In this document: piece by piece, positions 1 to 64,000 of the stretch
Layout: each line of letters begins with the position of its first letter
Position numbering within the stretch: position 1 is the first letter of the stretch
DNA from: an uncultured Clostridia bacterium
GTDB taxonomy: Bacteria > Acidobacteriota > Aminicenantia > UBA2199
NCBI GenBank assembly: GCA_964491915.1
Contig: CAZBHS010000027.1
Span: 2,694-66,693, forward strand
Reading direction: 5' to 3'
Length of the DNA: 64,000 nt
Made by a program: the position numbers and the translations under genes
The notes under the pieces: model-generated
What the model was told of the DNA's origin: nothing
Databases searched by the model: none
The model's input: only the letters and a program-made list of their open reading frames with translations

Positions 1-603
1 TTCGCCGCAGGCGGTGCATTTCTTTTTGCGAATACTGGGTTTGGCGGTGGAGTGCTGGAGCATCTTGCCCTTGCGGCTGGAGCACCCCATGCCGAGATTC
101 TTGATGGTGGCGCCGAATCCGGCGGCCAGATGGCCGGTGAAGTGGGAGACAACGACTAACGCCTGGGACTTGACGATCAGGGTTGCCAACTTGACGCTCT
201 TGTAGTGTTGACCGTCGATGGGAACTTCGACCTCTTCATCCCCCAGCAAACCATCGGCCATGATGATGGGGAGGCCGGTGGCCTCGTAGGTGAAGCCGTG
301 GTCGTAGGCCAGCTCCATATGCACGACGGCGTCCGAGCGGTTGCCGCGGTAGAGGGTGGAGGTCTCGGTGAGGAACGGTTTGGCGCCCTTTTTCTTGAGC
401 TCTTTGCCCATCATCTCGAAATACACAGGCCTGACAAAGCCGTTGATCTTCGCTTCGCCGAAGTGGGTCTTGACCGCCACCATATCTTTGTCTTCCACGA
501 ACGAGAACAGATCGTTCCCGGCGATGAAGTCCCGCAAGCGGGCGCAGAGGTCCGCGTCGCTCTCGTTCTCTTTTATTCTGATTAGATGTACTGTTGCTTT
601 CAT
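1..603 (-). CDS. DUF362-type Fe-S protein, N-terminal 201 codons (gene runs off the left window edge)
   Basis: Absent from the ORF track because there is no in-window stop. My reverse translation from ATG 603-601 gives MKATVHLIRIKENESDADLCARLRDFIAGNDLFSFVEDKDMVAVKTHFGEAKINGF...LIVKSQALVVVSHFTGHLAAGFGATIKNLGMGCSSRKGKMLQHSTAKPSIRKKKCTACGE. This is colinear with the paralog at 40850-41890 (HFGEKGN; ISHFKGHMMAGFGGAIKQLAMGCASKGGK; KCKKCNLC). Plus-strand ORFs 205-585 and 356-631 are its shadows. Confidence 0.75.
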   Translation of the reverse strand, partial: MKATVHLIRIKENESDADLCARLRDFIAGNDLFSFVEDKDMVAVKTHFGEAKINGFVRPVYFEMMGKELKKKGAKPFLTETSTLYRGNRSDAVVHMELAYDHGFTYEATGLPIIMADGLLGDEEVEVPIDGQHYKSVKLATLIVKSQALVVVSHFTGHLAAGFGATIKNLGMGCSSRKGKMLQHSTAKPSIRKKKCTACGE

Positions 604-710
604 GTGCTCCAAACTCCTTTCATTGAAATAAAATTTCTCTTTTAAACTTTTCTAAAGAAATGATATAACAAATTCCCTCAGGATTCAAACGGAACACATA
701 TAAAAAGGGG

Positions 711-740
711 TAAAAAAAAAGCGGACGCCGCAGCGTCCGC
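711..740 (-). terminator. Rho-independent terminator of the 767-1891 gene
   Basis: The plus strand reads A9 then GCGGACGC-cgca-GCGTCCGC (721-740). On the minus strand this is an 8-bp GC hairpin followed by a U9 run, 27 nt after the stop. Confidence 0.8.
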
Positions 741-766
741 TTTATAATTAAATCAATTAGGATTGA

Positions 767-1891
767 TTATTCGTTCGCGTGCTTTTTGGCTGCCGCGACT
801 TTCGATGCCGGCAACGCCTGGGGGGCGAAGCGCAAAGAATCGAAATCAGGAGCTTTGCTGGTGGGATTCAAGGCGATTTCTACCTCGTCTTCCTTACCCA
901 GAGTATCGATATTCAGCAAGCGGACAATGGCGTGGTTGGCGGAAGTGGCCAATTCAGGCATTTCCAGGCTGACAACCGCGTCATTGCCGGAGAGAATCAC
1001 TTCTTTGCGGGCATAGGTAAAAGCGGTGCCGTTGTGGCCGAAAATAGCTTCCACTCTGAAACGGCCGTTAGCGGCTTTCACCGGTACCTGCAAACTGCGG
1101 CCCACAACATTTACATTGGCGCTGTCTACGCGGCTGACAGAATTGGTGACCATCATGCTGTTGACCACATCGCGGTTGAATACAACGCCGTTTTCCCGTG
1201 TGCCGACGGCGTGGAAGCGGACATTCACACCTTCGAAACCGTCCACAACCGGAGCGGTGACAGTGGCGGTGTAGAGACCGTCATTGGCGACGGCATCGCC
1301 GTTTTCGCCTTTGTCGTTCAAGTAGAAGGGGGTGCAATTGGGCAACGAACCTTCAATCGTCACACCGGTGGGGATACCATTGTCCATGACGCGGGCCAGC
1401 AATGTAACGGGCTCGCCGCTACGGGGAGCCAACGGACGCACCATGACTTCCAGCGACACCGGGCTCTGGGGCTGCGCCACAACCATTTTCACCGGCTGGT
1501 CGCCGGCGAGGCCGCTCAGGTAAACCACATTTTTACCGGGTTTCAACGAATCCAGTTCGATCCGGGAGTTGACGGCGGGGATATTCATCCGCTTCATCTC
1601 GCCCTCGGAAAACCGCAGGCAATTTAGCATCCGGTTATCAGCGGTTACCGCCGACACAGACTCTTGGCCCAGCACCATGGCGATAGCCCCTTTAGGAGTA
1701 TCGAGAGACAGCAATACATCTGCCACTCCGCCATGGATGGCGGCTTCAGTCACAAAAAATTTGGAACTGGCAAGTGGGCTTGCTTTGCCGATTTCCGGCA
1801 TTTGAGTCGGATTGATGAGCGCGGACTCATCGGCCATTACCAGACCAACGAACAATACAGTAATACTGAATAGGATAAATAACTTTTTCAT
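767..1891 (-). CDS. secreted hypothetical protein
   Basis: 374-aa ORF with signal peptide MKKLFILFSITVLFVGLVMA. The composition is beta-rich and I recognise no catalytic motif. It starts 18 nt after the upstream lipase-like gene, so the two are probably co-transcribed. Confidence 0.6.
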   Translation of the reverse strand: MKKLFILFSITVLFVGLVMADESALINPTQMPEIGKASPLASSKFFVTEAAIHGGVADVLLSLDTPKGAIAMVLGQESVSAVTADNRMLNCLRFSEGEMKRMNIPAVNSRIELDSLKPGKNVVYLSGLAGDQPVKMVVAQPQSPVSLEVMVRPLAPRSGEPVTLLARVMDNGIPTGVTIEGSLPNCTPFYLNDKGENGDAVANDGLYTATVTAPVVDGFEGVNVRFHAVGTRENGVVFNRDVVNSMMVTNSVSRVDSANVNVVGRSLQVPVKAANGRFRVEAIFGHNGTAFTYARKEVILSGNDAVVSLEMPELATSANHAIVRLLNIDTLGKEDEVEIALNPTSKAPDFDSLRFAPQALPASKVAAAKKHANE

Positions 1892-1909
1892 TGTGCTTCA
1901 CTCCTTCTC

Positions 1910-2743
1910 TTATTGGAAATCAGTACCAAGCGAGTCACCGATCGCTCTGTAGTCGTTGTGCCTGTTGTGGTGATGGTTGGCTTTGGTGCGGAACCACAGG
2001 GAACCGATAGATTCAGCGGAATATTCCGCCACCATACCGTCGTCCTCACCCGGAAGGCCGGCGATACCGGACAATGTGGCGAGACCGACACATTCGGTGC
2101 ACCAGTCGTTCCAGAGACCGTAACCGGAAATGGTGTAGAAGTTTTTCGGAAGGCCCGGGCGTCCGGAAGTTCCATACAGCCAGGTGCTATTGTAGTAAGA
2201 CATAGCGCTAGTCTGGCAATTGATGGTGGAATCATTGTTCTGATCCAGGAGAGATACCAACCAGGACGTGAGCCAGGAGCCGGACAATGTACCGGCCAAA
2301 TCCGCGGCTTCGCTGCCTTTGTGCGGACCGGCAATGGTGTTGACCCAGCGGGTGGCGTTGATGATGGTGGGATAACGGGAATCCCAGGTGGGATTCGAGA
2401 AGATCCAACGAATGATAACACCGCCGAACGAATGGGTATTGATGACTAAATCATCGATGTTGTTCTGGGTGATAAAATCGTACAACTGGCCGGCGACTGT
2501 GTCGGCGCAGACCCACATATAATGGCGGCCGTCATAGTGGCAAACCACATACGGAACAGCCCAATTGTTGGTGGATGCCTGAAGCATATCAGTCGTCCAA
2601 TAATTCCAGGCCACGCTGGAACTTGCCAGGGTTTCATCGCCTTTACCATGTACAAATGCGGCGCCGGTGGCGGCGGTCAGGTTAGGCAAAATCAAGAGAC
2701 AGAAGAACACTACGATGAGCGTTCTGGTAAACAATTTTTTCAT
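1910..2743 (-). CDS. secreted alpha/beta-hydrolase, lipase/esterase-like
   Basis: 277 aa with signal peptide MKKLFTRTLIVVFFCLLILPNLTAA. The nucleophile elbow is INTHSFGG, an xHSxG variant of GxSxG as in small secreted lipases. Other-frame ORFs in this span are shadows. Confidence 0.6.
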   Translation of the reverse strand: MKKLFTRTLIVVFFCLLILPNLTAATGAAFVHGKGDETLASSSVAWNYWTTDMLQASTNNWAVPYVVCHYDGRHYMWVCADTVAGQLYDFITQNNIDDLVINTHSFGGVIIRWIFSNPTWDSRYPTIINATRWVNTIAGPHKGSEAADLAGTLSGSWLTSWLVSLLDQNNDSTINCQTSAMSYYNSTWLYGTSGRPGLPKNFYTISGYGLWNDWCTECVGLATLSGIAGLPGEDDGMVAEYSAESIGSLWFRTKANHHHNRHNDYRAIGDSLGTDFQ

Positions 2744-2915
2744 ATAGATACCTCCATTTAATAGCTACTTAAAAAAAAGATTCATTGACCGGGCAAAATT
2801 AAAAAAAAGATCGACTTTGTATAATAAACCAATTTGAGGAATTTTTCAAAGGAAATGGGGCATCAAAATCGTGTTCTGTGAAAATTATTTGGAGGGATTG
2901 ACTGGATATGAGAGA

Positions 2916-2955
2916 GAGACGGGACAGGCGGACTCGATTCAACCTGTCCCGTCTC
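2916..2955 (-). terminator. hairpin terminator candidate downstream of the TonB-like gene
   Basis: GAGACGGGACAGG (2916-2928) pairs perfectly with CCTGTCCCGTCTC (2943-2955): a 13-bp stem with a 14-nt loop. On the minus strand it is followed by a UCUCUC tract, 10 nt after the stop at 2965. Confidence 0.5.
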
Positions 2956-2964
2956 TTTGCACGA

Positions 2965-4134
2965 TCACTTCTTCTTTACAATGAGAATCGCGTCGCCATG
3001 TAATTGAGCGGTGGTACCACAGCTTTTCAGAATTTCAACCAACGCCTTGTCCCAGGGAGTTCTGTGCAGATCGCAGGTCACTTTTTTCTCCAATCCGGGG
3101 GTAATTTTAAAAGCGATTCCCGTGGTGTCGGAGAACAATTTCAAGACATCTTCCAGTTTTGCGTTCTTGAATACCAGATCCAGCGGTTCGCCGGAATATT
3201 TCTTGTTTTTGATGTTATCTATCAATTGTTTAGCCGTCAGTTTGCCGTCGGAAATTTTTGTGGACTTATCCTCCGCCGGCAAGTCGGGTCCATCATCGTC
3301 CAGGCGGAATCGCAGCATCACGGTAAATCTGACGGGTTTCGGCTTGCCGTCGATGATGTAGGGTTCATACACCCAACGCCGCACCGCGTCAATGGAGGCG
3401 GCTCTCAATGGCGGCGGCCCCGACAGCACCTGCAATTGCATCACTTTTCCATAGACATCGGCGGTGGCTTCGAGTTCGACAGTCCCCTGCACTCCGGCTT
3501 TCAACGCTTCTTTCGGATACACGGGATTCACCTTGCGGATCAACCGCGGCCGCTTGATGGATGTCACCGACAGGACATCGTTTTCATCATGTTTGAGATC
3601 TTTTTCCCTTTGGATTGAGATAAAGTAGGGTTTCTTTTGGGAATTTTCAAAACCGAAGACCGATGTCTTTTGTTGAGGAAGGAGAATCTCTGTCTCGAGA
3701 ATCGTCTTGTCCCCCGTCTTTTCCACAACCTCCAACAAGAACGAATTATCGTTGGGAGCGAGCGCCAGCTTGATGATAAATTCCCGCCCATCAATGGTCA
3801 AGACCTGAGATTGATGTTTTTGTTTCCCGGATTTCAAACCCAAATCAGCCTTGGTAACCAGACGTAAATCATTGAGGTTGAATATTTTTTTTATCTCGCC
3901 CTTCTCCTCGGTCAGCCCCACATCGAGGATCACACTACCGGAAAACATCGGTTTTAGATAATACGTGGATGTCACGTTCGCGTGTCCCGCATCAGAGGTT
4001 CTGTCACCCTCATACAATCTAAGCTTTACAATCACCACCTCCGGCTTTGCCATCAGACCGGAGGTCATGGTAAACAACAAACCTATCACTATTAATATAA
4101 TCCACTTTATTGAAGCGGTATTCAAAATTTTCAT
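2965..4134 (-). CDS. TonB C-terminal-domain protein with an extra C-terminal STN-like domain
   Basis: I moved the start to ATG 4134 (MKILNTASIKW..., AGGAG upstream). The track start 4161 would overlap the anti-sigma gene. It has an N-terminal TM anchor and the TonB_C pattern PRLIRKVNPVYPKEALKAGVQGTVELEATADVYGKV. The final ~75 aa (LDLVFKNAKLEDVLKLFSDTTGIAFKITPGLEKKVTCDLHRTPWDKALVEIL) fit the secretin/TonB short N-terminal (STN) pattern. Confidence 0.7.
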   Translation of the reverse strand: MKILNTASIKWIILIVIGLLFTMTSGLMAKPEVVIVKLRLYEGDRTSDAGHANVTSTYYLKPMFSGSVILDVGLTEEKGEIKKIFNLNDLRLVTKADLGLKSGKQKHQSQVLTIDGREFIIKLALAPNDNSFLLEVVEKTGDKTILETEILLPQQKTSVFGFENSQKKPYFISIQREKDLKHDENDVLSVTSIKRPRLIRKVNPVYPKEALKAGVQGTVELEATADVYGKVMQLQVLSGPPPLRAASIDAVRRWVYEPYIIDGKPKPVRFTVMLRFRLDDDGPDLPAEDKSTKISDGKLTAKQLIDNIKNKKYSGEPLDLVFKNAKLEDVLKLFSDTTGIAFKITPGLEKKVTCDLHRTPWDKALVEILKSCGTTAQLHGDAILIVKKK

Positions 4135-4144
4135 CGTTCTCTCC

Positions 4145-4597
4145 TTATTGAACCCAGACAATCAACCGGTTGTTGTCCTGGGATTTGAAATAGAAAGTTT
4201 TCGCCGGCCGGCTATTCACCTCCACCGACTTTATTATAATCTGATCAGATTGTTTCGTGTCTTGATTGATTGCCGCTGTTTCATCCACAGAGGTTTTATG
4301 GAACGGCACAAATAGAACCGCCAACACCAACGCCGCCGCCATACCAATGGTGGCGAGACGAAAGCCCGAGACTCTTTTTGAAGTGGTTTTGCCAATAATC
4401 CCCGCCCGCACCTTCAGCCACACATCCACATCATCGCCGGTCGGACCGGACTCTTCCACCAATCGCCGCAGATTGACATCATCGATAAGCTGTTTGGAAC
4501 AATGGGGACAGGCAGAGAAGTGCCTGTCGATCAACCGCGCCCTCAATAGATTTAAAGGTACTAATATATATACAATAGTATAGAACAGGCATTTCAT
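4145..4597 (-). CDS. anti-sigma factor (zf-HC2 type), single-pass membrane protein
   Basis: HFSACPHCSKQL matches the H-x3-C-x2-C motif. There is one central TM (LATIGMAAALVLAVLFVPF). The ATG overlaps the sigma-factor stop (ATGA at 4594-4597). Confidence 0.65.
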   Translation of the reverse strand: MKCLFYTIVYILVPLNLLRARLIDRHFSACPHCSKQLIDDVNLRRLVEESGPTGDDVDVWLKVRAGIIGKTTSKRVSGFRLATIGMAAALVLAVLFVPFHKTSVDETAAINQDTKQSDQIIIKSVEVNSRPAKTFYFKSQDNNRLIVWVQ

Positions 4598-5160
4598 AAC
4601 ACCACCTCCCGCGTGGTTTTTTGTGAGTGTTTTTTTTCCGCTTCCATCAGCGCTTTTTTCAACTTTTTCCGGGCATTAAATTGATGGACCCTCACCGTAC
4701 TCTCACTACATTCCAGCACCTCGCCGATTTCCCTTGCGGAATAGCCGTCGTTCACATCAAGTACAATAGCGAGATACTCTTTGGGTTTCAGTGTTTTCAA
4801 GTAGGGGCCGAACAAAGCCGACTCTTCGATATCCGTGTTTTTCGGTTGATGGTAGCCGGTCAGATTTCGCGCTTCTCCGGTGAAGAATTTCAGGAAGGAA
4901 TTTCTCTTGCGCAACCGGTCCAGACTCCGTTTCACCACAATCGCCATGATCCAGGTTTTAAAACTACGCCCCATATCAAAACGGCGCAAATTCTTGAACG
5001 CCTGAACCAACGCCTCTTGAACCGCGTCATGAGCCTCGTCTTCGTCTCCCAACAGCCGGCGGGCCATCGCGATCAACCGGCTTTGATACTTGCGCACCAA
5101 TGGAGCGAAGGCTTCGATGTCGCCTGCCAGGCATTCTGCGATTTTCTTTTGTTCCTGCAT
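4594..5160 (-). CDS. ECF-type RNA polymerase sigma-70 family factor
   Basis: 188 aa. Region 2 is DEAHDAVQEALVQAFKNLRRFD...FKTWIMAIVVKRSLDRLRKR and the region 4 HTH is YSAREIGEVLECSESTVRVHQFNARKKL. Confidence 0.9.
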   Translation of the reverse strand: MQEQKKIAECLAGDIEAFAPLVRKYQSRLIAMARRLLGDEDEAHDAVQEALVQAFKNLRRFDMGRSFKTWIMAIVVKRSLDRLRKRNSFLKFFTGEARNLTGYHQPKNTDIEESALFGPYLKTLKPKEYLAIVLDVNDGYSAREIGEVLECSESTVRVHQFNARKKLKKALMEAEKKHSQKTTREVVL

Positions 5161-5205
5161 CTTACCTTCAATACGTCCCAGGTGGCGGAACCATTTAGAA
5201 AAAAA

Positions 5206-5979
5206 TTACCTTTTTGCGAAAATCGCTTCAAAGCTCCTGTTCATCGCATCGTTCAGTTCAGACACCTGGATACCTTTTAATTGGGCGACAGTATCTGCGA
5301 CAATCCGGACCCGCAAGGGGGTGTTGGTTTTTCCCCGGAAAGGGACGGGTGATAAATAGGGAGAATCCGTCTCGGTAAAAATAGATTCAATCGGGATCAT
5401 CGTGGCGATTTCCCGGAGGAAATCGGATTTCTTGAAGGTGACAATCCCGGAGATGGAAATCCTGTATCCCCGCTTCAATATTTCCCCGGCATCGGCTATA
5501 TTACCGGTATAGCAATGAAAAATCACATGACCATCGAATTTTTCTTCCTCGATAATTTTCAAGACCAAAGGCTCCGCCTCACGGGAATGGATAGTGAGAG
5601 GAAGCTTCATCTCCCGGGCGATGGCTATTTGCCGGCGGAACACACGTTCCTGGTTTTCCGGGGAGGACAGGTTGTAGTGAAAATCGAGACCCGCCTCTCC
5701 AATCCCAATGGCCCGCGGATGCTGCATCAACGTCAGGATGCGGGCTTCGATAGCCGGTGCGTAAGAATCCGCGTTATGGGGATGGGCCGCAATCATGCAC
5801 GCCACATGCTCATGGTAGTCCATAGCTTCCAATGTCCGCTCGATGGAACCATCCTCATAAGGGTCCGCCACAGTGACCATTCTCTTGAATCCAGCGGCGA
5901 AACACTCATCCACTATTTGTTTGCGGTTCGCATCAAACTCCCTGTAATCCAGGTGGCAATGAAAATCGATATAATTCAT
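5206..5979 (-). CDS. tatD: TatD-family metal-dependent hydrolase
   Basis: Motifs IDFHCHLDY, EAGLDFHY, LTIHSREA, FHCYTG and TETDSPYLSP. I set the start at ATG 5979 (MNYIDFHCHL); the track start 6012 is also possible. Confidence 0.9.
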   Translation of the reverse strand: MNYIDFHCHLDYREFDANRKQIVDECFAAGFKRMVTVADPYEDGSIERTLEAMDYHEHVACMIAAHPHNADSYAPAIEARILTLMQHPRAIGIGEAGLDFHYNLSSPENQERVFRRQIAIAREMKLPLTIHSREAEPLVLKIIEEEKFDGHVIFHCYTGNIADAGEILKRGYRISISGIVTFKKSDFLREIATMIPIESIFTETDSPYLSPVPFRGKTNTPLRVRIVADTVAQLKGIQVSELNDAMNRSFEAIFAKR

Positions 5980-6104
5980 CTTGTCCTCAATGTTCCAGTA
6001 TACACGAATCACCAGTATAGCATATAAATCCCCCTATTTGCATAAAATTCCCGGATGTGATACAAACTAAATTTCAAACCATTTACAAGAAAAGAGGTAT
6101 TTAT

Positions 6105-7865
6105 ATGAGACGAGTCATTTTAATTATTATTTTTTCAATTATGTTGAGCTTTCCGGCGCTGGCGGACGACCAGCAAATGATATCCGCCGACACGGAATTC
6201 CTGATCAAAGGCACTGTCACCAATGCCGCGAACAATGAACCCTTCAGTCACGGAAACATCCTTTTAAGAAAACACACAGCGGGAAAAATCACGACCACAT
6301 CCTTTGCCATAGGAGACGATGGAACCTTCAGGCTCCCGGACATACCCACCGGGACATACACCATCGCCATAGATATTTTCGGAGCCTCGCTAAAAACCGT
6401 TGACTCGTTTAAAATTACTGAATTCAAGCTAGAGAGCGATCAGACATTCAATATTTTGGTCAAGCCGCGGGCAATGGATTTCGTCCTGATATATGTGGGA
6501 AAAATCCGGGACTTCATGTGGGGCAATTGGATGATCCTCCTCCTGGTTGGGGCCGGAGTTCTTGTCACCTTCGCCACACGCTTCGTTCAGATCAGAAGGC
6601 TAGCCAGGGCTCTTGGTTATGTCTTCAAAGGCAATTCCAAATCCGAAAGAGAAAAGATGAAAAAAATGGAAGGTGACATCTCACCCTTCCAGGCGTTGAT
6701 GACGGCCCTCGCAGCCACAGTCGGCAATGGAAACATCGCCGGCGTAGCAACGGCAATCGCGGTGGGCGGCCCCGGAGCTCCATTATGGATGTGGATCGCG
6801 GGCTTTTTCGGAATGGCGACCAAATATGCCGAAGGATTTCTAGGAGTGAAATTCCGTATCAAAAATAAATTGGGCGAAATGGCCGGCGGCCCCATGTATT
6901 ATGCCCGCGAGGGTATTAAAAACAAGACTATCGGTAAAGCCTTAGGCGCCACATTCGCCGTCATGGGCGGAGTCGCCGCTCTGTTCGGCACCGGTAACAT
7001 GGCCCAGTCAAACTCTATGGCGCTGGCGGTCAACACCGAGTTTAGCATCCCGTTTTGGGTAACCGGCCTGCTTTTGGCTATCTTTACCGGGATTGTCACC
7101 ATCGGCGGCATCAAGCGAATCGGCGAAGTTACAGAAAAATTGGTTCCCTCGATGATTTTCCTCTACTTCGGAGGCGCATTGATCATCATTCTGGCGAATT
7201 TCTCCGGCATCCCCGAAGCGTTCAAAATCATATTCCAGGCCGCCTTCACCGGAAAAGCCGCGGCCGGAGCATTAATCGGAACCTCGATCCAGCGGGCTAT
7301 ATCCATCGGCGTTAGCCGCGGAGTACTATCCAACGAATCAGGAATGGGCACAGCCTCCATCGCGCAGGCAGCCTCGTCGTCGCCGGACCCCACCTACAAC
7401 GGGCTGATCGCCATGACCGGCACTTTTATCGATACCATCCTCGTCAACACCCTCACAACGCTATCCATTGTCCTCTCGGGCATGTACCTGCACACCCAGG
7501 CGTTCGGTGTTTCCAACGGGCTCACGTCAACGGCATTGACTCAATCGGCGTTCAATACAGTCATACCTTTCGGAGGAATAATCGTAGCTGTGGCCTCACT
7601 GCTATTTGGGTACTCCACATTGGTCGCCTGGTCATATTATGGTGAGAAATGCCTCGAGTACCTATTCGGTGTAAAAATTATCATGAGCTACCGGTTGGCG
7701 TTTGTAGTACTGATTTTTGTGGGAGCGATCATTCAGGGCGCCCACCTAAACATAATCTGGTACATCGGCGATATCAGCAATGCCCTATTAATCATCCCCA
7801 ACGTACTCGCCATCGTGTTTCTCACAAAAATATTGCGCCGGGAAACCATCAAAAAACTATACTAG
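6105..7865 (+). CDS. alanine/glycine:cation symporter (AGCS family) with an N-terminal signal peptide plus CarboxypepD_reg-like extension
   Basis: AGCS signature SPFQALMTALAATVGNGNIAGVATAIAVGGPGAPLWMWI followed by a multi-TM body. I set the start at ATG 6105 (MRRVILIII, AGAGG 7 nt upstream) rather than track start 6057. Confidence 0.9.
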   Translation: MRRVILIIIFSIMLSFPALADDQQMISADTEFLIKGTVTNAANNEPFSHGNILLRKHTAGKITTTSFAIGDDGTFRLPDIPTGTYTIAIDIFGASLKTVDSFKITEFKLESDQTFNILVKPRAMDFVLIYVGKIRDFMWGNWMILLLVGAGVLVTFATRFVQIRRLARALGYVFKGNSKSEREKMKKMEGDISPFQALMTALAATVGNGNIAGVATAIAVGGPGAPLWMWIAGFFGMATKYAEGFLGVKFRIKNKLGEMAGGPMYYAREGIKNKTIGKALGATFAVMGGVAALFGTGNMAQSNSMALAVNTEFSIPFWVTGLLLAIFTGIVTIGGIKRIGEVTEKLVPSMIFLYFGGALIIILANFSGIPEAFKIIFQAAFTGKAAAGALIGTSIQRAISIGVSRGVLSNESGMGTASIAQAASSSPDPTYNGLIAMTGTFIDTILVNTLTTLSIVLSGMYLHTQAFGVSNGLTSTALTQSAFNTVIPFGGIIVAVASLLFGYSTLVAWSYYGEKCLEYLFGVKIIMSYRLAFVVLIFVGAIIQGAHLNIIWYIGDISNALLIIPNVLAIVFLTKILRRETIKKLY

Positions 7866-8021
7866 CGACAAAGGCTTCAATATAAAAAAAGTAAACTCAA
7901 TCTAAAGAATAGGTAAACGGGGTAGCAAAAAGACAACTTTTTGTTGCCCCACCATCAATTATTTGTAACACCGTCGAATTTAGAGCCGAAATCCCAAAAC
8001 ATTGAATGCACACGCTTAAAG

Positions 8022-8042
8022 AGTGTAAAGTTTTTTTACACT
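8022..8042. promoter_or_regulatory. palindrome AGTGTAAA-gtttt-TTTACACT (candidate enhancer/UAS site 1)
   Basis: Perfect 8-bp arms with a 5-nt spacer. The core is TGTAAA-N5-TTTACA. It sits about 248 bp upstream of the sigma-54 -24 element. Confidence 0.55.
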
Positions 8043-8092
8043 ATCACTACAAGAAATCCCTTTTGTAACAGTATTATCGAAAAAAATCAAAA

Positions 8093-8113
8093 AGTGTAAA
8101 AATTTTTTACACT
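8093..8113. promoter_or_regulatory. palindrome AGTGTAAA-aattt-TTTACACT (candidate UAS site 2)
   Basis: Perfect 8-bp arms identical to site 1, 71 bp downstream of it and about 177 bp upstream of the -24 element. Confidence 0.55.
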
Positions 8114-8177
8114 AATCAAAAACACCGCGAATAACACCGATAACACAACCTAAACACCGATACGCGGATACTTGCGC

Positions 8178-8196
8178 CTGTAAAGGTTCTTTACAG
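8178..8196. promoter_or_regulatory. palindrome CTGTAAAG-gtt-CTTTACAG (candidate UAS site 3)
   Basis: It contains the same core, TGTAAA-ggttc-TTTACA (8179-8195), about 93 bp upstream of the -24 element. Confidence 0.5.
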
Positions 8197-8278
8197 TAAT
8201 TATCAAACACAAATATGATTAAAAGAACAAACATCTCAAAACCGCCAATATATTAGCATCCTATCAAAATAGAAAACC

Positions 8279-8294
8279 TGGCATCCGATTTGCT
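8279..8294 (+). promoter_or_regulatory. sigma-54 (RpoN) -24/-12 promoter
   Basis: TGGCAT-ccgat-TTGCT. GG is at 8280-8281 and GC at 8292-8293, giving exact GG-N10-GC spacing. It lies in a gene-free gap between convergent genes. Confidence 0.65.
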
Positions 8295-8305
8295 ATACAA
8301 TATAG

Positions 8306-8498
8306 TGGTAATTGAAATGATGAGAAAAACAGAAATTCTAGTAAATATCGCGGTAGCTGCCGGATGGGACGGCAACTTCAGCGTTCGTTCATTTCAATCT
8401 GACCGAGTAACTTTTATTAACAGAACACTTTCCTATTGGGGTGGGAAAAGTGATAGATAAAAGGGGGGGATGGCAGTAAGCTATCCTCCCCCTTTTGT
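8306..8498 (+). ncRNA. candidate sigma-54-dependent short transcript (~190 nt): structured sRNA, or mRNA for a 47-codon ORF (8317-8460)
   Basis: It is bounded by the sigma-54 promoter and a hairpin terminator. ATTGAAATGA (8311-8320) is perfectly complementary to TCATTTCAAT (8389-8398), a 10-bp long-range helix. The ORF reads MMRKTEILVNIAVAAGWDGNFSVRSFQSDRVTFINRTLSYWGGKSDR and has no convincing Shine-Dalgarno, unlike most genes here. Confidence 0.35.
8463..8498 (+). terminator. Rho-independent terminator
   Basis: GGGGGGGAT (8463-8471) pairs with ATCCTCCCC (8483-8491), including one G-U pair, with an 11-nt loop. It is followed by CTTTTGT. Confidence 0.6.
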
Positions 8499-8634
8499 AT
8501 CAAAAGGGGTAGTCAGCAATTCCAAACTTTAAGATAACCGACTTGTATTTCAAATCAAGATAACAATTTTTGGTATCCTATTACAAAAAAATGTCACAAA
8601 CGCTTGAGGATTGTTTTTTGGAGGGAAGGGAGAA

Positions 8635-8666
8635 GCCCCCGGTCATCCCGGGGGCCGTTGTTTTTT
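8635..8666 (+). terminator. orphan Rho-independent terminator
   Basis: GCCCCCGG-tcatc-CCGGGGGC followed by cgTTGTTTTTT. No supported ORF lies upstream on the plus strand. Confidence 0.5.
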
Positions 8667-8795
8667 ATATAAAGGGACTTTATATAAAAAAAGGAGGTGA
8701 AACCATTAATATTTTACCATGTTTTTTTTAAATTTCAACCCCTAATGGTATTTTTTTGTAAAAATATTTTTTGGTTTGTTAAATATACAAACAAA

Positions 8796-9905
8796 TCAGT
8801 TTCGCTCCGCTAAAACTTTTCCCAATTTATTTAAAAAATACTCATTATCGGCTTCGATTCCAACCGTGACCCGCATCGCGTTATCAAACCCAAAAGGCTG
8901 AAGTGGACGGATGATCACCCCTTCACGCAAGAGGCTATCATTCAATCGACCAATATCGGTCTCCGGGAAAAACAAAATGAAGTTGGCCTGGGAAGGAATT
9001 GGAGACAGCCCCATATCCTGGAGCTTAGCGAATAAAACCTCTCTATTTTTCGCGTTCAAATCCGCGGATTTCTTTTTAAAATCATCGGATTCTAGAGAAG
9101 CGATGGCTGCCCGCTGGGCCACACGGCTGATGTTAAACGGTGATTTAACCTTGCCGAGATAGAAGATCAAGTCTTTATTCGCAATCGCGTATCCTACTCG
9201 AAGGCCGGCGAGAGCGTAAATCTTGGAGAACGTCCTGAGCACAATTACATTTTTCCGGTTCACGGCAAGCTCAATTCCATCAAGATAACGATCTTCGTCC
9301 AACACATATTCCTGATAGGCGTTGTCCAAAACAACCAATTTATCCTCAGGAACCTCGTCGATAAATTTCATCAGTTCATCTTTTGGGAGCATTGTTCCTG
9401 TGGGGTTATTGGGGTTGGCGATAAAAATAATCTTGGTGTTCTCATCCATCTTGCTCCGGAATCCATCAAGATCATAGCAATACTCATCCGTAATCTCTAC
9501 TTGCGCGAAGCTTTCCTTTCCGCATGCCTCGATACTCGCGATCCTATACATCAAGAATGTTTTATCGGACGTCAATACCGTTTCCCCCGGTTTGAGGAAG
9601 GCCCTCACAATCATTTTGATCACCTCGGAGGAGCCGGGGCTCAGGATCAGATTCTCACTCCGAACATTTAAATAAGAGGCGATTTTTTCTTTAAGATAAT
9701 AGCTATCGGAATCAGGGTAAAAATGCAATGAGCCTAATTCGTCCCGAATAGCATTCGCCACATGACCGGGAATCGGAAATGGATTTTCATTGGAAGCGAG
9801 TTTCACAACTTTGTCAAGGTTATAGGTTCTCTGGATTTCCTCAATTGGCTTCCCCGGTTTGTAAGGACTTAAATCATGTAGATTTGGATTCACTAATTGT
9901 TTCAT
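8796..9905 (-). CDS. hisC: histidinol-phosphate aminotransferase
   Basis: 369 aa with LASNENPFPIP, ANPNNPTG and the PLP-lysine motif RTFSKIYALAGLRVGY. Confidence 0.9.
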   Translation of the reverse strand: MKQLVNPNLHDLSPYKPGKPIEEIQRTYNLDKVVKLASNENPFPIPGHVANAIRDELGSLHFYPDSDSYYLKEKIASYLNVRSENLILSPGSSEVIKMIVRAFLKPGETVLTSDKTFLMYRIASIEACGKESFAQVEITDEYCYDLDGFRSKMDENTKIIFIANPNNPTGTMLPKDELMKFIDEVPEDKLVVLDNAYQEYVLDEDRYLDGIELAVNRKNVIVLRTFSKIYALAGLRVGYAIANKDLIFYLGKVKSPFNISRVAQRAAIASLESDDFKKKSADLNAKNREVLFAKLQDMGLSPIPSQANFILFFPETDIGRLNDSLLREGVIIRPLQPFGFDNAMRVTVGIEADNEYFLNKLGKVLAERN

Positions 9906-9941
9906 GATATATCTCCTAATATTTGCGTCTTAACGTATCGT

Positions 9942-10535
9942 TCACAAATTTTGAAATAGCGAAGGCTGTTCCTTGTCTTCAAACATTTCAGTCAACTCTT
10001 CCAATGAAGGCAGCTCTGATAAATCGTATAGACCGAAATACAGCAAAAATTCTTTTGTAGTGGAATATAGAGCGGGAAGTCCCGGCACTTTTTTACGCCC
10101 GGTAATCCTGATCAATTTCTTCTGCAATAAATTCTTTACCGGGCCTGTGGAATTGACTCCCCTTAAATCGGATATTTCGGCGATTGTAACCGGCTGACGA
10201 TAAGCGACGATTGCGAGGGTTTCCAGTGACGGCACCGATAGCCTGGAGGAAGAGCGGATGGTGAAGAAATCCTTTAAAAGATGATGCATCGAAGGCTTCG
10301 TCACCAACTGAACGCCGCCGCCACTCCGTTTCAAACTAAGGCCCCGGTCGTTTTTACTATACACATGTTCCATATGGGTGATCAAATCTTCGAATTCCTG
10401 GATATTCCGACAATTAAGAAAATTCATGATCCGTTCAGGTTCAACCGGTTCTTTGGATACAAACAAAATGGATTCGACAAAAGCTGTTTTTTCTTCTATG
10501 GATTCCGGAATCGATAATTTTTCGTCACTGCTCAT
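9942..10535 (-). CDS. scpB: segregation and condensation protein B
   Basis: 197 aa with ESILFVSKEPV and LETLAIVAYRQPVTIAEISDLRGVNSTGPVKNLLQKKLI (winged-helix pair). It lies immediately downstream of scpA with a 1-nt overlap. Confidence 0.9.
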   Translation of the reverse strand: MSSDEKLSIPESIEEKTAFVESILFVSKEPVEPERIMNFLNCRNIQEFEDLITHMEHVYSKNDRGLSLKRSGGGVQLVTKPSMHHLLKDFFTIRSSSRLSVPSLETLAIVAYRQPVTIAEISDLRGVNSTGPVKNLLQKKLIRITGRKKVPGLPALYSTTKEFLLYFGLYDLSELPSLEELTEMFEDKEQPSLFQNL

Positions 10536-11272
10536 TACGCTTGTTCACCCTCATCGTTCGTCTCAATATTTTTCCAAACCGAAATTGAATCGAACAGTTT
10601 CTTTTGAATAGCAATCACCAAACTGCGCTTCACCATTTCCAGCAACGTAAAAAAACTGACCAATACCTCTTCTATAGTATCCAGCCCTTCCACATATTCA
10701 TTAAAATCAATATATCCCTTGTCGTCGAGGATTTGCAGAATTTCATCCCGCTTACCCTGAATTGAATAATGCTTGGTCTCGATATACAGAAATTCCTCTT
10801 TCTCTTTTTTTCTCACCAGATTCATAAAAACTTCAGCCAACTGAAAGGAGGTCACCTCTTTCAACTCGAATTCTTTATGCGCGAAACTCTCCGTAACCTC
10901 TTCCCGGCGCCAGAGTACCAATTCATTGTCCTCCAGCTCCTTGAGCATGCTGGAGATTTTTTGAATTTTATCATATTCAATCAACGTATTGATTAACTGC
11001 GTTTCGGGAGATTCTTCCTGCAATATTTCAGGTCTGGGCAATAACGACCGGGACTTGATATAAATGAGAGTGGAAGCGGTCATCAAGAAATCACCTTCCC
11101 TGGAGGGATTGATACCTTTTTGACTCTCCAGGTAATAAAGATACTCCGAAGTGATCTCCGACAGTTTGACATCCATGATGTTCATCTTGTTTTTGCGGAT
11201 GAGATGGAGCATTAGATCGAGGGGCCCCTCAAAATAATCGGTATGAATATTATATACTTCGGTAGCCATCAA
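10535..11272 (-). CDS. scpA: segregation and condensation protein A (kleisin)
   Basis: 245 aa. The N-terminus FEGPLDLMLHLIRKNKMNIMDVKLSEIT is typical of ScpA. Confidence 0.9.
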   Translation of the reverse strand: MMATEVYNIHTDYFEGPLDLMLHLIRKNKMNIMDVKLSEITSEYLYYLESQKGINPSREGDFLMTASTLIYIKSRSLLPRPEILQEESPETQLINTLIEYDKIQKISSMLKELEDNELVLWRREEVTESFAHKEFELKEVTSFQLAEVFMNLVRKKEKEEFLYIETKHYSIQGKRDEILQILDDKGYIDFNEYVEGLDTIEEVLVSFFTLLEMVKRSLVIAIQKKLFDSISVWKNIETNDEGEQA

Positions 11273-11275
11273 ATT

Positions 11276-11932
11276 CTACAGGGATAGAATCGCCCGTATC
11301 AACATGAACACCGGTTGCGCAATAAATTGAAACAGGCCCAGATAGATAATACCGATCAGAATAATAAATCCATAAGGCTTCAGCGACAGATACATGCGCA
11401 ACGCTTCGCCTTTGAGCAATCCCTCAAGTATCCCACTGCCGTCCAACGGGGGAATCGGGATCAAATTGAATATTGCCAGAAAAACATTGATGATGATTAA
11501 ATAAAAAAGGATGGCCGCCACAACTTCGATCAATCCGCCAGCCATGACGTAGAGACCTAACTTTTTTAAAATCAAAAACAAGACAATTGCCGTAAAAGCA
11601 ACCACCAGGTTGGAAATTGGACCGGCGGCGGCAATAAACATGTGATCCCTACGGGGATTTCTGAGGTTATACGGATTCACCATCACCGGCTTCGCCCATC
11701 CAAAAACCGGCTGCCCCATTACTGCCAACAATAAGGGAAATATAATGGTGCCGATTAAATCGATGTGTGGAATCGGATTGAGTGTGACGCGCCCTTGCAA
11801 TTTTGCGGTGGGATCGCCAAAGCGGTCCGCAGTCCATGCATGCGCTGCTTCGTGCACAGAGATCGCAAACATCACCGCGGCAAATTGGATAACAATAGGT
11901 AATATATCTCTCATAACATGAAAAAATAACAC
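11276..11932 (-). CDS. site-2 protease family (peptidase M50) membrane metalloprotease
   Basis: 218 aa, multi-TM, with HEAAHAWTADRFGD (HExxH) and NLIPIPPLDGS motifs. Confidence 0.85.
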   Translation of the reverse strand: MLFFHVMRDILPIVIQFAAVMFAISVHEAAHAWTADRFGDPTAKLQGRVTLNPIPHIDLIGTIIFPLLLAVMGQPVFGWAKPVMVNPYNLRNPRRDHMFIAAAGPISNLVVAFTAIVLFLILKKLGLYVMAGGLIEVVAAILFYLIIINVFLAIFNLIPIPPLDGSGILEGLLKGEALRMYLSLKPYGFIILIGIIYLGLFQFIAQPVFMLIRAILSL

Positions 11933-12085
11933 AAATCGGTATATCCGTCAACACTTGATATCCTTACCTCATAGCTATATTTATTTGACAAAAAAAAATA
12001 TAATTGATATAGTAGATTTTATCATGTATGACTAGAATAAAAAATTTGCAATTGTTCATACTCGTTCTTTATACAGGAGGTTATT

Positions 12086-13075
12086 ATGAAAAAAACTATC
12101 GTCTTTATGGTGATCCTTTCGTTCGTTCTCGGATCAGTCCAGCTCCAGGCGGGAAAAAAAGAAAAAGAGGCGCTTTACATTGCGGCTATCACTGAGCAGA
12201 ACCCTGAAATCAAGATGCAAAAACTCGAAGAATATTTTTCGAAATTCGGGAAAAAGAAAAAAAACCAGACTGCGCCTTTGTTCATCCACCTTGTGGAAAC
12301 CGCATATAAGCTGAAAAGTTGGGATAAACTGCTTAACTATTCAACGTTGGCCTTTGATTCCGGTAAACTGTCTGAAATAGACAATATGAACGTAAAACTC
12401 AAATTGGCATACTACAATATGACTGCCAAAAAAGACCTGGCGGAAGCTGAAAAATTAGCCGATGAGATTTTAGTGTTCGGAAAAAAGATCAATAACGCCA
12501 TGTGCGATAAAATGTTCTGCGCCCCGGCGTTGAGAATTAAAATCGCTATTCTTGAAGCTCAGTCCACCGATTCCAAAGCCATTACAAAAGCGTTGGATGC
12601 GTCATTTGAAGTTTACAAAATTGATAAATCCCAGAAATCCGCTGATTTTATCTTCTACTTCGCCCAGAAAGCCTACAATGAGTTGAGCTTATATGATACA
12701 GCGATTGCCGCGCTCGAAAAAATCTGTGATATCCCGAAAGCCAAAGTCGAACACATGGAAAAATTAGCATCCTGGTACATGTCCGACGGATACAATGACA
12801 AGGCTTTGAAATATTACTCAAAGTCCTACAATGTATCAAAAAATGCGCAGACAGCGTATTTGATCGGAAAACTCACTTACAAAAACGACTTGACAAAAGG
12901 ATTGAATTACCTGGCGGAAGCCTATGTATTTGATGAAGCTCCATACTCGGATCAGGCGAAAGAACTACTGGACGCAGCCTATAAAGAATCTCAACCGGAA
13001 GAGACAACTCCGGAACAGATCGACGAGGCTATCCAGCAGATGATCGAAGACGCCCGGCTGAGATTGGGTAAATAA
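12086..13075 (+). CDS. secreted helical-repeat (TPR-like) hypothetical protein
   Basis: 329 aa with signal peptide MKKTIVFMVILSFVLGSVQLQA and AGGAGG upstream. TTGACA-N17-TATAGT (11985-12013) is a plausible promoter. Confidence 0.6.
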   Translation: MKKTIVFMVILSFVLGSVQLQAGKKEKEALYIAAITEQNPEIKMQKLEEYFSKFGKKKKNQTAPLFIHLVETAYKLKSWDKLLNYSTLAFDSGKLSEIDNMNVKLKLAYYNMTAKKDLAEAEKLADEILVFGKKINNAMCDKMFCAPALRIKIAILEAQSTDSKAITKALDASFEVYKIDKSQKSADFIFYFAQKAYNELSLYDTAIAALEKICDIPKAKVEHMEKLASWYMSDGYNDKALKYYSKSYNVSKNAQTAYLIGKLTYKNDLTKGLNYLAEAYVFDEAPYSDQAKELLDAAYKESQPEETTPEQIDEAIQQMIEDARLRLGK

Positions 13076-13176
13076 ATCAATCCGCATAAAGTGATAGCGG
13101 TACATAATTTTTTTATACAAAATTTATAATTTGATCTTGACTTAATTCAAATTTTGTTTTATCATTAATACTTCCA

Positions 13177-13249
13177 GCCGGGATAGCTCAGTAGGTAGAG
13201 CGAGGGACTGAAAATCCCTGCGTCCGTGGTTCAACTCCGCGTCCCGGCA
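13177..13249 (+). tRNA. tRNA-Phe (anticodon GAA)
   Basis: A 73-nt cloverleaf folded by hand: acceptor GCCGGGA/TCCCGGC, D stem GCTC/GAGC, anticodon stem AGGGA/TCCCT with loop CTGAAAA, T stem CGTGG/CCGCG with loop TTCAACT. CCA is not encoded. Confidence 0.95.
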
Positions 13250-13273
13250 ATTTATTCATTCAATAGGCATATC

Positions 13274-14134
13274 TTGGAAGATAATAAGATAAATTCAAAT
13301 TTTTCAGATTTGGTTCGCCAGCGCTATTCTTGCCGTTCGTTTTCCGAAGATCCAATCATCCCTGAGATTGTACATATAATCAATAAATACAATTCATCGG
13401 TATCCCCCCCCTTCTACAACGACGTACGTATTTCCTACCTGTCGAGAGAACGTTTGAAAGAGGAAAAATTTTTTACCACCGGCACTTATGGAATGATCAA
13501 AGGTGTGAAAGGATATCTCGTCGGTATAACCGGAACAAAATCCAGTCAGACTTTTGAGAACTTCGGATATTGCATGGAGGAAGCGCTGTTGCGTCTCACC
13601 GCCCTGGGAATAGATACATGTTGGATCGGAGGAGTATTTGACCGCAAAACCTTCGGTCGCTTATTTTCAATCGAAGCAAACGAGATTGTTCCGGCCGTCA
13701 TTGCCATGGGATACGCCTCGCACCACAGAACCTTTCGGGACAAAATTGTCCGGTGGAGCGCTAGAGGAAATCATCGTAAGCCAATGGACCGACTCTTTTT
13801 CGAAAACACCTGCCAAACTCCATTGCGATTAAGTAAAGATTCGCAATTGTATCAACTATTTGAAAATGTACGACTGGCGCCGTCAGCGTCCAACAAGCAG
13901 CCCTGGCGCATAATCAAACAAGACCGCCTACTCCACTTTTTCCTGGATCGGGACAAACTATACAGTAAACTCATTCCCAACGTCGATTTGCAACGTATCG
14001 ACATTGGGGTCGCCCTTTACCACTTTGAAATGTCGGCCCAAGAGGCCGGCGTACACATTTCGAGAGAGACACACGCAAAGCCGCTTCATGTTCCTCGACA
14101 TTTCGAGCATATCATTTCTTACTCCATTGAATAG
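13274..14134 (+). CDS. nitroreductase-family protein
   Basis: Motifs RYSCRSF and LAPSASNKQPWRI. The track start (GTG 13226) lies inside tRNA-Phe, so I placed the start at the in-frame TTG 13274. The start is uncertain; the stop is firm. Confidence 0.7.
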   Translation: MEDNKINSNFSDLVRQRYSCRSFSEDPIIPEIVHIINKYNSSVSPPFYNDVRISYLSRERLKEEKFFTTGTYGMIKGVKGYLVGITGTKSSQTFENFGYCMEEALLRLTALGIDTCWIGGVFDRKTFGRLFSIEANEIVPAVIAMGYASHHRTFRDKIVRWSARGNHRKPMDRLFFENTCQTPLRLSKDSQLYQLFENVRLAPSASNKQPWRIIKQDRLLHFFLDRDKLYSKLIPNVDLQRIDIGVALYHFEMSAQEAGVHISRETHAKPLHVPRHFEHIISYSIE

Positions 14135-14219
14135 AAGAATAAATCAATCTAACCCGCCAAACATCTCCAAACCATTACTATATAAAGCTTTTCTAGAAAT
14201 CGGCAGCGGCTCGAATAAA

Positions 14220-14248
14220 TTGACAAATTTTCAGAAATCCTGTAGAAT
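14220..14248 (+). promoter_or_regulatory. sigma-70-type promoter of GWxTD module 1
   Basis: TTGACA (14220-14225), 17-nt spacer, TAGAAT (14243-14248). AGAGG lies before the ATG at 14265. Confidence 0.6.
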
Positions 14249-14264
14249 CACATTATAGAGGTAT

Positions 14265-16355
14265 ATGATGAACGAATTCACAAAACGATCTAATTCAATT
14301 ATTACTTTATTAATAATCCTGGCTTTGAGTGTCACTTTACTACCGGGGAAAACCAAAGAAACGGATTTACCCGAGAAATATCGCAAATGGTTGACTGAAG
14401 ATGTCACCTACATAATTACTCCGCTTGAAAAAAAGGTATTTCTTGAGTTGGAAACCGCGAAAGAGCGGGATCTCTTTATAGACGCTTTTTGGAAAAACAG
14501 GGATCCCAACCCAAACACTCCGGAAAACGAATTCAAAATCGAGCATTACAAGCGCATGCAATATGCCACCCTAAACTTTGGTAGAGGCACACCGACAAAA
14601 GGTTGGCGAACAGAAATGGGCAAAATGTATATCATATTAGGAATGCCCAACGCAATCAACCGCTATGAAAACGATACGGAAATATATCCGACAATTGTGT
14701 GGTTTTACCAGGGATTCGCCAAATATGGCCTTCCCGATGCGTTTAGCGTTGTGTTTTTTAAAAAATACGGGGCGGGAGATTACCTCCTCTACAGTCCTAT
14801 CAAGGACGGCCCGCAAAGCCTTTTAATTCATTATATGGGAGATCCTAAAGATTATGTGGCGGCTTACGACAAACTCAATTACATTGAACCGGATGTCGCG
14901 AAAATATCTCTGTCTCTCATTGAGAGTGAACGCCGATTAACCATGTCCCCCTCTATCTCTTCAGAAATTTTGATTACTAAAAAGATCGCCGAGACTCCCA
15001 CAAAAAAAGTCAATGATACATACGCAAGTAAATTATTGAAATACAAAGAATACATCGAGAGCGACTATTCGGTAAACTATGTGGACAGTAGCTCCATGGC
15101 TCAGGTTCTTCGGAGTAATTCCGGGGCGTACTATGTGCACTATTTATTGGAGCCCAAAAAACTCACCCTGGAACAATACGATGATATGTTCTATTCCAAC
15201 CTTGAGATCGATTGCAGCGTCATCGATGAAGAGACGAACATGACTGTTTACCAGTTCAATAAAACCGTCCCCATTAAATTGGAGCGGGAGCAAATGGAAA
15301 AAATTCAATCAAAATTATTTAGCTTCCAATCCTATCTGCCATTGATCGAAGGTCGCTACATAATAAATCTGTTATTTAGAAATAAAGTATCCAAGGAATT
15401 CGCTTCAATGGAAAAACATGTCGTGATCCCCTCTTACGATATTACCAAACCCACTATCAGCCCGCTCATTTTGGCTAACCGGATAAAACGATCACCACAG
15501 AATCTCGATAAGAAAAAAGCCTTCGTATTCAATGATGTGCAGTTATCGCCATCCCCTCGTAACGACTTTTCCACCAGGGATACGATCTACCTCTATTATC
15601 AATTGGAGGGGCCGAAAGAACAAATCGCCAATGGGAACATTAAATATTCTATTTACAAAGACGCCAAAGAAATCTATTCCCGCCAGAAAAAACTGAAGGG
15701 CTATGATACCGGGCAACAGATCATGGAGGAGTTCCCCCTCGCAGGAAATGTCCCCGCCTACTATAAACTCCGTGTGTCCTTATATGGCCCCACAAACAAT
15801 TTCATAACGCTTCAGGAATCGGATTTCTATATTTCACCCCTATCCCAACTCCCAAGACCCTGGGTCGTATCTCTATCTGAAAACCTTGATGACGCAGGCT
15901 TGTTCAACATTCTTGGTATCCAGTATTTCAACAAGAAAGAATATAAAAAAGCGTTTGCGCTATTGGAGAGAGCGTACAATAATAAGCCGCTCAATCCCAA
16001 ATTCGCTCTCGATTATTGCCGTATTTTATTGTTAGCCCAAAAATACGAAAAAATAATAAAAATCGCATCGGTATTCACCACTACCGAAGACAAGAAAAAC
16101 TTTTCAGGCATGATGGGTGTGGCTTCAGAAAAACTCGGCCAGTATGAAGAGGCCATTCAGCACTACAAAAATTATCTTGAGTATCATGGAACAAACATCA
16201 AGATTCTTAACTCCATCGGCGCCAGTTATGCTCACTTAGGAGATATTGACGAAGCGCTGGTTGCACTGGAGAAATCCCTGGAGCTCGAGCCCAATCAAAA
16301 AAATCTCAAAGCACAGATTGAAGAATTGAAGAAAAAAAAACAATTAAACAAATAA
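14265..16355 (+). CDS. GWxTD-domain protein, long form with C-terminal TPR repeats (module 1, A)
   Basis: 696 aa with a signal peptide. Motifs are FWKNRDPNPNTPENEF and GWRTEMGKMYIILGMP (GWxTD-type). The C-terminal TPR is YEEAIQHYKNYLEYHGTN...ALEKSLELEPNQ. It is a paralog of 27225-29342. Confidence 0.85.
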   Translation: MMNEFTKRSNSIITLLIILALSVTLLPGKTKETDLPEKYRKWLTEDVTYIITPLEKKVFLELETAKERDLFIDAFWKNRDPNPNTPENEFKIEHYKRMQYATLNFGRGTPTKGWRTEMGKMYIILGMPNAINRYENDTEIYPTIVWFYQGFAKYGLPDAFSVVFFKKYGAGDYLLYSPIKDGPQSLLIHYMGDPKDYVAAYDKLNYIEPDVAKISLSLIESERRLTMSPSISSEILITKKIAETPTKKVNDTYASKLLKYKEYIESDYSVNYVDSSSMAQVLRSNSGAYYVHYLLEPKKLTLEQYDDMFYSNLEIDCSVIDEETNMTVYQFNKTVPIKLEREQMEKIQSKLFSFQSYLPLIEGRYIINLLFRNKVSKEFASMEKHVVIPSYDITKPTISPLILANRIKRSPQNLDKKKAFVFNDVQLSPSPRNDFSTRDTIYLYYQLEGPKEQIANGNIKYSIYKDAKEIYSRQKKLKGYDTGQQIMEEFPLAGNVPAYYKLRVSLYGPTNNFITLQESDFYISPLSQLPRPWVVSLSENLDDAGLFNILGIQYFNKKEYKKAFALLERAYNNKPLNPKFALDYCRILLLAQKYEKIIKIASVFTTTEDKKNFSGMMGVASEKLGQYEEAIQHYKNYLEYHGTNIKILNSIGASYAHLGDIDEALVALEKSLELEPNQKNLKAQIEELKKKKQLNK

Positions 16356-16365
16356 GAAGGAAAAT

Positions 16366-17310
16366 ATGAAACTAAAGCAATTCACGTCGCACGTTTCGAT
16401 TGTGATGCTGGGTATCATACTATTGTTCAACGCATGTGGCGGTGGTATGACGAAACTCGTCAAACAATTACCGCCCAAGGACCAGGATTTTCTTTCTACC
16501 GTAAGATACCTGATCACAAAACAGGAAAAAAAGATATTTCTCAATCTCGCCACCGAGCCAGAGCGTTCGGAATTTATCAAACATTTTTGGAAGCAGCGGG
16601 ATCCCGACCCGAACACTGAGGTCAATGAATATAAGGAAGAGTACCTCGACCGCATTGAAACATCCAATCAACTTTTTGGGAAGAACGGTTGGCTGGGCGA
16701 CCGAGGACGTGTTTTAATCATATTAGGACCGCCGGAAACCAAACGGGTGTACCCAACCGGCCTCACGATAAACACAATGTCCGGTGAACCGAGCATTTAC
16801 GAATACCCAACTGAAGTATGGTACTATGGCTACTACAATTTCCCGATCGTGTTTGTGGATCTCCACAGAAGCAATTCCTACCAATTAACCCCTCTCAGTT
16901 CTCAACATATCGCCACCATCAACAAAGCCGGAATGCTGTTCAGGCCAGTGATTCAGGAACTCGAGCGCCCTCTGGAATTCAACCTGAAAATTACAAAAAA
17001 TAGAGACGGTCAGCACATCATCCATGCGGAACTTCCATATAAAAATATAGTGTTTGTCGAAGCCGGAGATAAATACACCGCCGACCTGGTATTAAGTGTC
17101 AAGACGTATAGTCAGGATGGAAGAGAATTCCCCCCAATCACCAAAAAATACACACTATCTCTTACCAAAGACGACCTTCAAAAAAAAGCGGACCGATTCA
17201 CAATGTCGATCCCAATACAATTGAAATCCGGTGAATACAACATGGAGATTTCGATAGAAAATAAAAATGACAAACTCAAAACGACCAAAAAAATATCGTT
17301 TAAAAATTGA
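16366..17310 (+). CDS. GWxTD-domain lipoprotein, short form (module 1, B)
   Basis: 314 aa with a lipobox-like LLFNAC. Motifs are FWKQRDPDPNTEVNEY and GWLGDRGRVLIILGPPE. It starts 10 nt after gene A and is a paralog of 26270-27247. Confidence 0.85.
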   Translation: MKLKQFTSHVSIVMLGIILLFNACGGGMTKLVKQLPPKDQDFLSTVRYLITKQEKKIFLNLATEPERSEFIKHFWKQRDPDPNTEVNEYKEEYLDRIETSNQLFGKNGWLGDRGRVLIILGPPETKRVYPTGLTINTMSGEPSIYEYPTEVWYYGYYNFPIVFVDLHRSNSYQLTPLSSQHIATINKAGMLFRPVIQELERPLEFNLKITKNRDGQHIIHAELPYKNIVFVEAGDKYTADLVLSVKTYSQDGREFPPITKKYTLSLTKDDLQKKADRFTMSIPIQLKSGEYNMEISIENKNDKLKTTKKISFKN

Positions 17311-17377
17311 AATAATCTCAGAACGTTTGTTTAAGAGGCAAAAAAGAATGAGCTTCATATATATCAAACTTTATTAA

Positions 17378-18370
17378 ATGATTAAGGAGATGATGATGAT
17401 CAAAACACACAGAATTTTTACGGTTTTATTGACCATACTTGTAATAAGTATCCTCATTCCCGTATCTGCATTCGCCCAAACTGGACGTGGAACCGCTAGA
17501 CAGAAAATCGTAGTTGTAGACAAGAATGATCAACCAATCGAAGATGCAACCGTCACCCTCGAATTTCTAGATAGCCGCGATCCAATCATTAAGCACGAAA
17601 AAAAAACCAATGAAAAAGGTGAAGTCGTTTTCTTCGGTCTTGGTTACGGTAAATGGGAAATCACAGCCAGTTACCAAGACCTCACCCCTGAAACCAAAAA
17701 AGTGACGGTGAGCCAGGTCAATATTAACCAGGTTAAAACCATGAAGCTGGTAAAATCCGCTCAAAAAATCGCCGAGGAAAAATTGAAAACCGAGGCCAAT
17801 TTGGTGGCCCAGGGAAACCAGCTTTTTAATGAAGGCAAATATCCAGACGCCCTCGCCGCTTATCAAGAATTTTTGGTGAAAAATCCTGAATTTTATCAAT
17901 TGCACTTGAATATTGGTAATTGCCATAAGGAATTAGAGCAAAATGAACTTGCTATCGCTGAATTCAATAAAATCATCGAATCTGCGAAAGACGAGGAAAA
18001 AGACAAAGCGCTCAAAGCCAAAGCTCTTGCAGCCATCGGGGAAATTCACCTCAAAAACCAGGATACAGATAAAGCGACTGAATTTTTTCAGAAATCCATC
18101 GCCCTGAATCCCAAGGATGAAATCCTCGCTTACAATGTCGCCGAGATCTTTTTCGCCAGCAATAACAACGAAGAGGCAGTCAAATATTACGACCTAGCCC
18201 TTCAGATTAAACCAAAATGGGCTGAGTTGTACCTTAAAAAAGGCTACGTTTATATGAACATGGGTGACTTTCCCAAAGCGATCGAATCTTTGAAAAAATT
18301 CATCGAATTGGATCCACAAAATGCTCAGGTCCCGGTAGCGGAAGAAATCATAAAAAGTCTTCAACAGTAA
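17378..18370 (+). CDS. CarboxypepD_reg-like domain plus TPR protein (module 1, C)
   Basis: 330 aa with a signal peptide. The beta-sandwich segment is VVVDKNDQPIEDATVTLEF...NEKGEVVFFGLGYGKWEITA, followed by TPRs (GNCHKELEQNELAIAEFNKII; KKGYVYMNMGDFPKAIESLKKFIELDPQN). AAGGAG at 17384-17389 suggests the real start is one of the in-frame ATGs at 17390-17396. Confidence 0.8.
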   Translation: MIKEMMMIKTHRIFTVLLTILVISILIPVSAFAQTGRGTARQKIVVVDKNDQPIEDATVTLEFLDSRDPIIKHEKKTNEKGEVVFFGLGYGKWEITASYQDLTPETKKVTVSQVNINQVKTMKLVKSAQKIAEEKLKTEANLVAQGNQLFNEGKYPDALAAYQEFLVKNPEFYQLHLNIGNCHKELEQNELAIAEFNKIIESAKDEEKDKALKAKALAAIGEIHLKNQDTDKATEFFQKSIALNPKDEILAYNVAEIFFASNNNEEAVKYYDLALQIKPKWAELYLKKGYVYMNMGDFPKAIESLKKFIELDPQNAQVPVAEEIIKSLQQ

Positions 18371-18613
18371 CATCAGATAAGTATATATAAAAAGAGCAGG
18401 CAATAGAATCCCTATTGCCTGCGCCCCTCCAGAATGTCCCGTTTTGTGTACTCATCCCCACTCTATGTTGATATATCTATTATAGCGACCGCCACCCTGC
18501 CGACTTCCATATAAAATCATAAGTCCAAGAGTGCGGTATTCTAGAGATTCGCCGGTGTGTTTTATGTTGTCTTTGCTTAGGGAAAAATTTTCGAAGTATA
18601 CTCGGAAGGTTTT

Positions 18614-18651
18614 ATAAAAAAAAAGGCCCTCCCGGAGGAGGGCCCTTTTTT
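18614..18651. terminator. bidirectional Rho-independent terminator between convergent genes C and D
   Basis: An A-run, then GGCCCTCC-cgga-GGAGGGCC (18625-18644), then a T-run. Confidence 0.8.
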
Positions 18652-18692
18652 ATTTGAGAACTTTTCAGTTCTAGTTCGGTTTATAAACCTGA

Positions 18693-21671
18693 TTAGAACA
18701 TCAACTTAACGCCGATCCGGGCAGCCAGAGAGGCGAGATAGTTTCTCTCCATCTTGTACTGAGGATCGAGTTTTGCGCCTTTGGACTGTACCTGGCCAAC
18801 TGCGTCGAAGCCGTCAAAGATGACCTGTTCGTCAACATAGATAACGCCTTCGTTGTAAAGCTGATGGATTCTCTGAGCGATTTCGTTGTTGGTAACGTTA
18901 GTTACGTTTACATTGAACTGTAAGGTATATCTGTCGCTCAGTTTCATGTTATATTCCAGATAAGCATCGGCGGCCCACAGGAACGGAGTCCGATCCAGGT
19001 TGCCTCTGCCGTAAGGATACCATCCCTGCATACCGTTCAGATAAACTTCTGTCTGCACGGGGGTACCGGTCATTGCATAGGCGTTGAAACCAATGGTCAG
19101 ACCGAAATCCCAGGAATAGGCGCCATACAGTTTGAACTGTAAGCTTCTGTCGGTGGGCAGAGGACCGGTGTGGTCTTTGCCATCTTCAGTGTAGGTCATG
19201 AACCAGGCGTCAAAGTATCTTTCAACGCCGGGGTCTTTACGACCATGCTCATCGGAACTGGCCAAACCAGAGAAGTTACCTTTCAAGCTACTCCAGGTCA
19301 AGGACAAACCACCCAACCAGTTGTTGGAGAATTTTTTATCCAAATTGGCCTGAATGGAGTAGTAATTACGGATAGCTTTTGTGGCCTGGATACCCTGCGG
19401 CATAAGACCCAGAGCCTGCACTTCGTCATACTTCTGCTGGATCCAGTCGGAGCCGGGGTTGCCATTGAAATAAATTTCGCCTTCGGGATACTGCACACCG
19501 ATGTCTTCGATGGCGTTCACGATGGTGTTGTGTAAGAATCTTACGCTCAACGCAACATCTTCAGTAATTTTTTTCTGCACACCGAGGGTGTACTCATATT
19601 TGCTGAAGGGTTTCATGTTGGGCTGAGTGGTATCGAAGGACGGGATCCTCCAGTTACGGGATTCCAGATAGGGATTGCCATTAAAACTGTCAACCGGGTG
19701 TACATCTACGTTAGTATATGCATCCCAATTGGGGTTCTGAATGTTGTAATAATGGGAAACCCATTTGAATCCACCATAGGAACCTTCAGCCATGGCCAGC
19801 TTCATTACGTCATAATAGATACCGAAAGATCCGAAGATCTTGAGGTCGGAATCGCCAAAAACGTCATAGGCAAAACCAAGCCTAGGAGCAATTTTGTCGC
19901 CGAAACCAAACTGGATCGGCGGATCGGAATATTCAGGAAGGTCGCTGAAGGAGGGGATATCCTCTTTCTCAAACCTAACACCGGCGTTGACAGTCAATTT
20001 TTCTCCGACGGTCCACGCATCCTGAAGATAAACCGCAAAACGGTTGCTGGAAATGTTAGCAATCGAACCAAAAGGAGATCTTACTTCAACATAACCCAGG
20101 TCGGTACCAATGGTCTGACCGGAATTGGGGGATTCAAAATCGTCGCCCCAGTAAAAGCGGTTGTAGTTGTAAGGATAAGCGTCATCCTTATCAACACCGA
20201 CTTTCACATACTGAAAACCGATCTTCCATACATGTTCGCCAGCTAGATTCATGTAGTAGGTCAAATCAGCGGTGGCGGTCAACTTGTTGTTGATGTCTTT
20301 GTTGGTTGCGAAACCATCATAGTAACCATAGTTTGCATAATATAGGGGTACTACGGGGTTGCCATAACCAGAAGAAGCTCTCAAGTGATAGAAACGGGGG
20401 CCTTCGGGTTTGACGCCCTGGAGCCGGTTCGTTTTCCAGTAACCAGCGGTGACGTTCAACATCGCGTTGTTACCGATGGTATAATCCAGGCTACCACCAA
20501 CGGTGAAGCTGGGATATTCCCAAGTCTGGTCTTCCCAGGCTTTGAGACCGTTACCGGAACCATCCAACGGAGGCAGTTCGCCGTCTTCATTCCAGCTATC
20601 AATGGTACCACTCAAGGACAAACGCACATTATTGGCAACCTGACCAGTCAATTTCAAAGAACCGGCATAATAGGTGCGATCACGGGTGATTTCCCTATTC
20701 AGTTCGGGCGAAGCTGAAAAGACTCCGTCTCTGGTGGTTTTGTAGAACTTAGGCATAAAGCTGCCGAAGAACCACAATTTGTCTTTGATGATATAGCCGC
20801 CGATACCGATACCGGGCTCGATACGAGACCATGAATCTTCGGGATAGGTGACGTATTCAGCGATTGTGTCATCATAAGGATTGTGACGCAGAGTCGGAAC
20901 TGGGTCATAACCCAGGGCGCTACCGTCATAATACAACATGGCAGAACCGTGGAATTCATTACCACCACTACGGGTGATAACACTGATAACACCACCCATG
21001 GACCCACCGTATTCAGCAGCGTAACCGGAAGATTTTACCTGGACTTCTTCGATGAAGTCAAAGTTTACGTCCTGCCCGGATTCACCACTGAACAATGTGG
21101 TTGTGTCGACACCGTCTACGAAAAAGACATTTTCAGAACTACTTGCACCGTCAAACGAAATACCGCCGAGCTCTTCTTCATTGTTAACACCAGCAGAGGT
21201 GGTAACGATGGAGGTAAAGTTACGGCCTTTCGGTAATTTGGTGAAGGTTTCTTTGGTGATATTTACCGTGGTGGCACTCTTACGAACATCCAGAACGGGG
21301 GACTGTCCGGTGACGACGATCTCTTCACGGATAGCACCAGTCTGCATGATCACATTGATTTTAATGGTTCTACCGATATCAACCCTGATCTTTTCCCGTT
21401 TGATGGTTTTAAAACCTTCAAGACTAAAGGTGATGGTATAATCACCGGTGGGAAGAGCGAGCAACCGAAAGCCACCATTTTCATTCGATACTGTCGTACG
21501 GACACCAACCATGTTAGTACCAGTCGCTTCGATTGCTACGCCTGGGATAGCGGAGCCATCTTCGAGCACTACTGTTCCAATAACTTCACCTGTCTGCTCC
21601 TGAGCGAACATTGTACCGCCAAAGAGTAACGCAACAGCGAAGAACAAAACCAAACATTTTTTGTTAAACAT
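18693..21671 (-). CDS. Oar-like TonB-dependent outer-membrane barrel with N-terminal CarboxypepD_reg domain (module 1, D)
   Basis: 992 aa with a signal peptide. The CarboxypepD_reg segment is GTVVLEDGSAIPGVAIEA...NENGGFRLLALPTGDYTITFSLEGF. A plug-like region follows (VVTGQSPVLDVRKSATTVNITKETFTKLP), then a long beta-rich body. The C-terminal residue is Phe (GVKLMF). GGAGG lies before the ATG. Confidence 0.85.
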   Translation of the reverse strand: MFNKKCLVLFFAVALLFGGTMFAQEQTGEVIGTVVLEDGSAIPGVAIEATGTNMVGVRTTVSNENGGFRLLALPTGDYTITFSLEGFKTIKREKIRVDIGRTIKINVIMQTGAIREEIVVTGQSPVLDVRKSATTVNITKETFTKLPKGRNFTSIVTTSAGVNNEEELGGISFDGASSSENVFFVDGVDTTTLFSGESGQDVNFDFIEEVQVKSSGYAAEYGGSMGGVISVITRSGGNEFHGSAMLYYDGSALGYDPVPTLRHNPYDDTIAEYVTYPEDSWSRIEPGIGIGGYIIKDKLWFFGSFMPKFYKTTRDGVFSASPELNREITRDRTYYAGSLKLTGQVANNVRLSLSGTIDSWNEDGELPPLDGSGNGLKAWEDQTWEYPSFTVGGSLDYTIGNNAMLNVTAGYWKTNRLQGVKPEGPRFYHLRASSGYGNPVVPLYYANYGYYDGFATNKDINNKLTATADLTYYMNLAGEHVWKIGFQYVKVGVDKDDAYPYNYNRFYWGDDFESPNSGQTIGTDLGYVEVRSPFGSIANISSNRFAVYLQDAWTVGEKLTVNAGVRFEKEDIPSFSDLPEYSDPPIQFGFGDKIAPRLGFAYDVFGDSDLKIFGSFGIYYDVMKLAMAEGSYGGFKWVSHYYNIQNPNWDAYTNVDVHPVDSFNGNPYLESRNWRIPSFDTTQPNMKPFSKYEYTLGVQKKITEDVALSVRFLHNTIVNAIEDIGVQYPEGEIYFNGNPGSDWIQQKYDEVQALGLMPQGIQATKAIRNYYSIQANLDKKFSNNWLGGLSLTWSSLKGNFSGLASSDEHGRKDPGVERYFDAWFMTYTEDGKDHTGPLPTDRSLQFKLYGAYSWDFGLTIGFNAYAMTGTPVQTEVYLNGMQGWYPYGRGNLDRTPFLWAADAYLEYNMKLSDRYTLQFNVNVTNVTNNEIAQRIHQLYNEGVIYVDEQVIFDGFDAVGQVQSKGAKLDPQYKMERNYLASLAARIGVKLMF

Positions 21672-21710
21672 TAAACCTCCTCAAAATTTTGTGGATTGAG
21701 GTATAATACA

Positions 21711-21726
21711 AGCAATAATTTTGCCA
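21711..21726 (-). promoter_or_regulatory. sigma-54 promoter of the minus-strand barrel gene
   Basis: The minus strand reads TGGCAA-aatta-TTGCT with exact GG-N10-GC spacing. The -12 element is about 40 nt upstream of ATG 21671, with GGAGG in between. Confidence 0.65.
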
Positions 21727-21794
21727 AGCCCCTTCACTTTGTGAAACCTCTTAACAATTAGTTTTCACAATAGTAGAAAAAAATAAACCAAAAG

Positions 21795-21813
21795 TTTGGA
21801 TTCCACATCCAAA
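21795..21813. promoter_or_regulatory. palindrome TTTGGAT-tccac-ATCCAAA between the two divergent sigma-54 promoters
   Basis: Perfect 7-bp arms with a 5-nt spacer. It sits about 80 bp upstream of the minus-strand -24 and about 175 bp upstream of the plus-strand -24, which is a candidate activator-site position. Confidence 0.35.
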
Positions 21814-21976
21814 ATAACGGATCGCCTATTACGGGAATCTATTTTCCATTATATAAAGATTTGATATAATATGAAAGAAGTTGAACTCTATGCAGTAACC
21901 TATTAGTTGGGGTTCAGGGAAAACACAAATACTTTTTTACACTATTTTAGAATTGAAAGAGCAGGCCAACCGCATA

Positions 21977-21992
21977 TGGCACGACTTTTGCT
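21977..21992 (+). promoter_or_regulatory. sigma-54 promoter of the plus-strand barrel gene
   Basis: TGGCAC-gactt-TTGCT, a full consensus with GG at 21978-21979 and GC at 21990-21991. It is about 110 nt upstream of ATG 22102, which is preceded by AGGAGG. Confidence 0.7.
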
Positions 21993-22101
21993 AAATATTT
22001 TAGCTATGTATTTAAAGAAATGTGCTAAATTTTATAGAGCCAGGCCCAATTGGCAAAAAAAGCTTTATAGGATCTAGCCTAAGTTTAGTTAGGAGGTATT
22101 T

Positions 22102-24909
22102 ATGCTAAAACGTATTTCCATTGTAATTGCTGCTGTATTCTTCCTGGTTTCAGTTAATTATGCACAGTTGAACCAGACAGGAATGATTAGCGGTATCGTA
22201 AATTCCCCAGACGGAACCCCGATGCCAGGAGTCACCGTCGTAATCAAATCACCGGCGTTGGTTCTTCCTGAGATGACAACTATTTCCTCTGAAAATGGAA
22301 GATATCGGTTTCCCTCCCTTGCTCCCGGTACTTATGAAGTAAGCTTCATACTCGAAGGAATGAACACTCTAGTCCACAAAGGCATTGTTGTTAGCGTTGG
22401 CGTTACCAGCCGTGTCGATGTGACGATGGAACTTCAGTCCATTCAGGAAAGTGTCGTGGTTGAGGGACAGTCTCCCACGGTTGACCGTCAGAGCACAACC
22501 AGAGCCGCTAACCTGGATTCTGAGTTTCTGGATTCAATCCCCGCATTGAGAAACCTGGGTACCTATTTCAATATGACCCCCGGTGTCACCAGCGATTCAG
22601 TACATGGAAGCTCCGTTCGCGACAGCGCTTACAACCTTGATGGCGTCAATCTGGCCGACCCCACAGTCGGAACCCAGGGTGTCTTCTTCGGAATGGACAT
22701 CATGGAAGAGGTCTCCGTTCAGAGCGGCGGTCTCTCGGCTGAATACGGTAGTGTCAGAGGCGCGGTCATCAACGTCGTCTCCAAATCCGGTGGAAACAAA
22801 TTCAGCGGAACCGCCAGCGTCTATTACAGACATGAAAGTCTGCAGTCGGACAACACAACCGGTACTCCGTTAGAAGGCGAATTCAGCGGTTACAAGTACG
22901 AGGTAGAACCGGGAATCACCCTCGGCGGCCCCATTGTAAAGGACAAATTGTGGTTTTTTACCAACCTCAGTTTCAACAAGAGAGAGCAGTTCATCTCCGG
23001 TTATCCTTACGACGCCCCCGAAGGCCAGGAAATCCCTTATGATGATTACCGTCCCTATCCTTACATCAAGTTGACTTTCCAGCCCAACCAGGCCAACAAG
23101 TTCATCTTGTCGTACAATTATTCCGACATCACGAGAAATCACCGTGGAGCCAGCCGTTATATGCTGGAAGAGTCCACCCGCACCCAGGAAACACCGACTC
23201 ACGTTTTTAATGCGCATTGGACCCGCTCCTTCGGTAGTAATTTCTTCATGAACTTCAAAGCCGGCGGTTACGTGAGCGACTTCAACATGCTCACCAAAAC
23301 CGCCGCTTTACCCACCTACGAATATCTGAATAACCGTCAGACCGGTAACTATGGTTATGACGATTTAAACCAGAGGGACCGTCTGCAGATTAACGTCGAC
23401 GGCACCATGTTTGTGGATGACCTCGCAGGCGCCCACGAGCTAAAATTCGGCGGCGAATTCCAGTATGGTTGGACCGGCCGTCAGCTCAATTTCCCCGGCG
23501 TCGCAAGCCCGGAGTATCCCGGTTTGAACGCTTACTCCGTATATCTGTGGGACGGCGAACCTTTTTATGCGACATTCTATGCTCCTTACGACGTAAAAGA
23601 GCAGATGATGAATGTATCGCTGTTCGTTCAGGATACATGGTCTATCACCAACAACCTCACCTTGAACCTGGGCCTCCGTTATGAATACCAGAAAGGCATG
23701 ATTCCCGTACAGGGAGTCGATGCAGGCCCGATGGAGCTCTTTGGTTATTCCTACTTCAGGAATGTCGATGAGACTATCACCGCCAACACCTGGAACACAT
23801 TGGCGCCCAGGGCCGGCTTCATCTATGATCTTTTCAGCGATGGCACGACCTTATTGAAAGGTAGTTACGCCAGATATTACATCGCCAACATTACCCAGTG
23901 GTTCTCCGGTATCAATCCTAACGGATTCGTCAGCTATAGCGGCTACATCTATCCCGACCTCAGTCTCCAACAGCTCGCGGGATTGGGCGTACCCACTCCG
24001 GAAGACCTGGCCCAGTTGGGATACAACGATTATGATCTCGAAGCTCCTTATGTAGACGAGGTCACAATCGGTATCGAAAAAGAACTCTGGGAAGATTGGT
24101 CCATCGGTCTCCGTTACATCAAAAAATGGGACAAAAAACTCATCGAAGATGTCAACTCCAAAGCCTTGGATATCGACGCCTTGATGGACAATGGCGAACT
24201 CATCTGGACCAACTGGGAACCCCTTACCGTCACCGATCCTTATGACGGCAACTCGGTCACTTTTTGGCAAGAGAAGCAGACTTTCAACCCCAAATATTAC
24301 GTAGTGAACGCGCCTGGCGCCACAAGAGATTACGATGGTATCGAGTTCACCTTGAACAAACGTTACTCTAACGGATGGTCTTTGAACGCATCCTACGTCT
24401 TCCAGAATTCCCGTGGTTTGATCGGAACCGACTTCGACGACAGTTGGGGCGGCACCGGTTACTACGACAATCCCAACAACCATATCTACGCTGTTGGTAG
24501 ATTCCCGTTGGAAAGACGTCACCAGGTTAAAATCCAGGGTCTGGTCAAAGGTCCTTGGGGAGTCAACCTGAGTGGTTACTTCAGATACCTCTCCGGTCAG
24601 AGATACACCCGGGCGGTTCGCTCGTTGGATCTCGGACTGCAGCTCAGCCATGATGATGAAACCATCTATGCTGAGGAAAGAGGTTCTAGAGGTTATCCGG
24701 GCCTCGCCATCCTCGACTTGAGGGTGGAGAAAGCTTTCAAACTCGGCCCCGTTACGTTGCGCGCCTTCGTTGACATTTTCAACGTATTCAATAGCGGCGT
24801 AGCCACTGAATACTACACAATTTCCAGTAATCCTGGTATTGAATTCGAGACTATGGAAAGCATTTCCGATCCGAGAATTTTCAGATTGGGCGCCAAGATC
24901 GAATTTTAA
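22102..24909 (+). CDS. Oar-like TonB-dependent outer-membrane barrel with N-terminal CarboxypepD_reg domain (module 2, D')
   Basis: 935 aa with a signal peptide. The CarboxypepD_reg segment is GIVNSPDGTPMPGVTVVIKS...SENGRYRFPSLAPGTYEVSFILEGM and the plug-like region is VVEGQSPTVDRQSTTRAANLDSEFLDSIP. The C-terminal residue is Phe (GAKIEF). It is a paralog of 18693-21671. Confidence 0.85.
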   Translation: MLKRISIVIAAVFFLVSVNYAQLNQTGMISGIVNSPDGTPMPGVTVVIKSPALVLPEMTTISSENGRYRFPSLAPGTYEVSFILEGMNTLVHKGIVVSVGVTSRVDVTMELQSIQESVVVEGQSPTVDRQSTTRAANLDSEFLDSIPALRNLGTYFNMTPGVTSDSVHGSSVRDSAYNLDGVNLADPTVGTQGVFFGMDIMEEVSVQSGGLSAEYGSVRGAVINVVSKSGGNKFSGTASVYYRHESLQSDNTTGTPLEGEFSGYKYEVEPGITLGGPIVKDKLWFFTNLSFNKREQFISGYPYDAPEGQEIPYDDYRPYPYIKLTFQPNQANKFILSYNYSDITRNHRGASRYMLEESTRTQETPTHVFNAHWTRSFGSNFFMNFKAGGYVSDFNMLTKTAALPTYEYLNNRQTGNYGYDDLNQRDRLQINVDGTMFVDDLAGAHELKFGGEFQYGWTGRQLNFPGVASPEYPGLNAYSVYLWDGEPFYATFYAPYDVKEQMMNVSLFVQDTWSITNNLTLNLGLRYEYQKGMIPVQGVDAGPMELFGYSYFRNVDETITANTWNTLAPRAGFIYDLFSDGTTLLKGSYARYYIANITQWFSGINPNGFVSYSGYIYPDLSLQQLAGLGVPTPEDLAQLGYNDYDLEAPYVDEVTIGIEKELWEDWSIGLRYIKKWDKKLIEDVNSKALDIDALMDNGELIWTNWEPLTVTDPYDGNSVTFWQEKQTFNPKYYVVNAPGATRDYDGIEFTLNKRYSNGWSLNASYVFQNSRGLIGTDFDDSWGGTGYYDNPNNHIYAVGRFPLERRHQVKIQGLVKGPWGVNLSGYFRYLSGQRYTRAVRSLDLGLQLSHDDETIYAEERGSRGYPGLAILDLRVEKAFKLGPVTLRAFVDIFNVFNSGVATEYYTISSNPGIEFETMESISDPRIFRLGAKIEF

Positions 24910-24945
24910 TCCAATTCTGAAACTGTAGTAACATTCAAATAAAAA

Positions 24946-24977
24946 GGGGACGCTTTAACCAGCGTCCCTTTTTTTTA
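24946..24977 (+). terminator. Rho-independent terminator
   Basis: GGGACGCT-ttaacc-AGCGTCCC followed by T9, about 35 nt after the stop. Confidence 0.85.
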
Positions 24978-25140
24978 TCCAATTATTTGGATCATCACTC
25001 CCCACCAACCCCCCACTGAATATTCCCTCATATTAGGAAGAACTCCCCGCTGATCTGGACCACCCGCATGATGATCTCTCAAGATATAAGAGCGCTCTTA
25101 GTGAGGAGTATTAGGAGGATCGGTGAGAAGGTGATGGGTA

Positions 25141-25167
25141 GTTAGTGTGGCCACTGGCCACACTAAC
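25141..25167. repeat. perfect 12-bp-stem hairpin GTTAGTGTGGCC-act-GGCCACACTAAC
   Basis: A perfect inverted repeat 29 nt beyond the stop of the minus-strand gene 25196-26161. No U-run follows on that strand, so it is not a canonical terminator. Confidence 0.5.
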
Positions 25168-25195
25168 ATTCGATATTTTCTATTCTAGGTTTTAC

Positions 25196-26161
25196 TTACT
25201 TTAAATCTTTTATTAAGCTCTTTATTGTATCTGCCTGGGGATCATCCGGAGCTATTTCCACGAACTTTTCCATATAGGAAACAGCTTTGACGGTATCGCC
25301 TTTATTCAGATAGGCATATCCGAGTTTCAAGTAAGATTTCGGCCAATCGGGCTTGATTTTGATAGCCATCTCATAATACTTGACAGCCTCATCCACTTTA
25401 TTCATGTTGAAAAGGATTTCCGCGACATTGTAGGCAAGCGCATGATCGGTGGGATCGATTTCCATTGATTTCTTGAAATTGGCTTCGGCTTCCGCGAATT
25501 TGTCCTGGGCCATGAAAGCTTCGCCAAGACTGGCGTAAACCCTTGCGGAAATGGTATTGATTTCTTTGGTTTGTTCAGCTTCCGCCGCCAATCCCGCCAA
25601 TACTTTTTTGTACTCTGCTATCGATTCGGGGTATTTACGGAGCCGGAAATAGCAATTGCCTATATTGATTCCCACCTTATAGAGCAATGGATTTTTTTCA
25701 CGGAATTTTAAAAACATATCGAGAGCGCCTTTATAGTTATCCTGTTTAAACATTTGATTGCCCTGCAAAAATTCCGACCTTGAGCCATCATCCTTGATAC
25801 CCACAGGCGTCTCTTCAGAAATCTTTTCCATTTCAATTCTCTGCTTCGGGTTTTTTCCAGCCTGACTTAACTGTATCGGCATGATAGTGCGAACATATCC
25901 CTCTTTTTCTGCAGTCACCCGGTACGGGCCGTTGGCGAAGCCATAGAATCCCCACTTTCCCTTCTCATCGGAAACAGTCTCCATGCTAAATTTATACTTC
26001 AAGGATTCCAACAAAATTTTGACCCCGCCCACAGTATTACCATCCTGATCCTGCACAATACCGGTCACCCGCCCCACGCCTCTTCCTTCCTGGGACAATA
26101 CCAACGAAGATCCAGCAAATACAATCATTATCAATACGAAAAAAAGCGAGAGTTTTTTCAT
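25196..26161 (-). CDS. CarboxypepD_reg-like domain plus TPR protein (module 2, C')
   Basis: I set the start at ATG 26161 (MKKLSLFFVLIMIVFAGSSLVLS, AGGAGG upstream) rather than track start 26233. The beta-sandwich segment is GIVQDQDGNTVGGVKILLES...DEKGKWGFYGFANGPYRVTA. The TPRs (GNCYFRLRKYPESIAEYKKVL; KLGYAYLNKGDTVKAVSYMEKFVEIAPDD) are colinear with 17378-18370. Confidence 0.8.
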   Translation of the reverse strand: MKKLSLFFVLIMIVFAGSSLVLSQEGRGVGRVTGIVQDQDGNTVGGVKILLESLKYKFSMETVSDEKGKWGFYGFANGPYRVTAEKEGYVRTIMPIQLSQAGKNPKQRIEMEKISEETPVGIKDDGSRSEFLQGNQMFKQDNYKGALDMFLKFREKNPLLYKVGINIGNCYFRLRKYPESIAEYKKVLAGLAAEAEQTKEINTISARVYASLGEAFMAQDKFAEAEANFKKSMEIDPTDHALAYNVAEILFNMNKVDEAVKYYEMAIKIKPDWPKSYLKLGYAYLNKGDTVKAVSYMEKFVEIAPDDPQADTIKSLIKDLK

Positions 26162-26269
26162 CTTATTCCTCCTAATTATCAGGTTAATCATTCTGATCAT
26201 AACCACACATTCTACCAAAATTCCCTGGTACAATCAATGAACCGGGACTCCACAATAGAGCCGCGGATA

Positions 26270-27247
26270 TCAATGGGCTTTTATTTCATATACCTTTCTG
26301 GTCTTAATATTCGAATTCAAATCTGTCAAAACCGCATCCACAGTCACATTACCTTCCGGCCGGGGAAGCGACACACTCATTGCCAAAGGAGCGGAACGTT
26401 TCAGTAATTCCTCTTTAGAAAATTCAAACGAGACTTGCTTCGAAATTTTCTTGATCTTTTCAGTTTTAGAGAAAACAACAAGATCAAGATTCAAACGGGC
26501 AACCATCTTGCCGTCCCTTCCCTCGAATTCCAGATGGTTCGGTTCCACCTGAACATTGAATTCCTGCGTCGAGGTATCATAGCTATAATCGAAGGATAAT
26601 TCTCCGAATTCAAATGTTCTCCCTTCTGAATTGTTGATTTGATTGTATTTCATCCGCTCTATCATATCAAAAGTCCGAAGCGGCGTCGCCAGGATATCCA
26701 ACCGGTAAAAGCCGTACCCATCCTTATCGATAAACCGGAAAAACATGCCTCCGGCGCCGGCGTAGGTATAATCGGAGTTGACCGAATCAGTCATTCCATA
26801 GAACCAATGGATAATGCGCCCCTTCAACATGGGGTCCTCGGTATAGACATTGGGATCGATCCGGTCCGGGGGTCCAAGAACCAAATATATTCTACCCCGG
26901 TCGGTTTCCCATCCTGGGCGCCCTGCTTCCCGGAGGTATTCGGACACGAACTCGAATCTCCGCTCGATCTCCTCCTTGAATTCATTTTCTTCGGTCAAGG
27001 GATCGGGATCACGAATTTCCCAAAAATAGCGGATAAACTCCCGGCGCCGTTCAGGAGTTCCAAGATTTTTAAATATCTTGCGCTCATTTTTTGTGAACAA
27101 ATACCGTGCCCGCTGGTAGAAATCTTCACTGGCGGGGTCCAATGCAGCCCGCCGGGACACGCCGCATTGAATAGTAAACATCGCTAACACTAGAGAAACA
27201 AGCAGGTTGCGCACCAGGAAAAATTTAGTCTGTTTTAGTCTCCTCAT
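26270..27247 (-). CDS. GWxTD-domain lipoprotein, short form (module 2, B')
   Basis: 325 aa with a signal and Cys (MFTIQCG). Motifs are FWEIRDPDPLTEENEF and GWETDRGRIYLVLGPPD. It overlaps the end of gene A' by 23 nt. Confidence 0.85.
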   Translation of the reverse strand: MRRLKQTKFFLVRNLLVSLVLAMFTIQCGVSRRAALDPASEDFYQRARYLFTKNERKIFKNLGTPERRREFIRYFWEIRDPDPLTEENEFKEEIERRFEFVSEYLREAGRPGWETDRGRIYLVLGPPDRIDPNVYTEDPMLKGRIIHWFYGMTDSVNSDYTYAGAGGMFFRFIDKDGYGFYRLDILATPLRTFDMIERMKYNQINNSEGRTFEFGELSFDYSYDTSTQEFNVQVEPNHLEFEGRDGKMVARLNLDLVVFSKTEKIKKISKQVSFEFSKEELLKRSAPLAMSVSLPRPEGNVTVDAVLTDLNSNIKTRKVYEIKAH

Positions 27248-29342
27248 CGAGTCTCCTCAACAATTCGGTAATCTCCGGCTGATTGGGATTGATTTTTAGC
27301 GAAGCGGTAAACGCCTTATGCGCCTCGCCTTTCTGTCCCACCTGGAGCAAAGCGGCGCCTAGCGCATTTAACACCGTCGTATCACTATCATACTCTGCAT
27401 TCGCCTTTAACAAGTTTTCCACCGCCAAATCATAGAAACCTTTGCGGAAATACGCCTTTCCTTTATAGGCATAATAATCGAATGCAGCTTCGGGAATGCC
27501 TTTCATGCCCTCGATAACCTCGATAACACGGTCATACTTTTTCGCCCGGAAAAGAAACGCCGTGTACACTTTCACCAATTCCGGGAAGCGTGGGTTCATT
27601 GACAGAGCCTTTTGGTAATTGGCTTCGGCCAATGTGTCGTTTTTAAGACTCTCATACTGCCTCCCCAGCATCATGTACAACAAGAATTTATTTTGCCTGG
27701 ACAGTTTTTTGGAAGCGGACGGCGGATGGGAAATGACTCCGAGGGGCGAAATGGAGAAATCGCTCTCCGCCGTACCCAATACGTTGCCGTTCTGATCCAT
27801 GATCTTGGCGGTCATCAAGTACGTTCCGGTCCCCGGATTTTCTATATCGGTCTTGAAACAATATAAATCCGTTTCCTCAGGGAATTCAAACGGATAGACC
27901 TTACGGTACTCTTTGTAACCATGTTGATTTTTCACTTCCAACGCCACGTTAAGCTTGCCCTTGTAGGTTCCCTTTCGAACGCAAAAATACGAGAACAACA
28001 ATTCCCTCGTGCCGAATTCCCGGCGCGGATCGATCATCACCCGGTCATCCACAAAATTGTATGATGCGAAGAACAACTGGTTGGCGCGGCTAATCTGATA
28101 GCTGATGAGCGGTTGCCAAACCTTTGGCAGGCCTGGAGTCGGGGATTCTACCTTCACATTTCTCTCATAATAGGTTATTTCCCTATTTACTGAATTCTCG
28201 ATGATGGCGCTGAATTCGAATTCGCCGTCGATCGCGGGGAAATAATCGGCGATCACCAGCCCATGAGATAAAGAGCCCTCCAATTCCTCTTTTGAATAAT
28301 AAAAGGGATAGTTCTTGGAGTATTGAAAAATAACGGAACCCTCTTTCTTCAAGAGGACTGTGAGTTGATAACTGAAATAAAACTTATCCTTTTTTTCCGA
28401 ATAATCCACGGACAACCGCTCAGGCAAAATCGAGAAATGAATCATATTGAGCTTTAGGATCGGATCCGGAAACACCGCCAAATCGCAGCGGCTGTTAATA
28501 TAATTTGTGGTAACACTCACATCCACCACCCCCTTGAAATTCAGAAAGTTCCTGGCATAGGTGGCATTGATGGCACGCTTCGGTAACTCATAAATCCTGG
28601 ACATCAAGATGGGGGATTGCAACGACGGGGTGAAGTTATAGAGCTCTTCGCCGGGAATCAAACTGAGAGACACTTCCGCCACTTGAGGATTCAATTCTCT
28701 GAGTTTTTGATAAATTTTAGCGTAATCGTTATCTTCAAACTCCCCGGTATGCCTCACCAGCAAATTTCCCGGCCCGTCCACAGTCGGAATATACAATTTA
28801 TAATCCCCCGCTCCGGACTTCTTATAGAACGCGACCCTGAATGCGGTCGGAAGCCCTATTTCAGGATTCCCATAATATTCCCATATTTCCACCGGGTAGA
28901 TCCCCCTGGTAATCACTTCGTTGCGACTGACAGGAGGGCCAAGAAGTATCCAAATTCTTCCCCGATCCGTTTTCCAGCCGGGTAGAGGGGAACCGAAACC
29001 AAAATAATATGACGCATAATTGAACCGCTTCATGTGCTCTTCTTCGAATTCATTCTCAGGCGTCCCCTTACTGGGGTCACGCTGATTCCAGAACATTGAG
29101 ATAAATGAATCCCGGTCGCGGTTATTGGTCAAATCCAAAAAGACCTTGCGCTCAAGGGGAGTGCTGATATGAGCCACAAGATCCCACCATGTTTGATATT
29201 TCTCATCCAGGCCCTTAAGTATCGAATTTGCCGAGCCATTGGTTCCGGCAGCGGACAGGAATGAACCGGCCCCGGGAAAATTTATCACAAGAATCCCAAA
29301 CAATACTAGTATCACCAATCTTATACACGTTCTGTTTTTCAT
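27225..29342 (-). CDS. GWxTD-domain protein, long form with C-terminal TPR repeats (module 2, A')
   Basis: 705 aa with a signal peptide. Motifs are FWNQRDPSKGTPENEF and GWKTDRGRIWILLGPPV. The C-terminal TPR is LAEANYQKALSMNPRFPE...AHKAFTASLKINPNQ. Confidence 0.85.
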   Translation of the reverse strand: MKNRTCIRLVILVLFGILVINFPGAGSFLSAAGTNGSANSILKGLDEKYQTWWDLVAHISTPLERKVFLDLTNNRDRDSFISMFWNQRDPSKGTPENEFEEEHMKRFNYASYYFGFGSPLPGWKTDRGRIWILLGPPVSRNEVITRGIYPVEIWEYYGNPEIGLPTAFRVAFYKKSGAGDYKLYIPTVDGPGNLLVRHTGEFEDNDYAKIYQKLRELNPQVAEVSLSLIPGEELYNFTPSLQSPILMSRIYELPKRAINATYARNFLNFKGVVDVSVTTNYINSRCDLAVFPDPILKLNMIHFSILPERLSVDYSEKKDKFYFSYQLTVLLKKEGSVIFQYSKNYPFYYSKEELEGSLSHGLVIADYFPAIDGEFEFSAIIENSVNREITYYERNVKVESPTPGLPKVWQPLISYQISRANQLFFASYNFVDDRVMIDPRREFGTRELLFSYFCVRKGTYKGKLNVALEVKNQHGYKEYRKVYPFEFPEETDLYCFKTDIENPGTGTYLMTAKIMDQNGNVLGTAESDFSISPLGVISHPPSASKKLSRQNKFLLYMMLGRQYESLKNDTLAEANYQKALSMNPRFPELVKVYTAFLFRAKKYDRVIEVIEGMKGIPEAAFDYYAYKGKAYFRKGFYDLAVENLLKANAEYDSDTTVLNALGAALLQVGQKGEAHKAFTASLKINPNQPEITELLRRLDEETKTD

Positions 29343-29348
29343 GAATTA

Positions 29349-29377
29349 ATTATATTCAATAGGATGAATCAAGTCAA
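29349..29377 (-). promoter_or_regulatory. sigma-70-type promoter of GWxTD module 2 (leaderless geometry)
   Basis: The minus strand reads TTGACT (29377-29372), a 17-nt spacer, then TATAAT (29354-29349). The A of ATG 29342 is 7 nt after the -10 hexamer, and there is no Shine-Dalgarno. Confidence 0.6.
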
Positions 29378-29514
29378 ATAATCGCCGTCCCATCACATTA
29401 ACTTTTTTCGCAGCGCCTACGTATGAAAAAATTATGAGCCATATAAATTTTGTATTTTTCGAAAGAAAATGGTAAAATGCAACATCAAGCAATCGATTTA
29501 AAGGAGAAGCGATT

Positions 29515-30552
29515 ATGACTAAGAAACTTTTAATTGTATTATTCATCCTGGTATTCTCGATCCAGGGGGCCATTCTTACAGCAGAGGTTTCTAAAAAAGC
29601 GTTGAAGCAAGTTACGAAAGCGGAAAAAGCCATCCAGAAAAAGGATCTGGCAAAAGCTTATGACCACTACAAAAAAGCGATTGAAATCGAACCGGAATAT
29701 GCCGAACCCTATTTTGGCATCGCTCGCCTGTTGGTAGGCAAGCGCCAGTTCGATGCGGCTATCAAACAATTGGACAAAGCCCTCGAATATCAGCCTGAAT
29801 TTCCAAAAGCATCGGAATTGTTGGCTAAAATATATTTTAACTTCGGTCAGCAGCACAACCGGAACCAGGAATTGGGCAAAGCCAATGAAAACTATCGGAA
29901 AGTCATTGCCGTACCCGGCGCCGCTACTGCCACGAAGGCCGTCTATTCAAAGGCGACCTATCAGATCGGACTTAACCTGTACACACTGCAGAATTTTGAA
30001 GAATCAAACAAAATGTTGAAAAAATTCACCAAAATTGAAGGTGTGGACACAGAATTTACCGAACTGTACAAAACCGCCATCTATGTGATAGGCGTTAACC
30101 TCACACAGATGAAGAGAAACGATGAATCCAACGAATACCTTTTGAAATACATCGAGTTGGATAAAGCCGCACCCAATGCGCAGTTAGCGCCAATCGCAAA
30201 CTTCTTGGTAGGCTCCAACAACTTCATGAAGTTGGAAAAAGAAGTAGAAAAAATCAAAAGCGACAAAGACAAAGAGAAGAAAAAACGGATTGCCGAATTA
30301 ACCAAGAAGCATGAAGAAAAAATCTTACCTTATCTCTTGAGCGCGATTGAATTGAAAGGCGATTTAGAACCGGCACTCATGACTTTAGGTAACTTCTACT
30401 ACTACTGCGACAATCTCGAAAAAACCAAAGAAACGTATGAAAGCCTCACCACCAAATTTCCCGGGTCCCCTGACATAGCAATGTATAAATCATTTTTAGA
30501 GGATATTAACATAGAGATCGAGAAAGAAAAAAAAACCAAGAAGAAAAAATAA
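29515..30552 (+). CDS. secreted TPR-repeat protein with Lys-rich tail
   Basis: 345 aa with a signal peptide, TPR-like AYDHYKKAIEIEPEYAEPYFGIARLL, and tail EKEKKTKKKK. AAGGAG lies before the ATG, and TTGTAT-N17-TAAAAT is upstream. Confidence 0.7.
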   Translation: MTKKLLIVLFILVFSIQGAILTAEVSKKALKQVTKAEKAIQKKDLAKAYDHYKKAIEIEPEYAEPYFGIARLLVGKRQFDAAIKQLDKALEYQPEFPKASELLAKIYFNFGQQHNRNQELGKANENYRKVIAVPGAATATKAVYSKATYQIGLNLYTLQNFEESNKMLKKFTKIEGVDTEFTELYKTAIYVIGVNLTQMKRNDESNEYLLKYIELDKAAPNAQLAPIANFLVGSNNFMKLEKEVEKIKSDKDKEKKKRIAELTKKHEEKILPYLLSAIELKGDLEPALMTLGNFYYYCDNLEKTKETYESLTTKFPGSPDIAMYKSFLEDINIEIEKEKKTKKKK

Positions 30553-30567
30553 AAGTTCAATAAATAC

Positions 30568-30592
30568 GAGACCGGGATCTCTTCCCGGTCTC
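30568..30592 (+). terminator. hairpin terminator candidate
   Basis: GAGACCGGGA-tctct-TCCCGGTCTC, a 10-bp perfect stem 16 nt after the stop. The U-tract is weak. Confidence 0.5.
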
Positions 30593-30663
30593 TCGCTTCC
30601 GAAATATAATAAAAAAAAGATAATTTCTTGAGATATCCCCTGTAATTTGCGTATACTTATAAT

Positions 30664-31023
30664 ATGAAACAACATGTCATCTTTGGTTCAATTATCGTTC
30701 TACTGACGATATCCATCCTTCAAGCCGGTACCGTCAACGTCATTTACCCAAACGGCGGCGAAGTGTTGAAACTGAATTCATCAATCAACATAAAATGGGC
30801 TTCCTCGGGAGTAGCGGGAAAGGTGGTGATCGTACTGTACCGGGGCGGCGTCAAATTCCATACAATCGCAGCCGGCGCACAGAATACAGGGATGTTCAAC
30901 TGGCGCGTCACAGGGAACATTCCCGCGGGAGACCGCTACAGAATTCGCATCCGGTCGGCCGTCGATTTATCCATCAACGATTTTTCAGACTTTGACTTCA
31001 GAATTGCGCCTCCTACAAAATAG
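30664..31023 (+). CDS. small secreted Ig-like/beta-sandwich protein
   Basis: 119 aa with a signal peptide. The pattern IYPNGGEVLKLNSSINIKW...VVIVLYRGG...NTGMFNWRVTGNIPAGDRYRIRIRS resembles Kre9/KNH-type N-terminal Ig-like domains. This is a motif-level impression only. Confidence 0.6.
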   Translation: MKQHVIFGSIIVLLTISILQAGTVNVIYPNGGEVLKLNSSINIKWASSGVAGKVVIVLYRGGVKFHTIAAGAQNTGMFNWRVTGNIPAGDRYRIRIRSAVDLSINDFSDFDFRIAPPTK

Positions 31024-31061
31024 TTAACTTTTTTCAAAAAAAAGAGTATAATTATTTTGAG

Positions 31062-33461
31062 ATGAGACATTTGAGAATAATCCTACCTTTCGTTTTGATC
31101 ATTGTATCGTTCAATACCGCCCCGGCATCGACTGTGGAATTGCAAGACTATATCTCAACCAAAAATTGGGCCGCCCTCGAGTCGGTATTCATGGATGCGA
31201 GCCATGAAATCCTGAGAAAATACTTCACCCCTTGCCAGGGAATCAAGTTTGTGACGTTTGTCCAGGACAAGCTGACCTATAAGGCAAAATTCGAAAAATA
31301 CGCCGAAGTGGGCACCATCCTCTTTGAAAAAAAAGATGGGAAATATCTGAAGGCGGAAATCATCAACCAAATTAGCCCCCTTTATTTCATCGAAAGCTTC
31401 AACAAATATACAGTCCAAAATTTGACCATCACATTGGGCGACGCCCGGGTAACCTTGCAGAATGGCTTCCTATATGAATCGATCCCCTTCAAGCAAGTCA
31501 TGCTGTTCAAAGGGCGGCTCAGATTCGAAATCGAACCCAGCGATGAGGAAGAACGTCTGACCTTGCAATATCTCTTCAAAAAAAACAAGGTGGAAACCGA
31601 TGGGGACTGGGGAATTTTCGTAGTGGGCGACAAGTCGTTCCTCAAAGGATTGGAAGTAGCGCCGGAGCCAGTCAATGACGACTCAGAGACACTCTCCCCC
31701 ACCCTTGAAATCTACAAGGAATACTTCGGCATCAAAATACAACAATTCAATGAATTCTGGTTCCTGCCGTTCAACAGCGAAGACAATCTGGTTATTTTCA
31801 AAAAAAACAAGGATGAATTATACCTATATGACTACAATCCCGTTATGGTTCCCGACACCCAATTGCGCACCTCGAAAAGTAGCAAGGTTCTATTGGCGTA
31901 CAACGCCCTAAAAAAGCCGAAGTTTATATTCGATCAAAAAGAAAAGATAAAAAAACTCAAGGTGGATTTGTTCTTCAATCCCGAATCGGAATTCCTCTCA
32001 GGCACCGTCAGACTCTCATTTCAGTTCCCCGCCACCTTTCGGGTGATACGGCTGGCCGAAGGTTTGAAGATTCGCGGCAGCCTGGATCCAAAAGCGAAAG
32101 ATTTATCGGTTCTCCGCAAAAACAATGTCTACTATTTCCTCGGAGCCGACACCAACCACCTGTCGTTTTTCTGGAAAGGTTCGATCAAGCCTCACACAGC
32201 AATCGAAGATGTCTTCAAACAACGTCTCTCCGCATTGGACCAGGTAGAACGGGAGAATTATTTTTACCTTTCGAGGGACCAAAATTATTACCCTAACCCA
32301 GGCATCGATTTTACCGATACCGAATGCTCCATATCAGTCCCTTCAAAGCTAAACTGCCTGGCATCCGGGCAATTCGTGAAAAAACAAGAACTGAACCGGA
32401 ATATCTATCGATTCAGCAGTCCGGGCCTCAAAGGCATTTCTTTGGCCTGCGGCAATTTCACACTCCTGGAAACATTAAAGAGCAAAGTCCCCATCAACAT
32501 ATACAGTGATCCGATGAGCCAGCCGATGCAGTATTTTGACCGCGACAACGTTTCCGGAGGCCTGAATTTTTTAATCTCCAAATTTGGACCCCCAGCCACA
32601 AAAGAGATCAATATTCTGTTTCAAAAGGGATATATCGAGGGGGGGGTCAGCGACCAGGGCTTCATTTTGTTTAATTACAGCCCTCACCTGAACCGCATGA
32701 TGGCCTCCCGGAGCGACACTCCCCTAATCAGCACCAAAAATAGCCCCATCAACTTCCGCAACGATTCCACCGACTACCTCATTCACGAGTTGGCCCATCA
32801 ATGGTGGGGAGGGATCACATCGTGGGATTCGTACCGGGACTTGTGGATAACCGAAGGATTGGCGCAATTTTCAGTCATCTACTTTTTACAAAACCAATTA
32901 CCGGAAAAACGCTTCAATAGAGTGTTGAAGAAAATAAAACGTTGGATCATGAATAAAAGCGACTCAGGACCTATCATCTACGGCAAGCGTGTCAGTCATA
33001 TGGGAAACGGTCGCGAGACCTTCCAGACAATCGTATACAATAAAACCGCATTTGTATTCTTGATGTTAAAAGAAATCATGGGGGAAAAGAAGTTTCTCAA
33101 ATCAATTCGTTCGATATTACGGGATCTGAAATTTAAAAGTGTAAATTCAAAACGTTTCATCTCTCATTTCAGCCAAAAAAACAAAACTGTATCCCGGTTC
33201 CTGGAGCAATGGATCTATTCACGCAAAATCCCCAAAATCTCGATCGAAAAATCCATCAACGGCGTCAACGGCGAGATTCGCATCACCCAGAAAAACACCG
33301 ATTTTATATTCCCGTTACGCGTAAAAATCCTGACGAGCAATAAAGAGGTTGTAAAATCTATCGTGGTAGACAGCAAGGAAAAAATCGTAAGGTTTCAGGA
33401 AAAAACGCCTATCCGGTCGATCCAGGTAGACGAAAGATATTCTTTGGTAAAAATCAATTAA
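31062..33461 (+). CDS. M1-family (aminopeptidase N-like) zinc metallopeptidase
   Basis: 799 aa with a signal peptide. The gluzincin motif is HELAHQWWG...WITEGLAQF, i.e. HExxH-x18-E. Confidence 0.85.
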   Translation: MRHLRIILPFVLIIVSFNTAPASTVELQDYISTKNWAALESVFMDASHEILRKYFTPCQGIKFVTFVQDKLTYKAKFEKYAEVGTILFEKKDGKYLKAEIINQISPLYFIESFNKYTVQNLTITLGDARVTLQNGFLYESIPFKQVMLFKGRLRFEIEPSDEEERLTLQYLFKKNKVETDGDWGIFVVGDKSFLKGLEVAPEPVNDDSETLSPTLEIYKEYFGIKIQQFNEFWFLPFNSEDNLVIFKKNKDELYLYDYNPVMVPDTQLRTSKSSKVLLAYNALKKPKFIFDQKEKIKKLKVDLFFNPESEFLSGTVRLSFQFPATFRVIRLAEGLKIRGSLDPKAKDLSVLRKNNVYYFLGADTNHLSFFWKGSIKPHTAIEDVFKQRLSALDQVERENYFYLSRDQNYYPNPGIDFTDTECSISVPSKLNCLASGQFVKKQELNRNIYRFSSPGLKGISLACGNFTLLETLKSKVPINIYSDPMSQPMQYFDRDNVSGGLNFLISKFGPPATKEINILFQKGYIEGGVSDQGFILFNYSPHLNRMMASRSDTPLISTKNSPINFRNDSTDYLIHELAHQWWGGITSWDSYRDLWITEGLAQFSVIYFLQNQLPEKRFNRVLKKIKRWIMNKSDSGPIIYGKRVSHMGNGRETFQTIVYNKTAFVFLMLKEIMGEKKFLKSIRSILRDLKFKSVNSKRFISHFSQKNKTVSRFLEQWIYSRKIPKISIEKSINGVNGEIRITQKNTDFIFPLRVKILTSNKEVVKSIVVDSKEKIVRFQEKTPIRSIQVDERYSLVKIN

Positions 33462-33482
33462 AACCGGACGCCCGGGAACCCT

Positions 33483-33815
33483 CTATCGAGAATTCCCGGA
33501 CAACCAACTCAAATATTTCTGTTCTCCGTTCACTATTGGAACAACAATTATTTCCGGTAATTCATAGCTGTGATTTTCCTGGATCAGTTTCTCCACCTCA
33601 GGGTAACTCTGCTCCCGGGTTCTGATCACTAACATAGATTCGGTTTCATTCCGAACCTTGCCCTTCCACCGGTAAATCGAGGTGAGCGGAGACGTAATCG
33701 AAACACCTGCGGCAATCCGTCGCTCTACCAGCATCCGGGCAATGTCTTGCGCTTTCTCCCTATCGTCGATAGTGGAAAGCACCAGGATAAAATCACTACT
33801 TTTTTTCACCTTCAA
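33483..33815 (-). CDS. cutA: divalent-cation tolerance protein CutA
   Basis: 110 aa. ILVLSTIDDREKAQDIARMLVERRIAAGVSI...SIYRWKGKV...HSYELPEIIVVPI is the typical CutA1 pattern. Confidence 0.85.
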   Translation of the reverse strand: MKVKKSSDFILVLSTIDDREKAQDIARMLVERRIAAGVSITSPLTSIYRWKGKVRNETESMLVIRTREQSYPEVEKLIQENHSYELPEIIVVPIVNGEQKYLSWLSGNSR

Positions 33816-34608
33816 CGGTTTCCTTTGCCGGAGCGTCTTCGGTCTCTTCTTTTACCTCTTCCTCGGTAACCTCTTCTTTTTTATCTTTTTCCATTTCTTT
33901 CACCAAAGCGGCGGCAACCTCTTCGGAATTGAAGTCTTCGAGGGTCTGGATTTTCAAAATGATGTAACGGTTCGGCAAGACTCTGTCTTCCACTTTCAGC
34001 ATATACTTTACCAGGACGAACACATAATCTTTCACATCGCCTTCGGGGAGTGTGATTTTGACATCGGTGCGGATATTGTAGACTTCACCATTGTAGATTT
34101 CCGCCCTATTATCGATACCGGCGGACAGACGTACAAGGGTTCTCTCTCTTTCGATCTCTCTTTTTACCCGGTCTCTCTCTTTCACGAGCTCTTTGTATTT
34201 AGCTTCAGCTTCTTTGAAAGCGGTTTCAGTAGCGGTCAAGTCTTCCTGCAATTCTTGTTTCCGCTTTCTGCTCCGGGTATCAGCGATCTCATCCTGGATA
34301 TCAAGCATCTCATCCCTCTTGTCACTCGCTTCCCGCGCCATATCCTGCATATCTTTTTTGACCTGAGTAGACTCCTTAATCAAAGCGGGAAGTTTGTACT
34401 CACCGATAACCGGTTCGGCGATCGTGACAACCTCAAAAGATTTGTAGTCGATATTTTTGGGTTCAAGTGCCATTGAACCCATCGTATCACGGTCATTATG
34501 AACCATGGCCTGGAAATACTGTGAGAGGGTTACCTCTTCCGGCTGCTGGCATGATGTCATGATCACGATTAAACCGAAAAGTGCAATTAACACGAGATGT
34601 TTTTTCAT
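33796..34608 (-). CDS. coiled-coil lipoprotein, function unknown
   Basis: 270 aa with lipobox IVIMTSC, Glu/Lys-rich helices and an acidic tail. The opposite-strand ORF 33682-34476 is low-complexity and I reject it. Confidence 0.65.
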   Translation of the reverse strand: MKKHLVLIALFGLIVIMTSCQQPEEVTLSQYFQAMVHNDRDTMGSMALEPKNIDYKSFEVVTIAEPVIGEYKLPALIKESTQVKKDMQDMAREASDKRDEMLDIQDEIADTRSRKRKQELQEDLTATETAFKEAEAKYKELVKERDRVKREIERERTLVRLSAGIDNRAEIYNGEVYNIRTDVKITLPEGDVKDYVFVLVKYMLKVEDRVLPNRYIILKIQTLEDFNSEEVAAALVKEMEKDKKEEVTEEEVKEETEDAPAKETVEGEKK

Positions 34609-34617
34609 TTTTGCCTC

Positions 34618-36015
34618 CTAAAAATGACTAATGATTTTATTCAATTTTTCTGACAAGATGAATATATTTTCCTCGTCGCCTACTTGCCCGATACATTGAA
34701 TCCCAACCGTAAGGTTTTGTCGATCGCAGTACCAGGGTATAGAAATTGCCGGATAACCGGCAAGGCTAGCAGGCGCCGTAAACCAATCTGACATATACAT
34801 ATCTATGGGATTCGCTTTCGCGCCTAACTTAAACGGCAATTCTGGGGCCGTGGGAGTCAACAAAAAATCAACTCCCTGGAAATTCTCCCGGAATTCCCGC
34901 TTTAACATTTCCCTGAGAACATTGGCTTTTTTATAGTACTTATCATAATATCCAGCGCTCAGCGCGAATGTCCCAAGAAATATTCTCCGCTTCACCTCGT
35001 CGCCAAACCCTTTGGTCCTTGTGGAAAAATAGGTGCCGATCAGGTTTTCTTCATTCCGGCGAGCTCCATATCTGACGCCGTCATAGCGTGCTAGATTGGA
35101 ACTGGCTTCCGACGAAGTGATAATATAATACGCGTTTAACGCGTACTTCCACAAATCCGTGGTCACTATCCGGATCTTCAATCCCTCTGCCGTGAGACTA
35201 TCGATCAATTTCCGGTACGCATCCAGTATTACAGGATTGATGGTCTCCAACCACTTTTCATCCAACACACCGATGGTGCAATCATCGAGATTGACCGCCG
35301 GCCGTGTATGGGACGCGCTGGTGGAATCGAGGGGATCAATACCCGCAATCACCCGGTACAATAATTCTGCGTCCTCTAGATTAGACGCCATCGGTCCAAT
35401 CACATCCAATGACGACGCGAACGCCGCCAAACCATAACGGGAGACATTCCCGTAGGTGGGTTTTAGAGCCACAGTCCCGGTAAACGAAGCCGGTTGCCGC
35501 ACCGAACCGCCGGTATCGGATCCCAATGCCAACGGAACCATACCGGCTGCCACCGCGGCTGCCGATCCTCCGGAGGAACCGCCGGGAACATAATCCGGCG
35601 CAAGAGGATTCCGGGTGGGGGAAAAAGCCGAATACTCCGTCGAAGAGCCCATGGCAAATTCATCAAGATTGGTTTTGCCGATAATAACGGCGTCTTCCGC
35701 CAATATTTTTTCCACCACAGTGGCGGAATAGGGGCTGACATAATCATCGAGAATTCTCGAGCCGCAGGTCAGGCGAACGCCTTCCACCGCTATATTGTCC
35801 TTGACGGCAACAGGGATTCCAAACAACCTGCCGCGCTCTCCGGCTTTTTTATCCAGTTCTTTCGCTCTCTCCAAAACCTTTTCCCGTTCTATAGTGATAA
35901 AAATATGGTATTTTTCGTTTTCCGATTCGATAGAATCCAGCGCTTCGCTCATGACATCATGGACGGTCCTCGTTTTATACAGTTTCCTGAAATGATCAAT
36001 CCCCTTCATCATCAT
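34618..36015 (-). CDS. gatA: Asp/Glu-tRNA amidotransferase subunit A
   Basis: 465 aa. The amidase signature is [36 protein letters not shown], with [18 protein letters not shown] upstream. It overlaps the gatC stop by 1 nt. Confidence 0.95.
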
Positions 36016-36293
36016 TATTTTTTAATCACTTCAGATACGATAAAAAAATCTCCGTCGCTTTCAGGGGCATTGGACAGCGCCCCTGATTTTCCCAATCCGC
36101 TGTCCACAAAACGATCTTCTTGTAGGGGTGTACAGGGCAATTCAAAATCAAGATGGTCCCCTGCGTCAGAAATTGTATCAATTTCTTCCACCCAGGAGAT
36201 GATCTGTTGCATCTGCCGTTCGAATACAAATTCCTTACCAGGTTCCAATCTAATTCGCGACAATTCAATTATTCTACCTATATCTACTTCCAT
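36015..36293 (-). CDS. gatC: Asp/Glu-tRNA amidotransferase subunit C
   Basis: 92 aa. IIELSRIRLEPGKEFVFERQMQQIISWVEEIDTI is the GatC pattern, and it lies directly upstream of gatA. Confidence 0.85.
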   Translation of the reverse strand: MEVDIGRIIELSRIRLEPGKEFVFERQMQQIISWVEEIDTISDAGDHLDFELPCTPLQEDRFVDSGLGKSGALSNAPESDGDFFIVSEVIKK

Positions 36294-36383
36294 TTCTCTA
36301 AGATTATAAAAAATTTATGCTTGAAAATCAAGGAAAACCAGTAATAGAAAACACAAAATCGTTGTTTCCCAAAACAAATTACG

Positions 36384-38498
36384 TTAAAATTGCTTCCACA
36401 TTTCAATACTTTGAATCGCTTGCTTGCGAGTGGCGTCTTCCTGCGGATGCTTTTCCAGGAATTTCCGCATTTTTTCGATTGCCTCCGCGAATTTTCCCGC
36501 GTTGGCTAAAATAGCGGCATGATCAAAAAACACCACAGGTTTTGGGTTGATTGCCGCCGCCTTTTCAAAATACCTGAACGATTCGGGATAGCGCTTTAGC
36601 AAGCCGTAAACCATCGCGAGATTGAACATCAGGTCAAAATCATCGGGAATCTTCTCCTCCAATTGAACAAAGATCTCCAAAGCTTCCCGGTGCTCACCGA
36701 TCCTCTGGTGGAAGAACCCCATTTTCTTTTTCACCTCGAAATTCTCCGGTTCAATTTCCAGCACACGTCGGTAATGTTTTATGGCTTCACGATATTCACC
36801 CCTGATTTCGAAGATTTTCGCCATCAAATTCTCCACCTGGGCCCCTGCATCCAGAGGATTCAATTTCTTGAGTTCCTTCAAGATCTCGAACGCCTCATAG
36901 AACTCCGACTGGGAAATCAACAAGTTCACGTAATCGATGCGCAGGATATAGTCTCCGGGATTCGCGCTAATTCCGGCTTTATACCAATGGGCAGCTTTTT
37001 GGGGGTCCCCCTGGGAATAATAAATATATGCCAACTTGGAATAGGACCAGGAAAAATGCGGATTTTCTTCAATCGCCTTCAAGAAGACAGGGATCGCCTC
37101 TTCCGCCTTCCCCCGGCTATACAGGTCGTTCGCTTCGAGGTATACGCTCCATGCATGAATCCGGTCCTTGGGATCCGGCAAGTCGCCCTTGGCCTCCTGC
37201 CCGGAGGAGACCAGGTACCCCAACGACTCCAATTGCTGGCGTTCAGACCGAGAAAGAGTCCGCTGAGACTTGAACGTCACCTTTCTATGTAGATCGATAA
37301 TATGAAATAATTCGTTTTTCAAATCCCAGCATTTAGCCGGATCCTGGTCAGCAAGATTCATTGTCTCGAATGGATCGGACTCGAGGTTGTAGAGCTCCGG
37401 CTGGGGAAGGTCGAGATATTTATACTCTTCATACACAACTCCCCTAACCGCCGCGCAACCCAACGATTCCCTGGCGAACACACTTTCGATGTAATACGGC
37501 CTTTTTTTCACCATTGGCCGGTTGTTGGAAATCACCGGCAATAACGAATCGCCCTGAATATGGGACGGAACATCGTATCCCAGGTAATCCAACACCGTAG
37601 GCATCATATCGATCAGCCCAACCTGACGAGTAATTTTTATATTTTCCCATTCCGTACCGGGAAACACAAAAATCAAAGGAACCCGGATATTTTCCTCATA
37701 ACAAAAAATCTGATGCCCCACCTCTCCATGCTCGCCGAACGCTTCGCCATGGTCGCCCGCCAACACGATCAACGTGTTATCATAGACCCCCCGCTCTTTA
37801 AGAAGCGTAATGATTTTACCTATATACTCGTCCATGTAGGCGATTTCACCGTCGTACGGCTCATCCGGGAACCGGCTCTTGTATGGTTCCGGTGGCGCAT
37901 AGGGTAAATGGGGATCGTAAAAATGGACCCAACTGAAGAACTTCTGCGAAGAGTTCTTCTCGAACCATGAGGCAAAATCGGCAAACACCAGGTCCGCCGG
38001 TCGTTCGGACGAAAAACTCTTTACCAAACGCTCATCCAATACAACATCATCGCTATAAATATCGAATCCCTGATCCAATCTGAAGCGGGAATCCAGGGTG
38101 AATGACGAGATAAAGGCCGCGGTCAGGTATCCGTCTCTCTTGAAGAGTTCCGCCATGGTATCGATCCCATCGGGCAAAAAATAACTGCCGTTATTGCGAA
38201 CTTTGTGATAGAGCGGAATGGTTCCGGTAAACAGAGAACAATGGGCCGGTAATGTCAATGGCGCCGGCGTAATGGTATCCTGAAACAAAATTCCGTTTCC
38301 AGCCAGAGCATCGATATTCGGAGTCCGGGCCTCCTGGTAACCATAAGCGCCGATCCGGTCTGCTCTGGTGGTGTCCATGGAAATCACCAGAACATTCATA
38401 TCTTTCTTGCCCTGACCGCAACCGATCATCCACAATGGGGCCACAATGAGAATCAACAAGCAAAACCCCTTCATTTTTAACGATATCCGTTCCGACAT
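36384..38498 (-). CDS. sulfatase-fold (alkaline-phosphatase superfamily) enzyme fused to C-terminal TPR repeats
   Basis: 704 aa with a signal/lipobox-like WMIGCG. N-terminal metal site VLVISMDTTRADRIGAYGY...TPNIDALAGNGILF. The nucleophile position reads LTLPAHCSLFTG, not C-x-P-x-R. GDHGEAFGEHGE is present, and the last ~270 aa are TPR. Confidence 0.8.
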   Translation of the reverse strand: MSERISLKMKGFCLLILIVAPLWMIGCGQGKKDMNVLVISMDTTRADRIGAYGYQEARTPNIDALAGNGILFQDTITPAPLTLPAHCSLFTGTIPLYHKVRNNGSYFLPDGIDTMAELFKRDGYLTAAFISSFTLDSRFRLDQGFDIYSDDVVLDERLVKSFSSERPADLVFADFASWFEKNSSQKFFSWVHFYDPHLPYAPPEPYKSRFPDEPYDGEIAYMDEYIGKIITLLKERGVYDNTLIVLAGDHGEAFGEHGEVGHQIFCYEENIRVPLIFVFPGTEWENIKITRQVGLIDMMPTVLDYLGYDVPSHIQGDSLLPVISNNRPMVKKRPYYIESVFARESLGCAAVRGVVYEEYKYLDLPQPELYNLESDPFETMNLADQDPAKCWDLKNELFHIIDLHRKVTFKSQRTLSRSERQQLESLGYLVSSGQEAKGDLPDPKDRIHAWSVYLEANDLYSRGKAEEAIPVFLKAIEENPHFSWSYSKLAYIYYSQGDPQKAAHWYKAGISANPGDYILRIDYVNLLISQSEFYEAFEILKELKKLNPLDAGAQVENLMAKIFEIRGEYREAIKHYRRVLEIEPENFEVKKKMGFFHQRIGEHREALEIFVQLEEKIPDDFDLMFNLAMVYGLLKRYPESFRYFEKAAAINPKPVVFFDHAAILANAGKFAEAIEKMRKFLEKHPQEDATRKQAIQSIEMWKQF

Positions 38499-38631
38499 TG
38501 TATCTCCTGAGTTTAAAAGTAAATGCTAGCACAAAGTTTTATAAAAAAGAAGTCCCCCGAATTTATAAGGACTTTACAAGAGCCGTTGTTTTTAATAAAA
38601 TAAGGAATTCTAACCAAGCTAGGAGGACCAA

Positions 38632-40668
38632 ATGTCTGGTAAAGAAAAAGACAATCAGAAAGCAAAAGCCACCCATTCATTCCAGGCGGAAACAAAGGAA
38701 TTGTTGAACTTGATGGTAAACTCCCTTTACACCCACAGGGAAATTTTCTTGAGAGAATTAATCTCGAACGCTTCCGACGCCATCGATAAAATAAAATTTC
38801 ACTCCCTCACGAACCCGGAGATGCTAGAAAGCGACGAAAGCGAATTCACCATCACCATGGATGTCAATCGCGAAGCCGGAACTCTTCTCATCAGCGACAA
38901 CGGCATCGGCATGTCGTACCAGGAAGTCATCGACAACATCGGCACCATTGCCAGGTCCGGTTCCAAATCGTTTCTGGAAAATCTGCAACAAAATGAAAAC
39001 AAAGATGTCGAGCTGATCGGCAAATTCGGAGTGGGGTTCTACTCAGCCTTTATGGTGGCGGAACGGGTCACACTGACCACCCGCGCCCCGGGCGAAGCGA
39101 AAGGCGTTCGCTGGGAATCGGAAGGAGACGGTTCGTACACAATCGAAGAAGTGGAAAAAGAAAAACGGGGAACCGACATCATTCTCCATCTCCGCGAAAA
39201 TTGCACCGATAAAGACAAACCCGAAGAGGACTTCCTCAATCCCTACACCATCCGCAACCTGGTGGAAAAATACTCGAACTACATCATCTACCCCATCAAG
39301 ATGGATTTCATCCGGGAAGAAAAACCCCGGGACAAAGAGGGAAAGGTCATCGAAGACGCCGAACCGCAGACAGTCATCGAAAATAAGACCCTCAACTCCA
39401 TGACCCCCATCTGGGAAAAAGACAAGCGGAAAATCACCGACGACGAGTATTTCCAATTCTACAAACACCATTTCCACGACTGGAACGACCTGGCGGACGT
39501 CATCCACGTCAAAGCCGAAGGCAAAGTCCAATACACCGCCTTATTGTTTATCCCCTCCAGGGCGCCCTCCAATCTCTACGACAAGAACTACTCCGACGGC
39601 ATCCAGCTCTACTCCAACCACGTGTTTGTAATGAAAGACTGCAAAGACCTACTCCCCGACCACCTGCGCTTTGTCCGCGGATTGGTGGACTCCCCCGATT
39701 TTTCACTCAATATCTCCAGGGAAATCCTGCAGCATGACGATCAATTGAAAATCATCGGCAAAAACCTCGAGAAAAAAGTGCTCAAAGCCCTGGAAAAATT
39801 GATGCAAAAAGAGAGAAAGAAATACGAAGAACTCTGGGATCAGATGGGTAAAGCCCTCAAAGGCGGCATCTATATGAAATACAAGAACAAAGAATCCCTG
39901 CAGGATCTGTTGCTCTTCTCCTCTTCAAAATCCGGCGAAGGTATGGCTACCCTGAAGGAATATGTGGAGCGCATGCCCGAAGGCCAGAAGGAAATCTTCT
40001 ACGCCACCGGCAAAGATGTCGATACCATCCACCGCATGCCGCAGATGGAAATCTTCCGGGAAAAAGATGTGGAAATCCTCTACTTCGTGGATAAAATCGA
40101 CGAATTCCTCACCCAGAACCTCGATGAATACGACGGCAAAAAGTTGAAATCCGTGATTCGCGAAGATTTCAACATCGACGACATCATCCCTGCGGACAAA
40201 AATAAAGACAAAGAGAAAAAAGACGAGGACAAAAAAGAGGAAGACAAGCCCAAAGACGAGGTGCAGGAGTTGGAAGAACAGAATAAAGAACTCCTGGGAC
40301 TGATCCAGAAAAATCTCGGCGAAAAGGTCAAGGGCGTCAAATTGAGCCGCCGCCTCAAATCGAGCCCCGTCTGTTTGGTAACCACCAGTAGCGGCGTCAC
40401 GTTCAACATGGAGCAGTTACTCCAGAGCGCAAATCAGATCACCCCTAAAGCCGGAAAAATCCTCGAGATCAATCCCAAGCACAAAATCTTCACTGTATTG
40501 CAGACTATCTTCAACACGGACAAAGATTCGGAGAAGATGAAAGATTACAGCGAAGTACTCTATTCACAGGCCATGCTGATCGAAGGGTATGAACTGGAAG
40601 ACCCGGCAGAATTCTCTCGCCGTCTCACCAACTTGATGGTGGAAGCACACGAAACAACCGGAAACTAA
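38632..40668 (+). CDS. htpG: molecular chaperone HtpG (Hsp90 family)
   Basis: 678 aa. FQAETKELLNLMVNSLYTHREIFLRELISNASDAIDKI and GQFGVGFYS-type IGKFGVGFYSAFMVA. AGGAGG lies upstream. Confidence 0.95.
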   Translation: MSGKEKDNQKAKATHSFQAETKELLNLMVNSLYTHREIFLRELISNASDAIDKIKFHSLTNPEMLESDESEFTITMDVNREAGTLLISDNGIGMSYQEVIDNIGTIARSGSKSFLENLQQNENKDVELIGKFGVGFYSAFMVAERVTLTTRAPGEAKGVRWESEGDGSYTIEEVEKEKRGTDIILHLRENCTDKDKPEEDFLNPYTIRNLVEKYSNYIIYPIKMDFIREEKPRDKEGKVIEDAEPQTVIENKTLNSMTPIWEKDKRKITDDEYFQFYKHHFHDWNDLADVIHVKAEGKVQYTALLFIPSRAPSNLYDKNYSDGIQLYSNHVFVMKDCKDLLPDHLRFVRGLVDSPDFSLNISREILQHDDQLKIIGKNLEKKVLKALEKLMQKERKKYEELWDQMGKALKGGIYMKYKNKESLQDLLLFSSSKSGEGMATLKEYVERMPEGQKEIFYATGKDVDTIHRMPQMEIFREKDVEILYFVDKIDEFLTQNLDEYDGKKLKSVIREDFNIDDIIPADKNKDKEKKDEDKKEEDKPKDEVQELEEQNKELLGLIQKNLGEKVKGVKLSRRLKSSPVCLVTTSSGVTFNMEQLLQSANQITPKAGKILEINPKHKIFTVLQTIFNTDKDSEKMKDYSEVLYSQAMLIEGYELEDPAEFSRRLTNLMVEAHETTGN

Positions 40669-40680
40669 CACATAAAAATA

Positions 40681-40708
40681 GAGCGGCAACCCAGCCGGGT
40701 TGCCGCTC
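40681..40708. terminator. 12-bp-stem hairpin terminator between convergent htpG and the DUF362 gene
   Basis: GAGCGGCAACCC-agcc-GGGTTGCCGCTC. On the minus strand it is followed by TATTTTTAT. It lies 13 nt after the htpG stop. Confidence 0.7.
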
Positions 40709-40849
40709 CGTTCAAACCCTATAGGACAACGCCACTCCATCCCTGAGCGGCAACTGAATCGTCATGAAATCGTCGTGCTCCGAAATCAGGCGGTTAAACT
40801 CCAACACTCCCCGGGAGAATTCGTGGGGACAGGCGCAGGGTTTTCAGAA

Positions 40850-41890
40850 CTAGATTTGAATGAGCCGGTATGTTGTCGAACCGAGCCCTATTTTTTCAGC
40901 GTACAAAAGTTGCTCGCCCCCTTTGAAGGCTTTGCCTTTTTCTTCAGCCATATCGAGGCATACTTTGTCGATGGCCACCGGATCCGTCGAAACGAAGATC
41001 CCAAAATCCTCCATGATAGGATCCATCTTTTTGGGCTCGCAGTCGCAGCCCTTGGTGACATTCATGGCCAAATTGAAGTAGATGTTCTTCTTGCCCAATT
41101 GCGCCGCATAGGCGTATTCCGCCAATTTTTCCCTGAACTTTTTCCCTTGCAACAAACCGTTGTAGATCCCCTTCAATGAGATGATGGAGATCGCCTTCTC
41201 CGGACAAATGGCAACGCACGCCCCGCAACCGACACATTTCTCGTGATCGATGAAGGATTTCTCGCCGATAGTGATGGCATCCTCATTGCATCGAGTCTTG
41301 CAAAGATTGCATTTCTTGCATTTGCGGTTGACGATCCTGGGCTTGATGCCCATGTGCATGGCCAATTTCCCTCCCTTGGAGGCGCAGCCCATGGCCAACT
41401 GTTTAATGGCTCCGCCGAATCCCGCCATCATATGTCCCTTGAAATGGGAAATAACAATGAGCTGATCATAATCTAAAAAAGCTTTACCAATTTTGCAGGT
41501 TTCAAAGTGATTCATATCGATGGGAATCTCGACAAACGCTTCGCCTTGATCTCCATCGGCGATGATGATGGGAAGCTGGTTAAAGCCGTGCTCTTCGGCG
41601 GTTTTCAAATGAAGGTCTTTCTTGTATCTCTGCCCCCCGTACATGACGCTGGTCTCCATATAGCAGGTTTCGATATCCCTCTCTTCCAAAAACCCGATGA
41701 TCCCCTCGTAATTCTCCGACTTGAGGAAGGTGGTGTTTCCCTTCTCGCCAAAATGAACCTTCAACGGAACCTTCAGACCAAGTTCGATATTCTCTCTCTC
41801 TACGATTTCCCGCAACAATCGCCGCGTGATTCCTTGAATCTCTTCCACCGTCGTGTTTGAATCCACCTTTTTATAATACACATTCGACAT
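40850..41890 (-). CDS. DUF362-domain protein with 4Fe-4S dicluster ferredoxin insert
   Basis: 346 aa with HFGEKGN, ISHFKGHMMAGFGGAIKQLAMGCASKGGK, and two Cys clusters (CKKCNLCKTRC and CVGCGACVAICP). Confidence 0.8.
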   Translation of the reverse strand: MSNVYYKKVDSNTTVEEIQGITRRLLREIVERENIELGLKVPLKVHFGEKGNTTFLKSENYEGIIGFLEERDIETCYMETSVMYGGQRYKKDLHLKTAEEHGFNQLPIIIADGDQGEAFVEIPIDMNHFETCKIGKAFLDYDQLIVISHFKGHMMAGFGGAIKQLAMGCASKGGKLAMHMGIKPRIVNRKCKKCNLCKTRCNEDAITIGEKSFIDHEKCVGCGACVAICPEKAISIISLKGIYNGLLQGKKFREKLAEYAYAAQLGKKNIYFNLAMNVTKGCDCEPKKMDPIMEDFGIFVSTDPVAIDKVCLDMAEEKGKAFKGGEQLLYAEKIGLGSTTYRLIQI

Positions 41891-42015
41891 GCTGTTCTCC
41901 TAAGATTTTTTTCTACAACCTCTTCCTGGTGAAATTCCCGAATTACACCAATTCTAATCGAACCTTCACGTTATTATACACCAATAACAAAATCTTTCTC
42001 AATATCTTCCCCTCG

Positions 42016-42094
42016 GTATTTTGAAAGACTCCCTTTCAAAACACCCTTGTATTTCGAAAGGGTAAGTTGCAAAACACCCTTGTATTTTGAAAGG
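42016..42094 (+). repeat. 33-bp-phased direct repeats overlapping the promoter of the AAA ATPase gene
   Basis: CAAAACACCCTTGTATTTCGAAAGG (42037-42061) and CAAAACACCCTTGTATTTTGAAAGG (42070-42094) differ at 1 of 25 positions. A partial copy GTATTTTGAAAG lies at 42016-42027. TATAAT is at 42102-42107 and a TTGTAT -35 sits inside the last repeat. Confidence 0.7.
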
Positions 42095-42128
42095 ATTAGA
42101 GTATAATAGGGAGTGAAAGGAGCGAAAA

Positions 42129-43433
42129 ATGAAGCGGTGGATTGAAAGACAACTGCTGGAATGGAAAGACAGCAAGAGAAGAAAACCCCTCATCTTGAGG
42201 GGAGCCCGGCAAGTGGGAAAGACCTGGAGTGTAAAAAAACTGGGGGCGGACCATTTTGAAAATACCGTCCACATGGATTTAGAGAAAAATCGTCAATTTC
42301 ATTCCCTGTTCGAAGGCGATCTCGATCCAAAAATCATTGTCCAGAACATCGAAGTTCTTTTGAAGACGAAGATAACTTCCGGGAAAACATTGCTGTTCAT
42401 CGACGAGATTCAGAGCTGCCCAAGGGCCATTATGGCGCTTCGATATTTCTACGAGGAGATGCCGCAACTCCATCTGATCGCCGCAGGCTCGCTGCTGGAG
42501 TTCGCTTTATCCGAAATCTCATTTCCCGTCGGCAGAATACAATATCTACACATGACGCCGATGACCTTTTCGGAATATCTAATGGCGATGGGAAACGAAA
42601 AGGCCCTGGAAATCATTCAATACAAACCTCAAAAATTGCCGGAGCCGATCCACCTCTCTCTCCTCAGGGATCTTAAAACATATTTCTTCGTAGGAGGAAT
42701 GCCGGAGAGCGTCAAATCCTTCGTTCAAACCGGCAGTATCGCCGAGTGCTTCAAAATTCATGAAGAGCTTGTCCACTCATTTAAAGACGATTTTGGAAAA
42801 TACGCCGCCCTATCCAACAAAGATTGCCTGGAAGAGATATTTACCAACACCTCCAAAAACATTGGGAATCAACTGGTTTACTCCGGTTTATCCAACACCT
42901 TTTCCCATCCTACGATAAAAAAGGCGTTTGATTTGCTCGTGAAGGCCAGGATGATCAAGAAGGTTGAATCGGTGGGAAAGCTGGAGCTTCCCTTGGATGT
43001 ACAGAGTTCTTCGCGAAAATTCAAGGCCATTATGCTGGACATCGGGATCTGGCAACAATTGAGCGGAATTTCTGTTGAAAACGCGATAGCTGAATCCGAT
43101 TTGATGAACATATACCGTGGGGCGTTGGCTGAGCAATATGTGGGCCAGGAACTGGCGGCCTCCACCGGCGAAAGCCTTTACTATTGGGCCAGAGGCGCCA
43201 AAAGCAGCGCCGCGGAGGTCGATTATATCGTTACAGTAAAAGGAAAAATCTACCCCATCGAGGTGAAAAGCGGCAGTTCAGGCTCGCTAAAAAGTCTCCA
43301 CCTGGCCTTGAAAACCTATCCCGATTGTCCCGGAGGCATCGTCTTTTCAACCAGAGAGTACGGCGAAATCCCAGAGCAAAAACTAACCTTCCTTCCCCTC
43401 TACTACGCCGCCCATTTCACCAATTCCCTCTAG
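42129..43433 (+). CDS. AAA+ ATPase of the AAA_14/DUF4143 type
   Basis: 434 aa with Walker A GARQVGKTW and Walker B LLFIDEIQ, plus a C-terminal restriction-endonuclease-like tail (EVDYIV...IYPIEVKSG). Confidence 0.8.
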   Translation: MKRWIERQLLEWKDSKRRKPLILRGARQVGKTWSVKKLGADHFENTVHMDLEKNRQFHSLFEGDLDPKIIVQNIEVLLKTKITSGKTLLFIDEIQSCPRAIMALRYFYEEMPQLHLIAAGSLLEFALSEISFPVGRIQYLHMTPMTFSEYLMAMGNEKALEIIQYKPQKLPEPIHLSLLRDLKTYFFVGGMPESVKSFVQTGSIAECFKIHEELVHSFKDDFGKYAALSNKDCLEEIFTNTSKNIGNQLVYSGLSNTFSHPTIKKAFDLLVKARMIKKVESVGKLELPLDVQSSSRKFKAIMLDIGIWQQLSGISVENAIAESDLMNIYRGALAEQYVGQELAASTGESLYYWARGAKSSAAEVDYIVTVKGKIYPIEVKSGSSGSLKSLHLALKTYPDCPGGIVFSTREYGEIPEQKLTFLPLYYAAHFTNSL

Positions 43434-43440
43434 GAAATTT

Positions 43441-43549
43441 TATGATGGTCACCCAAATGGTCACCGGGGTGGAGGGGGAATCTGGGGAGGTTGATTATAA
43501 GCGAGCCGATGGGCGGAGTCGAACCGCCGACCTTTTGATTACGAATCAA
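43441..43549 (-). repeat. distal att repeat of the island (displaced 3' part of tRNA-Thr plus flank)
   Basis: 43492-43549 is identical over 58 bp to 52992-53049. A further ~50 bp (43441-43491) aligns with mismatches and one indel to 52934-52991. Confidence 0.85.
43504..43549 (-). pseudogene. tRNA-Thr fragment (positions 28-73 only)
   Basis: It is identical to the 3' 46 nt of the intact tRNA-Thr at 53004-53076. Identity ends inside the anticodon stem, and the 5' half is missing. Confidence 0.85.
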
Positions 43550-43933
43550 GGACACAGTTTTTCGTCCCCTTTCGAGGGGAATAAAAAAACCATTAAATAT
43601 CCGCCATTTCACCCTCACAATCAACCTTTTACCCAAAAGGCCACCAAACAAATTCGCATAGTTAAAAGCAGTAAAAACCACTCTTTTCTCACTTAATATG
43701 ATATAAATTAGCCACCATTTGGACACCAAACGACTAAAGAAACTCCAAACGAACCCAAACGAGAGCCATATTTTTTTCTCTCTATCCTGCCCTATTGGCA
43801 GATTGCAGACAATATTTACCGGTAACCAGTTTTTTCAAAATAATTGAAAAAAAATTCAAAAAAAAAATAAAAACCCGAATTACAGAAGGTCCACCCATAG
43901 AGTCTGAGCAGCCACAAATATATTATAATGTGT

Positions 43934-45799
43934 TCAACGGAAGCTGGTCTTTTCTGTGTCGATCCCTTCAAAGATCAGATAATCAGAAGTTTTGTAATGG
44001 GATACGCTGATATTATAAATCTCGGTTCCTAAATAAACGACTGTTTTTCCTTGATTGATCAGTTGATCTATAAGGTTGAGGAAATGTTTTTCAAAGGGCC
44101 GTGATTCGCCTTTTAGATAATCGTTGATTATAAATGTTTCTCCTTTCGCAAACGTGAGGGACGAGTAGAGTTTTTTCAATAACTCTATAGATGGGTTCGG
44201 CTCTTTCAAATCCATTTCTTTTACATCCAGGGCCTTGAGGTTATCCAGGACCTTGTTTTTTTCTACTTCCAGGATATTGGGGAAGATGTCTATTACTTTT
44301 TGGGGGGCCATTTCAAAACCAAGATCAATCTCCGACATAGAATCCAGGCCTGATATATTGTTTCCCTGGCGAGTTAGAATTTTGAAAACGTTGTTTCGGT
44401 ATTCTTCGTCACGGCACAGCACAAAAAATGAAGTTCCTTTCTTGTATTCCAATTTTGGGCTTCGTTCCTCAAGCGGGATATAATTGAGCGTTTTCTTGAT
44501 TCTGTAGACTGAAATCAGGAGTAGTGCCAAAAGATAGATAATTGTCGTCAAAAGGCCGGGGGGAAAATTCCCGGGTAACTTACTCTGAGCTTTGATGATG
44601 TTTTCTTCGCCACTGAAAAAGGGATCTACGGTTTTATCCTGTTCGACATATCTTTTTTGCACATAGAACGCCAAAAAATTGTCTCTGATTTTTTCAATGG
44701 CTTTTAGAAAATCAATATAACTCAAAAATCCTTCGCTTGATAATTCAGTGGACAAACAATTGTAGAAGGTCGTCGGGAAAATGAACGATATTTTCTCTCG
44801 ATAGTCGATCACAGCGTTCATTTGGTTTTGAAACGCTTTTTCTTTCTGCTTGTTGATTTTATACCCTTCGGTCCAATATTGGATTGACTCTTTCAAGCGA
44901 AGGGCCTTTATTTCCTCATTGGATCCATTTTGGCTTTTTAGGTCCTCGACCTTTCTGTTTATCGCTTGTTGAGCGTCCATTAAATTGGTGATTTTTTCTA
45001 AATGCAACGCCTCTAAAGGTTCAATTGAAGCTGTCCTATTGTAGATGCTCGTCCTGGAAATTTCTGGGATAACAAAAATGAATAATGCCCATACGGCAAT
45101 GGCTACCCAGGTTTTTTTAGTCTTTCTGAATAACGAAAGAAGCAATCCCACCATATAAAAAAACAGGAAGTAGCAAAGCGCAAACATGCAATATCGTAGA
45201 AAATTGCTAGTATCCAATTCTGAAAAGATGATTCCCCTTTCTATAGCAAACAAATAGTTCAAGAAAAAAATAAAGCAAAACGCCGCACTTAAAAAGAGCA
45301 CCCTAAATAAAATCGAAAACAAGACCTTCTTTCTGGTAATTATATGTTCAATAAACTTTGTGCTTCGGAAATTCAAGAATCCCATTATTATCATATACAG
45401 GCTACCTAAAACAAAAAGAATCCCTCCGAAATCCTTCATCTTTCCGTCATCGAATAGGGCGCGCCCCTTGAAGCTCTTTATCGGTTTGATTATCTCGCTA
45501 GTATCGATGTTACTTTCAAGAGTATGGAGAATCTTGTATTTTTCAAAGAAAATCACCAGTGGCGACGGTTCGTATAGAATCCTAAAACCATATCCGCCAT
45601 ATTGATCATAATACATGTATCTAGACACTTTGGCTTTTTCATATCTCAAGAAATCCTGTTTATTCTGCTCAAAATTCTTGTAATCCGTTATCCCGGAATT
45701 TACGAAATAGAGGGTCAAGAACAAGATTATAATAATGGCGGCAATACTTTTTTTGTTGTAGAAAATCCGTAAAAATTCAAATTTAGCGATATCAATCAC
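43934..45799 (-). CDS. island cargo: multi-pass membrane protein (ABC-2-permease-like) fused to a degenerate ABC-ATPase-like C-terminal domain
   Basis: 621 aa. It has an N-terminal TM, a cluster of ~5 TMs (residues ~125-260), a long helical segment and one more TM (~400-420). The soluble tail has Walker-A position LEYKKGTSFFVLCRDEEYRNNVFKIL (no GxxGxGK[ST]) and Walker-B position GETFIINDYLKG...GKTVVYLGTE (no D-E). Confidence 0.6.
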   Translation of the reverse strand: MIDIAKFEFLRIFYNKKSIAAIIIILFLTLYFVNSGITDYKNFEQNKQDFLRYEKAKVSRYMYYDQYGGYGFRILYEPSPLVIFFEKYKILHTLESNIDTSEIIKPIKSFKGRALFDDGKMKDFGGILFVLGSLYMIIMGFLNFRSTKFIEHIITRKKVLFSILFRVLFLSAAFCFIFFLNYLFAIERGIIFSELDTSNFLRYCMFALCYFLFFYMVGLLLSLFRKTKKTWVAIAVWALFIFVIPEISRTSIYNRTASIEPLEALHLEKITNLMDAQQAINRKVEDLKSQNGSNEEIKALRLKESIQYWTEGYKINKQKEKAFQNQMNAVIDYREKISFIFPTTFYNCLSTELSSEGFLSYIDFLKAIEKIRDNFLAFYVQKRYVEQDKTVDPFFSGEENIIKAQSKLPGNFPPGLLTTIIYLLALLLISVYRIKKTLNYIPLEERSPKLEYKKGTSFFVLCRDEEYRNNVFKILTRQGNNISGLDSMSEIDLGFEMAPQKVIDIFPNILEVEKNKVLDNLKALDVKEMDLKEPNPSIELLKKLYSSLTFAKGETFIINDYLKGESRPFEKHFLNLIDQLINQGKTVVYLGTEIYNISVSHYKTSDYLIFEGIDTEKTSFR

Positions 45800-45837
45800 A
45801 GTTCACCATCCTTCCTTTTAAGAGTGTTGTTTAGGAT

Positions 45838-46497
45838 CTACAAGAAAGCCTTTCTCGATAAAACCGTTGAATAATTACCAAATAAGGCGGTTTCGGAAAA
45901 CTTTTGATAAACTGCCCAGTAGAGAGTGATATCCGACTTGATTCCCTTACCGAGGTCATTGGAAATCAACTTTAAAGAATCAAGGATATCATTGAGCTTC
46001 TCCAGGTGACGCCGATAAAGCCCCAGGACATCGCCCTTACTCAAATATCCTTTTACTTCATTCGCTATGATTGAATTTAAATTTTTCTCAATTATCGCCG
46101 AATCATAATCAAAATGCAGCAGCTTGTTTCTGTAAAATTCCACGTACTGGAGTTGTTCGCCCAATGAAATGATCGTGGCATACTTTTCTATTGAAGCTTC
46201 AAGTTTAGCGATCGTGGATTCCAGTTTTTCGCAAGCTGTCCCTAGATTGAAAACAGCTTTTCCCGAACTTTCATACTCTTTTAGCAATAACAATGACTCT
46301 GAATAGGAATCAATAAACAGAGCCGCTCCGTCGATAAGCAAATCACTTATTTCTTCACGTCCACCGGTCAATGCTTGCAACGGTGTATCCGGTGCCGGTG
46401 GGAATATCGGATCAGAATCATTTAAGTGCAAATCCGAGATCAACAAACCTGATGTAGAAACAACGAGAATTAAGAAAAGAATTGCCTTGGTTTTCAT
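45838..46497 (-). CDS. island cargo: secreted all-helical hypothetical protein
   Basis: I set the start at ATG 46497 (MKTKAILFLILVVSTSG, GGAG 9 nt upstream) rather than track start 46539. The stop is 38 nt upstream of the next gene. Confidence 0.6.
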   Translation of the reverse strand: MKTKAILFLILVVSTSGLLISDLHLNDSDPIFPPAPDTPLQALTGGREEISDLLIDGAALFIDSYSESLLLLKEYESSGKAVFNLGTACEKLESTIAKLEASIEKYATIISLGEQLQYVEFYRNKLLHFDYDSAIIEKNLNSIIANEVKGYLSKGDVLGLYRRHLEKLNDILDSLKLISNDLGKGIKSDITLYWAVYQKFSETALFGNYSTVLSRKAFL

Positions 46498-46684
46498 AGC
46501 TGAGACTCCTTTAAAGTTTAGTTTCCTTAGTCGTTTCACCTGATTAGAAAGCGTTCTAGATCCTGAATTATAGCAAGTGGTAAAAATTAATTCAATACTA
46601 CTCCTCCTGTCTTGTAAATTTTTTCATATTTTTAATCTATCAATCTTAAAGCGGGAATTGATATCGTTCATTAGCTCTCGAATA

Positions 46685-47383
46685 TTAGCCAGAAGTAAAA
46701 TCAACCAAATCTTTATCGAGTAGCGGTTTCCACCGTAAGTAAAACTCCGCGATGATGTGTTCTCTAAAATTCGGATATTTCTCCATGTAGTGGAGAAGGT
46801 CTGTATAGCGGTACTCTATGGCTTTACCAGTATAATCTTTCGATATCTGAATAACCGCTTCTTTCTTTTGTGTTGGTTCCAACTTCGGTGTATTTAACTC
46901 TTCTTCGGAGACCTCGCGAATGCTTCCCACCACGTAATCAATGACATACCTTGTAAACCTAATGTCGAAGGTCTTCTTCCCGGAGGGGGTGTCGAAGGTC
47001 TCCCGGAGCCGGTACATTTTTTCGGGATCTATTTTATATGAGTTTATTTCCTTCAATAATCCGGGGGGGAGGATCTCGTCAATCTGAACGGTTTGAGGTG
47101 GTTCCGGTTCGATAAGAGTGATTTTCCATTTTGATAAATCTACCGTATGCAGGTCAAAACGATAAGCTGGAGATGTCGGTCTCTCGTTTTCATAAACTTC
47201 CATTTGCCCATAAGCAATTTCGCGGTATTTTCTTTTTAAATTTCTGATAGCCTTCAGAGGGAATTGATTAATGAACTGGGATTCTCTCAATGTATAAAAT
47301 AAATAGTCACGTGCAGATGGAAGGTCCAATAACTCATCGAACTGCCCCATCAAGTATTCTTTTGATCTTTCATAATCTTCCAT
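46685..47383 (-). CDS. island cargo: hypothetical cytoplasmic protein translationally coupled to an XRE regulator
   Basis: 232 aa with no motif I recognise. The ATG is 3 nt after the stop of the XRE gene 47387-47827. Confidence 0.6.
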   Translation of the reverse strand: MEDYERSKEYLMGQFDELLDLPSARDYLFYTLRESQFINQFPLKAIRNLKRKYREIAYGQMEVYENERPTSPAYRFDLHTVDLSKWKITLIEPEPPQTVQIDEILPPGLLKEINSYKIDPEKMYRLRETFDTPSGKKTFDIRFTRYVIDYVVGSIREVSEEELNTPKLEPTQKKEAVIQISKDYTGKAIEYRYTDLLHYMEKYPNFREHIIAEFYLRWKPLLDKDLVDFTSG

Positions 47384-47386
47384 GTT

Positions 47387-47827
47387 TCACCTCCGATTTA
47401 ATTTTTCAGATAGTACTTTTTCTATATATTCTTGATTGGCTGTTTGGAATTCGATAAAATACTTCAGCATTGAATAACGAACCAAATCTACATGCTTCAT
47501 GGCCTCAAAAAGGTTTTTTACATTCTCTCGCTCCAATCCAAATTCACTTGAAGAGACGATTTGATCCACAAACGCAGCTCCAGTTCCATTTAAAATATAG
47601 TTGATGTTCACTCCGAATTTGTCCAAAAGTGCGAATAGATACCGTGACGACGGTTTTTTGAGTCCATTCTCCGCCTCGGAGATCAAACTTCGGGAAAAGC
47701 CGGTTTGCCGGTACGCTTCTTCGATAGTAAGATGCAACTTTTTCCTAACTTCGCGAAGCCGCCGGCCAATTAATTCTCTATTAAATTGATCTATTTCCAT
47801 TTGCTCATTCGCGTTATTGAGATGCAA
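47387..47827 (-). CDS. XRE-family HTH regulator (paralog 2)
   Basis: 146 aa. The HTH is IGRRLREVRKKLHLTIEEAYRQTGFSRSLISEAENGLKKPSSRYLFALLDKFGVNINYIL. Its C-terminal ~60-aa domain is shared with paralog 1. Confidence 0.85.
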   Translation of the reverse strand: MHLNNANEQMEIDQFNRELIGRRLREVRKKLHLTIEEAYRQTGFSRSLISEAENGLKKPSSRYLFALLDKFGVNINYILNGTGAAFVDQIVSSSEFGLERENVKNLFEAMKHVDLVRYSMLKYFIEFQTANQEYIEKVLSEKLNRR

Positions 47828-47881
47828 TTACGAATAATTATATATCACAATCAATAGAAAAATCAATAGCCTTGAAAATCT

Positions 47882-48298
47882 TTATGCAGACCCTTTGTCG
47901 TCCTCAATCTGATTTCGAATCAATTCATCATATTGGGCTTTGTATTCGAGGAAATATTTAAGGATGGTGAACCTTACCACATCAGCCTTTTTCATATACA
48001 ACAATAGGCTGTGAACAAGTTTTGCGTCCTTCCCGAAGTCTTCAAAAACAAGCTCTTCACCCAAAAACATATCGCCTCGCCCGGACAAAATATAATTCAG
48101 GTTCACTTTAAATAAATCCAACAAGGCGAATAAATAAGTAGAGGACGGTTTCTTCAATCCGTTTTCGGCCTCGGAGATAAGACTACGGGAAAACCCCGTT
48201 GCCTGATACATCTTTTCAATAGTAAGGTTCAAGGTCTCGCGTACCTGGCGAAGACGTTCCCCAACTTCTTCCTGATTTAATTTCGTTTTTTTAGTCAT
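47882..48298 (-). CDS. XRE-family HTH regulator (paralog 1)
   Basis: 138 aa. The HTH is VGERLRQVRETLNLTIEKMYQATGFSRSLISEAENGLKKPSSTYLFALLDLFKVNLNYIL. Confidence 0.85.
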   Translation of the reverse strand: MTKKTKLNQEEVGERLRQVRETLNLTIEKMYQATGFSRSLISEAENGLKKPSSTYLFALLDLFKVNLNYILSGRGDMFLGEELVFEDFGKDAKLVHSLLLYMKKADVVRFTILKYFLEYKAQYDELIRNQIEDDKGSA

Positions 48299-48492
48299 TT
48301 TGTTTGCAAAACCCTTTATCTTATAATATAATTTACAACAATGAGAATATTTAATTTAAATTCGCGGCACTCATTCCGCTTACTTAGAGAATCATACGTT
48401 TCCCTGACGTTCATCTTTTCAAATATACCCTATCAATTGAGAAAAAACAAGTATATAAGCGAAATTCGCGAACAAAGGAGAGTAAACCAATT

Positions 48493-48909
48493 ATGGAAAA
48501 ACATTTTCGCTTAACTATAGACCTGAAGGTGGATATTAAGGAATCGGTGGAAAGGGGAATCAAGAACCGTAACTTGATAGAGGCCTTTGTCAAACAGTTT
48601 TTAGCTGATGACGAGGCGGTCTTGAAATTCTTTCGCATGTGGTTGCGGGATGAATTCAGGACCGGGGATTTGGGGGAGAAAATTTCCGATAGCTTTCCAA
48701 GGGAGCGAGACACCGACATATTACGTCCAGTGGCTGAGGCATGCACTCAAAAAGTGAGAGAACACTTTTTAAACGCCCTTATCACGGAAGAAAAACAGGG
48801 ACATAACGAAAATTACTCAGATTGGGAATGTTTTTTTGAACAGATCCGCTTTTTTGATGTGGAAGGTGTGATTTTCGAGCTGGCGGGAGCGGCAAAAGAG
48901 CATGGTTGA
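48493..48909 (+). CDS. island cargo: hypothetical protein
   Basis: 138 aa, divergent from XRE paralog 1, with AAGGAG upstream of the ATG and no recognisable motif. Confidence 0.5.
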   Translation: MEKHFRLTIDLKVDIKESVERGIKNRNLIEAFVKQFLADDEAVLKFFRMWLRDEFRTGDLGEKISDSFPRERDTDILRPVAEACTQKVREHFLNALITEEKQGHNENYSDWECFFEQIRFFDVEGVIFELAGAAKEHG

Positions 48910-49200
48910 GGTGATTGTAGGATTTAACATAAACCGGCGTAGTCCCACGCCGGATTGTTCCTTTCTCTATTTTAATAACCAAAATAGTTTAAAGCCGGTC
49001 CTCGCAGTTCGCGGGGGCCGGTCATTTCGTTTTGTTCACTCAAACAGACGACTTACTCTAAAACATTCATCGCGGGAGAGAAAAACTTGGTTTCACCTCC
49101 TTTTTTTGATAGCCTCTCGAAGCGGATATTGGGGCCGGGTCCTCAACCTAAGGACCCGGCTCTCATTCCCACAAGCCAAACGTAAAGCAAAGGTGACTGC

Positions 49201-49533
49201 ATGAACAATTCAAAAAACGCCCTAGCGTTCAACCGGAAATCTCCCGAAATCTCAGAGCTACGCAATTCCCTGGCTTTCAATTTGGAGTCAGCAACAATCA
49301 TCGAAGAAGACGACGGTTTCAGATTAGAAGTCCAGCAATCAAAAACCTCTCCCCTCTCAAAATCCTACCCAACTCTCACCCAAGCCCGCCAAGACTTCCT
49401 CAACCGCTATGGAACCCTCACAAATGAAGGAAAACCAACAATCCACCCCCAATGGACCGAATTCTTCACCCCCGACACAGAACCCGACCTGTTAATCCTA
49501 TATATCGTCAATCAAGACCGGATCCCAAAATGA
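49201..49533 (+). CDS. island cargo: hypothetical protein
   Basis: 110 aa. It contains an internal repeat NALAFNRKSPEISELRNSLAFNLES and is followed by a GC-rich hairpin plus T-run near 49685-49720. Confidence 0.45.
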   Translation: MNNSKNALAFNRKSPEISELRNSLAFNLESATIIEEDDGFRLEVQQSKTSPLSKSYPTLTQARQDFLNRYGTLTNEGKPTIHPQWTEFFTPDTEPDLLILYIVNQDRIPK

Positions 49534-49883
49534 TCCCCAGCAAACCCGAACTCCATATTGTTAATTTTTTAGATAGTTCATGAAGGCACGCCGGGCCGCG
49601 CGAGCCCCGACGCAATCGCGGCCCGCCGGCCCACCTTTCTTCCCTTGCAATCCAATCAAAGGATATTTACTTTGATTTTCATCAGCCGGCCTTTCCCCCA
49701 CGGAAGGGCCGGTCTTTTTCCAATCCAACATCGATGACCAAAACCACCACCAACTTCAGCCTTCGGCCCCAACCATAAATAAGCCAAAAAAAACATCACA
49801 CACTACGCAACCTTTCAGGTTAAAGCCTTTCGTCCAAAAAAACCATCACCAAAAAATATACAAGAAAATCACAAACGTTGCAG

Positions 49884-49960
49884 ATGGCACCTTTTATGGC
49901 ACCAAAGAGTGCGATAAGCTTTGCTGTGAAAGGTTATTGTATGGCACCCCAAATGGCACC
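49884..49960 (+). repeat. four phased ATGGCACC direct repeats (two pairs, 12-bp spacing)
   Basis: ATGGCACC occurs at 49884, 49896, 49941 and 49953. The second pair, ATGGCACCCCAAATGGCACC, closely matches ATGGTCACCCAAATGGTCACC at 43445-43465 beside the distal att repeat. Confidence 0.75.
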
Positions 49961-50200
49961 TCGCAAATTCGAGGGAATAATTTCGCAGGAGATTGCGCAC
50001 CGGTCCACATTTTTTACAAGTCCAACAGTTAACCTTTACATTTTTTTTCATACCGCCCTCATCTGAACTCACAAGCATAACACAATTACAAGGCAGAATA
50101 GAAATCCCAAAAAAACACATGGGAAGCTTGAAAATAACACAATTTTAGTATATAAATAATGTAAAAGGGAAAGACAAATTTAAAAATTAGGAGATGCACA

Positions 50201-50437
50201 ATGAATTTGACTGACCACAGAAAATCCAGGACAAAGGGGCGTAGGCTTAAGATTGAGCCTAGCGCACTCTCAGTCCGATTTCACACTTTATCTGGATTTG
50301 AGAAGGAGGTAACTCATGATCAAAAAAAGAAAGTTCTGAGTGAGGCATACTACAACACCGTATCCTTTGCTTTTCGCAAAGGAGTTGGATTTTTCTTTGG
50401 CAAGCCAAGAAAAATAATTCTTAAATTCTCCGCATGA
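50201..50437 (+). CDS. island cargo: small basic hypothetical protein
   Basis: 78 aa with AGGAG 8 nt upstream of the ATG. It is the first of three same-strand small genes. Coding status is uncertain. Confidence 0.35.
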   Translation: MNLTDHRKSRTKGRRLKIEPSALSVRFHTLSGFEKEVTHDQKKKVLSEAYYNTVSFAFRKGVGFFFGKPRKIILKFSA

Positions 50438-50478
50438 AAATTTAAGTTAAGCATCCCTATAAAAATAAGGAGTTTAGC

Positions 50479-50682
50479 ATGCCTAGGTTGACAGTTGAAT
50501 TTACAGATGAAGCGTACAAGCTCTTAGAAAAGATTGCAGAAGAGATGGGCAATTCGAAAAAAGAAGCAATTAAAAGGGCAATTTCACTACTTGGGCTAGC
50601 AATTGAAGAGCAAAAAAACGGGAGTGTTCTTGAATTTGCAAATGAGAAAAAGAACTATAGGCGGGAGATTGCTTTTTTATAG
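50479..50682 (+). CDS. ribbon-helix-helix (CopG/Arc-like) DNA-binding protein
   Basis: 67 aa. MPRLTVEFTDEAYKLLEKIAEEMGNSKKEAIKRAISLL fits the strand-helix-helix pattern. AAGGAG lies upstream. Confidence 0.6.
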   Translation: MPRLTVEFTDEAYKLLEKIAEEMGNSKKEAIKRAISLLGLAIEEQKNGSVLEFANEKKNYRREIAFL

Positions 50683-50747
50683 GATCCTACCTGATTCTAT
50701 AATCAAAACCATCATGCGGATGACTATAGACACAGAGAGGAAACCAA

Positions 50748-51089
50748 ATGAAACATTATTTTGAAGATACTCAAAAATCCGGTCGCGATGGTCAAAGCGG
50801 TGATTCACACTCGCCCGATCATCCTATATTAATTGATGATGTCTATGAGAAGAAAGATATGATCAAGAAAGAAGATGTTTATAGCAGAGCAAAAACACAA
50901 CATCGCCTATCTATGTCCATCGTCTTCTCTCTGGCAATTATCATTTGCACTTTGTTCCTTTCTCTCACCTATTCTTCACCTGAAAATATAGCTGCACTCA
51001 AAGATATTGGTTATCACGCTATTTCAATTTTCTCTACGTTGACAGGTTTGGTTATAGGTTTTTATTTCTGTCAGTCCAACCGTAAATAA
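50748..51089 (+). CDS. small two-TM membrane protein
   Basis: 113 aa with a polar N-terminal half followed by two hydrophobic helices (LSMSIVFSLAIIICTLFLSL; ISIFSTLTGLVIGFYF). GAGAGG lies upstream. Confidence 0.5.
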   Translation: MKHYFEDTQKSGRDGQSGDSHSPDHPILIDDVYEKKDMIKKEDVYSRAKTQHRLSMSIVFSLAIIICTLFLSLTYSSPENIAALKDIGYHAISIFSTLTGLVIGFYFCQSNRK

Positions 51090-51109
51090 CATTTCTGCTT
51101 CTTTTTGTT

Positions 51110-51140
51110 ACGCAGGAGGAATTTCTATTTCCTCCTGCGT
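51110..51140. repeat. 12-bp-stem hairpin between convergent island genes
   Basis: ACGCAGGAGGAA-tttctat-TTCCTCCTGCGT. No U-run follows on either strand. Confidence 0.5.
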
Positions 51141-51223
51141 GGCAAAAAGTGATGGATTGAGTATGATGGTACTATAAAAAGAGTCATTTTTCATTTCAGA
51201 AGGAGCTAAAAAAGCTCCCCCCA

Positions 51224-52240
51224 TCATTCCCAAACTTCGAAGGCGTTTACTAGTTTTTGTTGGCCTTCTAGGAGGGCTTTGGTGTATCTGGAGGTGGTTT
51301 GGATGTCTGAATGCCCGAGTGTTTCTTTTAGGGAGATTAGATCTCCGCCGTTTAGTAGGGCGTAGGTGGCGAAGCAATGTCTAAGGTCGTGGAAGCGGGA
51401 ATCTTTGATTGTGGCTCTTTTTAGGAGCGTATACCATGATTTTTTTATGTCGGTGTAGGGCTTTCCTGTTTTTGGGTTTTCGAATACATAGTCCCGGTTG
51501 TTTTTGTCGGATTGGAGTTTGGCTAGTAATTTTTTTGTGGCGTTGTTGAGTGGTATGCGCCTTAGTTTTTTGGACTTGGTTTTTTGAACGGTTATAAATC
51601 CTTTTTCGACATTCACCTGGCTCCATTTTAGCTTTAGGATTTCTCCTTTTCTCATCCCTGTGTTCAGTGCCACCAGTATGATGTATTTCAAGGGGATTCC
51701 CGCCAGGGCGAGTAACCGTTGAATTTCATTTTCGGTTAGAATTCTCTCTTTCGGCTCTTCTTTGAACATTGGTAATTTGGAGAGGGGGTTGGAATCGAGA
51801 ATTTTCCATTCTACCGCTTTGTTCAAGACACTTCTTAGTAGTGCGCCTTCTCTGTTTACTGTGGTTTTGGACACTAGCTTGTTTTGGTTCTTTGATTTTT
51901 GGTTAAGTCTAATATTGCGGTATTGTTCAAAGTGGAAGGTGGAGATTTCGTGGAGGTCTAGATCTCCCAGGAAGGTGATTAGATTTTTCATGAGGCTGAT
52001 GTCTGTTCCGTAGCTTCGTTTGGTGGGGACTGAGACTTTTTCTAAATAGAACATTGCAAAATTGGAGAATTTCACTTTCTGATGGTCTTCCGGTTCGGTT
52101 TTTTTATTTAATTCCTCAGCCCTCAAAGCTAGTAAAGCTTTCTCGGCTTCCCGCTTATTTTTTGAAACCGGCTTTCTGATTCTTTCGCCATCAACATAAT
52201 AGTCCACCCACCATTTATCATTTTTTTTGAAGAGCCCCAT
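51224..52240 (-). CDS. tyrosine recombinase (phage-type integrase)
   Basis: 338 aa. The C-terminal catalytic region is NTGMRKGEIL...HDLRHCFATYAL...LGHSDIQTTSRYT (R...HxxR...Y). It lies about 760 bp from tRNA-Thr. Confidence 0.9.
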   Translation of the reverse strand: MGLFKKNDKWWVDYYVDGERIRKPVSKNKREAEKALLALRAEELNKKTEPEDHQKVKFSNFAMFYLEKVSVPTKRSYGTDISLMKNLITFLGDLDLHEISTFHFEQYRNIRLNQKSKNQNKLVSKTTVNREGALLRSVLNKAVEWKILDSNPLSKLPMFKEEPKERILTENEIQRLLALAGIPLKYIILVALNTGMRKGEILKLKWSQVNVEKGFITVQKTKSKKLRRIPLNNATKKLLAKLQSDKNNRDYVFENPKTGKPYTDIKKSWYTLLKRATIKDSRFHDLRHCFATYALLNGGDLISLKETLGHSDIQTTSRYTKALLEGQQKLVNAFEVWE

Positions 52241-52243
52241 TTC

Positions 52244-52594
52244 TTAATTCCTTTTTCTGGTCTTCAATTGCTCTAAAAAAAAGTCAAATTGTTGGACAGT
52301 CTTGGTACTAGCGCTTTTTAACTTTGGTAGATTCGGGATTCCAGCGATCATGCTTTCACTTTCAAACTCAATGTCCCCAGGCCTGACAGAATGACAATCA
52401 ATCCAGTCATTTAAGGATACGGGATTGAATTTAACAAGTCCCCCTATCCCTGTCCCAAATTTTACAAAAGGAATTTTCTTTTCTAACACCCAAACTCTGA
52501 TCGTTGATGTTGAAATATTCAAAATCTCTGCGACTTCATCTACATTTAAAAGATTATTCCCAGTAAAAAGCGCCAATTGTACCTCCAGTTTCAT
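52244..52594 (-). CDS. excisionase-family (MerR-like) HTH protein
   Basis: LLNVDEVAEILNISTSTIRVWVLEKKIPFVKFG. I set the start at ATG 52594; the track start 52639 is possible. The stop is 3 nt before the integrase ATG. Confidence 0.7.
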   Translation of the reverse strand: MKLEVQLALFTGNNLLNVDEVAEILNISTSTIRVWVLEKKIPFVKFGTGIGGLVKFNPVSLNDWIDCHSVRPGDIEFESESMIAGIPNLPKLKSASTKTVQQFDFFLEQLKTRKRN

Positions 52595-52933
52595 TTTCAG
52601 TTTCGTCAAAAGCCGGCAAAATAGCCGCTTCAAGAACATTAAACCTTAATACCATATCAGTCTCCAAGATAAAATTTCCCGATATAAATCAATATAATAC
52701 TAGCAAAACCATTTGTCAAGCACCAGTAAACTAGAAGTGCCGAACCTACAATACCATCCCAAACCCTTACTATAAAACACTATTCACAACCTATACAAAA
52801 ACATAGCGCCCACTTATCAAAACACTAAAGCAGACGTATTTGGACGAATGTGAAAGAATTTAAGAGCATCACTTATTGTTAAATATATACCTTTGAAATA
52901 GATGGTCAACTTTTTAGCGAACAGGGTTTTGTT

Positions 52934-53049
52934 ATGGTCACTATTTGGTCACTGAAATGGCCGCCGGAATGGAGGGGGAATCTGGAAAGGCTGATTATAA
53001 GCGAGCCGATGGGCGGAGTCGAACCGCCGACCTTTTGATTACGAATCAA
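52934..53049 (-). repeat. tRNA-proximal att repeat of the island
   Basis: This is the counterpart of 43441-43549. It contains phased ATGGTCAC (52934), TTGGTCAC (52945) and ATGGCCGC (52957), plus ATGGTCAA at 52902. Confidence 0.85.
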
Positions 53050-53076
53050 ACGCTCTACCAACTGAGCTACATCGGC
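53004..53076 (-). tRNA. tRNA-Thr (anticodon CGT)
   Basis: A 73-nt cloverleaf folded by hand on the minus strand: acceptor GCCGATG/CATCGGC, D stem GCTC/GAGC, anticodon stem TTTGA/TCAAA with loop TTCGTAA, T stem GGCGG/CCGCC with loop TTCGACT. Confidence 0.95.
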
Positions 53077-53249
53077 TAACTTTTTGGTAAGCTGTATTAT
53101 ATGCGATTGGGGCGGTTTTGTCAAAGGGGAATCGGAGTTGGCGGGGGATTTTTTTGCCGATATTTCAGGGCTTTTGCATACAAAATTTTTCCGGGGCGTG
53201 CTATAATTTTAGTTCTTAACTACAAAAATTTGATTGCAAAGGGAAAACT

Positions 53250-54599
53250 ATGCTGGAAATGATTGATCAAGCGATACGGTCCTTCGCCACCTGGATGTGG
53301 GGCTATCCGATGTTGGTGTTTCTGTCGTTGGTGGGGATCTATTTTACTATTCGCCTCAAAGGGCTGCAATTCAGCAACTTCTTCAAAGCGGGGGCGTTGA
53401 CCTACCGCTACCGCACCGGCACGGGAGAAGGCAACATCACGCCGTTGCAATCGTTGTTCTCCGCCCTGGGGGGCGTCATCGGCAACGGCAATATCGCCGG
53501 CGTTGCCACCGCCATCGCTATCGGCGGACCGGGGGCGATTTTTTGGTTGTGGATCGCGTCGCTCATCGCCATGATCATTGTGTACGCCGAGACCTATCTG
53601 GCCCTCACCAATAGGCAGAAGGACGTGGACGGGACGTTTTCCGGCGGACCGATGTATTATATCGAAAAGATGCTGAAGCTCAAGTGGCTGGCGGTCTTGT
53701 TCGCCTTTGCCATGGGCTTCAAGACATTGCTGGCCACCTCCACCATCCAATCGAACTCCATCTCGTTGGCGATTTACAAATCATTCGACTTTAGTTGGCT
53801 GCCCCAATGGATGCCTCCCCTATTACCCATCTCCATCATCCTGGCCTTCCTCACCTGGCTGGTGATTATCGGCGGTTTGAAATCCATCGCCAAAACCCTG
53901 GAAAAATTGACGCCGTTGATGGTGCTCCTTTACATGCTACTGGGCCTGGCCATCCTCATCAACCATCTGGATGTATTGATTGGAATCTTCAAACTCATCA
54001 TCAGCCGCGCGTTCACTCCGGCGGGAGCCGGCGGCGGATTCGCCGGCGCTACCGTGATGATGGCGATCCGTTATGGCGTGGCCCGGGGATTTTATTCCAA
54101 TGAAGCGGGGACCGGGAGCTCCCCCATCATGTTCTGCACCGCCAAGACCGACGATCCGGTGAAGCAGAGCCTCATCGGCATGTTCGGAGTGGTGATCGAC
54201 ACGGCTGTGGCGACGCTGACAGCGTTGATTATCCTCTCCACCGGCGTGTGGACCAGCGGCGACACCAGCACGGCCCTCGCCACCTCGGCATTCAACGAGT
54301 CGTTCGGCATCTATGGGAAATACATTATTTGCCTGGCCTCTTTCATGTTCGGCTATTCGACATTGGTGGCCTGGTGTTTTTACGGCGAGCAATGCTTCGT
54401 CTACATCTGGGGCAGCGGGCTGCGCAAGTTTTTTCGTTGGGCCTTTTGCGTCGCCATTGTGTTCGGATTCCTGGAAGCGGAAGCGTTATGGAGTTGGGGC
54501 GATTTACTCAATGGATTTACAGTGTTGATCAATGTGGTGGCCGTGATATTGCTGATAAAATTCGTGAAACGTAAAAAGGAACTGGAATCTCAGCTTTGA
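53250..54599 (+). CDS. alanine/glycine:cation symporter (AGCS family)
   Basis: 449 aa with TPLQSLFSALGGVIGNGNIAGVATAIAIGGPGAIFWLWI. It is multi-TM and has no N-terminal extension. Confidence 0.9.
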   Translation: MLEMIDQAIRSFATWMWGYPMLVFLSLVGIYFTIRLKGLQFSNFFKAGALTYRYRTGTGEGNITPLQSLFSALGGVIGNGNIAGVATAIAIGGPGAIFWLWIASLIAMIIVYAETYLALTNRQKDVDGTFSGGPMYYIEKMLKLKWLAVLFAFAMGFKTLLATSTIQSNSISLAIYKSFDFSWLPQWMPPLLPISIILAFLTWLVIIGGLKSIAKTLEKLTPLMVLLYMLLGLAILINHLDVLIGIFKLIISRAFTPAGAGGGFAGATVMMAIRYGVARGFYSNEAGTGSSPIMFCTAKTDDPVKQSLIGMFGVVIDTAVATLTALIILSTGVWTSGDTSTALATSAFNESFGIYGKYIICLASFMFGYSTLVAWCFYGEQCFVYIWGSGLRKFFRWAFCVAIVFGFLEAEALWSWGDLLNGFTVLINVVAVILLIKFVKRKKELESQL

Positions 54600-55624
54600 T
54601 GGTGATTGCCGGAGCCCGTGTACTTCGGATCTTTGAGGATCTCAACCGCCTCTTCGGGAAAAACAGTGTTGATGTAGCTCTGGGTCCCTAATTCAAATCC
54701 GCCGGTTCCGGTTATTAAAGGAATGATTTCCAGATACCAATGGAAGAAGGGGGAGATATCGCCGTCGAATGGGGCGTTGGTCAGAATCCAGTGATAGTCG
54801 GGGTAATCCAATACCCGGTTGAGCCGCTCAATTGTATTTTTCACCGCTCGAGCAAGCCCTTCCAGCAGGGAATCATCCAGGTCTTCGAACCGCGTTTTAT
54901 GCTGTATAGGATAGAGAGACAACTCAAAGGGGTAACGCGACGCATAGGGAGCCAGAACGACAAAATCTTCATTCTCCAATAGGACACGATGCTGAAGCTC
55001 CCGCTCATGGGCGATAATATCGCAACAGAGGCAACGCTCTTTCGCCAGGTAATGCCGGCGGGCTATCTCGACCTTCTCTTTTAAAAGCGAAGGCACCACC
55101 GGTAAAGCGATGATCTGGGAATGTGAATGGGGAATGGTGGCTCCGGCTCCGGCGCCATGATTCTTGAATAGTTTGATATAACGGAAGCGGGAATCCTTTT
55201 TTAGATCCAGCAACCTCGATTTATAAGCGTAGAAAATTTGCCGGACATTGGAGATGGTCATATCGCCGATCCCCTGATTGTGCGACGGTGTTTCGATCAG
55301 CACTTCGTGGGCGCCGACGCTATTCATGCGGTCATAGAAGCCGTCGGCCCCGCGGCCTACGCCTCCCTCCACCTTCAAGGCCGGGAATTTGTTAGGCACC
55401 ACCCTCAAACTCCAACCCTCCTGGTTGGCTTTACTATGGTCGCCCCGGTACGCGAAAACCTCCGGCGGCGTCAATGCTTCATTCCCATTGCAAAAGGGAC
55501 AATCGCCGGACACCGAATGATCGATTCCATCATGCGAGCGGTCAATGTATTGGGGTCGCCGCTTCCGTTCGGGCGCATACACCACCCAACGGCCGGTCAA
55601 CGGATCCCGCCTTATCTCAGACAT
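54590..55624 (-). CDS. galT: galactose-1-phosphate uridylyltransferase-family nucleotidyltransferase (HIT superfamily)
   Basis: 344 aa with RRDPLTGRWVVYAPERKRRP, zinc motif CPFCNGNE and active-site HSHSQ. Substrate specificity cannot be read from the sequence. Confidence 0.75.
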   Translation of the reverse strand: MSEIRRDPLTGRWVVYAPERKRRPQYIDRSHDGIDHSVSGDCPFCNGNEALTPPEVFAYRGDHSKANQEGWSLRVVPNKFPALKVEGGVGRGADGFYDRMNSVGAHEVLIETPSHNQGIGDMTISNVRQIFYAYKSRLLDLKKDSRFRYIKLFKNHGAGAGATIPHSHSQIIALPVVPSLLKEKVEIARRHYLAKERCLCCDIIAHERELQHRVLLENEDFVVLAPYASRYPFELSLYPIQHKTRFEDLDDSLLEGLARAVKNTIERLNRVLDYPDYHWILTNAPFDGDISPFFHWYLEIIPLITGTGGFELGTQSYINTVFPEEAVEILKDPKYTGSGNHHQS

Positions 55625-55639
55625 GGTTACCTCCCCTTA

Positions 55640-55999
55640 CTATTCTTCGAACGCGTGCTCGATATGGTCGATGTTAAAACAATTGTTTTCCCAAAGGACC
55701 GACATCACATCGAAGCGGGCCTTACAGCCCACAAAACGTTTTTTTTCATAATAAACTTTGGCCCCCCTGATGAGCCGCCGGATTTTCCTTTCATCGACAA
55801 ATTCTTCCGGCAACCCGGATTGGTCGGAAACCCGTGTCTTCACCTCCACAAAGCAGACGGTCTCGTCCTTGAAGGCGATGATATCGAATTCCACTCCCAC
55901 TACAATCTTGTTACGCGCCAGGATTTTATAACCCCGGCGCGTCAGATAATCCGCCGCCGCGTTTTCACCGGCTTTACCAAGGGAATTCGCTTCAGCCAT
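55640..55999 (-). CDS. yraN: YraN-family (UPF0102) endonuclease-like protein
   Basis: 119 aa with GENAAADYLTRRGYKILARN...EFDIIAFKDETVCFVEVKTR. Confidence 0.85.
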   Translation of the reverse strand: MAEANSLGKAGENAAADYLTRRGYKILARNKIVVGVEFDIIAFKDETVCFVEVKTRVSDQSGLPEEFVDERKIRRLIRGAKVYYEKKRFVGCKARFDVMSVLWENNCFNIDHIEHAFEE

Positions 56000-56002
56000 A
56001 CA

Positions 56003-57328
56003 TCAGACCCCAGCGCGTTTTTCCACCATTTTTATATTCAGTTTTTCCAATTCTTCGAGAACAGTTTCATAGATCGCTTTTTCCCTGGGAATCTGCACAC
56101 CCTTGAGGCTGATTTCCCCTTCCGCCATCAATTTTACGCCGATGGCCAGGGGGAAGCTCACGGTCCGGGCCATGGAGGTATCGCCGTGGGGAACTCCGTA
56201 ATCGATCAGCGTGGAGGTGATCTGGTACCTGGTTTTGTCTTTGTTTTCGACGGTGAATTTGTGCTGCAGGACGATCATGTCTTTTTCGCCATCTTTATAA
56301 TACAATTTTTCCTGTAACCGCCGGCTCAGGATGTCGAGGTAATTATTCTCGTCCGGCACGATGTCGTCGGAGAACAATCCCAGCCATTCCATGCGCCCGA
56401 TTGCCGCTGCGTCGGGAGCGAGTCCGACCTTTTCAGCGATAGCGGCTTTGACGTCGCCGCCGTTTTCCACCCCGGCGATTTTGGCCATCATCTGCTTGAA
56501 GGTGATGCCGTTCAGACCCTCTTTAGCTGTATCGTCCACCAGTCCGAGATCCACCAATTTCTTGAAGGTTTCGCACCAACCGCAATAACGGTAAGTACCC
56601 CTCATCACAGTCTCGGCCTCCTGGATGCCGTAGATGTCTTTATAGACGACGGAATCGCGATTGGGATAGACCTCCAATTGGCCGACGCCATCGACCTCTT
56701 CAGACCGGACGCAGCGGAACAGGTCTTTGCCGACGATTTCTTTCACCTCGCCGTTTTCCAGGAAGCGGGCGGAATTACGGGACGCCAACACAACGCCCCT
56801 GGGACTCCAGGAAAATTTATAGCCGAAGGGATTGTCGTTGTCATCCGGCGCCGGCAAGCCGCCGCAATAGGAATAGAAGTGAACGATCTTACCGCCCTCT
56901 TCATGAACCTGGTCGATAATCTTCTTGGCGGACATATGGTCGATGCCTGGATCGACGCCCATTTCGTTCAAAAAAAGAAGACCTTTGGCTTTCACCTCTT
57001 CATCCAACTGTCTCATCTCTTCGCTGACATAGGATGTGGTGGCCATATCTTTATTGTGCTTGAGGCAAAGCTTCGCCACTTTGATATGAAAAATCCAGGG
57101 CAACAAGCTGATGACGATATCGTTCTCCTGGATCAATTTTTCGAGCGCGGCTTCGTCCTGCACATCCACATAACAGGCAACGCCGTTGTCATACCCTTTC
57201 ACCAATTTTTCCGCCTCGCTCAATTCCAACGAAGCCACTGTCACTTGCAAATGTTTCTGGTCCAATAAATAAGTAACACCGGGCCGGCTCACAAAGCCGG
57301 AACCCAACACCAATATCTTATTCTTCAT
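56003..57328 (-). CDS. saccharopine dehydrogenase (NADP-binding, LYS9/SDH-like)
   Basis: 441 aa. The Rossmann start is KILVLGSGFVSRPGVTYLL, and the length and C-terminal domain are consistent with saccharopine reductase. Confidence 0.8.
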   Translation of the reverse strand: MKNKILVLGSGFVSRPGVTYLLDQKHLQVTVASLELSEAEKLVKGYDNGVACYVDVQDEAALEKLIQENDIVISLLPWIFHIKVAKLCLKHNKDMATTSYVSEEMRQLDEEVKAKGLLFLNEMGVDPGIDHMSAKKIIDQVHEEGGKIVHFYSYCGGLPAPDDNDNPFGYKFSWSPRGVVLASRNSARFLENGEVKEIVGKDLFRCVRSEEVDGVGQLEVYPNRDSVVYKDIYGIQEAETVMRGTYRYCGWCETFKKLVDLGLVDDTAKEGLNGITFKQMMAKIAGVENGGDVKAAIAEKVGLAPDAAAIGRMEWLGLFSDDIVPDENNYLDILSRRLQEKLYYKDGEKDMIVLQHKFTVENKDKTRYQITSTLIDYGVPHGDTSMARTVSFPLAIGVKLMAEGEISLKGVQIPREKAIYETVLEELEKLNIKMVEKRAGV

Positions 57329-57356
57329 ATGTCCTCCGGTTTTTCATGATCATCAC

Positions 57357-58664
57357 TTATTTTAGGTAGTCTTCCATATACTTATACTCTTCCGTTAGCT
57401 CGCCCTTCTGCAGGATCAACGCTTTTGCGGAAGCGGTCGCCAAATCCAGTTCTTCGAAGCCTTTATCGTAATTCTGGGAGGCTATATTATCCACATAATC
57501 TTTTAATACTTCCGAAAACTCCATACTGGCTTCCCTGGAAAATTCACAGGGCAGATTGTCCACCGCCATCACCGTGACGCCGCGACGGTGTACGCCGTCT
57601 TCAAACGCGTCTTTGTCGGCACAGTAGGTGAAATTGGGAATGTCCGGCATGGTGGCTTTATGAGTAATCTCGATGGAGCCGCCGATATCGCAACTGATGT
57701 CGCCGATTACCTTGAGATTTAAGTTGGATCTCAGCAGGGTGTTTGTCTTGAGATATTCTTTGGTCACCAGGCGGGGATAGTCCTCGGTCCAGTAAATACA
57801 ATTCACTAATATCTGAAGGTACGGGATGTACTCTTCGAATTGGGACACATACTTTTCAGGATGGTCGTAGTAGTCCTGAAGGTCGAACGGTCCTTCTTTC
57901 GGTCTCACCAGGTCCTCTTCCTTGAAGATCACTTTATAGAGATTGAAGTGATCCAGAGTGAAGTTTTCGTACATTTCCGACAGGATATGAGGGGACATGG
58001 TTTTGTAGGGCAAGAGGTCGAATATTTCCTGCGCCCCGCGGGACACATTACCGTATCCGGTAAATCCCACCACCAGCGGGCTGACCTCTTCACCGAAGCC
58101 ATTCTCGTCGATCTCCTCGCCGATTTGGGCGATATGTTGTTTAGCCGCTTCGAGGGAGGGATACTCGAACGCCTGCTTGATTCCGGCGAAGGGGGTGTCG
58201 TGCCCCAGTAGCTTCAGCTTCTGCCCGTAAGCGTGGAGAGTCTCGATCATGCCTGCCAATCCGGCATAGCGGCCGAAAAAGATCAAACGGCGATTGCCGT
58301 CATCCACGAACCGCTCGTAATCGAACAAGTTGACCTTCAACGCCTTCATACGCCGCAGCATATCCATATTGTATGCCTGCCCTTTGATGGTATGGGAAAA
58401 GAAAATATAGGTTTTCCCCTCTTCGAAGAGTTCGATGGGGATCTCTTTCACGGCGAAAATAGTCTGGGCTTTGCCGAGATCTTCATTGATTTCCGCTCCG
58501 GCGGCCCGGAATTCATCGTCGGTGAAAATCCGGTTTTCCGAGGGTTGAATAATTGTATGAATTCCATATTTCTCTTTCAAGAAACGAACATGGTCCGGAA
58601 TCAAGGGAACGCGACGCTCCCATTTGTTTTTATCTTCTCTACGAATGCCTATTATCTTCTGCAT
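57357..58664 (-). CDS. lysine-ketoglutarate reductase-like (AlaDH/PNT-fold, LKR/LOR domain) protein
   Basis: 435 aa. The N-terminus IGIRREDKNKWERRVPLIPDHVRFL matches the LKR half of bifunctional LKR/SDH enzymes. Confidence 0.75.
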   Translation of the reverse strand: MQKIIGIRREDKNKWERRVPLIPDHVRFLKEKYGIHTIIQPSENRIFTDDEFRAAGAEINEDLGKAQTIFAVKEIPIELFEEGKTYIFFSHTIKGQAYNMDMLRRMKALKVNLFDYERFVDDGNRRLIFFGRYAGLAGMIETLHAYGQKLKLLGHDTPFAGIKQAFEYPSLEAAKQHIAQIGEEIDENGFGEEVSPLVVGFTGYGNVSRGAQEIFDLLPYKTMSPHILSEMYENFTLDHFNLYKVIFKEEDLVRPKEGPFDLQDYYDHPEKYVSQFEEYIPYLQILVNCIYWTEDYPRLVTKEYLKTNTLLRSNLNLKVIGDISCDIGGSIEITHKATMPDIPNFTYCADKDAFEDGVHRRGVTVMAVDNLPCEFSREASMEFSEVLKDYVDNIASQNYDKGFEELDLATASAKALILQKGELTEEYKYMEDYLK

Positions 58665-58740
58665 AGAAACCTCACATTATGAAAATTTAATCTATCAAAG
58701 TCACCGGATGAAGTCAAACAAAATCTGCGTTATTTTTCAA

Positions 58741-60456
58741 TTATCGCCGTTTCATCATCTTCTCGATTTCTTCGAGGCTGAACGTCGCGATAATCGGCCT
58801 CTTGTGAGGGCAAAAATGGGGATTACCGGTGTCGAACAATTCCCGCACGATTTTTTTCATCTCTTCGGGAAGCAATTTGTGGTTGACCTTTATGGCGCTC
58901 TTGCAGGCGACGGTGGCAAGCACGCTATCCTCGAACGCCGCTTCGTCGTATTTTAAATGTATCACCTCCAGCACCGCCTCTTTGATGTTACGCTCGTTGA
59001 GGATTTGGGGGAATTTTTTTATATCGTAAGCATTGGCGCTCAAAGGTTGGATTTCGAAACCCAACCTTTCGAGGGCCTCCATCTTGCCGTCCTCGAGAGC
59101 GGAAATCTCGGAAGGGGAGAGTTCGATGATAATGGGGAACAATGGGGATATCGACGGAACGGCGTTCTCCCGGTAATTCTTTTTGAGGCGGTCGTAATTG
59201 GCCCGTTCATGGGCGTTGTGCTGGTCAACCACCAGAAGTTCTCCCTCTTTTTCAATGATAATATAGGAATCCTTGTATTGACCTAAAAGCCTAAAACCGT
59301 CTTCGTTGTCGAAGGATGACAACGGGGATTCGCTGAAGAGCGATTGTTGCCTGCCAGCGTCAGCCTCCTCCTGTTGGTGGTGGGACCTGAGGGTCATACC
59401 TCCGAACGCGGGAGTTTCCAGCCGGTTATCTGTTTTGCGGCTAAAATCCACCTCCATCTCCATTCGCGCGTCTTGACCGAAGCTGCTATCGATGGCGTGC
59501 TTGAGGAACCGGTACATCCAACCGGAATCGAGGAACTTGATTTCCAACTTCATGGGATGGATGTTGACATCGATATCGACGGGGGGGATATCCAGAAGCA
59601 GGATGCCCACCGGATTCTGGCGCTTTTCCAGGTAGCGGTCGAAGGTTCGGTTCAAGGAGGCGATGAGGGTTTTTTCGCGGACCGGTCGTTTATTGACGAA
59701 AAAAAACTGGTATTTTTTAGAAGAGACTCCGGCATTGAGCTTCGATACAAAACCGGCGCAGCCATAATTGTCCTGGCGGAAGTCAACCGGTTGCAACGAG
59801 TCGAGAAAATCCTTCCCGAACACCTGATAGATTCTGTCCCTCAAATCGGCAGCCTTTTGATAACTAAATATCGTGCGGTTCTGGTGAGCGAGGGTAAAGG
59901 AAATATCGTGATGCGCCAGCACCATGGGTTCCAGGAACGCCACCACCTGATTCAATTCTGTGCGGTCGCTCTTGAGGAACTTGCGCCGCACCGGGAAGTT
60001 AAAAAACAGATCGCGGACCTCGATGGTGGTCCCCCTCTGGAACACAATCCCCTTGCGCTCCAGCATGACGCCCCCTTCGAGGTAACAGAGGGTTCCCTGG
60101 CCATTGTCGTTATTGGAGGTTCTCAATTCGATTTTGGCCACCTGGAGAATGGAAGCCAGGGCTTCGCCTCTGAAGCCAAGGGTGTACAGATCATCCAGAT
60201 CGTTCAATTCCACCAGTTTTGATGTGGAATGGCGACGGAAGGCCGTTTCAATATCATCATCCGCGAAGCCTTCGCCATTGTCCGAGACTCTAATGAGCCG
60301 CTTCCCTCCTTCCGCCATTTCGATAAAAATCTCGTCGGCGCCGGCATCGACAGCATTCTCCACCAATTCTTTCACAACGGAGAGCGGGCGTTCCACCACC
60401 TCGCCGGCAGCGATTTTCCGGTATACATCTTCTTTCAATTCAACAATCTTTCCCAT
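58741..60456 (-). CDS. mutL: DNA mismatch repair protein MutL
   Basis: I set the start at ATG 60456 (MGKIVELKEDVYRKIAAGEVVERPLSVVKELVENAVDAGADEI...VSDNGEG). The C-terminal dimerisation region is present. Confidence 0.95.
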   Translation of the reverse strand: MGKIVELKEDVYRKIAAGEVVERPLSVVKELVENAVDAGADEIFIEMAEGGKRLIRVSDNGEGFADDDIETAFRRHSTSKLVELNDLDDLYTLGFRGEALASILQVAKIELRTSNNDNGQGTLCYLEGGVMLERKGIVFQRGTTIEVRDLFFNFPVRRKFLKSDRTELNQVVAFLEPMVLAHHDISFTLAHQNRTIFSYQKAADLRDRIYQVFGKDFLDSLQPVDFRQDNYGCAGFVSKLNAGVSSKKYQFFFVNKRPVREKTLIASLNRTFDRYLEKRQNPVGILLLDIPPVDIDVNIHPMKLEIKFLDSGWMYRFLKHAIDSSFGQDARMEMEVDFSRKTDNRLETPAFGGMTLRSHHQQEEADAGRQQSLFSESPLSSFDNEDGFRLLGQYKDSYIIIEKEGELLVVDQHNAHERANYDRLKKNYRENAVPSISPLFPIIIELSPSEISALEDGKMEALERLGFEIQPLSANAYDIKKFPQILNERNIKEAVLEVIHLKYDEAAFEDSVLATVACKSAIKVNHKLLPEEMKKIVRELFDTGNPHFCPHKRPIIATFSLEEIEKMMKRR

Positions 60457-60546
60457 GAATTTATTGTACCATATTCCCCAATTACAAGCCAAAACAACAA
60501 CTCAAAGGAAATTGACAAATATTAGAAAAGTAATATAATTCATACT

Positions 60547-61077
60547 ATGGAAGTAAATAAAGAAACAGGAATTTTAGAGATTTGTAAGTTTGGAGAGGAG
60601 GTCTTGAAGGTCAAGGCTGCCGACCTTACAGAGATAGATGAACACATCGTCCAGATGGTGGAATTGATGAAGAAGACCATGTACCTATCCAACGGCGTTG
60701 GTCTTGCGGCGCCCCAAATCGGGGAATCTCTCCAATTGGCAGTGGTGGATATCACCCAGGGAGAAGATCCTGAGGCATTCAGGGTCTTGATCAATCCCAA
60801 AATTGTCGAAACAAACGGCAATGAACCGGGCACAGAGGGCTGCCTATCGATCCCCGGCTTCTCCATGGAAGTCTCGCGCAGCACCCAGGTGATGGTCAGC
60901 GCTGTGGATCTAGACGGCGATGAATATGAATATGATTTAGAGGGCTTCGAAGCCCGGGTGTTTCAACATGAGATCGACCATCTCTACGGCTTTTTGATCC
61001 TGGATCGTGTGTCAACACTAAAACGTCAAATGATCAAACGGGAAATCAAGAGATTGGAGCGCACAGGTAAGTGGTAA
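60547..61077 (+). CDS. def: peptide deformylase
   Basis: 176 aa carrying all three motifs: GVGLAAPQIG, EGCLSIPG and QHEIDHL. Confidence 0.95.
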   Translation: MEVNKETGILEICKFGEEVLKVKAADLTEIDEHIVQMVELMKKTMYLSNGVGLAAPQIGESLQLAVVDITQGEDPEAFRVLINPKIVETNGNEPGTEGCLSIPGFSMEVSRSTQVMVSAVDLDGDEYEYDLEGFEARVFQHEIDHLYGFLILDRVSTLKRQMIKREIKRLERTGKW

Positions 61078-62030
61078 TAGCGAAGAAAAAGATTGTTTTT
61101 TTCGGAACCGCCGGGATTTGTTTACCCTACATCGAGCTCTTGAAGGAGCGTTTCGACTTGCGGCTCATTGCCACCCAGCCCGACGCCATGGGAGGCAGGC
61201 ACAAAAAAAAGATGGTGCCGCCGGTCAAACAATTCGCCCTGAACCACGGTATCCCTTTGATCCAGCCGGACCAATTAAAATGCGGAGCCGTGGCGGAGAG
61301 GCTGGAGGAAATCCAACCGGAAATCGGAGTGGTCATCGCCTACGGCAAACTCATTCCACGTAAGGTATTCACCGTCCCCCGCCTTAATTTGGTCAACGTC
61401 CATTTTTCGTTATTACCCCAATACAGGGGCGCGGCTCCTGTCCAGCGGGCGTTGGAGCATGGCGAGACCACAACCGGCATCACGATTTTCGAGATCGCGA
61501 AAAAATTAGACAGCGGCGACATCTGGAGCCGGAAAGAATACCCTATCCATGCGGACGACACCACGGAAACCCTGTTCGATCGCCTCAGCCGCGAAGGCGC
61601 GCCATTCTTGATCGAGACATTGGAACAAATAGTGAACGGAGACATAAAAAAAATCCCACAGGAACACGAAAAAGCCACATTCGCCCCTCCGATCGAAAAG
61701 GGAGAGGGAACAATCGACTGGCACTTGCCGGCGGAGACATTATACAACAAGTTCAGAGCGTTCTCTCCCTGGCCCGGACTCCATTTCCATATCCAGGACA
61801 TTCTGGTAAACGTCAAGCAAGTCCGGCCTCTACCCCAAACGGAAAAACTGACGGTCATGATGGCCGGCAAAGAACCCGGAGATGTGTTGGCGATGGACAA
61901 GCATAGCCTCAAAGTCTGTTGCGGACGGAACACCGCCGTCGAAATCCTGGAAATGCAACCCCAATGCAAAAAGCCGATGTCTCCCTATTGTTATTCCCTG
62001 GGCAATCCAATTCCCGCCAAACTAAATTGA
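61071..62030 (+). CDS. fmt: methionyl-tRNA formyltransferase
   Basis: 319 aa with a GTG start overlapping the def stop. Motifs are VNVHFSLLPQYRGAAPVQRAL and VFFGT. Confidence 0.9.
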   Translation: MVIAKKKIVFFGTAGICLPYIELLKERFDLRLIATQPDAMGGRHKKKMVPPVKQFALNHGIPLIQPDQLKCGAVAERLEEIQPEIGVVIAYGKLIPRKVFTVPRLNLVNVHFSLLPQYRGAAPVQRALEHGETTTGITIFEIAKKLDSGDIWSRKEYPIHADDTTETLFDRLSREGAPFLIETLEQIVNGDIKKIPQEHEKATFAPPIEKGEGTIDWHLPAETLYNKFRAFSPWPGLHFHIQDILVNVKQVRPLPQTEKLTVMMAGKEPGDVLAMDKHSLKVCCGRNTAVEILEMQPQCKKPMSPYCYSLGNPIPAKLN

Positions 62031-63379
62031 ATCATCTTCTCGATGCCTATCACATACTGACGGACTACTACCGGACGCCGGAAACAAATTTGAAATTATT
62101 GATAAGCCGGCATCTCGACAGAACCGGAAGCCAGGATGCCGCCAATACCAGCCGCACGGTGTACGGGATTATCCGCAAGGAAAAATTACTAGACGTCGTC
62201 ATAAGAAGGTTCTCCCGTATCCCCCTCAAAAAGATCGACCTCCCCACCTCCACATTGCTTAAAATCGGTATTTTTTTGATGCTTTTTTCCGGCGGCTTCC
62301 CGGATTACGCAGTGGTCAACGAAGTTGTCTCGGCCGCCCCTAAAAAATCTAAACAATTTATCAACGGAATACTGAGAGCCCTCGGCAGGCAAAAAGAAAG
62401 CGCCCACACAGCTATCGCCGCGGTAACCGATGCAGCCGTCCGCCACTCGCTGAACCCGACTCTGGTCCGCCAGCTCAGCGAACTCGCCGGCGACAAGCTC
62501 CAGGCCGCCCTGGAATACCTGGATAGCGAACCGGTCTTCCATCTCAAACCCAATCCGGCCAAAATCAGCTATCCGGCTCTCGTGAAAGAATTAAGCGCCG
62601 CGGCCATTCCCATAAAAGAACTCCCCTCTTTCCAATCCATCGAAATCAAGCAACCGGGAAAGATTAAAAACCTGGTATCCAGTCACACCGCCTATTTTCA
62701 AAACACCGCCTCCCAACTCATCTCTTTTTTGGCCGCCCATTATGGGAAAAAATCAGTTCTGGATTGTTGCGCCGCCCCCGGCAGTAAAACCGCCACCCTC
62801 AAACAACAGAAGCCCGACCTACGGATCGTGGCGGCTGATATCAACCACAGCCGCTTGCGGATGTTGCAACCGGTCATCCGGCAACACAAATTGAGGGATG
62901 TATCTCTAATGGTCATGGACGCGCAACATCCGGCCCTTCACAATTGTTTCGACCTGGTGATGGTTGACGCCCCATGTAGTTCCGTCGGCACAATCCGCAA
63001 GAACCCCGATTTAAAACTGAAAACCGACGAAAAAATTATCCTACGCAACGCCGGCCGGCAGAAAAAGATACTCGACTCCCTGCTCAAACAATTCCCCGGC
63101 CGCACATACTTGTATTCAGTATGCTCGTTCACGGCCCAGGAATCCGAAGATGTTATCGCCGCTCTATCACAAAACCACTGTATCGAAGAAATCGATATCT
63201 CTGAATTGTTGGAGGGCTATGGCTTTAATTTTGTACGCGGGCAACACGGCGCCTTCCTATTACCCACGCCATCGCTGAATAACGACCTTTTTTACATCAG
63301 TCTATTTAGTGATGGTTGTGACTACACGCATCCTGAGGAGCTAATTCCTGAAGCTTTCCCTCTGCGGCCGCCTGGATGA
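62027..63379 (+). CDS. rsmB: 16S rRNA (cytosine-C5)-methyltransferase RsmB/Sun family
   Basis: SAM-binding LDCCAAPGSKTA and catalytic VMVDAPCSSVGTIRKNPD and YSVCSF. I placed the start at the in-frame TTG 62027 (TTGA overlap with the fmt stop). The track ATG 61919 would overlap fmt by 112 nt. Confidence 0.85.
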   Translation: MNHLLDAYHILTDYYRTPETNLKLLISRHLDRTGSQDAANTSRTVYGIIRKEKLLDVVIRRFSRIPLKKIDLPTSTLLKIGIFLMLFSGGFPDYAVVNEVVSAAPKKSKQFINGILRALGRQKESAHTAIAAVTDAAVRHSLNPTLVRQLSELAGDKLQAALEYLDSEPVFHLKPNPAKISYPALVKELSAAAIPIKELPSFQSIEIKQPGKIKNLVSSHTAYFQNTASQLISFLAAHYGKKSVLDCCAAPGSKTATLKQQKPDLRIVAADINHSRLRMLQPVIRQHKLRDVSLMVMDAQHPALHNCFDLVMVDAPCSSVGTIRKNPDLKLKTDEKIILRNAGRQKKILDSLLKQFPGRTYLYSVCSFTAQESEDVIAALSQNHCIEEIDISELLEGYGFNFVRGQHGAFLLPTPSLNNDLFYISLFSDGCDYTHPEELIPEAFPLRPPG

Positions 63380-63674
63380 TTTCTCCGGCGGTGATATACT
63401 GCTCCAGCGGACGGAACACACGGATCCCCAACGCTTTCAAACTCTCGAGCGCCCGGAGTCCCATGCCATTGCACACCACAGTATCCACTTCCAATTCTTT
63501 AAGAGTATGAACCGGCATGCATTGACCGTGGTCCTCATGGTCACTGGAATTATCCACTACCCGGACATTTTTGTCGCTATCGTCGTACACCAAAAATAAG
63601 GGCGCGCTACCAAAATGGCCCGACACTTTCGATTGAATATCATTATCTTCTACAACAGGAATACAAAGTTTCAT
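63306..63674 (-). CDS. NifB/NifX-family (dinitrogenase Fe-Mo cofactor-like domain) protein
   Basis: 122 aa with KVSGHFGSAPLFLVYD...VDTVVCNGMGLRALESLKALGIRVF. It overlaps the upstream DUF134 gene by 4 nt. Confidence 0.75.
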   Translation of the reverse strand: MKLCIPVVEDNDIQSKVSGHFGSAPLFLVYDDSDKNVRVVDNSSDHEDHGQCMPVHTLKELEVDTVVCNGMGLRALESLKALGIRVFRPLEQYITAGEIIQAAAEGKLQELAPQDACSHNHH

Positions 63675-64000
63675 GTTTTTTTCTCCTCATTTTCCGAATC
63701 ATGTTGCGACCAGCGTCTTCCGCACCCGTCCTTCTTGCACGTAAAAAGGTGTTCATCCAAAGCCACGGGACCACCTTCAATTTTTATCGCCTTCCCGTTC
63801 ACCAGGCAATCTGCGATCTTGCGGTGCGCACTGTTCAGAATGTTGCCGAATGTCTGCCGCGAAATATTCATGGACCTGGCGGCATCTTCCTGGTAAAGCC
63901 CTCCCAAATCCCTCAGGCGAACGGCCTCCAATTCATCCAGGGACAACGGCACCCACTCCAATTCCTTCAAAGGAGCGGACGCCGGCTTGTAAAACACTTC
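63671..64000 (-). CDS. DUF134 (UPF0251) predicted DNA-binding protein, 5' end cut by the window edge
   Basis: LSLDELEAVRLRDLGGLYQEDAARSMNISRQTFGNILNSAHRKIADCLVNGKAIKIEGG. The track start at 63997 is a GTG and the frame stays open to position 64000, so the N-terminus is probably outside the window. Confidence 0.7.
   Translation of the reverse strand, partial: EVFYKPASAPLKELEWVPLSLDELEAVRLRDLGGLYQEDAARSMNISRQTFGNILNSAHRKIADCLVNGKAIKIEGGPVALDEHLFTCKKDGCGRRWSQHDSENEEKKT

Follow-up and report, generated by a model that had tools for sequence, protein, structure and literature searches.

Organization of the AGCS–hisC gap

The AGCS gene (plus strand, ending at 7865) and hisC (minus strand, ending at 8796) converge on a gap in the window, by which we mean the whole 64-kb stretch of DNA that was analysed. 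The gap had been described as containing no ORF of 60 aa or more, and the longest ORF between the two genes is indeed 56 aa; every feature listed for it in the preliminary description was found in its place on direct reading of the sequence. Our comparisons involve four species, namely that of the window and three species-level relatives: L210 (SRR31131363), L083 (GCA_024644125.1) and L084/85 (L084 from ERZ23499181). The left boundary of the unit described here is a plus-strand hairpin directly after the AGCS stop, GGGGTAGCAAAAAG-acaa-CTTTTTGTTGCCCC (7919–7950). In the alignment L210 and L083 also keep a hairpin here, altered on both arms, and in this lineage the structure is likely to mark, as a putative terminator, where the AGCS transcript ends. 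It is followed by the short plus-strand motif TTTGTAACA, of which the 64 kb hold two copies, both inside the gap: one at 7962–7970, conserved in L210 and L083, and one at 8062–8070, within a block (TTTGTAACAGTATTATC) that lies between the first two palindromes discussed below and is nearly invariant across all four species. The motif is possibly a site for an auxiliary protein.

Three palindromes without strand assignment share the 17-bp core TGTAAA-N5-TTTACA: box 1, AGTGTAAA-gtttt-TTTACACT (8022–8042); box 2, AGTGTAAA-aattt-TTTACACT (8093–8113); and box 3, cTGTAAAg-gtt-cTTTACAg (8178–8196). Their centres lie about 273, 202 and 118 bp upstream of the predicted transcription start; boxes 1 and 2 are 71 bp apart, centre to centre, and the three together span 175 bp. 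The exact core occurs three times in the 64 kb, always within the gap, and allowing one mismatch adds a single further site (38715), giving four against 0.20 expected, a count reached in none of 100 shuffles. The enhancer-site geometry claimed for the boxes is confirmed, with centres 93, 177 and 248 bp upstream of the promoter GG, within the range of roughly 80–300 bp for activator sites at sigma-54 promoters; from the end of the box 3 core (8195) to the start of TGGCA (8279) the spacer measures 83 nt. A sigma-70-like TTTACA-18-TATGAT overlaps box 3.

The predicted sigma-54 (−24/−12) promoter, TGGCAT-ccgat-TTGCT (TGGCATccgatTTGCT; 8279–8294, plus strand), matches TGGCAC-N5-TTGCW at 10 of 11 positions and has the exact GG-N10-GC spacing reported for it (GG at 8280–81, GC at 8292–93, 10 nt between them). 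Counterparts in L210, L083 and L084 (TGGCATCAGATTTGCT, TGGCACGCGATTTGCT and TGGCATCGGTTTTGCT) are set in diverged flanks. With up to one mismatch the motif occurs 10 times in the window against 7.1 expected and is not rare alone, so that its significance here rests on geometry and conservation. Two more good sigma-54-like sites, at 21711 (minus) and 21977 (plus), hint at an active RpoN system in the host. No rpoN gene was seen in the 64-kb window or in the 14–18 kb examined from the relatives. The earlier statement that no activator gene lies in the window also holds: the GAFTGA motif is absent from all six frames, and no match to the Pfam model Sigma54_activat was found in the ORFs scanned, which comprised those of the 64-kb window apart from ORFs at 60.5–63.4 kb and a few known only from the annotation of relatives.

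Downstream of the promoter we predict a non-coding RNA of about 194 nt (8305–8498, plus strand), with a start placed 12 nt past the C of the −12 element and an end in a T-tract. Promoter, start and terminator are all predictions from sequence. Past the T-tract lies the conserved plus-strand extension AUCAAAAGGGG (8499–8509), which is invariant in the four species and could pair with the preceding CCCCUUUU; the would-be loop carries a 4-nt insertion in L210.

The right-hand 175 bp of the gap are filled by a separate minus-strand element adjoining hisC (8620–8795), which the preliminary description had missed. It consists of a sigma-70-like promoter on the minus strand (8738–8711), a core (GGUUUCACCUCCUUUUUUU), an A/U hairpin and a G/C hairpin (8635–8655), the last of which reads on the plus strand as a canonical terminator. 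The element is a candidate gene for a minus-strand RNA of about 85 nt, whose predicted 5′ end, CACCUCCU, would mimic the anti-Shine-Dalgarno tail of 16S rRNA. Its 45-nt core is invariant even in relatives at 65% hisC identity that lack the sigma-54 unit, and it is conserved more widely than that unit, being present alone in L087 and L088. The two are adjacent in all four species compared here, and the 110 bp between them (8511–8619) are 39% identical and of variable length.

Conservation and fold of the predicted RNA

Across the four species hisC is 85–89% identical in amino acids and 50–54% at third codon positions, and the spacers of the gap, at 38–46% identity, are as diverged as the latter. 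Against this saturated background the unit leaves a clear footprint: the boxes are 84–95% identical, the promoter 84%, the 5′ arm of the RNA 94%, and hairpin 2 with the terminator 94%. Box 1 is 95% identical in L083 and has an identical core in L210, box 2 is 90% identical in L083 and L084, and box 3 is 84–95% identical in the relatives as against 38–61% for its flanks. The best-conserved DNA of the whole unit is the transcribed region, with 94% identity over 86 nt, and sequence conservation sets in at 8303, at the predicted start (8303–8305).

Conservation in relatives, proposed earlier as a check, is thus found in three species-level relatives and ends there: at 65% hisC identity the syntenic position lacks the unit, which places it in a narrow clade. 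The unit appears from this distribution to be young and narrowly spread. In 80 genome loci located by way of AGCS, from Aminicenantes and others with identities of up to 62%, we found neither palindromes nor synteny with hisC, and nothing resembled the gap. In the JGI metagenome collection an exact 20-mer of the RNA had no match, and an nhmmer profile of the RNA, run against 1.56 Mb of loci and the window, recovered known copies only.

The RNA region folds with −66.6 kcal/mol (z = −4.64), and the plus-strand fold is 8.4 kcal/mol better than that of the minus strand. Its 5′ domain is a 100-nt long hairpin (8306–8405, plus strand) with a consensus structure in the four species. The outer helix pairs 8306–8320 with 8389–8405 and includes the complementary arms noticed at the outset, ATTGAAATGA (8311–8320) being the exact reverse complement of TCATTTCAAT (8389–8398). 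Inner helices pair 8347–8351 with 8381–8385 and 8355–8362 with 8370–8377; the apical loop GAUGGGA (8363–8369) is invariant, and the internal loop (8321–8346) is A-rich and variable. Hairpin 2, CACUUUCC-(loop UAUUGGGGU)-GGGAAAAGUG (8426–8452, plus strand), is invariant except for one loop base, and its G-U pairs fit the plus strand only. The third domain is a predicted plus-strand terminator (8459–8498) made up of an A-tract, an 18-pair G/C-rich hairpin and a T-rich tail, CTTTTGTATC (UUUUGUAU). The G-rich hairpin and U-tract reported at 8463–8498 are thereby corroborated, with a 12-pair stem that includes 8 G-C pairs; across the relatives the stem does not vary, whereas the loop does.

In the four-species consensus fold 96.7% of cells are paired, against 42–51% in slid controls. 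Two-sided changes affect four pairs (five cells), all of them in the inner helices of the 5′ domain. Of 500 shuffles, 2 attained the covariation score; related sequences without structure can exceed this control, and since only four species are compared and hairpins 2 and 3 are invariant, the covariation rests on 4–5 pairs of the inner 5′ helices. The preliminary description had proposed weighing covariation in the 8311–8320/8389–8398 helix against codon-like periodicity. The periodicity is absent, and the two-sided changes do occur, in the inner helices; the outer helix itself offers only a change from U-A to U-G in L210, which is compatible with the plus strand.

The RNA showed no homology to a described family: Rfam 15 returned no family at gathering thresholds over the whole window, and at E ≤ 10 over 7850–8810 it gave noise only, the top score, 21.9 bits, falling short of the gathering score of 50. 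A Termite-leu match at 21 bits was discarded, as it corresponds to the terminator alone.

Resemblance of the boxes to the PEP-CTERM box

The core TGTAAA-N5-TTTACA is not novel. As far as the comparison with a published text description goes, it matches the PEP-CTERM box, a motif of 17 nt with TTTACA at its end. That motif, in some cases repeated, precedes the sigma-54 motif of PEP-CTERM genes (Haft et al. 2006, BMC Biol 4:29, PMC1569441) at a distance of 32–92 nt (mean 63). The same study predicts the box to be the site of the enhancer-binding protein PrsR, and gives it a phylogenetic profile that matches PrsR, PrsK and PrsT; it finds the site at 99 of 167 proteobacterial PEP-CTERM genes and ahead of a few other genes, reports it from Proteobacteria only, and describes promoters that normally serve single protein genes with short leaders, of 23 nt at the minimum (PMC1569441). 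The present locus has three copies of a 17-nt motif with a 3′ TTTACA, again judged by the published text description, and its 83-nt spacer falls within the range. It lacks a downstream PEP-CTERM gene: no PEP-CTERM tail occurs in any downstream frame or anywhere in the 64-kb window, and no genes for a PEP-CTERM protein, PrsR, PrsK, PrsT or an exosortase were found in the window or in the 14–18 kb examined from L083 and L210. In the literature on PEP-CTERM, exosortase or sigma-54, Aminicenantes are not mentioned among the matches listed.

Some metagenomic loci set the box beside members of this regulon. In L164 two TGTAAA-N5-TTTACA boxes come after a PrsR gene, which scores 595 bits with TIGR02915 (cut-off 502.6), and are themselves followed by a sigma-54-like element and then a PEP-CTERM gene; boxes precede a PEP-CTERM gene in L108, and boxes with a perfect sigma-54 promoter precede an EPS export operon in L110. 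Strong sigma-54 matches 25–120 nt downstream of a box number 6 in 80 loci, against 0.32 expected. The GlrR model NF011695 was among the NCBIfam matches listed alongside the TIGR02915 scan. Among at least 80 metagenome loci with paired boxes, most lack a sigma-54 element and have other contexts: in some, TGTAAAC-N3-GTTTACA stands ahead of small Cys-rich proteins, and L137 has a phage- or plasmid-like array with DnaA boxes; because most lie in such unrelated contexts, the motif alone is unfit to define a regulon. The TyrR box, TGTAAA-N6-TTTACA, was set aside as a candidate, its spacing being one base off and the sigma-54 context fitting the PEP-CTERM box better.

A probable sigma-54-dependent small RNA and its alternatives

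How might such a unit operate? We propose that an NtrC-family activator encoded elsewhere would bind the three palindromes near −273, −202 and −118 as dimers or as a higher oligomer. The most likely candidate would be a PrsR-type 'PEP-CTERM-box' response regulator with a PrsK-type kinase as its partner, and we give slightly less than even odds to an activator of the PrsR family. The A/T-rich DNA between the boxes and the promoter would loop, and ATP hydrolysis by the activator would open the closed sigma-54 holoenzyme complex at TGGCAT-N5-TTGCT. Transcription would begin near 8305 and stop at the hairpin and U-tract (8463–8498), yielding an RNA of about 194 nt with three domains: the 5′ hairpin, which would bury an AUG and an SD-like GGUGAU in a 15-pair helix and display the GAUGGGA loop; the invariant hairpin 2 with its G-rich loop; and the terminator. 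Once induced, the RNA would most likely act in trans, using its invariant loops and single-stranded linker for base pairing or else binding a protein. It would thereby add a post-transcriptional arm to the activator's signal, which in the case of PrsR would concern the control of exopolysaccharide and surface proteins (aggregation).

That the locus encodes a sigma-54-dependent non-coding RNA we consider distinctly probable. The full reading, in which 8022–8498 is a self-contained gene for a small RNA dependent on sigma-54 and an enhancer-binding protein, working as proposed above, has in our estimate a probability of roughly 0.7. Going further, one may imagine that the PrsK/PrsR regulon reaches Aminicenantes, where the gene under its command would be that of a riboregulator and not of a PEP-CTERM protein, back to back with an older RNA that mimics the anti-Shine-Dalgarno sequence, and that the two RNAs might influence each other or, more broadly, the initiation of translation; we regard this combination as speculative and rather unlikely.

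Target prediction within the window, by scanning 45 start regions for duplexes, gave nothing convincing and no conserved target, and a duplex between the linker and the scpA leader (−19.5 kcal/mol) was dismissed, as it is not kept in L083. A CsrA-type sponge was likewise rejected, the roughly 190 nt holding four GGA triplets, which is near chance, one of them in a loop. An Hfq gene is present in L209, a relative with 75% AGCS identity.

The first alternative assigns the unit a role in cis: induced plus-strand transcription and the bidirectional terminator with its conserved extension would modulate or insulate the transcripts of hisC and of the 8620–8795 element, by collision or antisense read-through. 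The terminator sits between an A-tract and a U-tract, a symmetry that makes it potentially bidirectional, and has a predicted fold on either strand. Pairing of the conserved AUCAAAAGGGG past the U-tract, the second plus-strand terminator (8635–8655) inside the minus-strand element and the constant adjacency of the two units point in the same direction. The stretch between the units, however, has kept neither its sequence nor its length, and L087 and L088 have the minus-strand element unaltered although they lack the sigma-54 unit. Purely cis action, moreover, does not require the conserved loop of the 5′ hairpin or hairpin 2, and we find this role improbable.

A second alternative takes a peptide of 45–54 aa as the functional product, with a dual-function RNA as its milder form. 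The initial proposal had left the choice between a regulatory RNA and a micro-protein gene open, both as products of a unit governed by sigma-54 and an enhancer-binding protein; the evidence fits this framework, and the data favour the RNA. The ORF in question has 47 codons (8317–8460, plus strand) and in our judgement is no conserved protein-coding gene, despite being open from a conserved ATG in all four species (47, 54, 46 and 45 aa). The N-termini are similar, M-(K/R)-(K/R)-x-T followed by hydrophobic residues, and the promoter class would lead one to expect a protein gene with a short leader (PMC1569441). The claim that the ORF has no Shine-Dalgarno sequence is true of the window (AGTGGTAAT) and fails for the three relatives, which carry AGTGGTGAT 4 nt ahead of the ATG, with 7 of 9 positions agreeing with the extended SD. 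Yet the burial of the start, also claimed, is borne out in the predicted fold, with both the AUG and the SD-like GGUGAU locked inside the 15-pair outer helix.

Reading frames and substitutions also argue against coding. Frames differ between species, the two most conserved blocks falling in different ones: the invariant 3′ block appears in each of the three frames (NRTLSYWGGKSDR, KQNTFLLGWEK and TEHFPFGVGKVIDKRGGWQ, each followed by a stop), and the conserved GGATGGGACGG is in another frame in L083. Over 34 ungapped codons compared between the window and L084, differences at the first, second and third positions number 10, 11 and 10, with 4 synonymous and 16 non-synonymous changes, and shifted frames give the same result. 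The level of nucleotide conservation does not change at the stop codons or across the terminator. With the 56-aa ORF as query, HMMER was run exhaustively against 1.84 billion representatives and found no true homologue; its only two protein matches were spurious, being translated satellite repeats of 62/186 bp and 69 bp on eukaryote-like contigs. We thus find neither a kept frame nor third-position bias nor homologues, as a small-protein gene would have. The lack of all three, together with the compensatory changes and the plus-strand-specific G-U pairs, favours a non-coding reading: a short independent transcript with its own predicted promoter and terminator and no conserved frame, a classification that is computational. 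Translation of a short peptide from the RNA is possible, given the open ORF in four species, the basic-then-hydrophobic N-terminus and the SD-like GGTGAT in three of them, and we allow a slim chance that the peptide is the functional product.

Slimmer still, in our judgement, is the chance that the unit is a relic, the promoter of a decayed PEP-CTERM or other protein gene whose short transcript has no function. Such an origin would suit a promoter class published as preceding protein genes (PMC1569441), a unit whose lack of a counterpart at 65% hisC identity implies that it is recent or mobile, and target scans that found none. A decayed gene would hardly leave the transcribed region as the best-conserved part of the unit (94% over 86 nt, against 38–46% in the spacers and 50–54% at hisC third positions) or keep its inner helices paired through compensatory changes, and a PEP-CTERM-like tail is found in no frame.

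Very improbable, finally, is that a sigma-70-type repressor or another DNA-binding protein uses the palindromes as operators, with a fortuitous TGGCA-N6-TTGC and a 3′ block that is a mere shared terminator: taken alone, the sigma-54 motif shows no enrichment in the window, most paired-box metagenome loci lack a sigma-54 element and a sigma-70-like sequence overlaps box 3, but the −24/−12 element is kept in four species amid flanks of 38–46% identity, the 83-nt distance between box and promoter falls inside the published 32–92 nt (PMC1569441), conservation begins exactly at the predicted start, and the 5′ hairpin, which is no terminator, is conserved with covariation.

As a small RNA gated by an enhancer-binding protein, the locus adds a fresh example to a type of regulator that is already known. 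It is a precisely delimited candidate, with three boxes, a promoter, a predicted RNA of 194 nt with a defined fold and four natural variants. If the activator is PrsR, the PEP-CTERM box operates far outside Proteobacteria and its regulon includes an RNA; exopolysaccharide and aggregation control in uncultured sediment bacteria would then gain a post-transcriptional arm. The practical value is modest, since only a narrow clade carries the RNA and the present data do not allow its targets to be inferred. Aminicenantes are an abundant uncultured lineage of sediment and subsurface, and we know of no comparable sigma-54-dependent small RNA described for them.

The unit resembles PEP-CTERM-box promoters in its 17-nt TTTACA motif, spacer range, −24/−12 element, single short unit and large intergenic region. 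It differs from them in its product, which is a structured RNA here and PEP-CTERM proteins there, in its Aminicenantes-like rather than proteobacterial host, and in its three boxes spread over 175 bp. Sigma-54-dependent small RNAs of well-studied Proteobacteria serve quorum sensing, amino-sugar synthesis and catabolite repression: Qrr1–5 of Vibrio depend on LuxO and sigma-54, CrcZ/CrcY and NrsZ of Pseudomonas on sigma-54 with CbrB and NtrC, respectively, and GlmY/GlmZ of Enterobacteria are activated by sigma-54 and the response regulator GlrR, GlmY acting through sequestration of the RapZ protein. Like Qrr, CrcZ and NrsZ, the RNA proposed here would be gated by an enhancer-binding protein and be the sole product of its unit, converting a two-component signal into post-transcriptional control; those RNAs carry Hfq-dependent seeds or repeated protein-binding motifs, whereas this one is without a repeated unit. 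GlmY and GlmZ differ from it in box sequence and phylum and share no sequence or structure similarity with it, the Rfam scan being negative. In architecture they are nevertheless alike: a stand-alone small RNA gene of about 150–200 nt, three stem-loops ending in a terminator, and a sigma-54 promoter preceded by three palindromes of the TGT-N-ACA type over roughly 100–250 bp.

The AGCS–hisC gap and its conservation

The preliminary description, made by a model from the sequence alone, placed a sigma-54-dependent sRNA or micro-protein gene between the convergent AGCS gene (ending at 7865) and hisC (ending at 8796). Direct reading of the region confirms what it observed: three palindromes (boxes 1, 2 and 3 at 8022-8042, 8093-8113 and 8178-8196), a sigma-54 element, TGGCAT-N5-TTGCT (8279-8294), with GG and GC exactly ten bases apart, a pair of complementary decamers (8311-8320 and 8389-8398) and a G-rich hairpin with a T-tract (8463-8498) all lie where they were described, and the largest ORF between the two genes is 56 aa. 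The terminator scan reports a 12-pair stem at 8463-8491 and a second plus-strand terminator at 8635-8655. Exact copies of TGTAAA-N5-TTTACA number three in the 64 kb, every one of them in the gap, against 0.2 expected with one mismatch tolerated. The sigma-54 consensus by itself is not enriched in the window (10 matches versus 7.1 expected) and has therefore to be judged by its context. The sequence TTTGTAACA, present in only two copies in 64 kb (7962-7970 and 8062-8070), also falls in the gap, 70 bp before the centre of box 1 and 41 bp before that of box 2; both copies are kept in relatives and may serve an auxiliary DNA-binding or DNA-bending protein.

The best genome matches of the AGCS protein are Candidatus Aminicenantes MAGs with an identity of just 55-62%, and none of the 80 AGCS-matched genome loci has the palindromes, the hisC synteny or similarity in the gap. 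Close relatives were found by searching a larger protein collection with HisC, then AGCS, and retrieving the contigs. The convergent gene pair and a gap of ~935 bp are common to L083 (NCBI GCA_024644125.1; HisC 85%), L084/L085 (HisC 89%), L086 (short and near-identical to the window) and L210 (Logan SRR31131363; AGCS 91%, HisC 88%). Two more distant loci, L087 and L088 (HisC 65%), keep the synteny with gaps of only 241 and 339 bp, which lack the sigma-54 unit, and in L209 (AGCS 75%) the synteny is lost.

For the window, L083 and L084, the background of comparison was provided by hisC third codon positions, which are essentially saturated (50-54% identical), and by the gap spacers (38-46%). Identity reaches 84-95% in the boxes, 84% in the sigma-54 element, 94% in the 5' helix arm, 94% in hairpin 2 with the terminator and 90-92% in a further element at 8620-8795; L210 displays the same pattern. 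Conservation sets in at 8303; the -12 element predicts a start site two bases further on. All items of the preliminary description are thus under selection, so that its refuting condition of a region not conserved in relatives does not apply. Conservation also extends 11 nt past the terminator U-tract (8499-8509, AUCAAAAGGGG), a stretch able to pair with the preceding CCCCUUUU, and L210 carries a 4-nt insertion precisely in the would-be loop. Taken with the A-tract in front of the stem, this extension suggests a bidirectional terminator, with competition expected between the small and the large hairpin on the minus strand.

The element beside hisC and the rest of the window

The conserved non-coding element at 8620-8795 (minus strand), directly downstream of hisC, is independent of the sigma-54 unit. 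Its counterparts lie at 11105-11290 in L083, 2703-2890 in L084, 4454-4640 in L087, 4619-4812 in L088 and about 9330-9502 in L210. A 45-nt core, GGTTTCACCTCCTTTTTTTATATAAAGTyCCTTTATATAAAAA, consists of GGUUUCACCUCCUUUUUUU and an A/U hairpin and does not vary across seven loci, the relatives with HisC at 65% among them. It is preceded by a minus-strand promoter (TTGAAA/TTGATT, 16-17 nt, TAAAAT/TAGAAT/TACAAT), whose -35 and -10 hexamers show compensating variation, and followed by a G/C hairpin (8635-8655), which on the plus strand is the ancestral AGCS terminator. The element looks like a gene for an RNA of ~85 nt whose 5' end, CACCUCCUUU, is identical to the anti-Shine-Dalgarno tail of 16S rRNA; Rfam has no match for it. 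Apparently a recent ancestor acquired the sigma-54 unit by insertion between AGCS and this element.

Elsewhere, the divergent intergenic region 21672-22101 separates two large TonB-dependent-receptor-like genes (18693-21671, minus; 22102-24909, plus) and contains two good sigma-54-like elements, TGGCAAAATTATTGCT (21711-21726, minus) and TGGCACGACTTTTGCT (21977-21992, plus), each facing one receptor gene, together with a single half box, TTTACACT (21936-21943). Gene order is mirrored around these receptors (14265-30552): GWxTD/TPR, GWxTD and TPR-plus-CarboxypepD_reg proteins at 14265-18370 (plus) recur in reversed order at 25196-29342 (minus). The stretch ~43900-53100, with a GC content of 37-44% versus 45-53% elsewhere in the window, encodes a tyrosine integrase (51224-52240), three small HTH proteins and several ORFs with no Pfam matches, ends at a tRNA gene (53004-53076), and is probably an integrated mobile element. 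The 602-aa AGCS copy (6057-7865) has an N-terminal CarboxypepD_reg-like extension that is missing from a second AGCS-family symporter in the window (53250-54599, 449 aa).

RNA or protein

The plus strand at 8305-8500 reaches a folding energy of -66.6 kcal/mol (z = -4.64), an advantage of 8.4 kcal/mol over the minus strand. In the four-species consensus for the plus strand, 8306-8320 pairs with 8389-8405 to form a 15-pair outer helix, inside which two inner helices carry the GAUGGGA loop (8363-8369), itself invariant; downstream follow an invariant hairpin with a G-rich loop (8426-8452) and an 18-pair terminator. The outer helix contains the decamer pair and encloses an SD-like sequence and the AUG, so that the start codon is buried, as had been proposed. 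In this fold 96.7% of cells are paired, versus 42-51% with the partners slid; changes on both sides affect four pairs (five cells), in the inner helices only, and 2 of 500 shuffles attained the covariation score. The plus strand alone accommodates several G-U pairs and, in L210, a change from U-A to U-G. As four sequences were compared and two hairpins never vary, the predicted structure has moderate support, short of proof. Rfam has no match in the gap.

Could the conserved unit encode a protein instead? In each of the four species an open frame starts at the conserved ATG (47, 54, 46 and 45 codons), yet the frame is not kept: the conserved GGATGGGACGG is read in another frame in L083, and the invariant 3' block, at the end of the ORF, gives NRTLSYWGGKSDR both in the window and in L083, KQNTFLLGWEK in L084 and TEHFPFGVGKVIDKRGGWQ in L210, so that all three frames are used. 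Over 34 ungapped codons, the window and L084 differ at 10, 11 and 10 sites in codon positions 1, 2 and 3, with 4 synonymous and 16 non-synonymous changes, and two shifted frames give an equal outcome. HMMER, run exhaustively against 1.84 billion representative proteins, gave two matches, both translated tandem satellite repeats on eukaryote-like contigs. We conclude that selection acts on the nucleotide sequence and not on a protein. Translation of a short N-terminal peptide is formally conceivable, as the N-termini are alike in character in the four species and the SD-like AGTGGTGAT is present in three. Of the two forms of the original proposal, the sRNA is supported, by the unkept frame and the lack of codon-position bias, and the micro-protein is not.

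Activator sites and the proposed mechanism

Haft et al. (2006, PMC1569441) describe a 17-nt motif with a TTTACA end, at times repeated, that stands 32-92 nt ahead of a sigma-54 motif before single-gene PEP-CTERM operons and shares its phylogenetic profile with PrsR, PrsK and PrsT. The 83-nt spacer in the window is within this published range, whereas the unit departs from the description in having neither a PEP-CTERM product nor a proteobacterial host. A metagenome collection scanned for pairs of TGTAAA-N5-TTTACA boxes at distances of 40-70 nt yielded at least 120 loci, of which 80 were analysed. Among the matches listed, most were in other contexts, and a strong sigma-54 element stood 25-120 nt downstream in 6 versus 0.32 expected. 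In or beside this subset, L164 has a PrsR gene (TIGR02915, 595 bits, above cut-off) with two boxes behind it, then a sigma-54-like element and finally a PEP-CTERM gene; boxes precede a PEP-CTERM gene in L108 and, with a perfect promoter, a polysaccharide export operon in L110. Since motif, spacer and metagenome loci agree with Haft et al., the palindromes are best identified as sites of the PEP-CTERM-box type. No PrsR, PrsK, exosortase, PEP-CTERM or rpoN gene was found in the window, which had already been described as holding no activator gene, or in the relatives' flanks examined. Assignment of the activator to PrsR is tentative, at slightly under even odds, and the link of the RNA to the PrsR regulon is plausible but unproven.

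The scan also brought up a distinct class of boxes, TGTAAAC-N3-GTTTACA (L090, L141, L155, L165 and similar loci), often as an overlapping pair with a third copy ~70 bp off, ahead of small proteins with a terminal YCDHPER...C motif and with no sigma-54 element; they appear to constitute a separate, widespread regulon. On a Geobacter-like contig (L157, 13550-13900, minus), ~330 nt without an ORF, containing GAUGGGA and a hairpin with a U-tract, lie downstream of a strong sigma-54 promoter, TGGCACTCCCCGTGCT, and its two boxes. This arrangement suggests that box-driven non-coding transcripts may exist in further phyla.

In the mechanism we propose, a phosphorylated response-regulator-type enhancer-binding protein most likely binds the three boxes, and would reach the closed sigma-54 complex via DNA looping and open it, allowing transcription of a 194-nt RNA terminated at 8498. 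Action in trans, by way of the invariant loops or the linker, is the probable mode of the RNA, and an effect in cis on the convergent transcripts is less likely. The unit is unlikely to be a decayed protein gene, because it is conserved. No targets of the RNA are predictable from the 64 kb. Hfq is encoded, along with a FliK-like hook-length protein, in L209 (JGI Ga0081594_1000203, 11825-12166), the relative with AGCS at 75%, which makes Hfq-dependent action at least possible in the group.

The RNA family is new and confined to a narrow clade; the kind of regulation is already known. Qrr with LuxO and CrcZ with CbrB resemble the predicted unit in function. With three TGT-N-ACA palindromes, one sigma-54 promoter and an RNA of three stem-loops, the unit has the architecture of GlmY/GlmZ with GlrR.

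Follow-up and report, generated by a model that had tools for sequence, protein, structure and literature searches.

Gene content of the two modules

The window, meaning the whole stretch of 64,000 nucleotides that was analysed, contains eight ORFs arranged as two mirror-image four-gene sets, A-B-C/D followed by D'/C'-B'-A':

14265..16355 (+): A, 696-aa exported protein; GWxTD core, helical linker, two beta-sandwiches, C-terminal TPRs
16366..17310 (+): B, 314-aa lipoprotein; GWxTD core and one Ig-like beta-sandwich
17378..18370 (+): C, 330-aa exported protein; CarboxypepD_reg beta-sandwich and TPRs
18693..21671 (-): D, Oar-class TonB-dependent-type outer-membrane barrel of 992 aa; has a CarboxypepD_reg extension, a plug and a barrel, and ends in Phe
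22102..24909 (+): D', 935-aa Oar-class barrel, paralogue of D
25196..26161 (-): C', CarboxypepD_reg and TPR paralogue of C; ORF open up to a TTG at 26233
26270..27247 (-): B', GWxTD lipoprotein, paralogue of B
27225..29342 (-): A', GWxTD and TPR paralogue of A; founder of a separate orthogroup

All eight ORFs lie where the original prediction placed them, the lone difference being the start of C', which the ORF list sets at the upstream TTG. The predicted ATG at 26161, where the signal peptide MKKLSLFF begins, is the likelier start. B starts 10 nt after A. The first 23 nt of B' lie within the end of A'. The modules sit amid housekeeping genes.

In BLASTP alignments of essentially full length, the paralogues share 31% (A/A', E 2e-96), 28% (B/B', E 9e-27), 32% (C/C', E 2e-57) and 27% (D/D', E 3e-60) identity, and every motif string previously quoted for these pairs reappears in the pairwise alignments. 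The copies are therefore old paralogues related at the protein level, as had been proposed. A recent DNA inverted repeat is rejected as their origin, since the sole inverted DNA match between them is 53 nt at 72%, within D/D'.

The assignment of A and B to the GWxTD family is upheld by profile TIGR04514 (cut-off 28 bits), which all four proteins exceed by a wide margin (A, 105.9; B, 97.9; B', 87.5; A', 89.3 bits). C-terminal TPRs are matched in both A and A'. AlphaFold models are confident, with a pLDDT of 90 and a pTM of 0.77 for residues 1-540 of A, and a pLDDT of 84 for B. For the GWxTD core no solved relative was found, fold searches matching only generic Ig/MG-like sandwiches (TM <= 0.27) and yielding no hint of function. 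That B is a lipoprotein agrees with the B family as a whole, in which 46 of 47 members have a signal sequence ending in Cys, usually within a canonical lipobox. The GWxTD family (TIGR04514 / PF20094) is large, with 11,398 clusters at 50% identity (E <= 1e-3), and neither its name nor these accessions were found in the searched literature, where the family is without a described function or partner.

C and C' also match the predicted combination of CarboxypepD_reg and TPRs, C scoring 32.0 bits against PF13620, just below the 32.3 cut-off, with strong TPR matches, and C' scoring 38.8 bits with TPRs. Further CarboxypepD_reg/TPR proteins are encoded in the window at 6057-7865, 29515-30552 and 36384-38498.

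In the case of the barrels, profiles recover the Oar-class architecture of CarboxypepD_reg, plug and barrel. D matches PF13620 (59.6 bits), Plug (30.5; cut-off 23.9) and OMP_b-brl_4 (120), and D' matches PF13620 (60.3), OMP_b-brl_4 (170.3) and TonB_dep_Rec_b-barrel (48.7); the Plug score of D' is only 16.8, below the cut-off, and the region aligns with the plug of D. The pair carries the TonB-box-like motifs EEIVVTG/ESVVVEG, the former being that of D, and both barrels end in Phe (D, GVKLMF; D', GAKIEF). Close sequence kinship of D or D' to solved or named transporters was not detected, NCBIfam matches falling far under their cut-offs.

Predicted promoters and terminators

The ABC genes of each copy had been assigned a sigma-70-type promoter and each D gene a sigma-54 promoter, a division recovered in motif scans of both copies and of barrel genes elsewhere. 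The predicted sites are as follows:

14220..14248 (+): sigma-70-like promoter of the A-B-C operon, TTGACA-17-TAGAAT; consensus match at 11/12 positions, lying 17 nt ahead of A
29349..29377 (-): sigma-70-like promoter of the A'-B'-C' operon, TTGACT-17-TATAAT; consensus match at 11/12 positions
21711..21726 (-): sigma-54 -24/-12 promoter of D, TGGCAAAATTATTGCT; strict motif, 40 nt before D
21977..21992 (+): sigma-54 -24/-12 promoter of D', TGGCACGACTTTTGCT; strict motif, 110 nt before D', conserved in L089 and L009
21795..21813 (no strand): palindrome TTTGGAT-N5-ATCCAAA of the D/D' spacer, a candidate binding site for an activator
18625..18644 (no strand): hairpin, GC-rich and with T-runs on both strands, in the gap where C and D converge; resembles a bidirectional terminator, by pattern match
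24947..24968 (-): hairpin resembling a terminator where D' and C' converge, by pattern match

The sigma-70-like sites 5' of A and A' are the joint best two in the 13.9-29.8 kb interval. TGGCA-N6-TTGCW occurs five times in the window versus 0.23 expected, with two occurrences correctly oriented, one before D and the other before D'; in other loci, 39 of 57 D-type genes have the strict motif upstream (background 0.009). The palindrome lies within the most conserved block of a four-locus spacer alignment, and TTGGAT-N3-5-ATCCAA precedes the -24 element by 85-87 nt in five loci (L009, L089, L019, L022, L054), as it does here. This conservation suggests a candidate activator site, at which a regulator may bind. 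Between C and D, the terminator pattern is found at 18625-18644 (+) and 18639-18627 (-), with a second minus-strand site at 18422-18396.

Distribution and gene neighbourhoods

The genome survey was taxonomically narrow, covering Aminicenantes only. Among the 26 loci of this group with full 10-kb flanks, a C-type gene is present in 24 and a D-type gene in 23. The A-B-C(+)/D(-) order recurs in L003-L008 amid unrelated flanking genes, and at least five module arrangements exist across Aminicenantes, again with differing flanks. Variants include A-C-(phosphatase-TPR)/D-, co-directional C-D-A and D-A-B-C, A'/D' alone, and an extended A' module. Many lineages can dispense with B, the invariant theme being a GWxTD protein with a CarboxypepD_reg-bearing protein. 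Hydrolase-TPR fusions occur inside modules, and peptidases of families M1, M61 and S9 adjoin them.

A orthologues at ~50% identity are abundant in Aminicenantes, and A' orthologues are 42-51% identical; in close relatives D is 92% identical and A 80-84%. Genes beside A' orthologues score higher against the primed partners (B'/B, 201 vs 99 bits; C'/C, 301 vs 199; D'/D, 898 vs 168), whereas beside A orthologues the order is reversed, with B, C and D favoured over B', C' and D'. At the level of sequence, the two copies are thereby shown to be separate, ancient, co-inherited orthogroups. In most Aminicenantes the two modules are at separate loci, several genomes carrying two. L088, whose A is 62% identical, keeps the full octet. 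The palindromic arrangement is limited to a single sub-lineage, and thus need not mark the site of duplication.

Two further genes of the window may be accessory to the modules:

29515..30552 (+): possible accessory TPR protein, divergent from A'
36384..38498 (-): possible accessory alkaline-phosphatase-superfamily ('Sulfatase') and TPR lipoprotein (Pfam), 7 kb from A'

Homologues of the first (34-35% identity) divergently adjoin D in L005, L006, L012 and L017, faintly suggestive of a module role in three to four species. Homologues of the second (37-40% identity) turn up in 41 of the 89 GWxTD loci of Aminicenantes, frequently placed between the C and D genes. Its product is without the sulfatase active-site motif C/S-x-P-x-R, and has a Thr-type alkaline-phosphatase-superfamily site, which we take to resemble that of envelope phospho-transferases.

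A second sample, unbiased and diverse, consisted of metagenome loci chosen by pattern (GC 0.28-0.73), 115 of 121 of which hold real GWxTD genes. Here, a CarboxypepD_reg N-terminus is found in 20% of GWxTD-flanking genes versus 2% of non-adjacent genes (odds ratio 12.4, p = 6e-11) and in 36% of downstream neighbours, and CarboxypepD_reg tops the Pfam ranking of 118 neighbours, with 28 members. Most of these neighbours belong to one recurrent operon type, so that the independent events number ~6-8 rather than dozens. The associated barrels include plugged and plug-less forms as well as small OMP_b-brl. For instance, plug-less CarboxypepD_reg barrels of ~580 aa are tightly paired with GWxTD genes at gaps of 5-10 nt, in an operon type adjoined by HlyD-type adaptors and ABC ATPases, and L093, from a distant lineage, has the order barrel-x-OMP-GWxTD-GWxTD. 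The original prediction expected GWxTD genes to be enriched beside Oar-like barrels or CarboxypepD_reg genes, and they are so in both samples. Judged by their gene neighbourhoods, GWxTD proteins regularly accompany outer-membrane barrels whose N-terminus is a CarboxypepD_reg domain, and the GWxTD/Oar-type module, as a conserved and unstudied gene set, is a good experimental lead.

Possible functions of the module

The four partners had been proposed to form one uncharacterised outer-membrane/periplasmic machine. Their linkage and co-inheritance stand, and the four genes very probably form one functional unit; the machine itself is read from that linkage. Each copy would comprise two transcription units converging on a terminator, a sigma-70-type A-B-C operon and a separate sigma-54-dependent D. 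Expression of the helpers A, B and C would be constitutive, and the proteins would stay ready in the periplasm or at the outer membrane until an enhancer-binding protein, probably by way of the TTGGAT-N5-ATCCAA palindrome, turned on the barrel upon a signal. Helpers would then bind the barrel, their TPR and GWxTD regions contacting CarboxypepD_reg domains, most likely creating a TonB-energised uptake complex for a large or scarce substrate, with the two copies serving differing substrates or conditions. This picture, in which a sigma-54 activator turns on TonB-powered uptake assisted by periplasmic or lipoprotein helpers, is the preferred one, though only tentatively so.

The plug, barrel, TonB-box-like motifs and terminal Phe point toward a transporter. 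Import is likewise a tentative choice of direction, hinted at by the several modules per genome, as in polysaccharide utilisation loci, by the hydrolase-TPR fusions and neighbouring peptidases, and by the fact that nearly all characterised TonB-dependent transporters import (PMC11658791). Such a complex would be analogous, not homologous, to transporter-plus-lipoprotein systems such as SusCD or TbpAB. The SusC/SusD 'utilisomes' of Bacteroidota (PMC11658791) likewise combine a TonB-dependent barrel bearing a CarboxypepD_reg-like extension with lipoprotein and helical-repeat partners, in many diverged paralogous modules per genome with hydrolases recruited to the locus. However, the helpers here are convergent with the barrel, whereas susD is downstream of susC; the GWxTD fold is unrelated and without a solved homologue; and A, B and C have no match to the SusD/RagB family at E <= 0.01. 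The 'sulfatase'-TPR accessory, lacking the sulfatase motif, makes the likeness to glycan-utilisation loci weaker. TbpA/TbpB and Slam-dependent surface lipoproteins also involve a TonB-dependent barrel encoded with a dedicated lipoprotein, and TPR-bearing periplasmic or outer-membrane factors, but B has no similarity to TbpB-type lipoproteins, no DUF560 barrel is present here, and TPR_Slam matches are under cut-off and reflect generic TPR similarity.

Against uptake stand the absence from the window of exbB, exbD and an enhancer-binding protein gene, and the export of a protease by Oar. Plug-less CarboxypepD_reg barrels cannot be TonB-driven importers, and since GWxTD proteins also pair with these, their shared role may be general barrel partnership rather than uptake.

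An unlikely alternative to uptake is Oar-like export or surface display, whereby the barrel moves GWxTD/TPR proteins or other periplasmic cargo outward, or exposes lipoprotein B. To our knowledge, a single TonB-dependent exporter has been described, which weighs against this reading. Myxococcus xanthus Oar, the only studied Oar-class protein, is a TonB-dependent transporter needed for secretion of the protease PopC, and D and D' share its exact architecture, a signal peptide, CarboxypepD_reg (PF13620) extension, plug with TonB-box-like motif and large Phe-ended barrel (PMC6434023). However, Myxococcus oar adjoins exbB/exbD/tonB, whereas the modules here are without adjacent Ton genes and have three dedicated helper genes and a sigma-54 promoter, GWxTD/TPR partners not being described for Oar or involved in its secretion, for which its extension is dispensable. 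The 5-10 nt gaps, suggestive of translational coupling of GWxTD genes to plug-less barrels in the manner of partner-plus-translocator pairs, and the HlyD-type adaptors with ABC ATPases are consistent with export, but a candidate cargo bearing a recognisable secretion tag was not found, and separate promoters for helpers and barrel are unexpected for an obligate cargo-translocator pair.

A structural, biogenesis or signalling role in the envelope is more doubtful still. Here, GWxTD/TPR proteins would bind the CarboxypepD_reg extension to tether, assemble or monitor barrels, no substrate being moved, and barrel status might be relayed to a two-component or sigma-54 system. The diversity of barrel partners, the Thr-type site of the accessory enzyme and the housekeeping surroundings of the modules fit such a role, as does a PDZ-7TM sensor kinase found with 9 of the 26 GWxTD-barrel operons, which in L196 precedes an NtrC-type sigma-54 activator; periplasmic PDZ domains, as in DegS, can read barrel C-termini. 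Yet the kinase is absent from all Aminicenantes loci examined, D retains a plug and TonB-box-like motif that imply energised transport, and multiple diverged modules per genome suit substrate diversification better than a single structural role.

Finally, a coincidental neighbourhood, arising because Oar-like barrels and TPR proteins abound in Acidobacteriota to the point where GWxTD genes often adjoin them, would fit the abundance of CarboxypepD_reg and TPR proteins in the phylum and the extra ones in this window, but is effectively refuted by the Aminicenantes linkage counts, the constancy of position and orientation across species while flanks vary, the internal control of flanking versus non-adjacent genes, the co-inheritance of partners per lineage, and the short gaps indicative of coupling.

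Eight genes in two mirror-image modules

The two modules are made up of the following genes (window positions), the primed genes forming the mirror-image copy:

14265-16355 (+), A, GWxTD protein with TPRs
16366-17310 (+), B, predicted GWxTD lipoprotein
17378-18370 (+), C, CarboxypepD_reg protein with TPRs
18693-21671 (-), D, predicted Oar-class barrel
22102-24909 (+), D', predicted Oar-class barrel
25196-26161 (-), C', CarboxypepD_reg protein with TPRs
26270-27247 (-), B', predicted GWxTD lipoprotein
27225-29342 (-), A', GWxTD protein with TPRs

These genes, as originally predicted, were reproduced exactly by the ORF list, the lone exception being the start of C', which the ORF list places at a TTG codon at 26233. 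The predicted ATG at 26161 is the likelier start, because the signal peptide begins there. Full-length pairwise BLASTP comparisons agree with the prediction that all four pairs are old paralogues, with identities of 31% for A/A' (E 2e-96), 28% for B/B' (E 9e-27), 32% for C/C' (E 2e-57) and 27% for D/D' (E 3e-60). The sole DNA match between the two halves is an inverted stretch of 53 nt at 72% identity inside D/D'. Thus, the duplication is old, and a recent inverted DNA duplication, already discounted in the prediction, is ruled out.

Profile searches upheld every domain call in the GWxTD proteins. For instance, A, B, B' and A' score 105.9, 97.9, 87.5 and 89.3 bits against TIGR04514 (cut-off 28), and 29-42 bits against PF20094 (cut-off 26.9). 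The name motif is canonical in A' (GWKTDRG) and B' (GWETDRG) and variant in A (GWRTEMG) and B (GWLGDRG), with the G and W invariant. TPRs terminate A and A', and C and C' consist of a CarboxypepD_reg sandwich followed by TPRs. The possibility that the beta-sandwich of C is a close copy of the D extension is unsupported (BLAST E = 0.047). B is a predicted lipoprotein, since its signal sequence ends in a cysteine that is kept in 46 of 47 aligned B-family members. These cysteines lie mostly in canonical contexts, commonly L-[GAST]-[SAG]-C, the window lipoboxes FNAC (B) and TIQC (B') being less canonical. The A family alignment has no lipobox-type cysteine at the end of the signal sequence.

Confident AlphaFold models of B (pLDDT 84) and of A residues 1-540 (pLDDT 90, pTM 0.77) have in common a GWxTD core at 36% identity. 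In B, this six-helix core (27-120) is followed by a small sheet (125-164), a helix, and a C-terminal Ig-like sandwich; in A, it is followed by a helical linker and two beta-sandwiches. Foldseek searches of the PDB with both models returned generic Ig/MG-like sandwiches only (TM <= 0.27), including transglutaminase C-terminal domains, GH2 Ig-like domains, arrestin/VPS26 and complement MG domains. No solved relative of the GWxTD core was present among the best 50 matches, so the structure is without a direct functional clue, and a PDB sequence search with B gave no matches.

The predicted architecture of D and D' was likewise upheld, with a CarboxypepD_reg extension, a plug and a large OMP_b-brl_4/TonB-type barrel. 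The extension (PF13620, cut-off 32.3) scores 59.6 bits in D (residues 30-109) and 60.3 bits in D' (residues 29-110). Against the plug profile PF07715 (cut-off 23.9), D scores 30.5 bits and D' is under the cut-off at 16.8 bits; residues 123-234 of D' align with the D plug, including the EEV.V.S.G.SAEYG...G.I.V..(K/R)SGGN.F.G block. Barrel scores are 120 bits (D) and 170 bits (D') for PF25183, and 48.7 bits (D') and 24.9 bits (D, slightly under the cut-off of 27) for PF00593. Both proteins end in Phe. Between extension and plug are the TonB-box-like motifs EEIVVTG (D) and ESVVVEG (D'), which we take to resemble classical TonB boxes. A PDB sequence search with D found no matches. Judged by domain order, D and D' fit the Oar subclass as defined by architecture, namely by a CarboxypepD_reg N-terminal extension preceding the plug (PMC6434023).

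No Ton genes adjacent to D or D', and no exbB or exbD, were found in the window. The sole TonB-related gene there encodes a 398-aa TonB_C protein (2965-4161), in a row at 2965-5160(-) with a probable anti-sigma gene (4145-4597, no Pfam match) and an ECF sigma factor gene (4594-5160). In addition, a Na+/alanine symporter at 6057-7865(+) carries an N-terminal signal/TM segment and a CarboxypepD_reg domain (residues 50-122), a fusion kept in the close relatives L009 and L089 (compared loci from other genomes are given L-numbers). A second symporter (53250-54599) is without this domain. With its periplasmic domain of the barrel-extension type, the first symporter could share a docking partner with the barrel.

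The module across Aminicenantes

The names of the closest homologues and loci place the window in Candidatus Aminicenantes (Acidobacteriota). A survey of one genome per GTDB species, in which ORFs were sorted by comparison with the eight window proteins, yielded 79 loci, all from Aminicenantes/Acidobacteriota. Around A orthologues on long contigs, the arrangement A-B-C(+)/D(-) is unchanged in order and orientation, and its flanks differ, consisting of tRNA synthetase genes, MurJ/creatininase genes, or ankyrin and M1 peptidase genes. In 26 loci the 10-kb flanks are complete; of these, 24 have a C-type gene and 23 a D-type barrel. Layouts that keep the linkage include A-B-C/D-, C-D-A on one strand, D-A-B-C on one strand and, typical of Saccharicenans, A-C-(alkaline-phosphatase-superfamily+TPR)/D-, without B. 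The four genes very probably constitute one functional unit.

The A' orthologues form a separate orthogroup, with 42-51% identity within the group versus 31% to A. They are found in an extended layout, A'-B'-x-(GDSL-like+TPR)-C'-(phosphatase+TPR)/D'-, as a minimal convergent A'/D' pair, and as an A'-C' pair. Neighbours of A' orthologues match the primed proteins better than the unprimed ones (201 versus 99 bits for B' over B, 301 versus 199 for C' over C, and 898 versus 168 for D' over D), and neighbours of A orthologues have the reverse preference, for B, C and D. Because each set of neighbours matches its own copy better, the modules represent two ancient, co-inherited lineages. Within close relatives, the barrels evolve most slowly of all members: A is 80-84% identical, compared with 92% for D and 94% for D'.

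L088 carries the whole mirror-image octet; there, A is 62%, D 75%, D' 66%, C' 59% and B' 46% identical to the window proteins, and the upstream genes differ from those of the window. The A-B-C/D-/D'+ junction is also found in L089 and L009. In other Aminicenantes the two modules lie at separate loci, and thus the palindromic layout is a trait of one sub-lineage.

Of 89 Aminicenantes GWxTD loci, 41 encode a lipoprotein that combines a 'Sulfatase' (PF00884) domain with TPRs, its gene often lying between C and D. Examples are:

window 36384-38498 (-), 'Sulfatase'+TPR lipoprotein
L023 13245-15500, 'Sulfatase'+TPR lipoprotein
L090 17479-19947, 'Sulfatase'+TPR lipoprotein

The window protein scores 158 bits against PF00884. 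The C/S-x-P-x-R formylglycine motif is absent from it and from four homologues, which have T-L-P-(S/A)-H at the equivalent position. The protein belongs to the superfamily and is probably not a sulfatase, and these residues would fit a phosphoester-acting, possibly envelope-modifying enzyme better. With the active-site motif absent, the accessory is ruled out as a sign of sulfated-glycan use.

Peptidase genes lie beside modules in unrelated contexts, as in the following cases:

window 31062-33461, peptidase gene
L007 18606-20549, peptidase gene
L091 8474-9982, peptidase gene

The families represented are M1 (twice), M61 (19 nt ahead of an A' orthologue) and S9/DPPIV (in L007); as the lineage is proteolytic, such proximity may be fortuitous. 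L007 also has two more GWxTD+TPR genes at 1865-8558(-), each followed by a gene for a small barrel of the OMP_b-brl type (~375 aa), one of which has an SH3_3 match. This is another kind of pairing between GWxTD and outer-membrane proteins in Aminicenantes.

Promoters and a candidate activator site

The sigma-70-type promoters predicted for A and A' score highest in the 16-kb region, each with 11 of 12 positions matched, and lie directly upstream of these genes. Terminator-like hairpins are present in both convergent gaps (C/D and D'/C'). For sigma-54, the strict pattern TGGCA-N6-TTGCW (-24 GG and -12 GC at the right spacing) occurs five times in the window, versus 0.23 expected. The promoters of this class predicted for D and D' were recovered as correctly oriented sites, at distances of 40 nt (D) and 110 nt (D') from the genes. 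The same motif is found in 39 of 57 distinct D-type upstream regions from other Aminicenantes loci, the background rate being 0.009 per equivalent stretch, and thus the window sites are not a local accident. D-type genes without the motif are mainly those placed co-directionally after a C-type gene. Further strict matches in the window are at 1710-1725(-), within the 5' end of ORF 767-1891, and at 8279-8294(+) and 41275-41290(+), with no obvious gene closely downstream.

The D/D' spacer holds one additional feature:

21795-21813, perfect palindrome, TTTGGAT-N5-ATCCAAA

The palindrome is a conserved block in the spacer alignment of four junction-sharing loci. Five other loci of different lineages have TTGGAT-N3-5-ATCCAA at a distance of 85-87 nt ahead of the -24 element, as the window does. 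Position and conservation suggest that the spacer palindrome, TTTGGATTCCACATCCAAA, is a candidate activator site. The window ORFs scanned included no enhancer-binding protein (Sigma54_activat), and the activator of D and D' may be encoded elsewhere.

GWxTD partners in other lineages and a proposed working

The search beyond AMINICENANTES used a profile built from the four window GWxTD domains. In the representative library, 11,398 clusters at 50% identity were matched (E <= 1e-3), a measure of family size and not of distant contexts, the best 150 matches being close relatives only. Some library proteins of 780-1400 aa (P0294, P0295, P0305) contain two or three GWxTD stretches each, and may be natural A-/B-type fusions or gene-calling run-ons. 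The most divergent B-like match, L093, lies in a co-directional cluster in the order CarboxypepD_reg+Plug barrel, 1186-aa unknown protein, small OMP_b-brl/DUF5723 protein and two GWxTD genes.

A metagenome scan with the back-translated motif GWxTDRGxxY gave 120 loci on short contigs (GC 0.28 to 0.73); together with L093, 115 of 121 contain an HMM-confirmed GWxTD ORF. A CarboxypepD_reg N-terminus is encoded by 32 of 160 genes flanking GWxTD genes versus 6 of 304 other, non-adjacent genes of the same loci (odds ratio 12.4, p = 6e-11), most such neighbours belonging to one operon type of high-GC loci and the independent arrangements numbering roughly six to eight, not dozens. The linkage that had been predicted is very unlikely to be coincidental. 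Among downstream neighbours, 28 of 78 have such an N-terminus, and in an independent Pfam batch of 118 neighbours CarboxypepD_reg ranked first (28) and HlyD-type adaptors second (10).

In the high-GC operon, the gene for a GWxTD protein of ~570 aa ends 5-10 nt ahead of that for a protein of ~580 aa, which has a signal peptide and a CarboxypepD_reg domain and is without a plug. This domain is homologous to the D extension (hhalign probability 98.7%), and the C-terminus, RGG(L/V)SFxF, is a typical outer-membrane beta-signal. In other cases, full Oar-like barrels adjoin GWxTD+TPR genes (L117, L121, L130, L138, L167, L172 and L189). In L172, the strict sigma-54 motif lies 93 nt before the barrel gene; sigma-54 promoters were not found before the high-GC GWxTD-barrel operons, with 2 weak matches in 23. 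Beside 9 of 26 high-GC operons, many in partial loci, is a sensor kinase of ~950 aa with N-terminal PDZ, 7-TM, GAF, PAS and HisKA/HATPase domains, and in L196 an NtrC-type sigma-54 activator follows it. Genes for an HlyD-type membrane-fusion protein and, after it, an ABC ATPase diverge from the operon in three loci. The corresponding features are:

L191 2276-5125, PDZ-7TM sensor kinase
L211 253-3105, PDZ-7TM sensor kinase
L171 9878-12655, PDZ-7TM sensor kinase
L196 5192-9673, PDZ-7TM sensor kinase
L175 11081-14008, PDZ-7TM sensor kinase
L211 7271-9464, HlyD-type membrane-fusion protein and ABC ATPase
L189 7568-9873, HlyD-type membrane-fusion protein and ABC ATPase
L149 5265-7484, HlyD-type membrane-fusion protein and ABC ATPase

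The sequence comparisons support a gene set inherited together, helpers that are exported or of lipoprotein type, an Oar-class TonB-type barrel, and distinct sigma-70-like and sigma-54 promoters. We read the module as a barrel of the TonB type that has accessory proteins of its own, drawn from a partner family so far uncharacterised. In the proposed working, helpers A, B and C would be present constitutively, an activator would induce barrel D, and the helpers would dock on the barrel. GWxTD and CarboxypepD_reg proteins occur 2:2 in the full module and 1:1 in the A'/D' pair, the A'-C' pair and the high-GC operon, and TPR tails recur on different heads (GWxTD, CarboxypepD_reg, phosphatase-like, GDSL-like). 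These paired counts and recurring tails suggest, speculatively, that GWxTD may bind CarboxypepD_reg domains and that the TPRs may provide a shared scaffold.

Whether such a barrel imports or exports can be weighed on several grounds. An import system is a tentative reading, favoured because nearly all characterised TonB-dependent transporters import (PMC11658791), because there are several diverged modules per genome, because modules repeatedly contain or adjoin hydrolase fusions and peptidases, and because a nutrient-responsive sigma-54 switch of the barrel is plausible. It is weakened by the one studied Oar-class protein, which exports a protease (PMC6434023), by the pairing of GWxTD with plug-less barrels, and by the 'sulfatase' accessory that is without its C/S-x-P-x-R motif. 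The PDZ-7TM kinase and NtrC-type activator beside high-GC operons hint at a role in sensing or signalling, which also counts against import. A broader reading, and an unlikely one, is that GWxTD is a dedicated binder of the CarboxypepD_reg extension and that the two define a widespread, undescribed barrel-plus-partner class. Its minimal form would be a GWxTD protein with a plug-less barrel, sometimes with a PDZ sensor kinase and sigma-54 activator, and its elaborate form the TonB-dependent octet of the window.

Among known systems, a Slam-like identity for the helpers is rejected, with family matches absent or under cut-off and no DUF560 homology. TbpB homology was not found in the module, nor was a SusD_RagB/SusD-like Pfam match (E <= 0.01) in A, B, C or their primed copies. 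In SusC/SusD pairs the susD-type gene is directly downstream of the barrel gene, whereas the window helpers are convergent with it. In outline, the module would work like SusCD and TbpAB, as a transporter-plus-lipoprotein system with a different gene order. D and D' share the architecture of Oar and are without a close named or solved relative.

The literature searched held no paper with GWxTD, TIGR04514, PF20094 or IPR030959, and a search for Aminicenantes and TonB gave nothing relevant. In Acidobacteriota and relatives, few outer-membrane proteins are as numerous as the Oar-class barrels, of which, to our knowledge, only one has been studied so far. The reproducible partnership of GWxTD proteins with such barrels is the first testable handle on both. 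It names candidate interaction partners and a conserved switch consisting of a sigma-54 promoter and a candidate activator site; culturable soil Acidobacteria may have the minimal version of only two genes. Judged from sequence comparison, the module is a solid comparative-genomics lead, and the mechanism a proposal. If uptake is the function, the module would correspond, outside the Bacteroidota, to the SusCD 'utilisome', with unrelated parts; if export or signalling, the small set of non-import roles of TonB-type barrels would grow. If docking holds true, the so far function-less Oar/SusC-type extension would gain a role in partner docking or trans-envelope signalling.

Elsewhere in the window, a 9.5-kb stretch of low GC (0.37-0.39) at 43446-53049 is flanked by a pair of 104-nt direct repeats that are 91% identical (43446-43549 and 52946-53049); a tRNA-Thr gene (53003-53076, -) overlaps the right-hand copy. 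With a tyrosine integrase gene inside it at 51224-52240(-), this stretch resembles an integrated mobile element bearing att sites.

Follow-up and report, generated by a model that had tools for sequence, protein, structure and literature searches.

A likely divergent sigma-54 control region with a putative shared tandem-dyad enhancer between two Oar-like barrel genes of an uncultured Aminicenantes bacterium

Results

The window, by which we mean the whole 64,000-nucleotide stretch of DNA analyzed here (C27:2694-66693), comes from a metagenome-assembled genome of 5.49 Mb in 158 contigs with 48% GC, and its close relatives carry the labels Candidatus Aminicenantes or Aminicenantia. Within it, a 430-bp spacer (21672-22101) separates two divergent, paralogous barrel genes. 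The left gene (18693-21671, minus strand) encodes a 992-aa Oar-like TonB-dependent barrel protein in which a CarboxypepD_reg extension, a Plug domain and an OMP_b-brl_4/TonB_dep_Rec barrel are all detected. The right gene (22102-24909, plus strand) encodes an Oar-like protein of 935 aa with CarboxypepD_reg and an OMP_b-brl_4/TonB_dep_Rec barrel; its Plug domain stays below threshold, with no match at E <= 1e-3, and a second domain check found Plug in the left copy only. Based on these domains, we assign both products to the TonB-dependent transporters, probably to the Oar subclass as defined in PMC6434023. The two genes form the center of a mirror-image pair of GWxTD / GWxTD / TPR-CarboxypepD_reg modules.

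The spacer contains two predicted sigma-54 -24/-12 promoters that point away from each other, each toward its own gene. The right-hand promoter, P_R (TGGCACgacttTTGCT, 21977-21992, plus strand, matrix score 25.0), has a core (TGGCACGACTTTTGCT, aTGGCACGACTTTTGCTa) that matches the consensus TGGCAC-N5-TTGCW in full and lies 110 nt before the ATG at 22102, which is preceded by an AGGAGG ribosome site at 22091-22096. Its predicted start near 22003 would leave a leader of ~99 nt. The left-hand promoter, P_L (TGGCAAaattaTTGCT, 21726-21711, minus strand, matrix score 23.2), has a core (TGGCAAAATTATTGCT) that departs from the same consensus at one position (TGGCAA) and lies 41 nt before the ATG at 21671, with GGAGG (CCTCC on the plus strand) at 21676-21680 and a predicted start near 21700 that would give a leader of ~29 nt. 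The weight matrix was built from this genome's own sites, P_L and P_R included, and scores in other genomes are unaffected by that choice. A first-pass annotation of this DNA had described the two cores, their GG-N10-GC spacing, their orientation and their GGAGG-type ribosome sites, and we recovered every one of these at the positions given above.

Motifs this short could be chance matches in AT-rich intergenic DNA, and the window does hold two further exact matches, within genes, that are probably meaningless. We counted TGGCA-N6-TTGC in the window and observed five matches where 0.52 +/- 0.73 are expected, a count that 0 of 100 shuffles reached; the first-pass estimate of chance matches was ~0.5. 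The three matches listed in the first pass (8279 plus, 21712 minus and 21977 plus) are among the five, and two were missed (1711 minus and 41275 plus). These two are intragenic, in long ORFs spanning 767-1891 and 40850-41890, and with scores of less than 13 in the matrix built from this genome they are probably background. The third intergenic core (TGGCATCCGATTTGCT, 8279-8294) has the top matrix score in the window (25.9), and no ORF of at least 100 aa lies downstream of it.

The genome possesses the machinery that sigma-54 control presupposes, and here, as in each of the other refuting checks of the first-pass annotation that can be run on sequence, the outcome favored its reading. There is one intact rpoN, a 465-aa ORF with Sigma54_CBD and Sigma54_DBD (the core-binding and DNA-binding domains), and a search for enhancer-binding proteins gave 20 strong matches to PF00158 (Sigma54_activat), corresponding to about 20 full-length genes. 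TGGCA-N6-TTGC occurs 75 times genome-wide, including 34 intergenic matches, with intergenic defined as the ~9% of sequence outside crude longest-ORF greedy calls (91% of the genome coding). The same letters at control spacings of N3-N5 and N7-N9 yield 0-2 intergenic matches, so that ~95% of the intergenic N6 matches are expected to be real sites.

Most of these intergenic matches (26 of 34) point at a start codon within 300 nt, and several adjoin activator genes; 1.1% of this genome's genes have an upstream matrix score of at least 15. The predicted regulon consists mostly of envelope and surface genes (PEGA, CARDB, FG-GAP, Big_7, OMP_b-brl, OEP, a PilX-like pilin, a multihaem cytochrome and FtsX/MacB), and the genes 3' of sigma-54 sites also include a branched-chain permease, a response regulator and an AraC regulator. 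Such an envelope-heavy gene set is the usual "cell exterior" flavor of sigma-54 regulons. Many sigma-54 cores of this genome additionally keep a TA ~7-9 nt after TTGC (TTGCTATGTATA, TTGCTTGTATTA), at ~0.5 bit per matrix position, and this may be how the -12 region, or the start-site context, is extended in this lineage.

We examined conservation among relatives of the right barrel drawn from species-representative genomes and from 61 genomes of the same family. A GG-N10-GC site equivalent to P_R was found 48-165 nt upstream, on the coding strand, in 23 of 27 non-redundant relatives (27-94% identity; matrix score at least 13), and 18 of the 23 keep the exact nine bases of TGGCA-N6-TTGC. The motif is thus conserved upstream of orthologous barrel genes. 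The opposite strand of these upstream regions reaches a score of 13 only where a second, divergent barrel gene is present (loci L002, L010 and L004). No sigma-54 site was found upstream in the other four relatives (L008/L009, L020, L022 and L023); the N-termini of L008/L009 and L020 are alike, and these may form one sub-clade.

Alignment of the four divergent-pair spacers (the window, L002 at 94%, L010 at 67% and L004 at 68%) revealed that the P_L columns GCAAT-N5-TGCCA are invariant across all four loci. Even where the proteins are 94% identical, the center of the spacer has diverged, whereas P_L, P_R with its leader, and a palindrome block between the promoters are kept. A site that recurs at the right place and on the right strand in 23 of 27 relatives while its flanks diverge, together with the excess over shuffles in the window and an intergenic excess limited to the N6 spacing, effectively refutes chance as the origin of the cores, and we give that explanation almost no weight.

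Within this genome, the sigma-54 motif is specific to the Oar-like subfamily: best scores stay below 6, with no motif, for six TonB receptors of the classical type and for two further receptors that carry CarboxypepD_reg. RpoN control had been flagged as unusual for TonB-dependent receptors, which stands as a general statement but not for this Oar-like subfamily, where in this bacterial family it is the rule.

The first-pass annotation had proposed a palindrome TTTGGAT-tccac-ATCCAAA (TTTGGATtccacATCCAAA), which is present at 21795-21813 and does belong to a conserved palindromic element, but the unit turned out to be two 16-bp dyads, whose inner half-sites make up the proposed palindrome. TTTGGAT-N5-ATCCAAA itself occurs once in the genome and has no informative relatives, and we rejected it as a functional unit in favor of the 16-bp dyad model. 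The dyad came to light when inverted repeats were sought ahead of every barrel promoter and the consensus that took shape was then used for a scan. The recurrent element is ATYCAA-N4-TTGRAT, usually in two copies 21 bp apart (31-32 bp in genus g14). In the window, putative enhancer dyad A (AACCAAaagtTTGGAT, 21786-21801) carries one mismatch to this consensus and putative enhancer dyad B (ATCCAAaataACGGAT, 21807-21822) carries two, with the two centers 21 bp apart. The pair is conserved in L002 and L010, and the 5.49-Mb genome has this one tandem pair and no other when up to three mismatches are allowed over both dyads.

Measured from the first base of each dyad to the T of TGGCA, the distances at barrel loci are 88/67, 87/66, 86/55, 88/56, 96/76 or 110/90 nt. 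Modulo 10.5 these all fall between 1.5 and 6.0, indicating that the sites are helically phased with the promoter. Of 24 barrel sigma-54 promoters, 16 have a dyad 40-130 nt upstream, in 14 cases as a phased pair, compared to 0 of 32 other sigma-54 promoters of the genome and 2.7% of random intergenic windows. Loci L003, L005/L019, L006, L007 and L029 have the promoter with no recognizable dyad.

A family-wide pattern search, covering the genomes outside g14 with its longer spacing, returned ~47 tandem pairs in 28 of 61 genomes compared to three for a reversed control. Sites of this kind mark barrel paralogues of as little as 29% identity. Wherever the contig extends far enough, a sigma-54 core lies 66/87 nt beyond the pair and an Oar-like barrel comes next; this holds for paralogues at 29-35% identity and for genera that have no close orthologue (L082, L084, L085, L088 and L095), where the other tandem pairs run into a contig end. 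This recurrence of pair, core and barrel defines a conserved family cassette, in the order dyad-21-dyad, -24/-12 core, Oar-like barrel, with up to five such cassettes per genome and barrels of 27 to 94% identity. Since the pair is unique in the genome, holds fixed, phased positions at barrels across the family and is absent from all 32 other sigma-54 promoters, it is likely the enhancer for the barrel sigma-54 promoters.

The third Oar-like paralogue of this genome (C15:108673) has a one-mismatch core (TGGCAAaggttATGCT, score 14.5), and the dyads were not found there; it probably uses a different activator or is no sigma-54 target. In other genera we observed two barrel paralogues in tandem rather than divergent, each with its own sigma-54 core (L021/L007 at G009:C32, and L071-L073 in genus g14). 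At 151-185 kb on G009:C32, barrel-like genes form one long array, and the barrel family has undergone repeated expansion.

Two solitary dyads lie elsewhere in the window. A perfect dyad (ATCCAATTATTTGGAT, 24977-24992), the sole perfect intergenic one in the genome, stands directly behind the terminator (hairpin plus T-run) of the right barrel gene. L002 has a perfect dyad with a different N4 (ATCCAAAATATTGGAT, 6924-6939) in the corresponding, otherwise diverged spacer, and the corresponding spacer of L010 has no such dyad. No sigma-54 core was found near 24977-24992, and the dyad there may be a remote or auxiliary activator site. The other, a one-mismatch dyad (ATTCAATAGGATGAAT, 29354-29369), sits in the 17-nt spacer of a predicted sigma-70 promoter (TTGACT...TATAAT, minus strand) of the GWxTD module-2 operon. 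NtrC represses glnAp1, and by analogy the barrel activator might repress the module-2 operon through this dyad; as the dyad is not conserved in the genus relative G010 (L062), it may be a chance occurrence.

A conventional promoter was also considered. The AT-rich center of the spacer contains TTTCCA-16-TATAAT with an upstream TG on the plus strand (21843-21870) and TTCATA-16-TATAAT on the minus strand (21875-21848), so a sigma-70-type promoter there could drive one or both barrel genes, leaving the sigma-54 motifs accessory or vestigial. Hexamers of this kind are, however, no more frequent in the spacer than chance would have it (4 compared to 2.3 +/- 1.2 in shuffles), and they fall in the part that is unconserved even in the 94% relative, whereas the sigma-54 cores and dyads are conserved family-wide. 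We regard sigma-70 control as improbable and the sigma-54 cores as the likely promoters.

The TTCAC-ttt-GTGAA palindrome (TTCACtttGTGAA) noted in the first pass is indeed present at 21733-21745, but its left arm does not recur even in L002, at 94% identity, and we rejected it as a control element; a longer TGTGAAA-N17-TTTCACA repeat is kept within the genus only and is uninformative. The P_R leader (22003-22101, ~99 nt) is almost identical in the 94% relative despite the diverged spacer center and contains a 12-bp hairpin (UUUUAUAGAGCC...GCUUUAUAGGA). A structured leader or riboswitch was rejected on a fold z of -0.02 compared to shuffles, and the sole Rfam match to the leader at E <= 1 was a viral pseudoknot, which is spurious. 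The genome has three HU/IHF-family genes, and we found no convincing IHF site.

The position of the dyad pair relative to the two promoters is asymmetric. The dyads start 75 (A) and 96 (B) nt upstream of the T of TGGCA in P_L and, with centers near -94 and -115 relative to its predicted start, show canonical geometry. From the corresponding T of P_R they start 170 (B) and 191 (A) nt away, with centers at about -189 and -210 from the predicted start. In L002 the P_R distances are 180/201. Modulo 10.5, the P_R distances of the window and L002 amount to 1.5-2.0, within the 1.5-6.0 phase of proximal sites in the family; this shared phase is suggestive only of enhancer use by P_R.

These distances allow a narrower reading, in which both sigma-54 promoters are real and the dyad pair serves the left gene alone, with the right gene responding to another site or activator and no strict co-regulation. 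The perfect dyad 3 kb downstream at 24977-24992, or a different enhancer-binding protein, could then supply the right gene. Such an arrangement would fit the canonical distance of the pair from P_L only (-96/-75), and it would fit the single-gene orthologues of the right barrel, which have their own dyad pair at -88/-67 where P_R has no proximal pair. It also agrees with L004, a genus-g2 relative in which each promoter appears to have its own sites, and with the recurrence of a perfect dyad downstream of the right gene in both the window and L002. With no proximal pair at P_R and separate sites in L004, enhancer sharing by P_R is a step that we infer.

Other observations weigh against a left-only enhancer. 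Upstream of P_R in the window, L002 and L010 we found no other dyad (at up to two mismatches) and no other conserved block, leaving no second pair within the 170 nt before P_R, and this favors one enhancer serving both promoters. The P_R distances are in phase with proximal sites, as noted, albeit only suggestively. Enhancer-binding proteins work in either orientation and at 100-200 nt and beyond, as is established for NtrC. Shared enhancers of divergent sigma-54 promoters have also been documented (PMC3897727). We therefore consider a left-only enhancer possible but unlikely, and favor a single enhancer that probably serves both P_L and P_R. The first-pass proposal that one activator could co-induce both barrels remains plausible in this form, but the enhancer it invoked is asymmetric, canonical for P_L and distal (170-191 nt) for P_R, which makes co-induction less secure for the right gene.

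We also sought candidates for the activator. A PF00158 search found no activator gene on this contig. The promoter of L003, a 60% orthologue, is directly preceded by genes for a histidine kinase of PAS/GAF type and for a response regulator of NtrC type; we rejected this pair because it has no orthologue in this genome (best 42%) and L003 is without dyads. The same locus has two more strong sigma-54 cores downstream of its barrel gene (7003-8377 of CAYPGQ010000004.1), preceding a 250-aa ORF and a 146-aa activator-like fragment, which suggests that L003 is a small local sigma-54 regulon.

Three small genomes that carry the cassette encode 7, 12 and 9 activators, and comparison with this genome identified four orthogroups common to all four genomes: C16_63193, C39_28107, C8_107365 and C15_80449. 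The first three are full-length, each with Response_reg and Sigma54_activat. We detected HTH_8 in two of the candidates, C8_107365 and the short C15_80449, and at E <= 1e-6 the other two, C16_63193 and C39_28107, gave no match to it. A 918-aa kinase (C8_104612) precedes C8_107365, of which 58 of 61 family genomes have a single copy. The g14 genomes place C8_107365, together with this kinase, 7-19 kb from the barrels, and in G039, the one genome examined for this, it is immediately upstream of GWxTD genes. Its presence in genomes without close barrels as well makes the case for C8_107365 weak, and we offer it as a lead rather than an identification. No dyad was found near any activator gene of the genome, except for a lone one-mismatch dyad 1.2 kb from C11_4800.

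Discussion

Together, our results make it likely, and we hold this with good confidence, that the 430-bp spacer is a divergent sigma-54 control region with a shared tandem-dyad enhancer. In the model that these sequences point to, transcription of both genes would depend on sigma-54 in vivo, with RNA polymerase carrying sigma-54 bound at P_L and P_R as closed complexes that would stay silent until remodelled by an NtrC-family AAA+ enhancer-binding protein, which would act from the dyads. Because the dyad centers are 21 bp, or two helical turns, apart, two activator dimers could bind to the same side of the helix and from there seed assembly of the active ring. The enhancer would reach P_R by DNA looping, and a single signal, sensed through whichever of the activators recognizes the dyads, would by virtue of the shared enhancer induce both Oar-like TonB-dependent barrels.

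Divergent sigma-54 promoters of this kind have precedents, among them E. coli zraP/zraSR with ZraR, whose layout is similar to that of the orp1/orp2 operons of Desulfovibrio vulgaris Hildenborough. The orp1/orp2 operons are divergent, sigma-54 dependent and co-activated by DVU2106 (OrpR), with IHF sites in the spacer (PMC3897727, PMC8359166). Like orp1/orp2, the locus described here has two back-to-back -24/-12 promoters with activator sites, putative in our case, between them, such that a single activator could induce both. Unlike in orp1/orp2 and zraP/zraSR, the targets are not cell-division or zinc-stress genes but paralogous Oar-like barrels, no adjacent gene encodes the activator, and the enhancer is strongly off-center.

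The putative enhancer itself can be compared with the NtrC-type enhancer of glnAp2 in enteric bacteria, in which two dimer sites lie on one helical face ~100-140 nt upstream of the sigma-54 promoter. Both have tandem palindromic sites; those described here are separated by roughly two turns of the helix, lie ~85-115 nt ahead of the predicted start and keep helical phase with the promoter from one homologous locus to another. They differ in half-sites (ATYCAA-N4-TTGRAT here, TGCACC-N5-GGTGCA at glnAp2) and in the regulated function, which here is not nitrogen assimilation. By analogy, the mechanism would be the standard switch of sigma-54 and an enhancer-binding protein, with NtrC-like tandem sites in a divergent, shared-enhancer layout as in orp and zraP-zraSR. 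No new mechanism is revealed; what is new is the target class (Oar-type TonB-dependent barrels), the lineage (Aminicenantes) and a defined cis-element.

TonB-dependent receptors are textbook targets of Fur, of ECF sigma/anti-sigma cascades or of hybrid two-component systems. Oar of Myxococcus xanthus, the namesake of its subclass of TonB-dependent transporters, is needed for PopC secretion (PMC6434023). The proteins studied here resemble that subclass, as far as their sequences tell, in an N-terminal CarboxypepD_reg (PF13620) followed by Plug and a large barrel, at ~930-1000 aa, and depart from it in the right copy, whose Plug falls below Pfam thresholds. We found no mention of sigma-54 control of Oar-type genes in PMC6434023 or in our literature searches, and these searches returned no publication with both "Aminicenantes" and "sigma-54". 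A 2025 PSSM survey of sigma-54 brings up TonB, in its main text, for Flavobacteriia alone, where the TonB protein itself (COG0810) is meant, and the stem "Acidobacteri" is absent from that main text (PMC12316311). The predicted regulon of this genome, dominated by envelope and surface genes, is in line with a broader theme of sigma-54 biology. Francke et al., in BMC Genomics in 2011, reportedly described sigma-54 as a controller of the cell exterior.

A wider proposal is that one dedicated enhancer-binding protein, acting on ATYCAA-N4-TTGRAT tandem dyads, governs a family-wide radiation of Oar-like transporters through sigma-54, and that in this genome the off-center enhancer and the remote third dyad loop to both genes. 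We regard this proposal as evenly balanced between true and false. If it holds family-wide, barrels for large-substrate uptake or secretion would be gated by an all-or-none, signal-dependent switch and not by Fur or ECF sigma factors.

A complete sigma-54 cassette, from the phased dyad pair through the -24/-12 core to the Oar-like barrel, can thus be read from sequence across an uncultured family. The doubled ATYCAA-N4-TTGRAT element can be used to annotate the regulon in Aminicenantes metagenome-assembled genomes, and the four conserved candidates provide an activator shortlist for testing. Heterologous assays built on these components may offer a route to learning what these abundant subsurface and wastewater bacteria sense before deploying their largest outer-membrane barrels.
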